Positions 1-32,000 of a stretch of DNA of 32,000 nucleotides are shown one piece after another. A program made the translations under genes and the position numbers. The notes under the pieces are model-generated. The model saw nothing but the letters and a program-made list of their open reading frames with translations. It ran no database searches and was not told the origin of the DNA. Each line of letters starts with the position of its first letter. The stretch's first letter is position 1. Origin of the DNA: Geotalea uraniireducens Rf4 (GTDB taxonomy: Bacteria; Desulfobacterota; Desulfuromonadia; Geobacterales; Geobacteraceae); assembly GCF_000016745.1 (NCBI RefSeq), contig NC_009483.1:1410001-1442000 (forward strand), given 5' to 3'.

Positions 1-428
1 ATGGCCTCGTAGTTTCCCTTGCCGATCAGTTCGGCTTCTTCCCGGATCGTCACGCCGTCCTTATTGATCTGGATGCCGTAGAACTTGTCTTCGCCCGGCA
101 TCCCCTCGATGATGAGAGCCTTGATGCGCAGCTTGGCCAGGTTCTGGGCTGCGGTGCCGCCGGCATTGGACTCCTTGATGGTTCCGGTCAGCGGACTCTT
201 GGCGCCTGCCGAAAGGCGTCCCGACTGGGCGGCCGGTGACCCCGCCAGGAGCCCCGGCGCAAAGACCAGCTTGTTGTGCTTGCCGAGGGGATGGCAGGTG
301 GGGGGGACCTCTTTTGCCACGACGGCCGAGGTGAGTGCCCGGCCGCCAATCCCCTGCCATTCGGCCGGTACCTCTTCAAACGCGCCGGAAAGGGTGGTCA
401 TGTTAATGCGCAAAATCCTTTCTGTCAT
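1..428 (-). CDS. aor: Aldehyde:ferredoxin oxidoreductase (tungstopterin AOR family), N-terminal ~142 codons; remainder lies beyond the left edge
   Basis: Absent from the ORF track because it runs off the window. Reverse-strand ATG at 428-426 is preceded by GGGAGGG. Translation MTERILRINMTTLSGAFEEVPAEWQGIGGRALTSAVVAKEV...KLVFAPGLLAGSPAAQSGRLSAGAKSPLTGTIKESNAGGTAAQNLAKLRIKALIIEG fits the AOR N-terminal domain pattern (GGRxL, KSPLTG, NxGG). It lies 20 nt downstream of the adh stop on the same strand. Confidence 0.85.
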   Translation of the reverse strand, partial: MTERILRINMTTLSGAFEEVPAEWQGIGGRALTSAVVAKEVPPTCHPLGKHNKLVFAPGLLAGSPAAQSGRLSAGAKSPLTGTIKESNAGGTAAQNLAKLRIKALIIEGMPGEDKFYGIQINKDGVTIREEAELIGKGNYEA

Positions 429-448
429 GATTATTCCCTCCCTTTCAT

Positions 449-1612
449 TTACATTGCCGCCTTGTAGATGCCGATGATCTGCTCCAGGTTTGCCTTGCGC
501 GGATTGGTCAGCATGCAGGCGTCTTTCTGGGCGTTTTCCGCCATGATCTTCAGGTCTCCTTCCTTGACATTCAGCGCCTTGAGTCCGGCTGGTATGCCGA
601 TGTCCCTGGAGAGCTTACGGATGCCGGCAATCCCCTTTTCGGCCGCGTCCATCGTGGAAAGTCCGTCGATGTTCTCACCCAGGGCCAAGGCGATGTCACC
701 GAACCGTTTCGGGTTGGAGATCACGTTGAACTCGCAGACGGCAGGGAGCAGAATGGCGTTGCAGACGCCGTGGGGGAGGTTGTAGAAGCCCCCCAGCTGG
801 TGGGCCATGGCGTGGACATAGCCCAGGCTGGCGTTATTGAAGGCCATGCCTGCCATGTACTCGGCATAGGCCATCTTGTCGCGGGCCTCCAGGTTCTCGC
901 CGTTGGCCACCGCGGGACGCAGGTAATCGGAGACCAGTTCGATGGCCTGCAGGGCGCAGAAGTCGGTGATCGGTGTGGCGATGATGGAAACGTACGCCTC
1001 GACCGCGTGGGTCAGGGCGTCCATGCCGGTAGCTGCGGTCAGTGAGGGGGGCATGGCGACCATCAGCAGCGGATCGTTGATGGCGATGTTCGGCGTGCAG
1101 CGCCAGTCGACGATGGCCATCTTCACGTGGGTGTCGGTGTTGGTGATGATGCAGAAACGGGTCATCTCACTGGCCGTGCCGGCGGTGGTGTTGATGGCGA
1201 GGAAGGGTGGCATCGGCTTGGTCGACTTGTTGACACCTTCGAAGTCGCGGATGTTGCCGCCGTTGCCGATGACGAGGCCAATCCCCTTGCCGCAGTCGTG
1301 GGAGCTGCCGCCGCCGAGGGTGACGATGCCGTCGCACCTTTGGTCCTGGTATACCTTTACCCCGGCAAGGACGTTTTTGTCGGTCGGATTGGGTTCGGCG
1401 CCATCGAAGACGATCGCCTGGAGGCCGGCCTCTTCCAGTTGGCTCTTGATCTTGTCGGCAACCCCCAGCTTGGCGATCCCGGCGTCGGTAACGATCAGCA
1501 GTTTGGTTACGCCGAGCGCCTTGGCCTGCGCTCCCGTTTCCTTCGAGCAGCCGATACCCATCAATGAAACTGTTGGAATGTAAAATCCGAAAGTTTGATC
1601 TGCCAGTGCCAT
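449..1612 (-). CDS. Iron-containing (group III) alcohol dehydrogenase, 387 aa
   Basis: Full-length ORF with GGAGG 7 nt upstream of the ATG. Fe-ADH hallmarks are present: GGGSSHDCGKG, the TTAGTASE nucleotide-binding segment, and metal-binding histidines in GYVHAMAHQLGGFYNLPHG. Confidence 0.93.
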   Translation of the reverse strand: MALADQTFGFYIPTVSLMGIGCSKETGAQAKALGVTKLLIVTDAGIAKLGVADKIKSQLEEAGLQAIVFDGAEPNPTDKNVLAGVKVYQDQRCDGIVTLGGGSSHDCGKGIGLVIGNGGNIRDFEGVNKSTKPMPPFLAINTTAGTASEMTRFCIITNTDTHVKMAIVDWRCTPNIAINDPLLMVAMPPSLTAATGMDALTHAVEAYVSIIATPITDFCALQAIELVSDYLRPAVANGENLEARDKMAYAEYMAGMAFNNASLGYVHAMAHQLGGFYNLPHGVCNAILLPAVCEFNVISNPKRFGDIALALGENIDGLSTMDAAEKGIAGIRKLSRDIGIPAGLKALNVKEGDLKIMAENAQKDACMLTNPRKANLEQIIGIYKAAM

Positions 1613-1892
1613 GGTATTTCCTCCTTTTGTTTTTAGTGGTGAGGTTTAAATTCATCTAAAATGGGCTGTTTGCGAGAAGAGTAGATGCCGGCGAAAAGCA
1701 TAAAGCCGCCGGACGGTATGACGCCGTGCGCAGCGGCCCTCTATTTTGCAGAGTGAATCTCCATGACAGCTCATCTTAGAACGGCTTAATAAAGCGTACC
1801 GCTTCATTTTCGCCTGTCAAGGATAGCTCTTTGTATTCTGCCTCCTTTTTCATCATGTGGAATACGACCCCTTGCGGAAAAGGCGCCGGAAC

Positions 1893-1925
1893 GAAAAAAC
1901 CCCCACCGGCATGCGCCGATGGGGG
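1893..1925 (-). terminator. Intrinsic terminator downstream of the isochorismatase-family gene
   Basis: CCCCCACCGG (1900-1909) pairs with CCGATGGGGG (1916-1925) with one mismatch. On the minus strand the stem is followed by a T run (A run 1894-1899 on plus). It starts 28 nt after the stop at 1953. Confidence 0.6.
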
Positions 1926-1952
1926 TTGCAAGGTATGAATATCCGCTTAAAT

Positions 1953-2576
1953 TTATTCCATGGGCAACCGGACAATCTCTTCGGTGCGCAGGATGTCGGC
2001 AAACCGATCGCCGAGGGCGGCAAGGGCCGTTTGGTGAACGACCTTGTGGTCAATGGTCGCTGTTCCGTTTGGATCAGGCAGGTCGCGGGAGGCGCAGGCA
2101 TCTGCCGCGACGACAACCTTGTACCCCAATTCCAGCGCTGCGCGGGCTGTGCTGTCGACGCACATGTGGGTCATCAGCCCGCATAAAATCAAGGTCTCGA
2201 TGCCCCTGCCGTTAAGTTCCTTCTGTAGTTCAGTGCCGCTGAAGCTGCTGGGGAGATGTTTGCTTACGATCGTTTCATCGGTCGCAGGCTTCACCAGTTC
2301 GTGGAAATCAATGTCGGGAGAATGCGGCGCAAACAGCGGGCTGTCCGCTTTCATCGCCTTGTGCTGGATATGTGCCACCACGATTCCCGCCCGCCGTGCC
2401 CAGCACAACAGTCGTGCCGCGTTTGCCGCCGCCTGCTCCCCGTCCGGGATAAACAACTTGCCCCCGGTGAAATAGCCTTGTTGCAGGTCAATGAGCAACA
2501 GCGCGGTTTTGTCGGCCTTGACGGCCGCAGGCCTTGCCAATCCGGCCCATTGCCTGAGTGTACGATTCCGGTCCAT
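1953..2576 (-). CDS. Isochorismatase-family cysteine hydrolase, ~207 aa
   Basis: The ORF track gives 1953..2657. I trimmed it to the ATG at 2576, which is preceded by AAGGAGA. Family pattern: ALLLIDLQQGYF (catalytic Asp region), KADSPLF, and LILCGLMTHMCVDSTAR (catalytic Cys). Confidence 0.85.
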   Translation of the reverse strand: MDRNRTLRQWAGLARPAAVKADKTALLLIDLQQGYFTGGKLFIPDGEQAAANAARLLCWARRAGIVVAHIQHKAMKADSPLFAPHSPDIDFHELVKPATDETIVSKHLPSSFSGTELQKELNGRGIETLILCGLMTHMCVDSTARAALELGYKVVVAADACASRDLPDPNGTATIDHKVVHQTALAALGDRFADILRTEEIVRLPME

Positions 2577-2659
2577 GGTGTTTTCTCCTTCGCAGGTTTT
2601 TACCGGCAGTCTAAGGGAAAACGGCAGAAACAATCCAATCGTAAGATCCGAACCCACCC

Positions 2660-2674
2660 ATCAGAAAATCTGAT
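2660..2674. promoter_or_regulatory. Candidate LysR box (T-N11-A palindrome) in the divergent intergenic region
   Basis: ATCAGA-AAA-TCTGAT has perfect 6-bp arms and contains T-N11-A. It lies between the divergently transcribed hydrolase and LysR genes. Confidence 0.4.
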
Positions 2675-2745
2675 TAAACAAGGTCCGTACCTGTGGTATA
2701 TTTCCAGGAAGTTACCCGATGCTTCGCCGGTAAGGAAAAACAGCG

Positions 2746-3636
2746 ATGGAAATATATAAGTTACGGACCTTTGTCGCGGTCGCCCGTGAAGGTCATCTGA
2801 CCCGTGCCTCGGAATTGCTGAACCTCAGCCAGCCGGCCTTGAGCGCCCATATCAAGTCGCTGGAGGAGGAGCTGGGCGTCTTGCTATTCGACCGGACGCC
2901 GAAAGGGATGCAGCTCACCCATGCTGGACGCTTGCTGTTGAACCAGGCGGAGAGCGCCCTGGCAGCCGCAAGTGACCTGCTTGCCCAGGCCAGGAGTTTG
3001 CGGGACGAAATATGCGGCGCGGTAGTGCTGGGGACCATTACCGATACGCCGTCATTAAGGCTGGGGGATTTTTTGTGCAGGATGACGGCGAGCTACCCCA
3101 AGCTTTCGCTGCAACTGCGTCAGGGTATTTCGGGAACTGTCGTGCAAGGGATCAAAAACAGGGAACTGGATGCCGGTTATATTTTGGGGCAGAATGAGGA
3201 CTCGGCCATTGCCACGATCGGCCTTAAAAAGATCAAGTTGTATGTGGCTGCGCCGGCAGGCTGGAAGGACCGGGTTGAAACGGCGGACTGGCCCCAAATC
3301 GCGGCTCTTCCCTGGATCATCACTCCGCCGCTCTGCTCCTTTCACCGGATTACCGAAGAACTGTTTGAGAAGCACAACGTGAAGCCGAATACGATGATCG
3401 CGGCGGACCAGGAAATTACCCTGCGGGGTCTTGTTGCGGCGGGAGTCGGGCTTTCCATGTTGCGTGAAGATCAGGCTCTTGCGGCGGAACAGGCGGGAGA
3501 AGCGGTGCTGTGGCGGCAGGGAGAGTGCGAGACGCTTTTGTCTTTCCTATACCTGCGCGAACGGGAGAATGAGCCGATTATAACGGCCATGGCTCAAGTG
3601 ATTAAGCATGTTTGGAATAGTGCTGGGTCCGACTAA
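2746..3636 (+). CDS. LysR-family transcriptional regulator, 296 aa
   Basis: N-terminal wHTH (LRTFVAVAREGHLTRASELLNLSQPALSAHIKSLEEELGVLLFDR) plus a LysR substrate-binding domain. Divergent from the hydrolase gene. Confidence 0.92.
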   Translation: MEIYKLRTFVAVAREGHLTRASELLNLSQPALSAHIKSLEEELGVLLFDRTPKGMQLTHAGRLLLNQAESALAAASDLLAQARSLRDEICGAVVLGTITDTPSLRLGDFLCRMTASYPKLSLQLRQGISGTVVQGIKNRELDAGYILGQNEDSAIATIGLKKIKLYVAAPAGWKDRVETADWPQIAALPWIITPPLCSFHRITEELFEKHNVKPNTMIAADQEITLRGLVAAGVGLSMLREDQALAAEQAGEAVLWRQGECETLLSFLYLRERENEPIITAMAQVIKHVWNSAGSD

Positions 3637-3671
3637 TCGGCTTTTGATTGTTTTTTGCGCTGCGAATCAGA

Positions 3672-3686
3672 AAAAATGGCCTGCTC
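3672..3686. repeat. Left copy of a 15-nt direct repeat AAAAATGGCCTGCTC flanking the MNT-HEPN cassette
   Basis: Identical 15-mer at 3672-3686 and 4538-4552. The left copy ends 12 nt from the HEPN stop codon. Confidence 0.75.
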
Positions 3687-3698
3687 CACATTCTTTCC

Positions 3699-4094
3699 TC
3701 ATTTTTTCAAGACCTCTGCTACAGTTGTGCAGAATAATCTCGTATCGTCCAGTAGTCGCAGTGCTTCGTTCTTGTCGTAGTACGTTCCGATCTCGTAGTC
3801 GGAATCCTCTCGGATCTTCTGCAAGATGGAGAATATGACGCCAATTTCTTTGGGAATTATGCCGCTCTTGATGAAATGCAGCGAAAAGAGGGTAAGAGCG
3901 CCTTTGTGGCTTTTGGGCACCACATCGATTGATAAAAGCAATGCCCGTGCATAGTGCAGCGCGGCATAGTAGGCCCGCGACAAACCGTCAAGAGTAAGAT
4001 CAAGCTCTATGAGCGCTTCGGCGCTCTTAAGAGAGTCATTACCTCGCTGGAGCAGGAAGGAGATCGGGTTGTCGGTGAGGGACGCATCGCTCAC
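3699..4094 (-). CDS. HEPN-domain protein (toxin partner of the MNT-HEPN pair), 131 aa
   Basis: Small all-helical protein with a C-terminal REDSDY segment at the position of the HEPN Rx4-6H/Y motif. It overlaps the upstream nucleotidyltransferase gene by 4 nt. Confidence 0.8.
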   Translation of the reverse strand: MSDASLTDNPISFLLQRGNDSLKSAEALIELDLTLDGLSRAYYAALHYARALLLSIDVVPKSHKGALTLFSLHFIKSGIIPKEIGVIFSILQKIREDSDYEIGTYYDKNEALRLLDDTRLFCTTVAEVLKK

Positions 4095-4426
4095 AACGGC
4101 ACCATGTCGCGTTCGATTTCCCGCAGGAGGGGAAATCGGGCGGCTTTCTGGTGCTCGAATACTTCGCGCGAGAAGATTACCGGAGAGATATCCACCTCGT
4201 TTTCCAACAATTCGTCATAGGCAATGACGTAGATAGCCCGTTTCGTGTCGAGGTCAACCCGGTTCAGAATCACCGCAACATCAAGGTCAGACCCCTTGTG
4301 GTCATCACCACGCGCCTTTGAGCCAAAGAGAAAACTGAAAAGATAGTTGTCGCTGAAACGTGTCGATACCCTGGCAAGAAAATCCCGCAACGCCAACTCT
4401 TCTTTCTCGCTCAGATTCTTTATCAT
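4091..4426 (-). CDS. Minimal nucleotidyltransferase (MNT) antitoxin-type protein, ~111 aa
   Basis: Trimmed from 4091..4537 to the ATG at 4426 (MIKNLSEKE...). Carries the Pol-beta-type NTase motif GSKARGDDHKGSDLDVAV. Shows the 4-nt overlap with HEPN typical of this TA family. Confidence 0.88.
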   Translation of the reverse strand: MIKNLSEKEELALRDFLARVSTRFSDNYLFSFLFGSKARGDDHKGSDLDVAVILNRVDLDTKRAIYVIAYDELLENEVDISPVIFSREVFEHQKAARFPLLREIERDMVPL

Positions 4427-4455
4427 GAGTCCGCTCCCACGTGAGTAATGAAAGC

Positions 4456-4484
4456 AGTATACCGTTGTCATTATTAAAAAGCAA
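4456..4484 (-). promoter_or_regulatory. Sigma-70-type promoter of the MNT-HEPN operon
   Basis: On the minus strand: TTGCTT (4484-4479), 17 nt, TATACT (4461-4456). Located about 30 nt upstream of the MNT start and inside the repeat-bounded cassette. Confidence 0.55.
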
Positions 4485-4537
4485 TAAATGCAAGGGATTT
4501 GGGGACAACTTGACTTTATTCCGCATCCACATGTCAC

Positions 4538-4565
4538 AAAAATGGCCTGCTCGCGCAGGCCATTT
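4538..4565. terminator. Right copy of the 15-nt direct repeat, embedded in an intact terminator-like hairpin
   Basis: AAATGGCCTGC-TCGC-GCAGGCCATTT (4540-4565) has an A run before it and TTTCAGTTTC after it. The repeat copy at 4538-4552 forms the left arm and half of the loop. Confidence 0.6.
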
Positions 4566-4603
4566 CAGTTTCTCAAGTAAATGATGTTTATTATGCAAAG
4601 CCC

Positions 4604-4620
4604 TGCCCAATAATTGGGCA
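4604..4620. promoter_or_regulatory. Perfect 17-bp palindrome, candidate enhancer-binding-protein site upstream of nifEN
   Basis: TGCCCAAT-A-ATTGGGCA lies about 75 nt upstream of the -24 element. The half-site TGCCYAA recurs upstream of nifB at 13767-13802. Confidence 0.35.
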
Positions 4621-4694
4621 CTTTGTCTGGCCAGTAATTTCCTTTTTAGTGAAAAAACGCAACATATCAACAGGATAGCTCCGTTTGAAAAGAT

Positions 4695-4710
4695 TGGCAC
4701 GGCAAATGCT
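4695..4710 (+). promoter_or_regulatory. Sigma-54 (-24/-12) promoter of nifEN
   Basis: TGGCACGGCAAATGCT has GG and GC at the canonical spacing of the consensus TGGCAC-N5-TTGCW. Located 116 nt upstream of the nifEN start. Confidence 0.7.
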
Positions 4711-4753
4711 CAATAGGTAACAACCTGACAATTTATCCTGACGTAACATTGGC

Positions 4754-4796
4754 AAAGGCGCCATCAATTCTTAGGAATGATGGCGCCTTTTTATTT
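4754..4796 (+). terminator. Intrinsic terminator inside the nifEN 5' leader (attenuator)
   Basis: AAAGGCGCCATCA (4754-4766) pairs with TGATGGCGCCTTT (4778-4790) and is followed by TTATTT. It sits between the sigma-54 promoter and the start codon. Confidence 0.65.
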
Positions 4797-4825
4797 AGTT
4801 TCCGGATGGAAACTATTTAGAGGAC

Positions 4826-7585
4826 ATGACTATGGCGAAGCCCGATTACTACGACGTAACCGAATGCGAAACCCACGACGCGGGCGCCCCCAAGTTCTGC
4901 AAAAAATCCGAACCGGGGGAGGGGACCGAACGGAGCTGCGCCTACGACGGGGCCCGGGTGGTGCTGATGCCGATCACCGACGTCATTCACCTGGTCCACG
5001 GCCCCATTGCCTGTGCCGGCAACTCCTGGGACAACCGGGGCGCGCGCTCTTCAGACTCCCAGCTCTACCGCCGCGGCTTTACCACCGAGATGCTGGAAAA
5101 CGACGTCATCTTCGGCGGCGAAAAGAAGCTCTACAAGGCCATTCTGGAACTGGCCGAACGCTATAAGCCCAAGGCGATCTTCGTCTATGCCACCTGCGTC
5201 ACCGCCATGACCGGCGATGACGTGGAGGCGGTCTGCACAGCGGCGCAGGAAAAGGTGGCGATGCCGATAATTCCCGTGAATACGCCGGGGTTTATAGGCG
5301 ATAAGAATATCGGCAACCGGCTGGCCGGCGAGGTGCTGTTCAAGTACGTGATCGGCACCGCCGAGCCGGAATATACTACCGATTACGACATCAACCTGAT
5401 CGGCGAGTACAACATCGCCGGCGACCTGTGGGGGATGCTGCCGCTCTTCGACAAGCTGGGCATCCGCGTCCTCTCCTGCTTCAGCGGCGATGCCAAGTTC
5501 GAAGATCTGCGCTACGCCCACCGGGCAAAGCTGAACGTCATCATCTGTTCCAAATCGCTCACCAACCTGGCGAAGAAGATGCAGAAGACTTACGGCATGC
5601 CTTACCTGGAGGAATCCTTTTACGGCATGACCGATGTTGCCAAGGCCCTGCGCGACATAGCGAGAGAGCTGGACAATGTCTCCGGCGGTCTGGAAAAACG
5701 GGTCATGCAGGAGCGGGTGGAAAGGCTGATCGAGGAAGAGGAAGCCAGGTGCCGGGAACTGATAGCACCGTACCGGGCACGGCTGGAAGGGAAGCGGGCG
5801 GTGCTCTTTACCGGTGGGGTGAAGACCTGGTCCATGGTCAACGCCCTGGCCGAGCTCGGGGTGGAGATCCTCGCTGCCGGCACCCAGAACTCGACCCTGG
5901 AAGACTTCTACCGGATGAAGGCCCTGATGCACAAGGATGCCCGGATCATCGACGACACCAGCACCGCCGGTCTCCTTTCGGTCATGTACGAAAAGATGCC
6001 GGACCTGATCGTCGCCGGGGGGAAGACCAAGTTCCTGGCGCTCAAGACCAAGACCCCCTTTCTCGACATCAACCACGGCCGCTCCCATCCCTATGCCGGC
6101 TATGATGGCATGGTCACCTTTGCCAAGCAGCTCGACCTGACGGTGAACAACCCGATCTGGCCCGTGCTGAACGCCAAGGCGCCGTGGGAGAAGAGCGATG
6201 CGGAGCTCAATGCCGATGTGGCCCTGGCTGCCGGGCACAGCACTGCCCATCTCAATGAGGACATGAAGGAGTCGCGGGTCAAGGTGCCGACCAAGAATGC
6301 CACCGTCAACCCGCAGAAGAACTCCCCGGCCCTGGGTGCGACCCTGGCCTACCTGGGGATCGACCAGATGCTCGGCCTCCTCCATGGCGCCCAGGGGTGC
6401 TCGACCTTCATCCGCCTCCAGTTGTCGCGGCATTTCAAGGAGTCGATCGCCCTCAACTCCACCAGCATGAGCGAAGACACCGCCATCTTCGGCGGTTGGG
6501 AAAACCTGAAGAAGGGGATCAAGCGGGTGATCGAGAAGTTCGGCCCGCAGGTGGTGGGGGTGATGACCTCCGGTCTTACCGAAACCATGGGGGACGACGT
6601 GCGGAGCGCCATTGTCCACTTCCGCCAGGAGAACCCGGAGTTTGCCCATGTGCCGGTCATCCACGCCTCGACCCCGGACTACTGCGGTTCCATGCAGGAA
6701 GGGTACGCTGCAGCGGTGGAGGCGATCGTTGCCACCATCCCTGAAGGAGGGGAGAAGATCAAGGGGCAGGTGACCATCCTTCCCGGCTGTCATCTCACAC
6801 CGGCCGATGTGGAAGAGGTGGCGGAGATCTGCGAGGCGTTCGGCCTGACGCCGCTGGTGATTCCCGATATCTCCAACGCCCTCGACGGCCACATCGACGA
6901 GACCGTGTCGCCACTCTCCGTCGGCGGCGTGACCCTGGATAAGGTCCGTCTGGCCGGTCGGAGCGAAGCCACCCTTTACCTGGGGGATTCCCTGGCCAAG
7001 GCCGCCGAAATACTGAAAGAGAACTTCGCCATCCCCTGTTACGGCTTCACCTCCATCACCGGCCTGGCCGAGACGGACAGCCTGATGGAGACCCTTTCCG
7101 CCATCGCCGGCCGTCCCGTTCCGGAAAAGTTACGCCGCTGGCGGAGCCGCCTCATGGATGCCATGGTCGATTGCCACTACCAGTTCGGCCTGAAGCGGAT
7201 CTCCCTGGCCCTGGAAGCGGACCTCCTGAAGACCATGACCCTCTTCCTCGCCGGGATGGGGTGCCGGATCCAGGCGGCCATATCCGCCACCCGGGTGCGG
7301 GGACTTGACCGGCTCCCCACGGACAACATCTTTGTCGGCGACCTGGAAGACCTGGAAAACAGCGCCCAGGGGAGCGATCTCCTGGTGGCCAATTCCAACG
7401 GCCGTCAGGCAGCCGCCAGACTGGGGGGGATACCGCTTCTGCGGGCCGGGCTGCCGGTGTTCGACCGGTTGGGGGCCCATCAGAAGATGTACGTCGGCTA
7501 TCGGGGAACCATGAATCTCGTCTTCGAGACGGCGACGATTTTCCAGGCCAATGCAAAGGAAGCGCAGAAACTGGCGCATAATTGA
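4826..7585 (+). CDS. nifEN: Fused NifE-NifN FeMo-cofactor maturation scaffold, 919 aa
   Basis: The N-terminal half is NifE-like (CAYDGARVVLMPITDVIHLVHGPIACAG...). A linker lies around aa 455-500. The NifN-like half follows (VNPQKNSPALGATLAYLGIDQMLGLLHGAQGCSTF...). A start at 4832 (MAKPD) is equally possible given AGAGGA spacing. Confidence 0.95.
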   Translation: MTMAKPDYYDVTECETHDAGAPKFCKKSEPGEGTERSCAYDGARVVLMPITDVIHLVHGPIACAGNSWDNRGARSSDSQLYRRGFTTEMLENDVIFGGEKKLYKAILELAERYKPKAIFVYATCVTAMTGDDVEAVCTAAQEKVAMPIIPVNTPGFIGDKNIGNRLAGEVLFKYVIGTAEPEYTTDYDINLIGEYNIAGDLWGMLPLFDKLGIRVLSCFSGDAKFEDLRYAHRAKLNVIICSKSLTNLAKKMQKTYGMPYLEESFYGMTDVAKALRDIARELDNVSGGLEKRVMQERVERLIEEEEARCRELIAPYRARLEGKRAVLFTGGVKTWSMVNALAELGVEILAAGTQNSTLEDFYRMKALMHKDARIIDDTSTAGLLSVMYEKMPDLIVAGGKTKFLALKTKTPFLDINHGRSHPYAGYDGMVTFAKQLDLTVNNPIWPVLNAKAPWEKSDAELNADVALAAGHSTAHLNEDMKESRVKVPTKNATVNPQKNSPALGATLAYLGIDQMLGLLHGAQGCSTFIRLQLSRHFKESIALNSTSMSEDTAIFGGWENLKKGIKRVIEKFGPQVVGVMTSGLTETMGDDVRSAIVHFRQENPEFAHVPVIHASTPDYCGSMQEGYAAAVEAIVATIPEGGEKIKGQVTILPGCHLTPADVEEVAEICEAFGLTPLVIPDISNALDGHIDETVSPLSVGGVTLDKVRLAGRSEATLYLGDSLAKAAEILKENFAIPCYGFTSITGLAETDSLMETLSAIAGRPVPEKLRRWRSRLMDAMVDCHYQFGLKRISLALEADLLKTMTLFLAGMGCRIQAAISATRVRGLDRLPTDNIFVGDLEDLENSAQGSDLLVANSNGRQAAARLGGIPLLRAGLPVFDRLGAHQKMYVGYRGTMNLVFETATIFQANAKEAQKLAHN

Positions 7586-7590
7586 TAACC

Positions 7591-7794
7591 CACCACGGAG
7601 GCACAGAGGCACGGAGAAAAACAAAAGTTACTCCTTCAAACCCTTCACCGCAAAGGACCCAAAGGACCCATAGGGCCTAAAGGACCTAAATCGCGAAGGA
7701 CGCAAAGAAAACCTTTGCTTGATTCTACTTTGCGCACTTTGCGACTTTGCGGTTCAAAGATTTTGATTTCTCGTGTCTCTGTGTCTCCGTGGTG
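7591..7794. repeat. Nested palindromic intergenic element, CGCAAAG family, copy 1
   Basis: Outer arms: CACCACGGAGGCACAGAGGCACGGAGAAA with TTTCTCGTGTCTCTGTGTCTCCGTGGTG. Inner arms: ACCGCAAAGG followed by 7-9 nt units (GACCCAAAG, GGCCTAAAG, GACGCAAAG), pairing with CTTTGCGCACTTTGCGACTTTGCGGTTCAAAGATT. It fills the nifEN-nifX spacer. Confidence 0.85.
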
Positions 7795-7808
7795 AAAAGG
7801 AGCTTACT

Positions 7809-8195
7809 ATGAAAATTGCATTTACGACGAAGTCCGGTGAGATAATCGATCAGCACTTCGGCATGTCGGACAGTTTCCATATCTGGGAAATCGGGCCGGA
7901 CGAGGCCCATTACCTGGAGACGGTCACGGTGGGGATTCACGGCGACGACGAAGAGGACAAGATCAGCGCCCGGGCGGATCTGCTCACGGAGTGTGCCATT
8001 GTCTATACCATGCAGATCGGCGGGCCTGCGGCTGCCAAGCTGGTGGCGCGGAAGATCCATCCCATGAAGACCAATACCGAGGTCCCGGTCGCGGAGATCG
8101 TCGGCAAGCTGCAGGAAGTGCTGAGAGGAACGCCGCCACCCTGGCTACGCAAGGCGATGAACAAGGACCAGGCAACGTCGTTTTTAGAGGATTGA
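7809..8195 (+). CDS. nifX: NifX (FeMo-cofactor precursor carrier), ~128 aa
   Basis: Trimmed from 7773 to the ATG at 7809, which is preceded by AAAAGGAG. MKIAFTTKSGEIIDQHFGMSDSFHIWEI... is the dinitrogenase FeMo-cofactor-binding (NifX/NifB-C) fold pattern. Lies directly after nifEN. Confidence 0.9.
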   Translation: MKIAFTTKSGEIIDQHFGMSDSFHIWEIGPDEAHYLETVTVGIHGDDEEDKISARADLLTECAIVYTMQIGGPAAAKLVARKIHPMKTNTEVPVAEIVGKLQEVLRGTPPPWLRKAMNKDQATSFLED

Positions 8196-8262
8196 TAACC
8201 CCTGCGGGCGACCCAAGGGTACGCCCCTACTAAATACACACCACAATCAGGAGGATAGGAAA

Positions 8263-8526
8263 ATGGCTTACATCACAGGATTGAGAAGAAACAAGACCGA
8301 ATACACCCCCGAGTTCATTAAGACTATCGATGCGGAAACCTGCATCGGCTGCGCCCGCTGCTTCAAGGTCTGCGCCCACGACGTGCTCACCTTCGAAGAG
8401 GTGGACGAGGATGATTCGGCAAAGATGTACATGAAGGTGTCCAACCCGGACAACTGCATCGGCTGTCAGGCCTGCGGCCGGACCTGTTCCAAGAAGTGCT
8501 TTGCTTTTGAGCCGGTAGTGCTTTAA
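8263..8526 (+). CDS. fdxB: nif-specific ferredoxin III type 2x[4Fe-4S] ferredoxin, 87 aa
   Basis: YTPEFIKTIDAETCIGCARCFKVCAHDVL, an acidic insert, then NCIGCQACGRTCSKKC. This spacing and context (after nifX) are typical of nif ferredoxin III. Confidence 0.85.
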   Translation: MAYITGLRRNKTEYTPEFIKTIDAETCIGCARCFKVCAHDVLTFEEVDEDDSAKMYMKVSNPDNCIGCQACGRTCSKKCFAFEPVVL

Positions 8527-8667
8527 AAGGCAGTAAGAAGTAAATCGTGAGTAGTGAGTAGTGAGTAGTGAGTAGTGAGTAGTGAGTAGTAAAACCCAAC
8601 TTTGACGGCTGATTCAGTATTCAACTGCTCACGACTCACTACTTACTATTTACTACTTACGGCTTTT
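8525..8667. repeat. Long asymmetric palindrome built from GTGAGTA heptamers; (GTGAGTA)x6 tandem array at 8547-8588
   Basis: Left arm: AAAAGGCAGTAAGAAGTAAATC followed by six perfect GTGAGTA units. Reverse complement of the right arm: AAAAGCC GTAAGTA GTAAATA GTAAGTA GTGAGTC GTGAGCA. It spans from the fdxB stop to the TAGGAGG RBS of the next gene. Confidence 0.85.
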
Positions 8668-8679
8668 AGGAGGTTCCCC

Positions 8680-9009
8680 ATGCTCATCGCTGTTGCATCA
8701 AAAGACGGCCGGGATATCAATCAGCATTTCGGTCATGCGGAACGGTTTCTCATCTATGACGTGACAGGGAATGATGCGAAGCTGGTGGACGAAAAGAAGG
8801 TGGAACGCTACTGTTCCTACGACCAGGACCACCCGTTGCGCGCCCATCTGCTTACGGCCATCACCGATGCGCTGAAGAACTGTCGAGCCGTGGTCTGCGC
8901 CCAGATCGGCCAGGGACCGCAAATGGAGATGGAGCGTCTCGGGCTTGATACCTTCGTTGCGGACGGGCCGATCAAGCCGACACTGGTGGAATTGGCCAAA
9001 TTACTGTAG
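8680..9009 (+). CDS. Second NifX/NifB-C-terminal-family (dinitrogenase FeMo-cofactor-binding) protein, ~109 aa
   Basis: Trimmed from 8602 to the ATG at 8680 (RBS TAGGAGG). MLIAVASKDGRDINQHFGHAERFLIYDV... has the same fold signature as nifX. Confidence 0.85.
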   Translation: MLIAVASKDGRDINQHFGHAERFLIYDVTGNDAKLVDEKKVERYCSYDQDHPLRAHLLTAITDALKNCRAVVCAQIGQGPQMEMERLGLDTFVADGPIKPTLVELAKLL

Positions 9010-9052
9010 GGGCGAACGGCGTTCGCCCAGGGCGCATGCCATGCACCCCTAC
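9006..9052. repeat. GC-rich compound hairpin bridging the NifX-like stop and the draT RBS
   Basis: The outer stem GTAGGGG...CCCCTAC encloses two hairpins: GGCGAAC-GGC-GTTCGCC and GGGCGCAT-GCC-ATGCACCC. It starts at the TAG stop (9007-9009) and ends 12 nt before GAGG. Confidence 0.6.
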
Positions 9053-9079
9053 CGTTCACACAATGAGGTGATGACCCAC

Positions 9080-9877
9080 ATGCAGAATACTTCCTTCAAC
9101 CACTGCAACCTTCCCCCGTGGGTTATAGCATCGCGTCATTTCAACGACAATCCGCACAACCTGGAGATCCAGGGTGTGCGGGGCGCCAACCGCTTCCTGT
9201 TCGACAAGCTCGATACCATCTCCTCTGCCGAAGAACGTGCCCACATTTTCAACGACTACATGTCGGTGAAGTTCCAGCTCCACCAGTGGGAAAACCAGTC
9301 GACCGCCACGGCGCGCAAAAGCATCAAAAACAGCTACCTCCGTTTCCTCCGCGGTTGGATGATGGATTCCAATTCCATCGAAGGGGCGGTCCTGAAAGGG
9401 TGGGTGGAGAGCCGGATGGGGCTGCCGCCGACCTTCCACAAGCTCCGCATCCCCGGTATCCATTCCGAGGCGTACATGGTGTTTGCCATGGACCGGACCA
9501 AGGGGAGCGCGCGGACCAACGCCATCAATTCCCAACTCGATCTCCTCTATGAATACTGCCAGTACGAGCTGGCACAAAGGCATCCGAATGAGCGCTGGCT
9601 CACACTCTATCGGGGGACCTTCGATGCCAGCGAACATGACGTCCTGGAAACAATCAGCAAGCGGGAACAGATCGTGCGGCTCAACAACCTCTCCTCCTTT
9701 ACCTCCGTTGAGGAGCGGGCCTGGGAGTTCGGCTTCACGGTCTGGGAGGTGCGTGTTCCCCTGACCAAGCTGTTTTTTTATAACGACCTGCTTCCCAACA
9801 GCATCATGAAAGGGGAGGGGGAGTATATGGTCATCGGCGGGGAGTACCACGTCAGGGTGGTGCCCTGTACGCTTTGA
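9080..9877 (+). CDS. draT: NAD+:dinitrogenase-reductase ADP-ribosyltransferase (DraT), ~265 aa
   Basis: Trimmed from 8945; alternative starts at 9041 and 9071. Recognised DraT blocks: NHCNLPPWV, GAVLKGWVESRMGLPPTFH, QLDLLYEYCQYEL, LTLYRG, RLNNLSSFT, GEGEYMVIGG. Last gene of the nifEN string. Confidence 0.85.
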   Translation: MQNTSFNHCNLPPWVIASRHFNDNPHNLEIQGVRGANRFLFDKLDTISSAEERAHIFNDYMSVKFQLHQWENQSTATARKSIKNSYLRFLRGWMMDSNSIEGAVLKGWVESRMGLPPTFHKLRIPGIHSEAYMVFAMDRTKGSARTNAINSQLDLLYEYCQYELAQRHPNERWLTLYRGTFDASEHDVLETISKREQIVRLNNLSSFTSVEERAWEFGFTVWEVRVPLTKLFFYNDLLPNSIMKGEGEYMVIGGEYHVRVVPCTL

Positions 9878-10101
9878 TGAAGAAGTCGCCCTGTTAAGTT
9901 GCCGGGAGAAATCGCGTTGTCGTTAAGTTATTCGACATCCGATGTAAATTATAGTTTGCCCCCCTGAATGGCTGTCAATGACGGTAATCATTCGTTATGA
10001 GCGCCTTCCCTGCCCCTCGGTCCCCCCTCTGAAGTGTCGGATATGTTTACATGCCGTTGGAGAATCATATATTTGTCTAGCGATATCAGCCGGTTATATC
10101 C

Positions 10102-10117
10102 TGGCATGCTGGATGCA
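10102..10117 (+). promoter_or_regulatory. Sigma-54-type promoter upstream of the PEP-CTERM gene
   Basis: TGGCATGCTGGATGCA has GG and GC at canonical spacing. Located 89 nt upstream of the ATG at 10206. Confidence 0.55.
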
Positions 10118-10205
10118 TTTGTGTTCGTTAACGATCGTGTGTCGGCTGTGAAGCTGATACGAATTCAGTTAACGGGTAAATCCGCAGGTGAAGGAGGTAA
10201 AAACA

Positions 10206-10793
10206 ATGAAAAAATCGACTCTGATAGTGGCAATGCTTATGGGCCTGCTGATGATGGGCGTTGGGACCGGTCATGCAATAATGGTCGAGTTTACCCCTGA
10301 AATCAGCAACACCTTTGCGGGGAGTTCCTTCGATATCGACCTCGCCGCAAATATCCAGCCGGGTCAGGCCTTGGCCGGTTGGGGGCTCGACCTTGTTTAT
10401 GATGAAAGATTGCTGGCCCTCAATTTTGCCAACCTTGGGCCGCGTTGGTTGCAACCGTCCGACACGAACGGAGCTGTTTCTTCATCTTCCGGTCCGATTG
10501 TGAGCGGTATTTCCGAAGAGGTCTTATTGTCCTCAGCCAATTTTATCGGTTCGTATGGCAATGGGTCACATATCGACCTCTCGGGGGCGGTTGCATCGAT
10601 GCCTGGAAATGATTTTTTCGATGGTCTTTTCGATGGTCTTTTCGATGATTTTTTCGATAATGACCACGGTCCAGGGAACAACGACGGCGGCGGGCACGAT
10701 AACAATGCACCGGTTCCTGAGCCTGCATCGTTTCTGCTGGTTGGAGCCGGGTTGTTGGGTTTTGCTTTGTTGAGACGCAAACTGAATAAATAA
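10206..10793 (+). CDS. Secreted PEP-CTERM sorting-domain protein, ~195 aa
   Basis: Start taken at the ATG at 10206 (RBS GAAGGAGG). Signal peptide MKKSTLIVAMLMGLLMMGVGTGHA. C-terminal VPEPASFLLVGAGLLGFALLRRK shows PEP motif, TM helix and basic tail. The mid region resembles a cohesin-like beta domain (low confidence). An acidic DFFD/GLFD repeat precedes the anchor. Confidence 0.85.
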   Translation: MKKSTLIVAMLMGLLMMGVGTGHAIMVEFTPEISNTFAGSSFDIDLAANIQPGQALAGWGLDLVYDERLLALNFANLGPRWLQPSDTNGAVSSSSGPIVSGISEEVLLSSANFIGSYGNGSHIDLSGAVASMPGNDFFDGLFDGLFDDFFDNDHGPGNNDGGGHDNNAPVPEPASFLLVGAGLLGFALLRRKLNK

Positions 10794-10833
10794 GATTACA
10801 AGCAAAACTTACAACAAAACAAAAAAAGATGAT

Positions 10834-10872
10834 AAGGCCGTTCAGCGAATGCTGGACGGCCTTATTCATTTT
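10834..10872 (+). terminator. Intrinsic terminator after the PEP-CTERM gene
   Basis: AAGGCCGTTCAGC-GAAT-GCTGGACGGCCTT forms a 13-bp stem with one G-U pair, followed by ATTCATTTT. Confidence 0.7.
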
Positions 10873-11036
10873 GCGACATAAGAAGATCGGGTGAGCATGT
10901 TCACATCGTAAATGAAAAATTGCAGGGATACCTTTCTTGACAAGTACATGAATTCCTGCTTTATTTGTATAAAATATTAGTCTGTTTTAATAAATAAGGG
11001 GCTGCCCCTTATCCTGCTCTGTTCGTGGAGGTTACC

Positions 11037-12575
11037 GTGAAAACAACCAAGCTCAGTACATTAACCCTGGTCATCATGACGTTAGTCATCCTTGTAGTCG
11101 CTGGTTGCAGCGGTAGCGGCGGAAGTGGCAGCGGTGGAACATTGTCCCCGGGTGATAACACGACAAGTTCCGCATTTCTTCTCTATCAGGGGAGTATCGG
11201 CGCAGTGGATCCGGCAAATCCGGCAAGCCCGGTCAGTGTGGAGAGTGGTATAACCAACAAGGTAACGTCTATATTTCACGGCACCTACGATCCGGTCGCG
11301 AGGAAGGTGTCCGATATCCAAACCCGTACGGTTGTCTATGTAAAAGGAGGGCAATTGTTCAAGGTTAGTGCCTTGAAGGGAGCAGCTACACCGATTCCTG
11401 TCCAGCTTACCAATGAAACTTCTGCCGATACCATAGTCGGTACGCCGTCAGCCATCGCAGATTTTGCCGACCACAATAACGCGCAATTCATATACTTGAC
11501 AGCTGGCGGTGCCTGGAAGATGATCAAGGTCGGGATGAGTGCCACTGATACCCCCATACCGGCAAAGCAGCCACTTAAGCATGTTTATGATAAATCAAAC
11601 GGGGCGCTTGCCGGATGGCTCGCCATAGACGGCAGTGCGGTGAAAAGGTTTGATGCGAACTTTAGCGCCGGCAGTGCTGCAACGGTCGCGACTTTTGCCG
11701 ACAAGGCGGAAGCCGTGGGTTTCACCATTGATATCATTTTCCTCAAGATAGATGGCAATCTCTATGCCTATAACACGGCAAACGGAGCCATTTCCAGCGT
11801 GCTGTACACATTCACTGCCACTACTGCCGGTGATTTGAAGGCAACCAGGGATGGCATCAACATGTATTTTGTCGACGGTGGAAAACTGCTGAGCGTTTCC
11901 CTGAGCGGAACTGCACTAGCAGAGCAGATCGGCGCAGAAACCGGCACCATCGTTCAGTTGGCATATACCGACCACAAAGTGGTTTACGTGTTGAATGATG
12001 CCGGGCAGTACAAGATAAGAACGACGGGTAAAAACGGAGTGGTTTCCGGTACGCCTCCTGTTGACCTGGCAACCGCTGCGAACGGCGAAATTTTGATTTT
12101 TATCGGCGCAAAAGGAACCCTTGCCTATTTTGATAGAGTATCCGGAAACGGCGTCACAACGGCAGGAACTATTCGTGAGGACGGAAGCGGCCGGAACGAA
12201 ACGCCCAATGCCTTTTGGGTGGGTGGCTCCTTCCTGAACATATTCGATACGATGTCCGAGGTGATTCCCCAGTATTTCATCAGGGCTGCAGGCATTACGT
12301 CGATTGTGGATTTCAGAGGCGGCCAGTTGGAATCTTTTGACGCCGCGACCGGCAACCGGCTGGCCGTGTTGGGAACCGTTCCCCAGGATATCCATATGGC
12401 AGGAGTTTTTGCCGGTGTCTGCGGCAGCAAGATTCTTCTGGAGGGGAGAACCATAACCAGCTTGGATACGTTTGTCAGTGACGTGTTCTATGCGGATTTG
12501 ACGAAGGGCGGTTCGTTGACGCGGGTTACCAGCACTCCGCTCGTCAGTGAGCATGTCGTTCCGCTGTTCAATTAA
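11037..12575 (+). CDS. Lipoprotein of unknown function with about seven beta-propeller-like repeats, ~512 aa
   Basis: GTG at 11037 lies 5 nt after GGAGG; the track start at 11025 is also GTG. Lipobox LVVAGC is followed by a Gly/Ser linker. Recurrent blade-like motif: VVYVKGGQLFKVS, FIYLTAGGAWKMIKVG, FLKIDGNLYAYNTANG, MYFVDGGKLLSVSLSG, VVYVLNDAGQYKIRTTG, LIFIGAKGTLAYFDRVSG. Confidence 0.8.
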   Translation: MKTTKLSTLTLVIMTLVILVVAGCSGSGGSGSGGTLSPGDNTTSSAFLLYQGSIGAVDPANPASPVSVESGITNKVTSIFHGTYDPVARKVSDIQTRTVVYVKGGQLFKVSALKGAATPIPVQLTNETSADTIVGTPSAIADFADHNNAQFIYLTAGGAWKMIKVGMSATDTPIPAKQPLKHVYDKSNGALAGWLAIDGSAVKRFDANFSAGSAATVATFADKAEAVGFTIDIIFLKIDGNLYAYNTANGAISSVLYTFTATTAGDLKATRDGINMYFVDGGKLLSVSLSGTALAEQIGAETGTIVQLAYTDHKVVYVLNDAGQYKIRTTGKNGVVSGTPPVDLATAANGEILIFIGAKGTLAYFDRVSGNGVTTAGTIREDGSGRNETPNAFWVGGSFLNIFDTMSEVIPQYFIRAAGITSIVDFRGGQLESFDAATGNRLAVLGTVPQDIHMAGVFAGVCGSKILLEGRTITSLDTFVSDVFYADLTKGGSLTRVTSTPLVSEHVVPLFN

Positions 12576-12615
12576 ACCCAGCATTGTCCGGTTAGGTCCT
12601 TGCAATCTGCATTTT

Positions 12616-12706
12616 CCCCCCTCTCCCTAACCCTCTCCTTTAGGCCCGCAATTTGGGTCCACCAGGGGAGAGGGATTACAAGCGCCCCTCCCTTCGATGG
12701 GAGGGG
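12616..12706. repeat. GC-rich CCCTCTCC/GGAGAGGG and CCCCTCCC/GGGAGGGG hairpin pair between convergent genes
   Basis: CCCTCTCC (12631-12638) pairs with GGGGAGAGGG (12665-12674). CCCCTCCC-TTCGAT-GGGAGGGG spans 12685-12706. This region overlaps the 3' end of the draG ORF. Confidence 0.65.
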
Positions 12707-13739
12707 TTGGGGGAGGGTGCCACCGATCTTCCGAAAAACAGGCTGAATGGATCAAGTTCCCCTTCCCCAGCGGCGACAGCGCCACAAGCCCGGCCGCCAG
12801 CGTTGAAACCTCGTTCATGACGTTTTTGTTCATCTTCTTTATCCATTTTCTGGGAATGTTTTCCCGTCCGTAATAGGCCCCCGCGAGCATACCCATGATG
12901 GCGCCGGTGGTATCGGCGTCGCCACCCTGGTTGACCGTACTGACCAGGCACTCCTCGAAATTCCTCCCCCTGAAGAAGTGATGAAAAACCGTTTGCATGG
13001 TGTCCACCACGTAGCCGGTGGCGAGACCTTTGTAAGAATCGAAGCGGAAGTTCGGGTGCTCCGCAACGAGGCTGTCCACCTCCCTGCGCAGGCGAGGCTT
13101 GGAGAATCCGCAGACGGAAAGGTGAATGAGGCGGCCGAGGCAGATGCAGGCAGCGTCGGAGAGCGGGTGATTGTGGGTAATGTGGGCCTGGGCTACCGCA
13201 TGGCGCTGGAGAAGCTCGTCGTCACCCATTGTGCAGAGGGCTGTCGGCAGAAGTCGCATGACTGCGCCGTTACCCGCGTCCCACTGATTGAACGGGGTTT
13301 CCAGCGTCCCCTTCAGCATGTAGTTCCTGATGCCGCGCCGGCAGGTATCCCCCACATCGATCGGCTTCGATTTGAGCCATGAGGCGAAATTTTCCGCAAT
13401 CCCCCGCAGCGACATTTCCCCGGCGGAAACGATGGCCCTGGCGACGCAGAGGGACATCTCGGTGTCATCGGTCACGTTGCCCGCCTTGATCCGCAGCCAG
13501 CCCCCACCGACGATCTCGTCCAGCGTGCCGTACTTTGTCTTGATCTCACCAGCGGTCATGAACTCTACCGGCGCGCCGAGGGCATCGCCGACTGCAAGGC
13601 CGATGAAAGCGGCCTCGGCACGGGAAATTATTTCATTTATGTCGAAGGGTGCATGCACGATCGGACTATCCTCTGCCGGTAAGGGATGCAATAAGCAATC
13701 CTCATTCGTTAGAGGCCGGTAATACCGGCTTGAAGGCAA
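12627..13739 (-). CDS. draG: ADP-ribosyl-[dinitrogenase reductase] glycohydrolase (DraG, ADP-ribosylglycohydrolase family), 370 aa as read
   Basis: ARH-family motifs: FIGLAVGDALGAPVEF, GNVTDDTEMSLCVARAI, GNGAVMRLLP, GGDADTTGAIMGMLAGAYYG. nif context and a draT gene nearby. The terminal ~35 codons are encoded by the GC-rich repeat and are probably not ancestral. Confidence 0.85.
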   Translation of the reverse strand: MPSSRYYRPLTNEDCLLHPLPAEDSPIVHAPFDINEIISRAEAAFIGLAVGDALGAPVEFMTAGEIKTKYGTLDEIVGGGWLRIKAGNVTDDTEMSLCVARAIVSAGEMSLRGIAENFASWLKSKPIDVGDTCRRGIRNYMLKGTLETPFNQWDAGNGAVMRLLPTALCTMGDDELLQRHAVAQAHITHNHPLSDAACICLGRLIHLSVCGFSKPRLRREVDSLVAEHPNFRFDSYKGLATGYVVDTMQTVFHHFFRGRNFEECLVSTVNQGGDADTTGAIMGMLAGAYYGRENIPRKWIKKMNKNVMNEVSTLAAGLVALSPLGKGNLIHSACFSEDRWHPPPTPPIEGRGACNPSPLVDPNCGPKGEG

Positions 13740-13766
13740 AAGGTCGCTTTTCCTTTCCTTCGGTGT

Positions 13767-13802
13767 TGCCTAAATATTAATCATTTTCCGCTAAATTAGG
13801 CA
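13767..13802. promoter_or_regulatory. Inverted repeat TGCCTAA-N22-TTAGGCA, candidate activator site upstream of nifB
   Basis: 7-bp perfect arms at 13767-13773 and 13796-13802, located 75-110 nt upstream of the -24 element. The half-site is shared with the nifEN palindrome. Confidence 0.3.
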
Positions 13803-13876
13803 TGGCAGAGGAGCCCGTTCTGAAGAATAACCGCGGAACTTGGCTATATATAAGGGTATTTGTGCTAATGAAATTC

Positions 13877-13892
13877 TGGCACGCTTAATGCC
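13877..13892 (+). promoter_or_regulatory. Sigma-54 (-24/-12) promoter of nifB
   Basis: TGGCACGCTTAATGCC has GG and GC at canonical spacing. Located about 172 nt upstream of the nifB ATG. Confidence 0.7.
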
Positions 13893-13940
13893 ATAAGTAG
13901 TAGCAACGGATACGATGGCGTATCCCGGAAAAGGCAACGG

Positions 13941-13977
13941 AGCCCGGCGGAAGATGTTTTCTGTCGGGCTTTTTTTA
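13941..13977 (+). terminator. Intrinsic terminator inside the nifB 5' leader (attenuator)
   Basis: AGCCCGGC (13941-13948) pairs with GTCGGGCT (13963-13970), including one G-U pair, followed by TTTTTTATT. Confidence 0.65.
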
Positions 13978-14063
13978 TTCGGCAAGGGCGCTGACAGTAA
14001 GGGTCAGCGTCTTTTTCTTTATGCCGGCAACCCAAAAGTATCCCGGCCGAAAGGAGAGCTATT

Positions 14064-14930
14064 ATGGCAACAGCGTGCAACGAGCGGAAGAACATTCAGG
14101 GTCACCCCTGCTTCGGCGGCAATCATCACAAAAACGGCCGCATGCATCTGGCCGTGGCGCCGCGATGCAACATCAAATGCGGCTACTGTTCCAGGAGGCA
14201 TGACTGCGCCAACGAGTCGCGCCCCGGTGTGACGAGCAGGCTCCTGACCCCGCAGGAGGCGATTGTCAAGGTCCGGGAGGTGGTGGCGAGCGATATCCTC
14301 GGCCCGATCATCAAGGTGATCGGTATCGCCGGTCCCGGCGATCCGCTGGCCAACGAGGAGACCTTCGAGACCTTCCGGCTCATCGGCGCGGAGTTTCCCC
14401 ACCTCATCAAGTGCATGAGCACCAACGGCCTCCTCCTGCCGGAGAAGATCGATCTCTTGCAGGAACTTGACCTGCACAGCCTGACTGTGACCATCAACGC
14501 CCTCGACCCGAGGGTAGGGGCGAAAATCTATAGCCATATCCTCTACCATGGCAAAAAACTGACCGGCACGGAGGCTGCTGAAATACTGATAGCCAACCAG
14601 TTGGAAGGATTAAGGCGAGCGGCTGCATACGGCATGACCATTAAAGTGAATACGGTCTACATACCCGGTGTCAACGAGGACCAGATACCGCTCATCGGCA
14701 GGAAGGTCAAGGAGCTTGGAGCGTTCGTCATGAACGTCATGCCGATCATACCCCAGGCCGACTTTGCCGGGATAGTTCCGCCCACGCCGGCGCTGATCGA
14801 TGAAGTGCGCAGTGCCAACGAGCAGATCATAGGCCAGTTCAAGCATTGCCGCCAGTGCCGCGCCGATGCCGTCGGCCTGATCGGCCAGGACGTGGCGGTC
14901 GTTGAAACGGCATGCGTGGTGAACAGGTAG
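14064..14930 (+). CDS. nifB: NifB, stand-alone radical-SAM form (no C-terminal NifX-like domain), 288 aa
   Basis: HPCFGGNHHKNGRMHLAVAPRCNIKCGYCSRRHDC carries the CxxxCxxC radical SAM cluster. GIAGPGDPLAN and the C-terminal CRQCRADAVG are also present. RBS AAAGGAGAG. Confidence 0.93.
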   Translation: MATACNERKNIQGHPCFGGNHHKNGRMHLAVAPRCNIKCGYCSRRHDCANESRPGVTSRLLTPQEAIVKVREVVASDILGPIIKVIGIAGPGDPLANEETFETFRLIGAEFPHLIKCMSTNGLLLPEKIDLLQELDLHSLTVTINALDPRVGAKIYSHILYHGKKLTGTEAAEILIANQLEGLRRAAAYGMTIKVNTVYIPGVNEDQIPLIGRKVKELGAFVMNVMPIIPQADFAGIVPPTPALIDEVRSANEQIIGQFKHCRQCRADAVGLIGQDVAVVETACVVNR

Positions 14931-15091
14931 GAGTCTGTCGGACTTAGGGAATCGTAGCGAGAGGATGGAAAATCGAGGACAGATTTCCGGAAATTTGAGA
15001 GCGAATAGTGGACCTATTCGTCGAAAATTTACGGAGATATGGACCGATTTGCCATTCTCGCAGTCGATTCATTCCTAAGTCCGGCAGGCTC
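14931..15091. repeat. About 160-nt multi-tier imperfect palindrome filling the nifB-GNAT spacer
   Basis: Tier 1: GAGTCTGTCGGACTTAGGGAATCG with CGATTCATTCCTAAGTCCGGCAGGCTC. Tier 2: GCGAGAGGATGGAAAATCG with CGATTTGCCATTCTCGC. Tier 3: GAGCGAATAG-TGGAC-CTATTCGTC at the centre. It begins on the first base after the TAG stop. Confidence 0.75.
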
Positions 15092-15120
15092 CTACGCCTT
15101 CCCCCTACGGTGCTAGATCG

Positions 15121-15930
15121 ATGAAAACCGACAGATTCCGACATGAAGATATCGACTCTTTTCTCCACCTGGCGGCAGATGAGGGGTGGTTGTGCGACCG
15201 CTGGGAGTTCGGTTTTCTCCTTGGCGCCTTTCCCGATGGCTGTTTCGTGGTGCGCGGGGCTGATGGGCCGCTCGCATTTGTCACGGCCGTAAGCTACGGG
15301 ACCAGTGGCTGGATCGGCAACCTTATCGTCCGCAGCGACCAGCGTGGCCTCGGGGTCGGCAAGGGGCTGATGAAACAGGCGATTGCCGCGTTGCAGGATG
15401 TCGGAACGGAAACCGTCTGGCTGACCGCATCGCAGGCTGGCAGGCCGATTTACGAAAAACTCGGCTTCACCGCCGTTGACGAGGTTAAGCGCTGGGCAGG
15501 CTACGGCAGTGGAGACCTGGTCCCGGAAGAGGGGACGATCTGCTTTGAGAAAATGGTGGAAACGGACCGAGCAGGGTGGGGCGATGAACGGAAGGCCCTG
15601 CTGCTTGCCGTCTCTAAGCGGGGGACGGCGTACGAAAGCCGGGATGGATTTATCGTCAGGCAGCGGTGCGGCAACGTTACCCAATTGGGCCCATGGGGGT
15701 GCAGCAGCATTGACGATGCCGCCGCTCTTCTGGATAGAGCCATCATTGGGGTCGGCGCGGGTAATCCTGTTGTACTGGATGTGCCGGCCGGAAATGTTGC
15801 TGCTGCCGGGCTGCTCGACAGTCGGGGTTTCACTGTCCGGGGTGGGACGGTCCTGATGTCCCTGGGGAGGCCTGCCGCCTATCGTCCCGATAATGTATAC
15901 GCCCTTGCCAGCATGGGGAGTATCGGGTAA
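15121..15930 (+). CDS. GNAT-family N-acetyltransferase with C-terminal YitH-like domain, 269 aa
   Basis: Acetyl-CoA binding segment IGNLIVRSDQRGLGVGKGLMKQAI...YEKLGF, plus a second alpha/beta domain. Confidence 0.85.
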   Translation: MKTDRFRHEDIDSFLHLAADEGWLCDRWEFGFLLGAFPDGCFVVRGADGPLAFVTAVSYGTSGWIGNLIVRSDQRGLGVGKGLMKQAIAALQDVGTETVWLTASQAGRPIYEKLGFTAVDEVKRWAGYGSGDLVPEEGTICFEKMVETDRAGWGDERKALLLAVSKRGTAYESRDGFIVRQRCGNVTQLGPWGCSSIDDAAALLDRAIIGVGAGNPVVLDVPAGNVAAAGLLDSRGFTVRGGTVLMSLGRPAAYRPDNVYALASMGSIG

Positions 15931-16045
15931 TAGATGAAGCGCCGTTTGTAGTTTAATGGTTGCTGGTTCATGATAATAGGATAAGCTTAAATGCATCGTG
16001 TGATACACCAGTTGCGGATGGTGATTTTTAGTCATATTGAAAAAT

Positions 16046-16068
16046 ATTTGCTTAAATTATAAGCAAAT
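16046..16068. promoter_or_regulatory. Perfect 9-bp-arm palindrome upstream of the etf operon (candidate operator)
   Basis: ATTTGCTTA-AATTA-TAAGCAAAT lies about 210 nt upstream of etfB. It is followed by a possible TTGCTA-N17-AAATAT promoter. Confidence 0.35.
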
Positions 16069-16275
16069 GTGGGCTTGTGTGTGGTGGGTATTTTTGCTAC
16101 AATCCGCCCGTGCTTAAAATATAGACGTTGTTGTGTGGATTATCCCGTAGCTGTTTTTTCGTCCTTATCGTTCCGCTTAAATGATGCGGAATAGATCTGC
16201 GTCAAAGATTCCTGCGCTGGAAAAGTATACGTTCTCTGTAGTTCTGAATCATATCCATCTCCTGTGAGGTCTTAC

Positions 16276-17088
16276 ATGCTCGTAGTAGCCTGCATCAAAC
16301 AGGTCCCGGACACCACCCAGGTGCAGATAGATCCGGTGACCAACACCCTGGTGCGCGAAGGAATCCCGTTCATCGTCAACCCGTACGACACCCACGCCCT
16401 GGAAGAGAGCCTGCGTCTCAAAGACCGGTTCGGTTTCCGGGTCGCCGCCATGTCCATGGGCCCCCCCAATGCCGAGGCAACGCTTAAAAAAGCCCTCGCA
16501 CTGGGAGTCGACGAAGCAATCCTCCTCTCCGACCGGGTCTTCGGCGGCGCCGACACCCTGGCCACCAGCAACGTCCTCTCCGCAGCCATCAGAAAGCTCA
16601 ACGCGGAGGAAGAAGTCGGGATAGTCTTCTGCGGCAAACAGACCATCGACGGCGACACCGCCCAGGTCGGCCCCGGCATCGCCACGCGGCTGGGATACAC
16701 CCAGCTCACCCTTGTCGACCGGATCGAGGATCTTGATCCTGTCAAGCGCACCATAAAAGTCCGGCGCAAGCTCGAAGGGCGGCACGAAATAGTCGAAGCC
16801 CCCTTGCCCGTCATGATCACCGTCGTCCGGGAGCTGAACCGACCCCGCTACCCGACCGTCCCCATGCGGCTTGAGTCCCAGGACGCCGAGGTAAAAGTCT
16901 GGAACAACGATGCCCTCAAGCTCGACGTCAACACCTGCGGCCTCAAAGGCTCCCCCACCTGGGTAAGCCGGATCTTCTCCCCCGAACGGGAAAAAGGCGA
17001 GATCATCGGCGACGGTGTCCACGAGCCGGAAAAAACCGCAGAACTTTTGATCGACAAGCTGTTGAGTAAAGACCTGCTAGCACTGTAA
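16276..17088 (+). CDS. etfB: Electron transfer flavoprotein beta subunit (bifurcating-type signature), ~270 aa
   Basis: Trimmed from GTG 16264 to the ATG at 16276 (GAGGT 5 nt upstream). MLVVACIKQVPDTT..., and GKQTIDGDTAQVGPGIA, the segment seen in FAD-binding beta subunits of Fix/Bcd-type Etfs rather than the DDDxNQTGQ form of housekeeping Etfs. Confidence 0.93.
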   Translation: MLVVACIKQVPDTTQVQIDPVTNTLVREGIPFIVNPYDTHALEESLRLKDRFGFRVAAMSMGPPNAEATLKKALALGVDEAILLSDRVFGGADTLATSNVLSAAIRKLNAEEEVGIVFCGKQTIDGDTAQVGPGIATRLGYTQLTLVDRIEDLDPVKRTIKVRRKLEGRHEIVEAPLPVMITVVRELNRPRYPTVPMRLESQDAEVKVWNNDALKLDVNTCGLKGSPTWVSRIFSPEREKGEIIGDGVHEPEKTAELLIDKLLSKDLLAL

Positions 17089-17100
17089 AAAAAACAGAAC

Positions 17101-17247
17101 AATCTTTGAACCGCAAAGGACCCAAAGGGCCTAAAGCGCAAAGGTCGCAAAGAAAACCCACAAGTGAGCGTCAAATTTAGGGGTAAAACAATAAGAAGTT
17201 TTTGCTTTCCTTAGCGTTCTTTGCGTCTTTGCGGTAAAAAAAGATTT
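17101..17247. repeat. Nested palindromic intergenic element, CGCAAAG family, copy 2
   Basis: Left arm: AATCTTTGAACCGCAAAGGACCCAAAGGGCCTAAAGCGCAAAGGTCGCAAAG. Right arm: CGTTCTTTGCGTCTTTGCGGTAAAAAAAGATT. It shares GAACCGCAAAGGACCCAAAGG with copy 1. Confidence 0.8.
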
Positions 17248-17263
17248 TTGAAGGGAACCGTCC

Positions 17264-18589
17264 ATGACCGACGAAGCGAAAAAACCGCTGAAGAAACCCC
17301 GGGGCAAAGCCTGCCTCATCGCAGGCAAATGCATCGCCTGCGGCGCCCGCTGCCAGAGTGCCTGCCCCGTTGACGCCATCGAAATGAACGACGCCGGCGA
17401 GCCGATCATCAACGAGAGCAAATGCATCGGCTGTGTCAAATGCGTCAAAGTCTGCCCGGCCCAGGCCATCGAGATGTTCTTCACCCCCGAAGAACAGAAA
17501 ATCCTCGACGAGATCATGAAACAGGGCGCCCCCGCCGTCGAAGAAGTGGACGCCGAAGCAGCAGCCCTCGCCAAAAAGCTCGCCGCCTACCGGGGCGTCT
17601 GGGTCTTTGTAGAGCAGACCGAAGGCGAAGCAGCCAAAGTCTCCTGGGAACTCCTGGGCGAAGGAGCCAAACTGGCCCGTGCCCTGGACGTCCCTCTCTC
17701 CGCCATCGTCATCGGCGAAAAGGTCGAACACCTCTGCAAGGAAGCCTTCGCCTACGGCGCCAGTAAAGCCTATCTCATCGACGCCCCCGTCTTCAAATAC
17801 TACCGGACCGAAGCCTACTTAAGAGCAGTCAACAACCTCATCGAAAAATACAAGCCCGAGATCATCCTCATGGGCGCCACCGGCCTCGGCCGCGACCTGG
17901 CCGGCGCCGTCGCCACCGTCGTCGGCACCGGCCTCACCGCCGACTGCACCGGCCTCGCTATCGACGACAAACGGAACCTGATGCAGACCCGACCCGCCTT
18001 CGGCGGCAACATCATGGCCACCATCATGTGCGACAAGTTCCGGCCGCAGATGTCCACCGTCCGCCCCCACGTCATGGCCATGCCCGAACATGACCCGCAA
18101 GGCTCAGGCGAGATCATCCGCGAAAGCTGCCCGGTCAAAGAAGAAGAGATCCTCGTCAAAGTCCTCGATATCATCAGCGACAAGAAGACAGACCAGGTCG
18201 ACGTAGCCGGCGCCGAATTCATCGTCTCCGGCGGCCGGGGCATGATGGGAAAAGAAAACTTCGCCATGCTCCAGGAACTGGCCAACGAACTCGGCGGCGT
18301 GGTGGGCGCTTCGCGCTCTGCCGTAGACGCAGGCTGGATGCCCCAGGAAAGACAGGTAGGGCAGACCGGCAAGACCGTTCGCCCCAAGATCTACATAGCC
18401 TGCGGAATCTCCGGCGCCATCCAGCACCTGGTCGGCATGCAGGACTCCGACGTCATCATCGCCATCAACCGGGACAAGGAAGCACCCATCTTCGAAGTCG
18501 CCACCTACGGCATCGTCGGCGACCTGTTCCAGATTATACCGGCCATCACCCGGAAACTCAGGGAACTGAAACAAGCAAAAAGCAGATAA
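17264..18589 (+). CDS. etfA: Electron transfer flavoprotein alpha subunit with N-terminal 2x[4Fe-4S] ferredoxin domain, 441 aa
   Basis: [13 protein letters not shown] and [12 protein letters not shown] clusters in the first ~70 aa. The EtfA body follows, including the C-terminal FAD-binding region (VSGGRGM..., [16 protein letters not shown]). Confidence 0.93.
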
Positions 18590-18595
18590 CACAAT

Positions 18596-18800
18596 CCACC
18601 ACAAAGACACGGAGATTCGGAGAAAGCCTTGAAAAATAAAACCATGTAACCGCAAAGGCGCAAAGGGCGCTAAGAAAGAAGTAAAACCGAAAACTTTATT
18701 GGTTATAAAAACATTTAAAGCGGATAAGCCTTTCGATTTTACCTTTGCGTTCTTTGCGCCTTTGCGGTTCAAGGATTTGTCTTTCTCCGTGTCTCTGTGG
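18596..18800. repeat. Nested palindromic intergenic element, CGCAAAG family, copy 3
   Basis: Outer arms: CCACCACAAAGACACGGAGATTCGGAGAAAG with CTTTCTCCGTGTCTCTGTGG. Inner arms: AACCGCAAAGGCGCAAAGGGCGCTAAGAAAG with CCTTTGCGTTCTTTGCGCCTTTGCGGTTCAAGGATT. Confidence 0.85.
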
Positions 18801-18817
18801 AAATAGAGGTTTTAACA

Positions 18818-20803
18818 ATGACCGACCAAGCCATCTTTACCCCGTTACTGATCGCCGCCCTGATCTTCTTTGCCTGGAGCTGCTACAAGCGCTTCAGCCT
18901 GCTGGGGCTCGGCCAGGCCGAAGACCGCTTCCAGCGCATCGACCTGCGCATCTGGGACATGCTCCTCTACGCCTTCGGCCAGAAGCGGGTCATGGCAAAA
19001 CCATTCGGCATCAACCACTGCATCATCTTCTGGTCATTCCTGATCCTGCTCATCGCCAACGGCGAATTCATCCTCGCCGGCGTCCTTCCCGGAGTAAGCC
19101 TGCGGCTCCTTTCCGACGGCATCAGCGGCCCCCTCGTCCTCCTCTGCGACCTGGCCTCCCTGCTGGCCCTGATCGGAGTCATCATCGCCGTCAGCCGGCG
19201 GCTCCTTTTCAAACCCGACTACCTGGACACAGCCTACGTCAAAGGGAGAAGCTTCGAAGGCTTCCTCATCCTCGGCTTCATCGCCCTCCTCATGCTTGCC
19301 TACTTCGGCCTGCACGGAGCCGAAATAGCCATGGGAGAAGAACCGCTCGCCGGCTACATGCCGCTCTCCGCCTTCACCGCCAAATTGCTCCTCGCCTCAC
19401 CTTTGGCCTCGAGCCTCGCACCTTTCGCCTCGTTTGCCTGGTGGCTCCATGCGCTGGTGCTCCTGGCCTTCATCTGCTTCCTCCCCTTGAGCAAACACAT
19501 GCATATCCTCACCGCCATCCCCAACTGCTTCCTCCAGAGCCTGGACAAGCCCAACACCCAGCCCCGGGAAGAATTCAAAAAAGGAGAACAGTTCGGCGTC
19601 GCAGAAGTAAGCCAGTTCACCTGGAAAGACCTGTTCGACGGCTTCTCCTGCACCGAATGCGGTCGCTGCCAGAACGCCTGTCCCGCAACAGCCACCGGCA
19701 AACCCCTCAACCCGCGCCAGGTGATCCACGCCATCAAGACCAACCTCCTCGCCAACGGCCCGTACCTGCAAAGGGGAGAAAAACCGGTCATACCGCTCAT
19801 CGGCGAAGAATCGGAAGGAAGCAACACGGAAGACACCATCTGGTCCTGCACCACCTGCGGCGCCTGCATTGCCGCCTGCCCGGTCATGATCGAGCAGATG
19901 CCGAAGATCATCAAGATGCGCCGGCACCTGGTAGAAATGGAGAGCAAATTCCCCGAAGAACTCCTGAACCTCTTCGAAAACATGGAACAAAGAAGCAACC
20001 CCTGGGGGATCGCACCAAGCGAGCGGACCAAGTGGAGCTCCACCATGGAAGTCAAACCCTTCGAGCAAGGCAAAACCGAATACCTCTTCTACATCGGCTG
20101 CGCCGGCGCCTTCGACTCCCGGGCCAAGCACGTAACAGTAGCACTCGCCACCATCCTCAACGCCGCAAACATCTCCTGGGGAATCCTCGGCAAAGAAGAG
20201 AAATGCTGCGGCGACAGCCTGAGAAGGCTCGGCAACGAATATGTCTTCGACAAGATGGCAAAAGAAAACGTCCAGCTCTTCAAGGAAAAGGGGATCACCA
20301 AGGTCATCACCCAGTGCCCCCACTGTTTCACCACCCTGAAAAACGACTACAAACAGTACGGCATCGAGCTCCAGGTCATCCACCACGCCGAACTGATCGA
20401 CCAGCTCCTCAAAGAAGGCAAGCTGAAGCTGAACAAACAGGTAAAAGAACTCGGCAACATCGTCTTCCACGACTCCTGCTACCTGGGGAGACACAACGAC
20501 ATCTACGAAGCCCCGCGAAGCGTCATCGAAACTGCAACCGGGAACGCCCCGACAGAACTGGAGCGAAAGAAAGACAACTCCTTCTGCTGCGGCGCAGGTG
20601 GCGGGCGGATGTGGATGGAAGAATTCATCGGTGAGCGGATCAACCTGAACCGGGTTACGGAAGCGCTCACAAAAAATCCAGACACCATCTGCGTTACCTG
20701 CCCCTACTGCATGACCATGTTCGAGGACGGCCTCAAGGACAAGCAGGCAGGACAGACGAAGGTAAGGGACATCGCGGAGCTGGTGGCGGAAGGGCTGAGG
20801 TGA
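18818..20803 (+). CDS. Membrane-bound Fe-S oxidoreductase: N-terminal multi-TM (cytochrome b/NarI-like) domain, 2x[4Fe-4S] and two CCG (HdrD/GlpC-like) domains, ~661 aa
   Basis: Start taken at the ATG at 18818 (GAGG 8 nt upstream; the track start at 18797 is GTG). About five hydrophobic helices in the first 240 aa. CTECGRCQNACP and CTTCGACIAACP clusters. CCG motifs EKCCGDS and SFCCGAGGG. The architecture matches Etf:quinone-type oxidoreductases of anaerobes. Confidence 0.9.
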   Translation: MTDQAIFTPLLIAALIFFAWSCYKRFSLLGLGQAEDRFQRIDLRIWDMLLYAFGQKRVMAKPFGINHCIIFWSFLILLIANGEFILAGVLPGVSLRLLSDGISGPLVLLCDLASLLALIGVIIAVSRRLLFKPDYLDTAYVKGRSFEGFLILGFIALLMLAYFGLHGAEIAMGEEPLAGYMPLSAFTAKLLLASPLASSLAPFASFAWWLHALVLLAFICFLPLSKHMHILTAIPNCFLQSLDKPNTQPREEFKKGEQFGVAEVSQFTWKDLFDGFSCTECGRCQNACPATATGKPLNPRQVIHAIKTNLLANGPYLQRGEKPVIPLIGEESEGSNTEDTIWSCTTCGACIAACPVMIEQMPKIIKMRRHLVEMESKFPEELLNLFENMEQRSNPWGIAPSERTKWSSTMEVKPFEQGKTEYLFYIGCAGAFDSRAKHVTVALATILNAANISWGILGKEEKCCGDSLRRLGNEYVFDKMAKENVQLFKEKGITKVITQCPHCFTTLKNDYKQYGIELQVIHHAELIDQLLKEGKLKLNKQVKELGNIVFHDSCYLGRHNDIYEAPRSVIETATGNAPTELERKKDNSFCCGAGGGRMWMEEFIGERINLNRVTEALTKNPDTICVTCPYCMTMFEDGLKDKQAGQTKVRDIAELVAEGLR

Positions 20804-20876
20804 GTTCTACGTTCTAAGTTCTAGGTTCTATGTTGAAAAACACCAACGTAGAACATAGAACGTAGAACTTAGAACC
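20804..20876. repeat. Palindrome made of GTTCTAN heptamers
   Basis: Left arm: GTTCTAC GTTCTAA GTTCTAG GTTCTAT GTT. Loop: GAAAAACACC. Right arm: AAC GTAGAAC ATAGAAC GTAGAAC TTAGAAC C. It starts on the base after the TGA stop and ends 17 nt before the next ATG. Confidence 0.85.
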
Positions 20877-20893
20877 TGAAAAAAGGTTATACC

Positions 20894-21583
20894 ATGCTGA
20901 TCGTTATCCAGAATGATCCTGAAGTACCGCTTGGGGCCTATGCCGATTATCTGGCGGAGCTTGACGTGCCGTACCGGCTGTTTCATCCGTACGAGGAGGA
21001 GATGCTGCCGGAGGCCGGGGAGGTAAGCGCCGCTATCGTCCTCGGCGGAGCCATGGGTGTGCACGATACGGACAGGCACCCCTTTCTCCGCGAGGTGAAC
21101 TGTTTCATCGGCGGTGCGATAGCCCAGGATCTGCCGTTCCTCGGCATCTGTCTCGGCGGGCAGCTCCTGGCTAGTCTTTTGGGGGCGCCGGTCACCACTA
21201 ATTCCCCTTTCGGCGAGAAGGGGACCCTGCCGGTCACCCTGACCGACGACGGGGAGGCCGATCCCCTCTTTGCCGGGATCGACCGGGAGTTCGTCACCTT
21301 CCAGTGGCACAACGACAGTTTCGTCGTCCCCGAAGGCGGGGTGCTGCTCGCCTCCTCCACCGCCTGCCCGGACCAGGCGTTTCGCTACGGCTCCAACGCA
21401 TACGGAATCCAGTTCCATCCCGAGGTAAACCGGGAGATAGTTGCCAACTGGAGCAGCTGGACCGAGGAGACCGCCGCCCGTACCGGCCAGTTCCTGGCTG
21501 AATTTGACCACCGTGCAGAAGATTACAACGCCGCGTCCCGCCAATTGCTTGTCAATTTCCTCCGCATTGCCCGCCTCGACTAA
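20894..21583 (+). CDS. Class I (GATase1) glutamine amidotransferase-domain protein, 229 aa
   Basis: Nucleophile elbow PFLGICLGGQLLA, and YGIQFHPE carrying the His-Glu of the triad. Confidence 0.88.
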   Translation: MLIVIQNDPEVPLGAYADYLAELDVPYRLFHPYEEEMLPEAGEVSAAIVLGGAMGVHDTDRHPFLREVNCFIGGAIAQDLPFLGICLGGQLLASLLGAPVTTNSPFGEKGTLPVTLTDDGEADPLFAGIDREFVTFQWHNDSFVVPEGGVLLASSTACPDQAFRYGSNAYGIQFHPEVNREIVANWSSWTEETAARTGQFLAEFDHRAEDYNAASRQLLVNFLRIARLD

Positions 21584-21684
21584 GTTTCGCCCAACTACGG
21601 GGATGCTGCGGAGAAACCCGCAGACCTTTTGAGCAGTTCAACAGAAATCTTCCCACCAAACTTCGTATTTCCAGATGGTAACGC

Positions 21685-21713
21685 TTGACGTTAATAATGG
21701 CTTGCGTTAATAT
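21685..21713 (+). promoter_or_regulatory. Sigma-70-type promoter of higBA with direct-repeat operator
   Basis: TTGACG (21685-21690), 17 nt, TAATAT (21708-21713). CGTTAATA is repeated twice across the promoter. The ATG lies 8 nt after the -10 element with no SD. Confidence 0.55.
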
Positions 21714-21720
21714 TTCAATA

Positions 21721-22002
21721 ATGATCAATTCCTTTAGGTGCAAAGAAACTGAAAAGTTATTCAACGGCAAATTTTCCTCCAAGTTGCCACAGGCAATACA
21801 GCGCCTTGCCGCTCGAAAACTTGACTATCTGGATGGTGCCGGGGATCTTGATGACTTGCGTTCCCCTCCCGGAAACCGTCTGGAAACTTTAAAGGATGAT
21901 CGCGCCGGACAACACAGCATTCGCATTAATGACCAGTGGCGCATCTGTTTTGTATGGCGTGACAATAACGCCTTCGATGTCGAAATCGTTGACTACCATT
22001 AA
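21721..22002 (+). CDS. higB: HigB-type (RelE/ParE superfamily, killer protein) toxin, ~93 aa
   Basis: Trimmed from 21685. MINSFRCKETEKLFNGKFSSKLPQAIQRLAARKLDYL...GNRLETLKGDRAGQHSIRINDQWRICFVW is the characteristic HigB pattern. The toxin gene lies upstream of the antitoxin gene. Confidence 0.88.
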   Translation: MINSFRCKETEKLFNGKFSSKLPQAIQRLAARKLDYLDGAGDLDDLRSPPGNRLETLKDDRAGQHSIRINDQWRICFVWRDNNAFDVEIVDYH

Positions 22003-22012
22003 GGAGTATTTT

Positions 22013-22318
22013 ATGAGCAAAAGAGATTTTCCTCCAATTCATCCTGGTGAAATCTTGCGCGAAGAATTTCTAATTCCGCTTGGTATCAGTCAGTACCGAC
22101 TCGCAAAGGAAATACACGTTCCGGCTCGTCGCATAAACGAGATCGTACTTGAAAAGCGTGGGATTTCCGCGGATACCGCGCTTCGCCTGGGACGCTATTT
22201 CGGCACGACGGCGCAGCTTTGGATTAACCTGCAAGCACGGTATGATCTTGAGGTAGCGCGTGACGCGATTGAAGATAAGCTGGAAGCTGAAATTAAGCCA
22301 TTGAAAAGGGCGGCATGA
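22013..22318 (+). CDS. higA: HigA antitoxin (XRE-type HTH), ~101 aa
   Basis: Trimmed from 21896 to the ATG at 22013 (RBS AAGGAG). PIHPGEILREEFLIPLGISQYRLAKEIHVPARRINEIVLEKRGISADTALRLGRYFGT. Confidence 0.9.
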   Translation: MSKRDFPPIHPGEILREEFLIPLGISQYRLAKEIHVPARRINEIVLEKRGISADTALRLGRYFGTTAQLWINLQARYDLEVARDAIEDKLEAEIKPLKRAA

Positions 22319-22744
22319 AGACCCTGGCCAAGGCGGCGGAGGAACATAGACCCCTCCGACTGCCTCTATGGCCAGAGATTTCAGGAAGACTCCCAAGTTT
22401 CAACCGATACCCAACTTCCCGCTTTGTGAGACCCCGCTGTAGCCGTCTCTATGGCCACAACGAGATAACCTGATACATGCCCTGATAGCTATCCCCTTTG
22501 AATCCTTACCTTTTTTTAGAAGTGTAAAATTTTTTACACTCATTTTTCACCTAACCCTGCGATATTTCAATTGATTTTGCAATATTTCTCGTGTAGAAAC
22601 GACTAGCGTGCATTAATGATCCAGCACTGGGCGCGCGATGGCCTTCGATGGACAAAGTATCAGCGAAAAAAACCGGAATGGCCGGAGTTGCATGTGATTG
22701 GCGAAGCTTTCGAATAGTTGCAGTGATTGAGGAGGGAAGCACAT

Positions 22745-22924
22745 ATGCTTTATAAGCAAATAAGACATTGTATTTGGTTTATTACTCTTACTACGCTTAC
22801 CGGGTGTTCTTGGCCTAATGTTAAACTCATGGGTGATGAATACTTGCTTTCGCCCCCCAAAACACATGAACAGCCTCAACAGAGTATAAATCAGGTGCCC
22901 CCACAGCCACTTGATTCCAACTAA
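22745..22924 (+). CDS. Possible small lipoprotein, 59 aa
   Basis: The ATG at 22745 is preceded by GAGGAGGG. MLYKQIRHCIWFITLTTLTGCSW has a lipobox-like LTGC. No recognisable family, short length and an AT-rich context make this tentative. Confidence 0.35.
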   Translation: MLYKQIRHCIWFITLTTLTGCSWPNVKLMGDEYLLSPPKTHEQPQQSINQVPPQPLDSN

Positions 22925-23032
22925 AGCAAAAGGGTTAAAAAAATTCAGCATATCTCGCAACAATTGGGGCTGGACAAGTCGTTACAAGAGCGGATCAAAG
23001 GGTTGCAGATTAAAAATTCCCTTTTCAAGGCC

Positions 23033-23064
23033 TGACCCTTGTGCCCTTTGACCCTTGTGCCCTT
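23033..23064. repeat. Tandem duplication 2 x 16 nt (TGACCCTTGTGCCCTT)
   Basis: Two perfect adjacent copies at 23033-23048 and 23049-23064, 66 nt upstream of the lipoprotein gene. Confidence 0.85.
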
Positions 23065-23130
23065 CCACATCGGCAAGCCGTTGGCAAAACCCAGAAAAAG
23101 ATGAACAATTAATGTTATCTGGAGGGTAAC

Positions 23131-23817
23131 GTGAGAATTTTAAGATGCTTAGTTCGTTTACTGGCCCTTATTTCGATTCAAGCAATGCTATTCGGCTGCG
23201 GTAGTAGCAACGACACTGTTGCGCCTAATGTGGGCAAGACGCGCAAACTCCTGGTTGGGGATAGCTGGACTTATGATGTCAGCGGGCAGTCTCAATCGGG
23301 TAGTTTTTCCGGCACGTCAATATTGAACATTACTCAAGATACCTTAGCCGGAGTATCCGTACTTGCTGCGACATCAACAGTTAGCGGCGTTTTGAACGGA
23401 TCAAATACTAGCAGTACATCAGTAACCTATATGCAGCAGGATGCAACCACCGGTGACCTTCTTCTATATGGACTCAAGGATACTAATACAAATAATGTGG
23501 CAGTCACCGTTACCGACCGGCCATTACCTATCATGTGGCCTGGAAATTGGGAAGCAGGTAAGACCATCAATGCAACTGCCCACTATAGTAATGGCACCAC
23601 TGAATCAATCTCATATTCCATTATTGGGCAAGAATCTGTAGCTACTCCAACAGGGGCCGTAACAGCTTGGAAACTCATTATATCAGTTTCGTCAAATGCA
23701 ATTATGTCAACTGGTACTTTTTGGTTTTCACCAGAGATCGGTAATTACATAAAAATGGATGTCACTAACAGTGCTGGCAGTTCTAGTACCATCTTGAGAA
23801 GCACAACAGTCAAATGA
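23131..23817 (+). CDS. Lipoprotein of unknown function, 228 aa
   Basis: GTG start 5 nt after GGAGGG. Signal peptide with lipobox MLFGC. Ser/Thr/Asn-rich beta-type sequence with no recognised family. Confidence 0.7.
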   Translation: MRILRCLVRLLALISIQAMLFGCGSSNDTVAPNVGKTRKLLVGDSWTYDVSGQSQSGSFSGTSILNITQDTLAGVSVLAATSTVSGVLNGSNTSSTSVTYMQQDATTGDLLLYGLKDTNTNNVAVTVTDRPLPIMWPGNWEAGKTINATAHYSNGTTESISYSIIGQESVATPTGAVTAWKLIISVSSNAIMSTGTFWFSPEIGNYIKMDVTNSAGSSSTILRSTTVK

Positions 23818-23838
23818 AAACAGTTAGGGGAGGCTAGA

Positions 23839-23940
23839 GGGACGTTGCTTGCTAGTTAGCTAAAAGAGTCTGCATGATTCAGTATAGCAAGATAGCAAGC
23901 AACGTCCCCCTTTTGGTCCTCAACGTCCCCCTTTTGGTCC
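23839..23940. repeat. Perfect 16-bp-arm hairpin followed by a 2 x 20 nt tandem repeat
   Basis: GGGACGTTGCTTGCTA (23839-23854) pairs with TAGCAAGCAACGTCCC (23893-23908). CAACGTCCCCCTTTTGGTCC occurs at 23900-23919 and 23921-23940. It is preceded by AGGGGAGGCTAGAG, which recurs at 24961-24974. Confidence 0.85.
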
Positions 23941-24055
23941 CCTCTGCTATAATCTCCTCTCAACATAACTATGTGAACATTTAGCAATTTCGGTCAGGAT
24001 TGACTCTCGGCAATGTGGTAGGATTACCCCTGAATTGAGGTGGACGCCGGTGAAC

Positions 24056-24916
24056 ATGGATAAGGCAAAAGCATACGCGCAGCGGTTCGACAGGGTGTTC
24101 GAGTATATCGAGCAGCATCTGGACGAACCATTGACCGTCGAGCAGCTGAGCCGGGTAGCGCATTTCTCGAAGTTCCATTTCCATCGGCAATTTTCCCAGT
24201 ATGTCGGTATCGGTGTCTTCGCCTATGTCCGCCAGCTGCGGCTCAGGCAGGCATCCTACCGGCTTGTCTTTCGTCGGCACGAACGGATCATCGATATTGC
24301 TCTGGATGCCGGTTTCGAGAGTCCGGAAGCGTTTTCCCGCGCCTTCAGACAGGTCTTCGGACAATCCCCTTCTCAATTCAGAAAATCACCCCAATGGCAG
24401 CCGTGGAGCGAGAGCTTTCGGCTTCCGCACCGAGAAAGGAGAGAAAAGATGGATGTGAAGATTGTCGATTTTGCCGAGACACAAATTGCGGTCCTGGCAC
24501 ACCGAGGCGCGCCGGAACAACTCAACGATTCGGCTCTGAAATTTATCGAATGGCGCAAACAAAGCAGGCTGTCGCCGGTAAAAACGAGCAGGACCTTCGG
24601 CATCGCCTATGACGATCCCGAATCGACCGAACCGGAGCTGTTCCGCTTCGATATCTGTGGCGCAGTTTCAGAGAAGGTGCCGAATAACCCGCAGGGGGTG
24701 GGAAACGGAGTCATCCCTGGTGGTCGCTGCGCTGTGGTCCGGCATCTCGGTTCCCACGATCGCATTGGCGAGACCGTCTATCCACTCTATCGCGCGTGGT
24801 TGCCCGAGAGCGGCGAGAAGCTGCGCGATTTCCCACTCTATTTTCACTACTTGAATCTGATTCCGGACGTGGCCGAACATGAGCTGGTAACCGATATCTA
24901 TCTACCGCTGAAGTAG
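24056..24916 (+). CDS. AraC-family transcriptional regulator with C-terminal GyrI-like effector-binding domain, ~286 aa
   Basis: N-terminal double HTH (LTVEQLSRVAHFSKFHFHRQFSQYVG..., IIDIALDAGFESPEAFSRAFRQVFGQSPSQFR). C-terminal GyrI-like/SRPBCC-like half (VKIVDFAETQIAVLAHRG...YLPL). The start is ambiguous: TTG 24035, GTG 24050 or ATG 24056. Confidence 0.9.
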   Translation: MDKAKAYAQRFDRVFEYIEQHLDEPLTVEQLSRVAHFSKFHFHRQFSQYVGIGVFAYVRQLRLRQASYRLVFRRHERIIDIALDAGFESPEAFSRAFRQVFGQSPSQFRKSPQWQPWSESFRLPHRERREKMDVKIVDFAETQIAVLAHRGAPEQLNDSALKFIEWRKQSRLSPVKTSRTFGIAYDDPESTEPELFRFDICGAVSEKVPNNPQGVGNGVIPGGRCAVVRHLGSHDRIGETVYPLYRAWLPESGEKLRDFPLYFHYLNLIPDVAEHELVTDIYLPLK

Positions 24917-25010
24917 TTGTCATACACATCGCCTGGGGCTCCGGCAACCTGGAGAAAATCAGGGGAGGCTAGAGTGAGGGCGAGTGGGCAAGTGAGGGCG
25001 AGGGGGCAGG

Positions 25011-25156
25011 CTTCCAGATGCCAAGATGAAGTGCAGAAGGCGGCCAAACGGCCGCCTTTGCTGTTTACGGTGTCCTGCGTAAAAGAATTTGCTTAATCTC
25101 CAGGATGTGCGATTCTAACCCCGGTTGGTTGAGAACGGAATTCGTCGGGGATTACC
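25011..25156 (+). repeat. About 146-bp repeat element, copy A (full length)
   Basis: CTTCCAGATGCCAAGATGAAGTGCAGAAGGCGGCCAAACGGCCGCCTTTGCTGTTTACGGTGTCCTG...TCCAGGATGTGCGATTCTAAC...GAATTCGTCGGGGATTACC. Alignable by eye over its full length with copy C, and over its first half with copy B. Confidence 0.85.
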
Positions 25157-25231
25157 TGCTGAGGTGGCCGGGGATGAGGCAGCACTGAATAAACTTTGAC
25201 CTCCAAATGGGCCAGAATAGGATAAATGTGA

Positions 25232-25633
25232 TTACGCTGATTGTTTGCGGTGAATATATTGATCCGCAGCCTGGGCCAATAGACCGGAACGAGTCATGTG
25301 GTACTGCTCGGCATAACGGTCGATCTCATGCAGCAGATTTTCAGACATGGTTATATTAACCCGCTTTGCTTTAACTTTGAGCTTGGAAAGATCAATGTCT
25401 ACCAAGAGCCATACCCCTCCTTGATATTCGGGGTTAGCAGCCAATTGTTCTAATGGTGTTGGTGCAGGCACAGGCATATCTTCGCCTTCAAAATAGACTT
25501 CTGCGGCCTCTTGGATCATGTGTGGTAAATCCTCCCACTCGTCGGCGGCAGAGAAACAGCCGGGAAAGTCGGGGATAGTTACTCCGTGGGCGTGTTGATC
25601 GTCTCCAATGTGAACATATGCGGGGTATAACAT
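25232..25633 (-). CDS. hicB: HicB antitoxin (HicB N-domain plus ribbon-helix-helix), 133 aa
   Basis: MLYPAYVHIGDDQHAHGVTIPDFPGCFSAADEWEDL is the HicB fold signature. C-terminal RVNITMSENLLHEIDRYAEQYHMTRSGLLAQAA is a CopG/RHH domain. Lies 1 nt after the hicA stop. Confidence 0.9.
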   Translation of the reverse strand: MLYPAYVHIGDDQHAHGVTIPDFPGCFSAADEWEDLPHMIQEAAEVYFEGEDMPVPAPTPLEQLAANPEYQGGVWLLVDIDLSKLKVKAKRVNITMSENLLHEIDRYAEQYHMTRSGLLAQAADQYIHRKQSA

Positions 25634-25634
25634 G

Positions 25635-25823
25635 TTATCTCCATTCCCAACCAGCTTGCCGGTAAATGTTCCGCAAGGTTCCGGTTGGCATGTCTTTACG
25701 TGGATGTGGCACTACCACATGACCAGCTTTTGACGGATGTTTGTGCTTCTGGTGGTCACCTTTGCCTCCGACACAACACCATCCCTCGTTTTCAAGTCGT
25801 TTGATGATCTCTTTGCTGGTCAT
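25635..25823 (-). CDS. hicA: HicA mRNA-interferase toxin, 62 aa
   Basis: MTSKEIIKRLENEGWCCVGGKGDHQKHKHPSKAGHVVVPHPRKDMPTGTLRNIYRQAGW is the canonical HicA dsRBD-like pattern with catalytic His. Confidence 0.92.
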   Translation of the reverse strand: MTSKEIIKRLENEGWCCVGGKGDHQKHKHPSKAGHVVVPHPRKDMPTGTLRNIYRQAGWEWR

Positions 25824-25829
25824 AGGCTA

Positions 25830-25858
25830 ACTATACACACCAATACACACCGTGTCAA
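25830..25858 (-). promoter_or_regulatory. Sigma-70 promoter of hicAB (near-consensus)
   Basis: On the minus strand: TTGACA (25858-25853), 17 nt, TATAGT (25835-25830). The ATG begins 7 nt after the -10 element with no SD. Confidence 0.6.
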
Positions 25859-25915
25859 AGGAGAAGTAGCGGGGCTAACTTTCCAATTCGAACTTTTTAA
25901 AAGAGGGCGCGGGGT

Positions 25916-25986
25916 CTTCCAGGATGCCAAGATGAAGTGTAGAAGGGGGCGGCCAAACGGCCGCCTTTGTTGTTTACGGTGTCCTG
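25916..25986 (+). repeat. Repeat element, copy B (first half only, ~71 bp)
   Basis: CTTCCAGGATGCCAAGATGAAGTGTAGAAGGGGGCGGCCAAACGGCCGCCTTTGTTGTTTACGGTGTCCTG. It differs from copy A by a few substitutions, a 1-nt indel and a 3-nt indel. Confidence 0.85.
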
Positions 25987-26010
25987 TGAACGTCTGAGAG
26001 TTACGCTAGT

Positions 26011-28290
26011 TCATCGACGCGCTCCCACGAAAGAGAGCTTCCAGATGTCTACATCATTCACTGGCAGTGTCTGGTAAACCCAGGTGTTACCGCCGTCGCT
26101 GGTATGCAGAATGGAGCCTCTAGGGAGTTCCGAAGGCGATGACATACCCCGGTACCCGCCTATCCATGCATGCTGCTTGTCGATGGCGGAGACTCCTTCG
26201 TAGACATAATTCGGGAAGGTCCAGTCACTTTTTATGACGTCATTGCCGACGATCTTGACCCGCATGACATACCCTGCTGCGCCGTTCTGTACGGCCCATG
26301 CTTCATCCGCACTGACTGCGCAGACATCGTCGATGTCGTTGGGGCCGGCAATACCCGGTGCATCTATTTTCCAGGTGAGGCCTCCATCCATGGTGCGGTA
26401 GAGTTCCCCCTGCAGGTTCACCGAGGTCCATGCGACCTTTTTGTTCACAATACTGGCTGTCATGGGGCCGTGGCCGCGGTCCACTCCCGGCAGATATTCC
26501 TGACGCCATGTCCGGCCACCATCCGGAGAATGGATCATCCCGTTTTCACCGTTGCCAAAATCGGCAATCCAAATATCTTTTCCCAGTACATCCATCCGGT
26601 TGACCTGTTTTATGGTTATCCCCGGCGTAGGAACAATCTCCCACCTTTTACCGCCGTTGTTCGTATGCATGACCGGCCCATGCAGACCAACGGCCCACGC
26701 CTCTTTCCGGCCGACGCCCTTGATCCCTTTCACTCCATCCTGAATTACCTGGGGCAGTGCCTGCACTTTCCATGTCTTTCCGCCATCTTTCGTGTGGAGA
26801 ATCATCCCCTCCTCTCCAGTGTCATTACCACCCAGTGCCGCCCAGGCGGTTCTCTTATCCACAGCGCTGATATCATTGGCGTTGTGCCCTTTCCAGAGTG
26901 ACCCGTCTCCCTGAACCTCCCAGGTTTTACCACCGTTGTCAGTATGCAGGATCACCGCGGTCTTGTCCGGGTCATTACCGATTGCCCAACCAGCATTGGA
27001 CATATACACGGTCCTGAGGGGGAATGTGACGGTTTCGGCAATAACCGGAGGGTCATAGACGTGAGGCGTCTCGTCGGAATCGTCCTCTTTGACAGAGGCG
27101 ACAAAAATCTGCTTTGCTGTGGCCACATTATTTGTCGGATCCACAGTGACCTTGAGATAGCCAAGCTTCCTTGTTTCTCCAAACTGGTACCAGACCGCAT
27201 AGGGGTCTCCAGCGTTAATGTCTGCAAATCTGCCCCCGGCGGTACCGACGATGAAATAGGTGATACCCTCTACTGAATATCTCTGGTAGTTATGGGTATG
27301 GCCCGCGAAATTAGCGCTTATACCGTAGGTATGATACAGAGTTTCCCATGGCTGAAGGTCAGGGTTGAGCGTACTCCTCCCATAATCCCAGATCGGGTGG
27401 TGATGCATGGTAAATGTACCACGCATCTTATTGTCCAGAAGCGACTCGAGCCAGGATGCCTGACTCTCGGCAAGGGCCAGGGACGTTTGCGGATCATCAC
27501 TGTCGGTGTTGTTCGGATCCGGACTGTCAAGAATGATAAACCGGATGCCGGCACAATCAAAAAAATGGTTCAGGGGCGCACCAGGGAGTATATCGTAGGA
27601 CCAATGGTATTGGTCGGCTGCAGTAGGCGGGTAGCTCCCGCCTTCGTTATGGTATTCATGGTTTCCGATAGTGGTAAAGATGGGGAATTTCGCGAGCATC
27701 GGGTCGGCAACCTTGAAATATTTGGCCCATAACGACTCTGAATCATGACCTGCATAGTCTCCACCGTGAAGGATAAAAAGCACATCCTGCTCCTTTGCAA
27801 TGGCATCTGCTACGTACTTGAACCGTTTTTCTTCCGTATAATTATGGCCCTCTTGTGAATCACTGATGACAATAAAGGTAAAGGGACCTTTGACCGGCAT
27901 CGTCCGGAAGGTGCGGTTGCTGAAGACGTCCGCATTGTCTGAAGGTCTCACCCTATACACATACGAGGTATTCGGTTCAAGGCCGGTAAGCTGTACATGT
28001 TGATAGGGACCCGTTATCCGAGATGATTTCTTTTTTTGGAATTTTTGATGTTTCTCATAAAAACTCGACTTGGCGTACTCTACTGTGCCCGCCCCAAGGT
28101 TTTCTCCTCGCCAGTTGATGGTCGCAGAATTTATGGTGGTTTTCGTTACCCATGGAGCCCAGTAATTGTCCGATGTTACGGCCACTTCGCCTGGTGTGAG
28201 GCTGTCACTGCTGTAGGCAGGGGCAATGAATACACCAGTTGCCACCAGAGCAAATATCGCTACGACAAGCCACCCTCGATAGACTCGCAT
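26011..28290 (-). CDS. Secreted fusion protein: purple-acid-phosphatase-like N-domain, calcineurin-type metallophosphoesterase and six-repeat BNR/Ycf48-like beta-propeller, ~759 aa
   Basis: Trimmed from 28470 to the ATG at 28290 (RBS GGAGGAGGG). Signal peptide MRVYRGWLVVAIFALVATGVFIAPAYS. MPE motifs ISDSQ, GGDYAG, GNHEY, HHHP, GHTHNYQRY. Six Asp-box repeats: TDNGGKTW, TKDGGKTW, TNNGGKRW, SPDGGRTW, TMDGGLTW, TSDGGNTW. Confidence 0.88.
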   Translation of the reverse strand: MRVYRGWLVVAIFALVATGVFIAPAYSSDSLTPGEVAVTSDNYWAPWVTKTTINSATINWRGENLGAGTVEYAKSSFYEKHQKFQKKKSSRITGPYQHVQLTGLEPNTSYVYRVRPSDNADVFSNRTFRTMPVKGPFTFIVISDSQEGHNYTEEKRFKYVADAIAKEQDVLFILHGGDYAGHDSESLWAKYFKVADPMLAKFPIFTTIGNHEYHNEGGSYPPTAADQYHWSYDILPGAPLNHFFDCAGIRFIILDSPDPNNTDSDDPQTSLALAESQASWLESLLDNKMRGTFTMHHHPIWDYGRSTLNPDLQPWETLYHTYGISANFAGHTHNYQRYSVEGITYFIVGTAGGRFADINAGDPYAVWYQFGETRKLGYLKVTVDPTNNVATAKQIFVASVKEDDSDETPHVYDPPVIAETVTFPLRTVYMSNAGWAIGNDPDKTAVILHTDNGGKTWEVQGDGSLWKGHNANDISAVDKRTAWAALGGNDTGEEGMILHTKDGGKTWKVQALPQVIQDGVKGIKGVGRKEAWAVGLHGPVMHTNNGGKRWEIVPTPGITIKQVNRMDVLGKDIWIADFGNGENGMIHSPDGGRTWRQEYLPGVDRGHGPMTASIVNKKVAWTSVNLQGELYRTMDGGLTWKIDAPGIAGPNDIDDVCAVSADEAWAVQNGAAGYVMRVKIVGNDVIKSDWTFPNYVYEGVSAIDKQHAWIGGYRGMSSPSELPRGSILHTSDGGNTWVYQTLPVNDVDIWKLSFVGARR

Positions 28291-28453
28291 AAAGCCCTCC
28301 TCCGTGCTGCTGTTAGCCACATGACGTAGTTCGGTTCGCCGTAAGGGAGAAGAAATAGGCAAACATTGTGTAGTGGCGTTCAACGGCTGATAAAGTAGCT
28401 TCGGGAAACTAAGGGTTTGAATATTGGTTGTAAAATTAAACATCTTTAACAAG

Positions 28454-28481
28454 ATTTTATATATTTCCATTGGGTTGTCAA
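28454..28481 (-). promoter_or_regulatory. Candidate sigma-70 promoter of the phosphoesterase-propeller gene
   Basis: On the minus strand: TTGACA (28481-28476), 16 nt, TAAAAT (28459-28454). This implies a leader of about 160 nt. Confidence 0.45.
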
Positions 28482-28522
28482 TGCGCCGAAAGTGACACCT
28501 CTCCAGAAGAAATCTATGGGGT

Positions 28523-28673
28523 CTACCAAGATGACAAGATGAAGAGTAGAAGGCGACCGATGGGCCGCCTTCGCTGTTTCCGGCGTCCCGTCGTGCAAAA
28601 AGATTTTGCTTTATATCCAGGATGTGCGATTCTAACGCCGTCCGGCAGAAAGTAGAATTCGCCGGGGATTACC
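28523..28673 (+). repeat. Repeat element, copy C (full length, more diverged)
   Basis: CTACCAAGATGACAAGATGAAGAGTAGAAGGCGACCGATGGGCCGCCTTCGCTGTTTCCGGCGTCCCG...TCCAGGATGTGCGATTCTAAC...GAATTCGCCGGGGATTACC. It ends 16 nt before the GTG start of the exonuclease-RNase H gene. Confidence 0.85.
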
Positions 28674-28689
28674 CGCGTCGGGAGGGAAT

Positions 28690-30144
28690 GTGAACGCAGC
28701 GCCGCAGCTCTATGTGCTGGACGGGTCCAGTTACATCTACCGCGCCTATTATGGCGTCCGGGATCTTGCCACCTCTGGCGGAATGCCGACCAATGCCGTA
28801 TTCGGGTTTACCCGGATGCTCCTCGGCCTCCTGCAGGAGAACCGCCCCGATTACCTCGCCGTCGTACTCGATCCCCCCCGGGAAGAGACCTTTCGCCGGG
28901 AGCTCTATCCCGCATACAAGGCCCATCGGGACGCCATGCCCGCGGATCTTGTGCCCCAGCTGCCGTACATAAGGCAAATCCTGCAGGCCCTCAATATCCC
29001 GGCCCTGGAAGCTCCCGGTTTTGAGGCCGACGATGTCATTGCCACCCTGGCCCGCCGCTATGCCGCAGAAGGAATAGAGGTCACGGTCGTCACCGGCGAC
29101 AAGGATCTGCTGCAGATTGTCGGCGACGGGATCAATCTCTTGGATACCATGAAGGATCTGCGTTCCGGGCCGCAAGAGGTCCTCGACCGCTTCGGTGTCC
29201 CGCCGGAGCTGGTGCCCGATGTTCTGGGGCTGGCCGGTGATACCTCGGACAATATCCCGGGAGTTCCCGGGATCGGCGAGAAGACCGCTGCCGAGCTGGT
29301 CCGGCGGTTCGGTTCCCTGGAAGGGGTTCTCCAGTGGAAAAGTCTGGTGAATGGCAAGCAGCGCCGGGAAAATCTGCACGCCCATGCCGACCAGGCCCGG
29401 CTCTCGAAAACCCTGGCCACCGTCCGCTATGACGTTCCGCTGGATCTGTCCTTGGCCGAACTGGAGCGCCGGACGCCGAACCTCCCGGAGTTGATGCCCC
29501 TGCTGCGGGAGCTGGAATTTTCGGCTCTGGAGGTCGCCTTCACCCCGCCGCCGCCTGGCGTGGTCGAGATCTACTGCGACGGCTCGGGCAGAGACTCCGG
29601 GCCCGGCGGGTACGGGGTGATCCTGCGCTATGGGGAGCATGAAAAGGAGTTGAGCGGTTTTGAGGCCGCCTCCACCTCCCAGCGGATGGAACTGACGGCG
29701 GCGATCAGGGGGCTGGAAGCGTTGCATAAACCGCGGAGGGTGCGCGTCTTCAGCGATTCACAGTACCTTGTCCGGGGGATGAGCGAATGGCTTCATGGTT
29801 GGATTCGCACCGGGCGCCTGGAGACCCCGGACGCTCTCAAGAACCAGGACCTCTGGCAAAAGCTTTCTGCCCTGTCCGCTAACCATGAGGTCACCTGGGA
29901 ATGGGTGCGCGGCCATGACGGGCATCCTTTCAATGAGCGCTGCGACAGGCTGGCAAAGCGGGCGGCTGAGGCGGGGATTCGGGTGACAGAGGAGAGAGTC
30001 CGGGCAGCACAACAATCCGAGGAACGCGAAAAGAAAGAGAAAGCTATCCCGTTGCCGGTCGCCCCTGCCAAGCCGGCACCGGTTCAGGTCAGGGAGGAGA
30101 CAGCATACGAGGCCGATGCTGACGGTCAGCTGCTGCTCTGTTGA
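28690..30144 (+). CDS. 5'-3' exonuclease (Pol I N-terminal/FEN-like) fused to RNase HI, 484 aa
   Basis: GTG start after GGGAGGG. N-terminal YVLDGSSYIYRAYY, GFEADDVIATLA, VTGDKDLLQ and H3TH GDTSDNIPGVPGIGEKTA. C-terminal RNase HI: EIYCDGS(G), QRMELTAAIRGLEAL, VFSDSQYLV, WVRGHDGHPFNERCDRLA. Confidence 0.9.
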   Translation: MNAAPQLYVLDGSSYIYRAYYGVRDLATSGGMPTNAVFGFTRMLLGLLQENRPDYLAVVLDPPREETFRRELYPAYKAHRDAMPADLVPQLPYIRQILQALNIPALEAPGFEADDVIATLARRYAAEGIEVTVVTGDKDLLQIVGDGINLLDTMKDLRSGPQEVLDRFGVPPELVPDVLGLAGDTSDNIPGVPGIGEKTAAELVRRFGSLEGVLQWKSLVNGKQRRENLHAHADQARLSKTLATVRYDVPLDLSLAELERRTPNLPELMPLLRELEFSALEVAFTPPPPGVVEIYCDGSGRDSGPGGYGVILRYGEHEKELSGFEAASTSQRMELTAAIRGLEALHKPRRVRVFSDSQYLVRGMSEWLHGWIRTGRLETPDALKNQDLWQKLSALSANHEVTWEWVRGHDGHPFNERCDRLAKRAAEAGIRVTEERVRAAQQSEEREKKEKAIPLPVAPAKPAPVQVREETAYEADADGQLLLC

Positions 30145-30160
30145 ATCAATGGCATCTCCA

Positions 30161-31993
30161 TCATGCCACCGGCAGAGAGACAAAAAACGTGCTCCCCTTG
30201 CCGAGAGTGCTTTCCACCCATACTTCCCCCCCATGAGCCGTGACAATCTCCCGCACGAGGGCAAGGCCCAGGCCGGTTCCGCCGAATACGCGGCAGGCGG
30301 TGTTGTTAACGCGATAAAATCTCTCGAAGATCCTCTCGACAGCCTGCGGCGAAATGCCTATCCCTTCGTCTCTCACGGTGATGACAACACAGTCCTTTTC
30401 CCGGCGTGCCGCCACTCTGACAGCTCCACCCTTCGGGGAGTACTTCACGGCATTGGAGACGAGATTGTTGAAGACCTGACGGAGCTGCTTGTTATCGCCG
30501 CATATCCGGGGGAGATCGGACGGACAGTCCAGGGTTATGTGATGCCGTTCCGACACCCGTGTGAAGAGGGCGACGGTTTCCTCCAGAAGCGGTTGAAGGG
30601 GGAGTGGCCGCCACGTGACGGTCTCCTTTCGGGATCTTAACCGCTGCAGGTCGAGGAAATTGCCGATCAGCTCATTCAGTTTCTCGGATTCGTGCAGGGT
30701 GATCCGGAGGTATTCCCTCTGTTGGTCCGCGGGGACCTCATTGTCCAGCATGAATTCGGTGTAGCCCAGCATTGCGGTAAGGGGGGTGCGCATTTCATGG
30801 CTGACGGCGGAAATCATCTCGTCCTTCATCTGCTCCATCTCTTTCCGCTCGGTGATGTCGCGCCCTATGGTCGACACGGCGACTACTCTTCCCTGCGCAT
30901 CTCTGATAGGGGAATAGGAAAGCGACATGTGAATCAGTTGCCCATCCTTTCTCCTTCGTACGGTTTCGAAATGTTCGATGTGTTCTCCATGCCTGAGCCT
31001 TTCATCCATCTGAAGCACTTCATCTACATTTTCAGCCGGGATCAGCATCGTTATCGGTTTGCCGAGCACTTCGTCCTCGCTGTAACCGAATATTTTTTCG
31101 GCGCCTCTATTCCAACTGGTGATTATCCCATCAAGCGTCTTACCGACGATCGCATCATCGGAAGACTCCACCATGACCGCTAACCGCAGGTTTTTCTCCT
31201 CGGCCTGTTTGCGTTCCGTGATGTCCGAGAAGCTGCCCCGTGTGCCAAGATGATTTCCGTTGTCGTCGAAAACAGGGATGCAGACATGGTGGACCCAGCG
31301 AATATCTCCGTCGGGACGGACGATGCGTAATTCGAGCTCGCCCAGGGCCTTGGTCTGGGTGATATCGTGCCGGTGGTCAGTCCAAAGATGCCGGTCATCC
31401 GGGTGAATGATACTCCGGAGCAAACCGGGATCGGCATTGAACTCTTCGGCCCCATGACCACTGATGCGCCGGCAGGAAGGCGACGTGTAAATGAATCTGT
31501 CTGCCGGGCTCAGCCAGAATTCCCAGTTGTAGGTGTTGTCGGCGACGATCCGGTATTTGACCGCGACCTCCCGCAGAGCCTCTTCTGCCTCCCTGCGTTT
31601 GGTGATGTCGCGTCCTTCCGGCAACAGAAGGACCACATTTCCGTCATCATCCTTCACCGGTTTAAGCGAAAAATCGACGTAAATCAGCTTTCCATCAGCA
31701 GTTGGATGGGTAGCTTCAAAACTGACGAACTCGCCTTGGGCAGCAGACTTGATGGCTTGGCGGAGCCGCTCTTGCAGTTCAGGCGAATGAACCCAGGCTA
31801 AAGTTTCCCAGAAAGGTTTGCCGATCGCTTCAGATTTCGTGCCTCCTATCACATCGAAAGCTGAAGAGTTAATGTCCAGAACAGTTCCATCCGGTTTCAA
31901 TACGCTTATTAATGAAGATGACTGATCGAACATGACACGCAAGAGCGCATAACTCTCAGCCTCTTCCATCTGCTTGCGCTCTTTGGCTCGCAT
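30161..31993 (-). CDS. Multi-PAS sensor histidine kinase, at least 610 aa
   Basis: Three to four PAS repeats, HisKA box SHEMRTPLTAMLGY, HATPase_c (NLVSNAVKYSP, DEGIGI, GTGLGLALVREIV). The frame stays open upstream of the ATG at 31993 to the window edge, so the true start may lie outside the window. Confidence 0.9.
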   Translation of the reverse strand: MRAKERKQMEEAESYALLRVMFDQSSSLISVLKPDGTVLDINSSAFDVIGGTKSEAIGKPFWETLAWVHSPELQERLRQAIKSAAQGEFVSFEATHPTADGKLIYVDFSLKPVKDDDGNVVLLLPEGRDITKRREAEEALREVAVKYRIVADNTYNWEFWLSPADRFIYTSPSCRRISGHGAEEFNADPGLLRSIIHPDDRHLWTDHRHDITQTKALGELELRIVRPDGDIRWVHHVCIPVFDDNGNHLGTRGSFSDITERKQAEEKNLRLAVMVESSDDAIVGKTLDGIITSWNRGAEKIFGYSEDEVLGKPITMLIPAENVDEVLQMDERLRHGEHIEHFETVRRRKDGQLIHMSLSYSPIRDAQGRVVAVSTIGRDITERKEMEQMKDEMISAVSHEMRTPLTAMLGYTEFMLDNEVPADQQREYLRITLHESEKLNELIGNFLDLQRLRSRKETVTWRPLPLQPLLEETVALFTRVSERHHITLDCPSDLPRICGDNKQLRQVFNNLVSNAVKYSPKGGAVRVAARREKDCVVITVRDEGIGISPQAVERIFERFYRVNNTACRVFGGTGLGLALVREIVTAHGGEVWVESTLGKGSTFFVSLPVA

Positions 31994-32000
31994 TTTACGT

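Follow-up and report, generated by a model that had tools for sequence, protein, structure and literature searches.

The long hairpins between genes of the nif and etf operons of Geotalea uraniireducens Rf4 are likely to be small non-coding, self-complementary interspersed repeats of a REP-like or MITE-like kind, held between stop codon and Shine-Dalgarno sequence (SD) by purifying selection. In this reading they are not a conserved device joining stop codons to ribosome-binding sites. The window is the whole stretch of DNA that was analysed, 32,000 nucleotides of contig NC_009483.1. A sequence-only reading had claimed that a long palindrome runs from the stop codon to the next ribosome-binding site in every intercistronic spacer of these operons, and had listed seven such spacers. 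The observation is partly confirmed, and the long nif and etf hairpins are real; the interpretation placed on them is partly supported. The elements are as follows, each spacer being named by its flanking genes.

7591-7794, nifEN/nifX: composite palindrome, bounded by the outermost pair of the minimum free energy (MFE) fold; the upstream stop ends at 7585 and the SD AGGAG lies at 7798-7802. Outer arms CACCACGGAG-GCACAGAG-GCACG at 7591-7616, with the complement at 7769-7794; inner arms of CGCAAAG/CAAAGGACC-type units at about 7647-7715 and of CTTTGCG units at 7720-7760. Inverted repeat I11 (arms 23 nt, complementarity 91%); tandem arrays at 7594-7616, 7651-7690, 7727-7751 and 7769-7787.

8199-8230, nifX/fdx: short GC-rich REP-like remnant CCCCTGCGGGCGACCCAAGGGTACGCCCCTAC, not a stop-to-SD hairpin; identical in comparison locus L201 and near-identical in L203.

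8526-8667, fdx/nifX2: palindrome whose left arm has 6.3 copies of GTGAGTA and whose right arm is made up of TACTCAC/TACTTAC units; SD GGAGG at 8669-8673. Inverted repeats I1-I6 (arms 44 nt, complementarity 84%); tandem arrays at 8547-8590 and 8628-8660.

9006-9052, nifX2/draT: REP-like hairpin GTAGGGGCG...CACCCCTAC (GTAGGGG...CCCCTAC), which folds in extended context; the nifX2 stop TAG lies inside its GTAG head.

14918-15104, core 14931-15091, nifB-like/GNAT: long non-repetitive palindrome (inverted repeat I7), in which GTAG/CTAC pairing spans the stop codon of the nifB-like gene; no tandem arrays, and no copy in any comparison locus fetched.

17095-17250, etfB/etfA: degenerate CGCAAAG-type palindrome (inverted repeats I19 and I20; tandem arrays at 17112-17152 and 17218-17233), resembling 7647-7713 and 18742-18768 by BLAST.

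18599-18800, etfA/oxidoreductase: composite palindrome, bounded by the outermost pair; SD GAGG at 18806-18809. Outer arms of CACRGAG type at 18599-18626 and 18781-18800; inner arms at 18639-18674 and 18743-18778 (CGCAAAGG); the centre pairs too. Inverted repeats I5, I14 and I15, with tandem arrays.

20801-20875, oxidoreductase/GATase: palindrome of 4.6 GTTCTAN and 4.4 NTAGAAC units, with the stop codon within the stem. Inverted repeats I8 and I9 (complementarity 92-96%); tandem arrays at 20803-20834 and 20845-20875.

One more palindrome, its arms of GTTGCT type, lies outside the nif and etf genes, at 23836-23911 between the DUF3108 and AraC genes (inverted repeat I10, arms 27 nt, complementarity 85%). 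It is built of the kind of unit found in G. metallireducens class 1 (GTTGCTYN; consensus from PMC2700814).

Spacer folding was scored as the z value of the MFE against dinucleotide shuffles. Five of the seven listed spacers fall far beyond their shuffles, at z -8 to -12: nifEN/nifX (MFE -94.5, z -8.2 to -9.9), fdx/nifX2 (-67.2, z -8.1 to -8.7), nifB-like/GNAT (-92.3, z -8.3 to -8.6), etfA/oxidoreductase (-96.8, z -10.8 to -12.4) and oxidoreductase/GATase (-38.1, z -8.1 to -9.1). The other two are weak, with z only -2.4 to -2.5 for etfB/etfA (MFE -46.9) and only -1.6 to -1.8 for the whole nifX2/draT spacer. The word "every" fails as well, since the long palindrome is absent from nifX/fdx (67 nt, whole-spacer z -1.8 to -1.9) and from GNAT/etfB (345 nt, z -1.6). 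All remaining intergenic regions of the window give z -4.5 or weaker.

The hairpin coordinates of the sequence-only reading are correct to a few bases when compared with outermost MFE pairs or inverted-repeat arms. The shared geometry that it described is also found: stems start -14 to +9 nt from the stop codon and end 0-11 nt upstream of the SD. Likewise, it had remarked that no U tract follows the hairpins, and the plus strand has no terminator-like site after any of them.

The spacers had also been taken to be mostly unrelated in sequence, and here the repeat units tell otherwise. Most arms consist of tandem 7-9-nt units (CACRGAG, CGCAAAG, GTGAGTA or GTTCTAN). CGCAAAG-type arms are common to the spacers at 7586, 17089 and 18590, and CACRGAG outer arms to those at 7586 and 18590. 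The same families occur beyond the window, in further loci and genera. L064 and L006 have GTTCTAN units elsewhere, and the unit family of the oxidoreductase/GATase palindrome stands at the orthologous site in L201/L202, L325 and L204. CACCACGGAG is present in L036, L042 and L074. Palindromes of GTAGGGGCG type recur in L048, L017, L057, L007, L064 and L203. At least 120 metagenome contigs contain CACCACGGAGRCACRGAG, from CACCACGGAG-type palindromes; among the matches listed, their GC content is 38-71% and most hold TTTCACCACGGAG...CTCCGTGGTGAAA palindromes. Such CACCACGGAGRCACRGAG or CACCACGGAG-type palindromes also occur in 117 IMG/VR contigs.

The repeat families are not operon-specific. Among the metagenome matches listed, about 24 copies lie between co-directional genes, 8 between convergent and 6 between divergent genes, and long inverted repeats are also found in 5 of 95 convergent and 4 of 117 divergent regions.

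Orthologous spacers were compared in 80 Geobacteraceae loci. Their median length is about 60 nt and they are mostly unstructured. The nifB-like/GNAT spacer, measured in 13 species, is 3 nt long at the median; it is 15 nt in L201 and L202, where EtfA is 97% identical, and the genes overlap in L203. The palindrome in that spacer appears to be a recent insertion. In G. daltonii, the etfA/oxidoreductase spacer is 24 nt long and etfB/etfA holds one-armed arrays with z 0.1. Covariation was scarce too, with compensatory changes in 2 of 16 pairs and 1 of 36 pairs. Judged by these comparisons, the hairpins are not conserved.

Where an element is kept, it changes quickly. In L201, the right half of the nifEN/nifX element is identical to that of the window, and the centre holds nested CCCTCCC/GGGAGGG palindromes instead. 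The fdx/nifX2 spacer of L201 has the window's element with changed unit numbers and an internal insertion, and that of L203 has a GTAGGGGCG-type REP in place of the GTGAGTA element. The etfA/oxidoreductase outer arms of L201/L202 are common with the window, with a different interior. Finally, etfB/etfA carries four unrelated unit types across lineages with 90-97% identical EtfA; the etf spacers of close relatives stay filled, by unrelated palindromes.

The elements fall into three kinds. The first comprises the palindromes of tandem 7-9-nt units (CACRGAG outer, CGCAAAG inner, GTGAGTA, GTTCTAN), the second the single nifB-like/GNAT palindrome, which is non-repetitive, measures about 165-185 nt and ends in GTAG/CTAC, and the third the short GTAGGGGCG-type REP-like hairpins. 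Such elements would enter the spacers of compact operons or expand there, and turn over rapidly by change of unit number, nested insertion and replacement by other families. They may have arisen and moved by transposition through some enzyme, by in-place slippage and inverted duplication, or by both. One-armed arrays (L006, L011, L324) and the changes in unit number suggest that at least some members of the family grew in place by slippage. No target-site duplication of 7-10 bp flanks any element of the window. No transposase could be linked to the elements, and strict mobility is therefore something that we only infer. The purine-rich arm comes first in nearly all tandem-unit palindromes, a polarity that suggests a directional constraint not predicted by a purely neutral model.

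Another, rather unlikely, explanation is that the co-transcribed hairpins are processed by RNase III or RNase E, or serve as protective 3' stem-loops. The polycistronic nif and etf mRNAs would then be divided into parts that differ in stability, as happens with REP/BIME, ERIC and Correia elements and, in phage T7, at the RNase III sites between early cistrons. RNase III does cut Correia elements, and ERIC elements influence decay through RNase E (PMC10969869, PMC3184786). The window's stems have at least 20 bp without U tracts in transcribed spacers; sigma-54 promoters and GnfR-type leader terminators stand at the operon starts, 5' of nifEN and of the nifB-like gene, which places the spacers within transcription units. 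In 20% of species, long palindromes occupy the two etf spacers; the figure is 6% for the remaining co-directional spacers. This three-fold enrichment speaks against repeats alone, as does an occupancy that outlasts replacement by unrelated palindromes; that different families keep the etf spacers filled may be explained by a hot spot for insertion or by selection in favour of a hairpin. However, many relatives have the same operons without hairpins, and the few compensatory changes count against RNA function. An Rfam search matched no family and gave only sub-threshold matches to generic miRNA-precursor hairpin models. As RNA, the sense strand folds as well as the antisense strand, without a sense-strand G-U bias: the sense RNA is more stable in 20 of 31 spacers, with 114 against 111 G-U pairs. 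On balance, the comparison with relatives speaks against a function of the hairpins that has been conserved.

The sequence-only reading had also proposed long-range translational coupling, in which the fold sets the stop codon beside the downstream SD and lets terminating ribosomes start again on the other side of the stem base. The position of the stem base suits this proposal, and SD-like purine motifs are abundant in the 5' arms. Four spacers have a partly masked SD (probability of being unpaired 0.05-0.28), which a terminating ribosome could unmask. Coupling is nonetheless highly improbable: any insert in a minimal spacer would give the same geometry, relatives have junctions of 15-24 nt or overlapping genes, and the families are found in convergent and divergent regions too. 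There is equally little probability that the opposite-strand tandem units act as DNA, as iterated sites for a nucleoid-associated or regulatory protein and maybe as landing sites for insertion sequences. Iterated units and strict strand symmetry suit a DNA-level feature, IHF/HU was proposed by Aklujkar et al. for the G. metallireducens classes, and ISGme8 (IS110 family) and ISGme9 adjoin many class 1 pairs there (PMC2700814). Yet equivalent positions hold at least a dozen unrelated unit sequences, and therefore no single protein could recognise all of them. The IHF consensus WATCAANNNNTTR has zero matches in the whole window, and the copies lie mostly within operons and not in promoter regions.

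As interspersed repeats, the elements can be compared with several known systems. In the early region of phage T7, the cistrons of a single transcript are joined time and again by a stop codon, a long stem and the SD that follows, without terminator function, and these RNase III sites are conserved, specific and experimentally cleaved. The window hairpins have the same layout and are likewise no terminators, but they are not conserved, and their cleavage is hypothetical. REP/BIME (REPIN), ERIC and Correia elements are also extragenic palindromes, co-transcribed at 3' ends or between cistrons, and some modulate mRNA decay via RNase III or RNase E. REPs have a GTAG head, which the GTAG...CTAC heads of the nifX2/draT and nifB-like/GNAT elements recall; arms of tandem 7-9-nt units are not a feature of these systems. 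The window has no RAYT gene. In L204, a Y1 transposase gene adjoins the orthologous GATase gene, with a weak RAYT match (63 bits, NCBIfam cut-off 80 bits). Cyanobacterial short tandemly repeated repetitive (STRR) heptamers are intergenic sequences of diazotrophs and, by description, resemble the window's heptanucleotide arrays. They belong to another phylum, have other units and, to our knowledge, are not described as systematically palindromic.

The closest counterparts to be named come from the same bacterial group, and the claim that no annotated feature type explains the architecture does not hold: the elements belong with interspersed palindromic repeats that are already annotated in the sister species G. 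metallireducens (PMC2700814 Table S4). Its "predicted global regulator binding sites" of classes 1-3 (Gmet_I1xx-I3xx; Aklujkar et al. 2009, PMC2700814) are paired opposite-strand sites, each of 4-5 tandem hepta- or octanucleotides at variable distance, and include nifD/nifK, a site after nifEN and a site beside an etfB gene. The window elements are likewise multicopy, intergenic, opposite-strand pairs of tandem units. They differ in their units (CACRGAG, CGCAAAG, GTGAGTA and GTTCTAN against the published GTTGCTYN and MTYCTGA), and the authors read theirs as IHF/HU DNA sites, not RNA hairpins; the function of either set is only proposed. In G. bemidjiensis, multicopy sequences make up 12% of intergenic regions, and 31% of regions hold several (PMC2996986).

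Another counterpart is Chunjie, a MITE of Rf4 itself (Chen et al. 2008), which, as cited in PMC3184786 and PMC10969869, is inserted in an operon without disturbing it. According to these accounts, both it and the window elements are 178-235 bp long, A+T-rich and non-coding, end in inverted repeats of about 21 bp and give very stable RNA folds (about -98 to -130 kcal/mol for Chunjie); the two composite elements of the window have 202-204 bp, 40-47% GC and MFEs of -94.5 and -96.8. Chunjie is described with 9-bp direct repeats, and none flank the window elements. The comparison is with Chunjie's description, not its terminal-repeat sequence.

The repeat reading would also account for the geometry. 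Removing an element leaves about 16-30 nt, a normal minimal spacer, and the stop-to-SD interval is therefore the sole tolerated position; the shared geometry would arise because an insert survives only there. Repeat elements would thus occupy the sole dispensable DNA of compact operons. Palindromy would be an intrinsic property of the elements and probably also acts as a tolerance filter. If it folds in vivo, a self-folding co-transcribed insert would keep adjacent cistrons near each other, with little unstructured untranslated RNA, and may be nearly neutral for operon expression.

The gene calls of the sequence-only reading, which singled out seven spacers of the nif and etf operons, agree with matches to Pfam and NCBIfam. 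A spacer is named here by the two genes that it separates.

Genes identified by Pfam and NCBIfam matches, and their promoters (window positions)
4695-4710, sigma-54-type promoter upstream of nifEN (TGGCACGGCAAATGCT), with a T-run leader hairpin at 4749-4795
4826-7585, nifEN
7809-8195, nifX
8263-8526, nif-specific ferredoxin III gene (fdx)
8680-9009, second NifX-like gene (nifX2)
9080-9877, draT
13877-13893, sigma-54-type promoter upstream of the nifB-like gene (TGGCACGCTTAATGC), with a T-run leader hairpin at 13931-13975
14064-14930, short NifB-like radical-SAM gene
15121-15930, GNAT gene
16264-17088, etfB
17264-18589, etfA, ferredoxin-fused
18818-20803, CCG/Fe-S oxidoreductase gene
20894-21583, GATase gene

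Both leader hairpins carry a GGCAANGG(C/A)GCC-like motif (4695-4795 and 13877-14014). In G. sulfurreducens, Ueki and Lovley described GnfR (ANTAR) antitermination leaders for the nifEN-nifX and radical-SAM/acetyltransferase operons (PMC2995071), and the leaders upstream of nifEN and the nifB-like gene of the window match these. Because promoters and leader terminators stand before nifEN and the nifB-like gene, the spacers in question lie inside transcription units. Directly 3' of the GATase gene are a HigB-like toxin gene (PF05015, 64.9 bits) and an HTH_3 antitoxin-like gene (21721-22318), a pair also found in the close relatives L201 and L202.

An inverted-repeat scan found long arms in all seven spacers. 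When the folds were compared with dinucleotide-preserving shuffles, five spacers gave extreme z values: nifEN/nifX (-8.2 to -9.9), fdx/nifX2 (-8.1 to -8.7), nifB-like/GNAT (-8.3 to -8.6), etfA/oxidoreductase (-10.8 to -12.4) and oxidoreductase/GATase (-8.1 to -9.1). The values for etfB/etfA (about -2.4) and nifX2/draT (about -1.7) are not extreme, and the remaining intergenic regions of the window lie at -4.5 or weaker. Two further spacers of the same co-directional gene run, nifX/fdx (67 nt) and GNAT/etfB (345 nt, AT-rich and promoter-like), have no long palindrome. The statement that every spacer is zipped by a long palindrome is thus overstated as a generalisation, although the observation behind it is real in five of the seven spacers and weak in the other two.

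The geometry had been described correctly. Measured from the outermost pairs of the folds, the start of the window hairpins lies at -14 to +9 nt relative to the last base of the stop codon. Their end precedes the Shine-Dalgarno (SD) sequence by 0-11 nt and the start codon by 13-22 nt, and three or four of the stems include the stop codon. Repeat and stop codon often overlap, the TAG of the upstream gene being part of a GTAG palindrome head (TAGGGGCG..., GTAGGAG...); examples are window positions 9004-9012 and 14926-14934 and the loci L016, L003 and L203.

As had also been reported, none of the seven hairpins is followed by a T run. Intrinsic terminators were considered and rejected, since the combination of a GC-rich stem and a U tract was not found and terminator-like sites are absent 3' of all seven hairpins. 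Over the region such sites occur at chance level (26, compared with 21.7 +/- 4.5 in shuffles). A terminator-like perfect hairpin lies at 10832-10865, downstream of a PEP-CTERM protein gene that contains a 12-nt tandem repeat (3.7 copies, 10615-10658). Sigma-70 promoters are no more numerous in the spacers than in shuffles, and no open reading frame of at least 60 amino acids lies wholly inside a spacer on either strand. Rfam 15 gave no match at gathering thresholds; at E <= 1 it gave only four far-sub-threshold matches, all to miRNA-precursor models of the generic long-hairpin kind.

The composition of the hairpins is informative. In all elements but one, the arms are short tandem arrays.

Tandem arrays in the two arms of each element (Tandem Repeats Finder, window positions)
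7594-7616 and 7769-7787, nifEN/nifX
8547-8590 and 8628-8660, fdx/nifX2
17112-17152 and 17218-17233, etfB/etfA
18651-18666 and 18742-18766, etfA/oxidoreductase
20803-20834 and 20845-20875, oxidoreductase/GATase

The elements at 7591-7794 and 18599-18800 are composites, with outer arms of CACGGAGG/CACAGAGG units and inner arms of CGCAAAGG-like units, and the latter also form the arms of 17095-17250. The left arm at 8547-8590 consists of six GTGAGTA units and that at 20803-20834 of 4.6 GTTCTAN units. In each tandem-unit element the opposite arm is built of complementary units. The unit families of the seven spacers are CACRGAG, CGCAAAG, GTGAGTA and GTTCTAN, each with two to three copies within 32 kb and more in other Geobacteraceae loci. 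Terminal arms measure 17-44 nt and elements 75-204 bp. BLAST of spacer against spacer found units common to three of them, so the description of their sequences as mostly unrelated does not stand.

The exception is the nifB-like/GNAT element, a near-perfect, non-repetitive palindrome of about 165-185 nt, in which GTAG/CTAC ends at 14927 and 15095 bring the stop codon into the pairing. A search of all fetched loci found no copy of it. The nifX2/draT (9006-9052) and nifX/fdx spacers hold short GC-rich hairpins of the GTAGGGGCG...CCCCTAC type, and GTAGGGGCG palindromes similar to 9006-9052 occur in six other loci. An eighth tandem-unit palindrome, of GTTGCT type, lies outside the seven spacers at 23836-23911. 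It is followed by two copies of the direct repeat AACGTCCCCCTTTTGGTCC (about 23895-23935), and the 14-mer AGGGGAGGCTAGAG precedes both this palindrome and a GGGCGAGG-like array at 24973-25007 (window 23826-23935 and 24961-25007). A one-armed array of 3.9 TGACCCTTG units, with no inverted partner, stands upstream of a DUF3108 gene (23033-23064).

Several known repeat classes resemble these elements. In G. metallireducens, sites of four or five tandem octa- or heptanucleotides each (GTTGCTYN, MTYCTGA) are paired on opposite strands at variable distance, with pairs at nifD/nifK, after nifEN and beside an etfB gene (Table S4), and many pairs adjoin copies of ISGme8, of the IS110 family (PMC2700814). 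The same architecture has thus been annotated before, contrary to the claim that no annotated feature type explains it. Like the G. metallireducens classes 1-3, the window elements are multicopy and intergenic and, apart from the nifB-like/GNAT palindrome, consist of paired tandem-unit sites on opposite strands. Their units, however, fit the consensus of neither class 1 (GTTGCTYN) nor class 3 (MTYCTGA); GTTGCT-type units are found in the window only at 23836-23911. In G. bemidjiensis, multicopy sequences occupy 12% of intergenic regions, and several occur together in 31% of those (PMC2996986).

The elements also have general features of MITEs, which are small (about 100-400 bp), non-coding and bounded by terminal inverted repeats. 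As reviews describe it, Chunjie, a MITE from G. uraniireducens Rf4 itself, is A+T-rich and 178-235 bp long, with 21-bp terminal repeats, 9-bp direct repeats and an RNA fold of about -98 to -130 kcal/mol (PMC3184786, PMC10969869). On that description, the composites of the window (202-204 bp) fit Chunjie in size, composition and folding energy. The window contains no insertion sequence, and the best direct repeats flanking its elements (7-8 nt, 50-86% identity) are what chance would give, compared with the 9-bp duplication of Chunjie.

A third, less certain likeness is to REP/REPIN sequences, which are high-copy, short imperfect palindromes with a conserved 5' GTAG head; GTAGGGGCG...CCCCTAC at 9006-9052 and the GTAG/CTAC ends at 14927 and 15095 may be of this kind. 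No cognate RAYT (Y1 transposase) gene flanked by repeats was found in the window. In the relative L204 a Y1_Tnp+DnaA_C gene (4766-5915) directly follows the orthologous GATase gene. It is a weak RAYT match (63 bits to REP_Tyr_transpos, cut-off 80) and is flanked by different inverted repeats of its own (TTAGGGGACGCCCTTCATATATTTACATTTA).

Orthologous spacers were measured in 80 Geobacteraceae loci around etfA. EtfA of the window shares 97% identity with that of uncultured relatives and 88% with that of Geotalea daltonii FRC-32, and closer relatives were added at 97% (L201/L202), 93% (L325), 92% (L203-205), 90% (L323) and 88% (G. daltonii, L324). In the 80-locus sample the median orthologous spacer is about 60 nt, and only 3 nt for nifB-like/GNAT. 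Strongly structured spacers (z <= -5) form a minority, with 9 of 43 folded for etfB/etfA and 9 of 48 for etfA/oxidoreductase. Hairpins in relatives use other units (TGCGGAA, GGTCAAG, GTGAAAG, GGTAAAG, CCAGGAG, GGCTGAA, GGGCTAG, ATGAATT), and the equivalent spacers of L006, L011 and L324 hold one-armed direct arrays with no hairpin.

Orthologous spacers in the window and its closer relatives
nifB-like/GNAT: 190 nt in the window, 15 nt in L201/L202, overlapping genes in L203
etfB/etfA: four unrelated unit types in four lineages
etfA/oxidoreductase: 228 nt in the window; CACRGAG outer arms common to the window and L201, with different interiors; only a CGCAAAG/CGCAACG palindrome in L203 and L323; 24 nt in G. 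daltonii
fdx/nifX2: a GTGAGTA element in the window and L201, differing in unit numbers and by an internal insertion; a GTAGGGGCG-type hairpin in L203
nifEN/nifX: right half identical base for base in L201, with nested CCCTCCC/GGGAGGG palindromes in the centre

Filled and empty sites among close relatives, a feature of MITEs, are thus found at nifB-like/GNAT and etfA/oxidoreductase. The spacer pattern is that of fast-evolving repeat elements inserting into or beside one another, and not that of a conserved RNA. A conserved regulatory RNA was rejected because the hairpins come and go between near-identical strains. Some orthologous spacers have very unequal arms (about 14 CTCGAAC units opposite about 5 GAGGAAC units) or concatenated one-armed arrays of several unit types (L203 955-1147, L006 9833-9990, L324 9902-10000). 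Unequal or one-armed arrays point to expansion in place by slippage.

If hairpins were selected in the mRNA, imperfections of the G-U kind should be favoured on the sense strand, and the sense strand should fold better than the antisense. The sense fold was the better in 20 of 31 structured spacers, themselves chosen on the sense fold, and in 4 of the 7 window spacers. G-U pairs numbered 114 and 111 on the two strands of the 31 spacers, which show no strand bias indicative of selection on the sense RNA. Compensatory pairs are few (2 of 16 in oxidoreductase/GATase, 1 of 36 between L203 and L323), and arm-to-arm homogenisation at the DNA level could be another source of them. There is no positive evidence for selection of sense-RNA structure.

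The wider context was surveyed over 1.3 Mb with rough codon-score gene calls, which missed at least one window gene, so that the frequencies are approximate.

Regions with a long inverted repeat
co-directional spacers of at least 30 nt: 51 of 588
convergent regions: 5 of 95
divergent regions: 4 of 117
shuffled controls: 0
etfB/etfA: 9 of 45 (20%)
etfA/oxidoreductase: 10 of 50 (20%)
all other co-directional spacers: 26 of 434 (6%)

The frequency at the etf junctions is thus about three times that at other co-directional spacers, which could reflect either a hot spot, where elements attract elements, or selection.

One terminal motif, CACCACGGAGRCACRGAG, found in CACCACGGAG-type copies, extends far beyond Geobacteraceae, to at least 120 metagenome contigs of 38-71% GC and to 117 predicted viral contigs of IMG/VR. 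Among the matches listed, most copies form a palindrome TTTCACCACGGAG(RCACRGAG)n ... (CTCYGTGY)nCTCCGTGGTGAAA of 54-450 nt. The family CACCACGGAG(RCACRGAG)n...CTCCGTGGTG occurs on contigs with 38-73% GC; other unit palindromes are often nested inside its members, and some contigs hold at least three copies. Metagenome copies among the matches listed are about 24 co-directional, 8 convergent and 6 divergent by a crude call, near the usual genomic proportions. In two unrelated metagenome contigs a GxxExxY-family gene (TIGR04256, 146.6 bits in L183) lies exactly in the loop of a CACGGAG-armed palindrome (L183 2416-2869, L083 about 1046-1535), and in L083 such units stand back to back like cassettes. 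Those two contigs are the only ones with GxxExxY genes, none being found in the Geobacteraceae or viral loci.

The tandem-unit palindromes have a polarity. Which arm comes first is inherent in the element, because a palindrome has the same sequence whichever strand is read. In the Geobacteraceae loci, 28 intergenic tandem-unit palindromes begin with the purine-rich arm and 2 with the other, compared with 14 and 14 for non-tandem palindromes. Over all fetched loci (Geobacteraceae L001-L080 and L201-L205, metagenome L081-L200, IMG/VR L206 onward), with CACRGAG units left out, the ratio is 144:31, or 38:8 by unit cluster. In the window, the GTTCTAN and the GTTGCT-type palindromes belong to the exceptions. 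Units of the 5' arm are 64% purine, with 35% G and 20% C. They include SD-like tetramers in 53 of 148 cases, compared with 38 +/- 4.5 after shuffling within units, in a sample dominated by CACGGAG variants. The two arm orders can be told apart only by a process that has a direction, for which transcription with Rho, translation, 5'-dependent RNases, replication and strand-specific recognition by a single-strand transposase are candidates.

The best-supported reading is that the hairpins are probably palindromic repeats of the REP/MITE kind, restricted in compact operons to the interval from stop codon to SD sequence. Removal of the element leaves 16-30 nt between stop and start codons, which is also the size of spacers without an insert in relatives (15 nt, 24 nt and, for oxidoreductase/GATase, 7-17 nt). 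In so minimal a junction the gap from stop codon to SD sequence is the one place where an insert could survive, and bridging of that gap would thus be expected without any function. From what is known of Rho and of translational coupling, an insert that pairs with itself would likely be tolerated, whereas an unstructured one of 150-200 nt would expose untranslated RNA and part the cistrons.

Three rival explanations (mRNA processing or stability, translational coupling and DNA-binding arrays) concern the effect of the hairpins and not their origin, and do not strictly exclude repeat elements. A co-opted role in mRNA processing or stability is a lesser possibility; the predicted stems of at least 20 bp in five spacers, about two helical turns of double-stranded RNA, would have the size of an RNase III site. 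Still less probable is that the tandem-unit palindromes are a selected, operon-safe spacer design and not junk. The hairpin would then be kept at particular intercistronic junctions while its sequence is replaced, with a fixed polarity on both strands from a purine-rich, SD-like, C-poor arm to a pyrimidine-rich one. With such a polarity Rho might be unable to load on the untranslated RNA until the insert has folded up, or terminating ribosomes might be held so that the hairpin hands them to the next SD sequence or offers an RNase III site. A bridge for translational coupling from stop codon to SD sequence is highly improbable: the geometry that speaks for it is expected anyway of an insert in a minimal junction. 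Arrays serving as DNA-binding sites are equally hard to credit, the IHF consensus having no match in the window.

If the hairpins are interspersed repeats of the REP/MITE kind, striking intercistronic hairpins in nif and etf operons should not be annotated as conserved regulatory RNAs. No explanation was found for the purine-first polarity and the wide spread of CACCACGGAG, which together point to an undescribed propagation mechanism or selective filter. The window and its relatives carry natural filled and empty alleles of the same operon junctions (190 and 15 nt, 228 and 24 nt), and such pairs are suited to studying what long structured inserts do to polarity, mRNA processing and translational coupling.

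Follow-up and report, generated by a model that had tools for sequence, protein, structure and literature searches.

The variable interval that lies between a GATase gene and exo, the gene for a 5'-3' exonuclease-RNase H fusion, is an ordinary gene-insertion hotspot in Geobacter and not a new mobile element. It was analysed in a window of 32,000 nt (the whole stretch of Geotalea uraniireducens Rf4 DNA under study), where it contains three copies of a direct repeat. Judged by sequence conservation, this repeated element is best regarded as the resident, native 5' regulatory region of exo, and not as a recombination site at cassette borders. We favor, with a probability of about two in three, serial recombination-driven insertion at the hotspot, anchored on the conserved exo 5' region, the repeats being the native regulatory region of that gene. 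The relevant features are as follows.

20894-21583, + strand: GATase gene (Pfam GATase), conserved left border of the variable region
21590-28511: low-GC hotspot, variable among strains, that separates the GATase gene from the exo regulatory region
24035-24916, + strand: AraC-type HTH and GyrI-like regulator gene (Pfam HTH_AraC, HTH_18, GyrI-like, Cass2)
24974-25159, + strand: copy A, displaced full copy, with 18-nt tandem units (24974-25009) and a CAAGATG x2 repeat
25039-25056 and 25057-25066, + strand: hairpin and T-tract of copy A
25089-25094 and 25108-25116, + strand: -35-like TTGCTT and -10-like TGc-GATTCT of copy A, with the leader up to ACCTGC
25160-25226, + strand: 67-nt flank specific to copy A, ending at the junction with the hicB cassette
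25232-25823, - strand: toxin-antitoxin cassette, hicB (25232-25633) and hicA (25635-25823) (Pfam HicB_lk_antitox, HicA_toxin)
25904-25986, + strand: copy B, first half of the resident element (profile positions 2-85), apparently truncated at 25986 by the MPE insertion
25948-25965, + strand: hairpin of copy B, now 3' of the MPE gene, scored as terminator-like
26011-28290, - strand: MPE gene, metallophosphoesterase / purple-acid-phosphatase-N / BNR-propeller (Pfam)
28512-28689, + strand: copy C, exo-proximal copy, with hairpin (28552-28569) and T-tract (28570-28579)
28606-28611 and 28625-28633, + strand: -35-like site and TGc-GATTCT of copy C, followed by the leader and RBS GGGAGGG (28680-28686)
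28690-30144, + strand: exo, 5'-3' exonuclease and RNase H fusion gene, conserved anchor (Pfam 5_3_exonuc_N, 5_3_exonuc, RNase_H)

The repeated element is the upstream region of exo

A repeat search and MAFFT alignment recovered three direct copies, all on the + strand: A (24995-25159), B (25904-25986, first half only) and C (28512-28676). When scored by nhmmer with a profile built from four full copies, copies A and C were far beyond chance (E 1e-53 and 1e-51, respectively), and copy B (25904-25990) matched profile positions 2-85 only (E 1e-21); the profile search revealed no further copies within the 32-kb window. An earlier note on this DNA had placed three copies here in one orientation, and the repeat search, the alignment and the profile all bear this out. 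Its distances are also correct, with the AraC/GyrI gene ending at 24916, 94 nt before 25011, and copy C ending 16 nt before the exo GTG (28690). The left ends given there had to be revised, as the copies reach ~15-35 nt further left, into the 17-18-nt tandem units at 24974-25009. The hairpin GGCGGCCAAACGGCCGCC occurs at 25039 (copy A) and 25948 (copy B), the 21-mer TCCAGGATGTGCGATTCTAAC at 25099 (copy A) and 28616 (copy C), and GGGGATTACC at 25147 (copy A) and 28664 (copy C). A bulged hairpin formerly proposed from GCGATTCTAAC and GTAGAATTCGC was neither stable nor conserved in the predicted folds. Rfam covariance models gave 0 matches at gathering score in the window and chance-level matches only (E 5-9) in 24900-28750. 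Identity is only 76.5% for A with C and 73.5% for B with C; the copies are therefore not fresh duplicates of each other. Copy A shares 92-94% identity with the single copies of relatives, and copy C 73-82% with all other copies.

The element of about 165 nt, or its promoter-proximal part, was found directly 5' of exo in every orthologous locus examined. It spans profile positions from about 1-40 to 164 in seven of these loci (L004, L006, L007, L009, L010, L013 and L016) and from about 46-77 to 164 in three (L008, L014 and L015); in L011 and L012 it is kept only as a leader remnant. Exo itself has 4426 homologues at E<=1e-50, and the named matches are from Geobacter, Geobacteraceae and Desulfuromonadales. 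The element comprises a GC hairpin and its T-tract, then a promoter-like block that is conserved, and finally a leader that reaches the RBS and GTG start. Its second half is conserved with exo even in loci without an array. The -35/-10-like sites are located 57-62 nt ahead of the start codon in orthologous loci; TTG-containing -35 variants and TGc-GATnCT keeping A2 and T6 were seen in L006-L010, L013-L014 and L016, less clearly in L015. The hairpin with T-tract was scored as a terminator in copy B and is also present in A and C.

This constant location ahead of exo in orthologous loci is consistent with a terminator, promoter and leader. In this model the hairpin would act as an insulating terminator, TTGCTT - 16 nt - TGc GATTCT would form a sigma-70-type promoter with an extended -10, and the leader, about 60 nt long, would run to the RBS and GTG start. 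A generic consensus promoter scan did not call the promoter-like site, and its promoter function is therefore something we infer; likewise, the leader role is putative, with weak covariation (1/14 compensatory pairs). Copy C is probably the functional exo-proximal copy, its promoter and leader being assigned from conservation in orthologous loci.

To the same gene points the distribution of the element. A search with the first-half pattern that covered 185,579 species, each by one genome, returned 1 locus, which was this same exo hotspot, and the 21-mer search returned 1 metagenome locus, also in the exo hotspot. Confinement to this locus, which these searches bear out, had been named in the earlier note as an observation that would speak against its proposal of a mobility system.

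A hotspot of gene insertion between conserved flanks

The flank with the GATase gene, up to 21589, is 95% identical to L010 and 85% to L007/L004, and the exo flank is 89-94% identical to relatives, whereas the interval between them differs in every locus. Here it holds higBA, a DUF3108 lipoprotein gene, the I13 palindrome, the AraC/GyrI gene, copy A, hicBA, copy B and the MPE gene, whose product is listed as a secreted protein. Gene content differs among L004/L007, L006, L008/L014, L009, L010, L015 and L016. The GC content is 42-55% in the hotspot versus 58-66% in the flanks. Both marks of an integration hotspot were thus found, that is, syntenic conserved flanks with strain-specific content, and compositionally atypical accessory genes.

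In L004/L007 the order is GntR-aminotransferase, one full element, exo; in L006 it is hicB-hicA, one full element, exo, without the MPE gene. A single element before exo is the simpler state, and it exists in relatives. L010, a second strain, also has 3 copies, and between them are SBBP, Metallophos-370 and a 543-aa gene. The ancestral junction suggested earlier, araC - element - exo, stands as far as the single element is concerned (L004/L007, L006) but not in its left neighbor: the AraC/GyrI gene was absent upstream of exo in all relatives. By this comparison the gene appears to be accessory and not an ancestral neighbor of exo. The view that hicBA and the MPE gene are self-contained insertions was upheld by a promoter scan, which gave each its own near-consensus promoter on the minus strand (hicA, TTGACA-17-TATAGT at 25858-25830; MPE, TTGACA-16-TAAAAT at 28481-28454). 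The closest other homologue of the MPE gene is 75% identical over 54% of its length.

Mosaic structure, variable break points and the origin of copy C

The sequence from copy A through exo is a mosaic of four pieces. Copy A with its 67-nt flank is arranged as in strain L010: 25008-25226 is 96% identical to L005/L010 copy 1, which is followed there by a different gene (SBBP). The flank carries a promoter-like TTGACC-16-TAGGAT at 25196-25223 (promoter scan) and does not resemble the 5' part of the exo coding sequence. The second piece, hicB-hicA with the first half of the element, is arranged as in strain L006, where 25221-25986 is contiguous at 97.5% identity. Copy B is still attached to hicBA, and in L006 its sequence runs on into the full element and then exo. 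The third piece, the MPE gene with the divergent body of copy C, was found only here, and exo is the fourth. The first two pieces join in a 5-nt microhomology, AAGAT/AGGAT.

Break points vary among the copies and lie mid-element, after the leader or inside the exo coding sequence. Displaced copies end on the right at profile position 85 (B), at 164 (A) and 33 nt into the exo CDS (L010 copy 2), and exo-proximal copies begin on the left at positions 1, 36, 46, 77 and about 105. The conserved position of the element, the hypervariability of the interval, the mosaic structure and the differing break points are all shown by the sequences themselves.

The first 100 nt of copy C are 76% identical to L004/L006/L007, where exo is 90-98% identical. 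As C is also ~76% identical to A while exo is 90-98% identical between strains, C was probably imported and would not be a local duplicate, a reading that draws on this divergence. A homologue search for a donor genome with the order MPE gene, C-type element, exo found none. The earlier note had the element duplicated at each boundary; instead, the divergent copy C seems to have come in together with the MPE gene, and B to be a truncated resident copy.

Search for mobility machinery

The Pfam scan revealed no recombinase or integrase families among the window ORFs of at least about 100 aa, in agreement with the earlier note, and no recombinase was present in the gene lists of the fetched flanks of related loci (up to 10 kb a side). 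Absence of IntI is not decisive in itself, because it can also be missing from CALIN arrays. Single-stranded DNA folds of A and C on both strands gave local hairpins only and no end-to-end pairing of the attC type. The attC palindrome R''(RYYYAAC)-L''/L'-R'(GTTRRRY) was rejected: TTCTAAC in the element has Y at the R position and is without a GTTRRRY partner, and it is not conserved (GCTGAC in L008). A constant recombination point at the cassette boundaries was rejected as well, the right and left ends of the copies being scattered. REP-like dispersal, with tens to hundreds of copies, does not agree with one locus in the exo hotspot. An IS or MITE was dismissed on the ends (CTTCCAGATGCC... and ...GGGGATTACCTGC), which are not inverted repeats, and on the lack of duplicated flanks. 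The same applied to an integrase island with attL/attR, given that the window and the fetched flanks have no integrase and that junction positions differ between copies. No Y1 (HUH) transposase gene is present in the window. A gene with Y1_Tnp and DnaA_C domains was seen in the hotspot of L007 only.

Proposed mechanism and alternative explanations

According to the favored explanation, the interval between the GATase gene and exo is a hotspot that accumulates foreign genes. New DNA would enter by recombination, with the conserved exo/leader sequence as the homologous anchor and the other end joined illegitimately. The process may be homology-facilitated illegitimate recombination (HFIR), by which such insertions are known to arise (PMC3240628), or a related event that depends on RecA. 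The incoming fragment would bring the donor's version of the element, which becomes the working copy next to exo, and the resident copy would be pushed upstream, whole or truncated. Two observations bear on HFIR: the junction of the A flank with hicB lies in AAGAT/AGGAT, which is common to the L010 and L006 parental arrangements, and B is truncated. The recombination mechanism behind the insertions is itself putative. Against it, two strains have three co-oriented copies each and all cassettes between them on the opposite strand, a more regular pattern than expected of random illegitimate insertion. Moreover, the genes that adjoin copy A and its 67-nt flank differ between two strains on the left as well as on the right, and extra events must be assumed to account for this.

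Displaced and proximal copies overlap and are duplicates, not split halves (window, L010, L012 and L015), as would be expected if cassette and element moved as units by RecA-dependent recombination between element copies, without a dedicated enzyme. A circle excised from one array would then enter an element in another genome by Campbell-style integration, with the repeats as portable homology, and one crossover near GAATTCGYCGGGGATTACC would yield the hybrid A/C pattern relative to L004. We consider this unlikely, since pure homologous exchange gives neither a copy cut mid-element, such as B, nor one running into the exo CDS, such as L010 copy 2. In addition, the second half of the L006 element does not resemble C, which excludes an origin of L006 by B x C recombination, and no pair of cassette and element was seen at any other locus. 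Low-GC inserts flanked by direct repeats also recall small integrative islands, in which the repeats would be attL/attR-type sites of a tyrosine or serine integrase that targets the exo 5' end and brings a replacement promoter region, the integrase genes having since been lost or acting in trans. Copy C looks foreign, as if an island had supplied a substitute 5' region, and the L004/L007 element, read from the left, changes from A-like to C-like at GGGGATTACCCGC, as expected of attB. The inserts are, however, only 0.7-2.6 kb, and neither the window nor the fetched flanks of the L010/L006 arrays or other loci contain an integrase. The displaced right ends differ (position 85, 164 and +33 of the CDS), as do the proximal left ends, and no identical core is common to all junctions, which makes such islands quite improbable.

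The earlier note saw in the element a candidate for a new mobility or recombination system at cassette borders, a proposal at odds with the varying break points, the missing attC-like fold and the lack of a recombinase in the window and the fetched flanks. As a further alternative, a dedicated cassette-capture system, integron-like or HUH/Y1-based, would use the element as its recombination site with an enzyme encoded elsewhere; an HUH/Y1 enzyme would recognize the GTAG-preceded hairpin. The three-copy co-oriented arrays with different cassettes in two strains, the REP-like hairpin preceded by GTAG/GCAG, and the Y1_Tnp and DnaA_C gene inside the L007 hotspot favor such a system. We nevertheless regard it as highly improbable: end-to-end attC-like folds and R''/R' boxes are lacking, break points shift from copy to copy, the element occurs at a single locus, its second half is conserved with exo even without an array, and the hotspots of the window and L010 have no Y1 gene. 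It is very unlikely, too, that the exo upstream element is the docking site of an unrecognized cassette-acquisition system whose recombinase, for example of the L007 Y1-HUH/DnaA_C type, acts from elsewhere on the GTAG-preceded hairpin. If it were, the A-hicBA-B-MPE-C and L010 arrays would have been built and reshuffled enzymatically and not by general recombination.

Comparison with known systems

As in the att duplications of tRNA- or gene-targeting integrases, direct repeats flank an insert and the target-proximal copy is probably of foreign origin; unlike them, the locus has no integrase, no constant core and very small inserts. A short GC palindrome after GTAG/GCAG is shared with REP/BIME elements with RAYT (Y1 HUH) and with IS200/IS605 ends, but the element occupies one locus per genome and is not dispersed, has no adjacent RAYT gene, and forms copies of 85-165 nt in which the hairpin is a small part. 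Integron/attC arrays, including CALIN, also have repeats of about 60-150 nt between co-oriented cassettes, toxin-antitoxin modules included. The present arrays lack IntI, a palindromic attC fold and R''/R' core sites; their cassettes have strong promoters of their own, their crossover points vary, and the repeat is the probable promoter region of a core gene.

HFIR (PMC3240628) agrees in the anchor on one side (exo and leader), the variable junctions on the other, the truncated resident sequence and one resolved junction in a 5-nt microhomology; the difference is that here it is deduced from comparative sequence only. The 'minimal mobile elements' of Neisseria are comparable integration hotspots between conserved genes. 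Pan-genome studies of E. coli and Listeria (PMC2617782, PMC3556495) have also described such hotspots in chromosomes. The present locus resembles these in that a short interval, with the conserved GATase gene on one side and the conserved exo on the other, holds different genes in close strains; its content has a low GC, toxin-antitoxin and secreted-protein genes are well represented, and there is no local recombinase. What differs here is that the inserts have taken the regulatory region of the core gene at the border with them, leaving 2-3 copies of it stacked in one orientation. To our knowledge, stacked regulatory-region copies are not a described hallmark of integration hotspots, and here they leave a readable record of successive insertion events.

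Repeat copies and flanking genes

Three direct copies (A, B and C) of a ~165-nt element lie on one strand upstream of a 5′-3′ exonuclease/RNase H fusion gene (exo), as repeat search, alignment and profile search all confirmed. An element profile was built from four full copies and used in an nhmmer search, which placed the copies among the following features:

20894-21583, GATase gene, left border of the variable interval
24995-25159, copy A (E 1e-53)
25232-25823 (-), hicB-hicA
25904-25990, copy B, profile positions 2-85 only (E 1e-21)
26011-28290 (-), metallophosphoesterase/BNR-propeller (MPE) gene
28512-28676, copy C (E 1e-51)
28690-30144 (+), exo, right border of the variable interval

The profile search revealed no further copy elsewhere in the 32-kb window. 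The spacings reported in the earlier note, 94 nt from the end of the AraC/GyrI gene to A and 16 nt from the end of C to the GTG of exo, were reproduced, and the hairpin GGCGGCCAAACGGCCGCC, the 21-mer TCCAGGATGTGCGATTCTAAC and GGGGATTACC were all present where it had placed them. Its gene calls agreed with Pfam (HicA, HicB, AraC with GyrI-like, and Metallophos with Pur_ac_phosph_N and BNR), and a promoter scan recovered the near-consensus minus-strand promoters that it had proposed, one for hicA and one for the MPE gene. Two of its claims did not stand. The copies are not close duplicates of a single one (76.5% identity for A vs C, 73.5% for B vs C), and the bulged hairpin suggested for the second half was neither stable nor conserved.

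A search with the MPE protein returned only the same strain, followed by a match 75% identical over 54% of the length. This protein (26011-28290), which joins a purple-acid-phosphatase-type metallophosphoesterase to a BNR propeller, has no close relative over its full length; the next full-length match was 45% identical.

The element as the upstream region of exo

Related loci were fetched as exo orthologues with 87-94% protein identity, together with two loci from DNA pattern scans and the longer context of one locus. Element sequence was found directly 5′ of exo in every locus fetched.

Table. Extent of the exo-proximal element in related exo loci (positions along the element profile).
Full length: L004/L007, L006
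From the hairpin on (~36-41 to 164): L009, L010 copy 3, L013, L016
From the promoter block on (~46-77 to 164): L008, L014, L015
Leader alone before exo: L011, L012 (co-directional gene ends just upstream)

The first half of the element consists of a GC hairpin and a T-tract, which in copy B were scored as a terminator in a scan. The conserved second half carries a TTG-containing -35 (TTGCTT, or TTGTGC/TTGCGC), followed after 16-18 nt by an extended -10 (TGc-GATTCT or TGc-GATGCT), whose A2 and T6 do not vary among L006-L010, L013-L014 and L016, although L015 is less clear in this respect. Downstream of it, a leader of ~60 nt terminates in ACCCGCGTCGGGAGAGAATGTG, comprising the RBS and start codon. 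From the conservation and position of the promoter-like block, leader and hairpin/T-tract before exo, we infer that the element is the terminator-promoter-leader unit of this gene, the promoter and leader roles being putative. The putative promoter was not called by a generic promoter scan. Because the consensus fold of the leader is weak (-9.6 kcal/mol, one compensatory pair), no structured RNA is claimed, and Rfam gave no family matching the element at either the gathering or a permissive threshold.

Other roles were considered and rejected or judged less likely. A small ORF (MKCRRRPNGRLCCLRCPA) that spans the first half has no RBS and crosses the hairpin; its length differs in C, and no ATG is present in L009 or L013. 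A minus-strand sRNA from TAGAAT within the 21-mer is the less likely reading; it would have a poor -35 and a terminator weaker on that strand, and the plus-strand promoter reading better suits the position before exo. The Geobacter LexA box is GGTTNNCNNNNGNNNACC, and none was seen on inspection of the element.

Partial displaced copies were also observed a few kb upstream of exo, at 4258-4381 of L012 before a co-oriented acetyltransferase gene and at 3921-4011 of L015 before co-oriented pqiA. This arrangement suggests that old displaced copies are reusable as promoters.

A variable interval between the GATase gene and exo

GC content is 42-55% between the GATase gene and exo, compared with 58-66% outside. 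The flanks of this interval are 85-95% identical to relatives, and its contents are different at every locus. No recombinase gene was found in the window or in any fetched flank of the related loci.

Table. Contents upstream of exo in related loci.
L004/L007: Y1_Tnp-DnaA_C, PNPOx, GntR-aminotransferase
L006: TA pair, then hicBA
L008/L014: small hypothetical genes
L009: hydrolase-OsmC
L010: higBA, 66 aa, 514 aa, SBBP, Metallophos-370, 543 aa

The hotspot of L007 includes a gene (1141-2139) that encodes Y1_Tnp (HUH) and Bac_DnaA_C domains; those of the window and L010 have none. In the window, an inserted higB-higA pair (21685-22318) separates the GATase gene from a conserved segment of 66 nt (22490-22555), which is directly 3′ of the GATase gene in L007/L004 (L007 961-1042 compared). 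I13 (23827-23943), a palindrome with 27-nt arms followed by tandem AACGTCCCCCTTTTGGTCC x2, reappears with 94% identity at another position of the same hotspot in L010 (9861-9973), and is a second small module travelling within the hotspot. The 13-mer GGGGAGGCTAGAG is found ahead of I13 (at 23827) and again ahead of copy A (at 24962).

The proposal of a single ancestral element with self-contained inserted cassettes was upheld. In L004/L007, one full element separates the GntR-aminotransferase gene from exo. In L006, hicB-hicA is followed by a single full element and then exo; this locus is 97.5% identical to 25221-25986 of the window, and its element runs on into the second half. The contiguity from hicBA through a full element to exo indicates that copy B is, as judged from sequence, what remains of the resident element in an ancestor resembling L006, truncated at 25986.

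L010 contains three co-oriented copies, separated by cassettes other than those of the window. Its copy 1 corresponds to A with a 67-nt flank (96% identity) and has the SBBP gene next; copy 2 is a full element with 33 nt of exo coding sequence, then a break between CTGGACGGGT and ATATACCCGT; copy 3, next to exo, spans positions 36-164. The 67-nt flank was also compared with exo 5′ coding sequence as a possible decayed remnant, and no similarity was found (its score was equalled or exceeded by 743 of 1000 shuffles). At the extreme end of this A-specific flank (25196-25223), a promoter-like TTGACC-16-TAGGAT is aimed antisense into the 3′ end of hicB; it is conserved in L005/L010, there aimed into a different gene.

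Distribution of the element

Across 185,579 species, scanned at one genome each, the first-half pattern was found at a single locus, L004, which is the region upstream of exo in a Geobacter MAG. The 21-mer occurred at a single metagenome locus, L005, within the GATase-exo interval of another strain. The plasmid matches were limited to distant hicAB sequences from Acinetobacter and Marinobacter, with nothing related to the element. Phages gave only two short matches (72-73% identity), outside the repeats. Viral contigs yielded one match, within an ORF (at least 60 aa) whose flanks are unrelated, and contained none of the first-half pattern, the A flank or I13. The element motifs are not among the multicopy families of G. 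bemidjiensis in the tables and supplements of PMC2996986.

Junctions and proposed mechanism

Among displaced copies, the right end falls at position 85 in B, at position 164 in both A and L010 copy 1, and 33 nt into the exo coding sequence in L010 copy 2; exo-proximal copies have left ends at 1, 36, 46, 77 and ~105. Such scattered end points cannot be accounted for by one site-specific crossover. The window itself is a mosaic, in which 25008-25226 matches L010, 25221-25986 matches L006, and 25987 to ~28650 is unique to this strain, with exo next. The L010-like and L006-like pieces join within AAGAT/AGGAT, a microhomology that the two parental arrangements share. Copy A is 92-94% identical to the copies of relatives, and C is the outlier (73-82% to all other copies; 76% over its first 100 nt to L004/L006/L007). 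Because C diverged from all copies while the adjoining exo is 90-98% identical, C appears to have been imported with the MPE gene, replacing the second half of the resident element.

Recombination-driven accretion at the hotspot fits best, and we assign it a probability of roughly 0.65. On one side, incoming DNA would pair by homology with the conserved sequence of exo and its leader; on the other it would join illegitimately, as in homology-facilitated illegitimate recombination, an established process (PMC3240628). Selection would retain a working promoter and leader beside exo, and older copies would be displaced upstream.

Against accretion, the protein search found no donor of the MPE gene with C, and the neighbours of A with its flank differ on either side between two strains. 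RecA-mediated Campbell-type integration of circles carrying a cassette and an element is an unlikely alternative, and decayed integrase-mediated islands are slightly less probable still, with no integrase found in the window or fetched flanks and no constant core as in such islands. A further point against accretion is the strikingly regular co-orientation of the copies in two strains. A dedicated cassette-capture system, whose recombinase would act in trans to build arrays, seems highly improbable given the scattered end points.

Other repeats and genes in the window

Intergenic arrays of 9-nt tandem units (CAAAGGACC..., CTTTGCGNN...) at 7646-7772, 17109-17254 and 18633-18787 form long imperfect palindromes beside nif, ETF and Hdr-type genes (families D1, D5, D8; pairs I2, I6). 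A palindrome with 44-nt arms (8526-8667; I1, I3-I5, I7) is made of GTGAGTAGT-type tandem units downstream of the Nitro_FeMo-Co gene. Between the Hdr-CCG gene and the GATase gene sits another with 25-nt arms (I12, 20803-20869; AGTTCTACGTTCTAAGTTCTAGGTT / ..., 92% complementary), itself composed of short repeats. Tandem units of 17-18 nt (GAGAGGGCGCGGGGTCA x2) lie at the left edge of the element (24974-25009; also L007 ~4210-4245), and a similar tandem lies in reverse orientation at 23030-23065. L006 retains a diverged relic (1940-1993), with a joint change of its two 8-nt CAAGATGA units to CAAGTTGA. Multicopy intergenic direct repeats have been reported for subsurface Geobacter (PMC2996986), and both the 9-nt-unit arrays and the short tandem units, including the element left edge, look similar to them. 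A HEPN and nucleotidyltransferase gene pair at 3699-4537 (-) is likely a toxin-antitoxin module.

Comparison with known systems

The suggestion of a new mobility or recombination system was not upheld and this candidate is removed, the repeat being read as the regulatory region of the core gene exo and not as a recombination site. Direct repeats that bracket cassettes need not be recombinase sites. The locus offers a natural example of hotspot growth, in which each cassette would carry a foreign copy of the core-gene promoter region that displaces the old copy, so that stacked copies record the order of events. As a case study, it also has value for understanding one-sided, homology-anchored acquisition of genes by environmental Geobacter.

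Compared with integron attC arrays, the exo locus has no IntI, no palindromic, attC-like fold of the element in fold prediction, no R boxes, and variable junctions. Unlike REP/RAYT repeats, the copies are not dispersed, and unlike IS/MITE ends, the element has neither terminal inverted repeats nor target-site duplications. The locus resembles the minimal mobile elements of Neisseria. It also behaves like the integration hotspots between core genes described in E. coli and Listeria (PMC2617782, PMC3556495), and is a new example of an already known kind of feature, an insertion hotspot.
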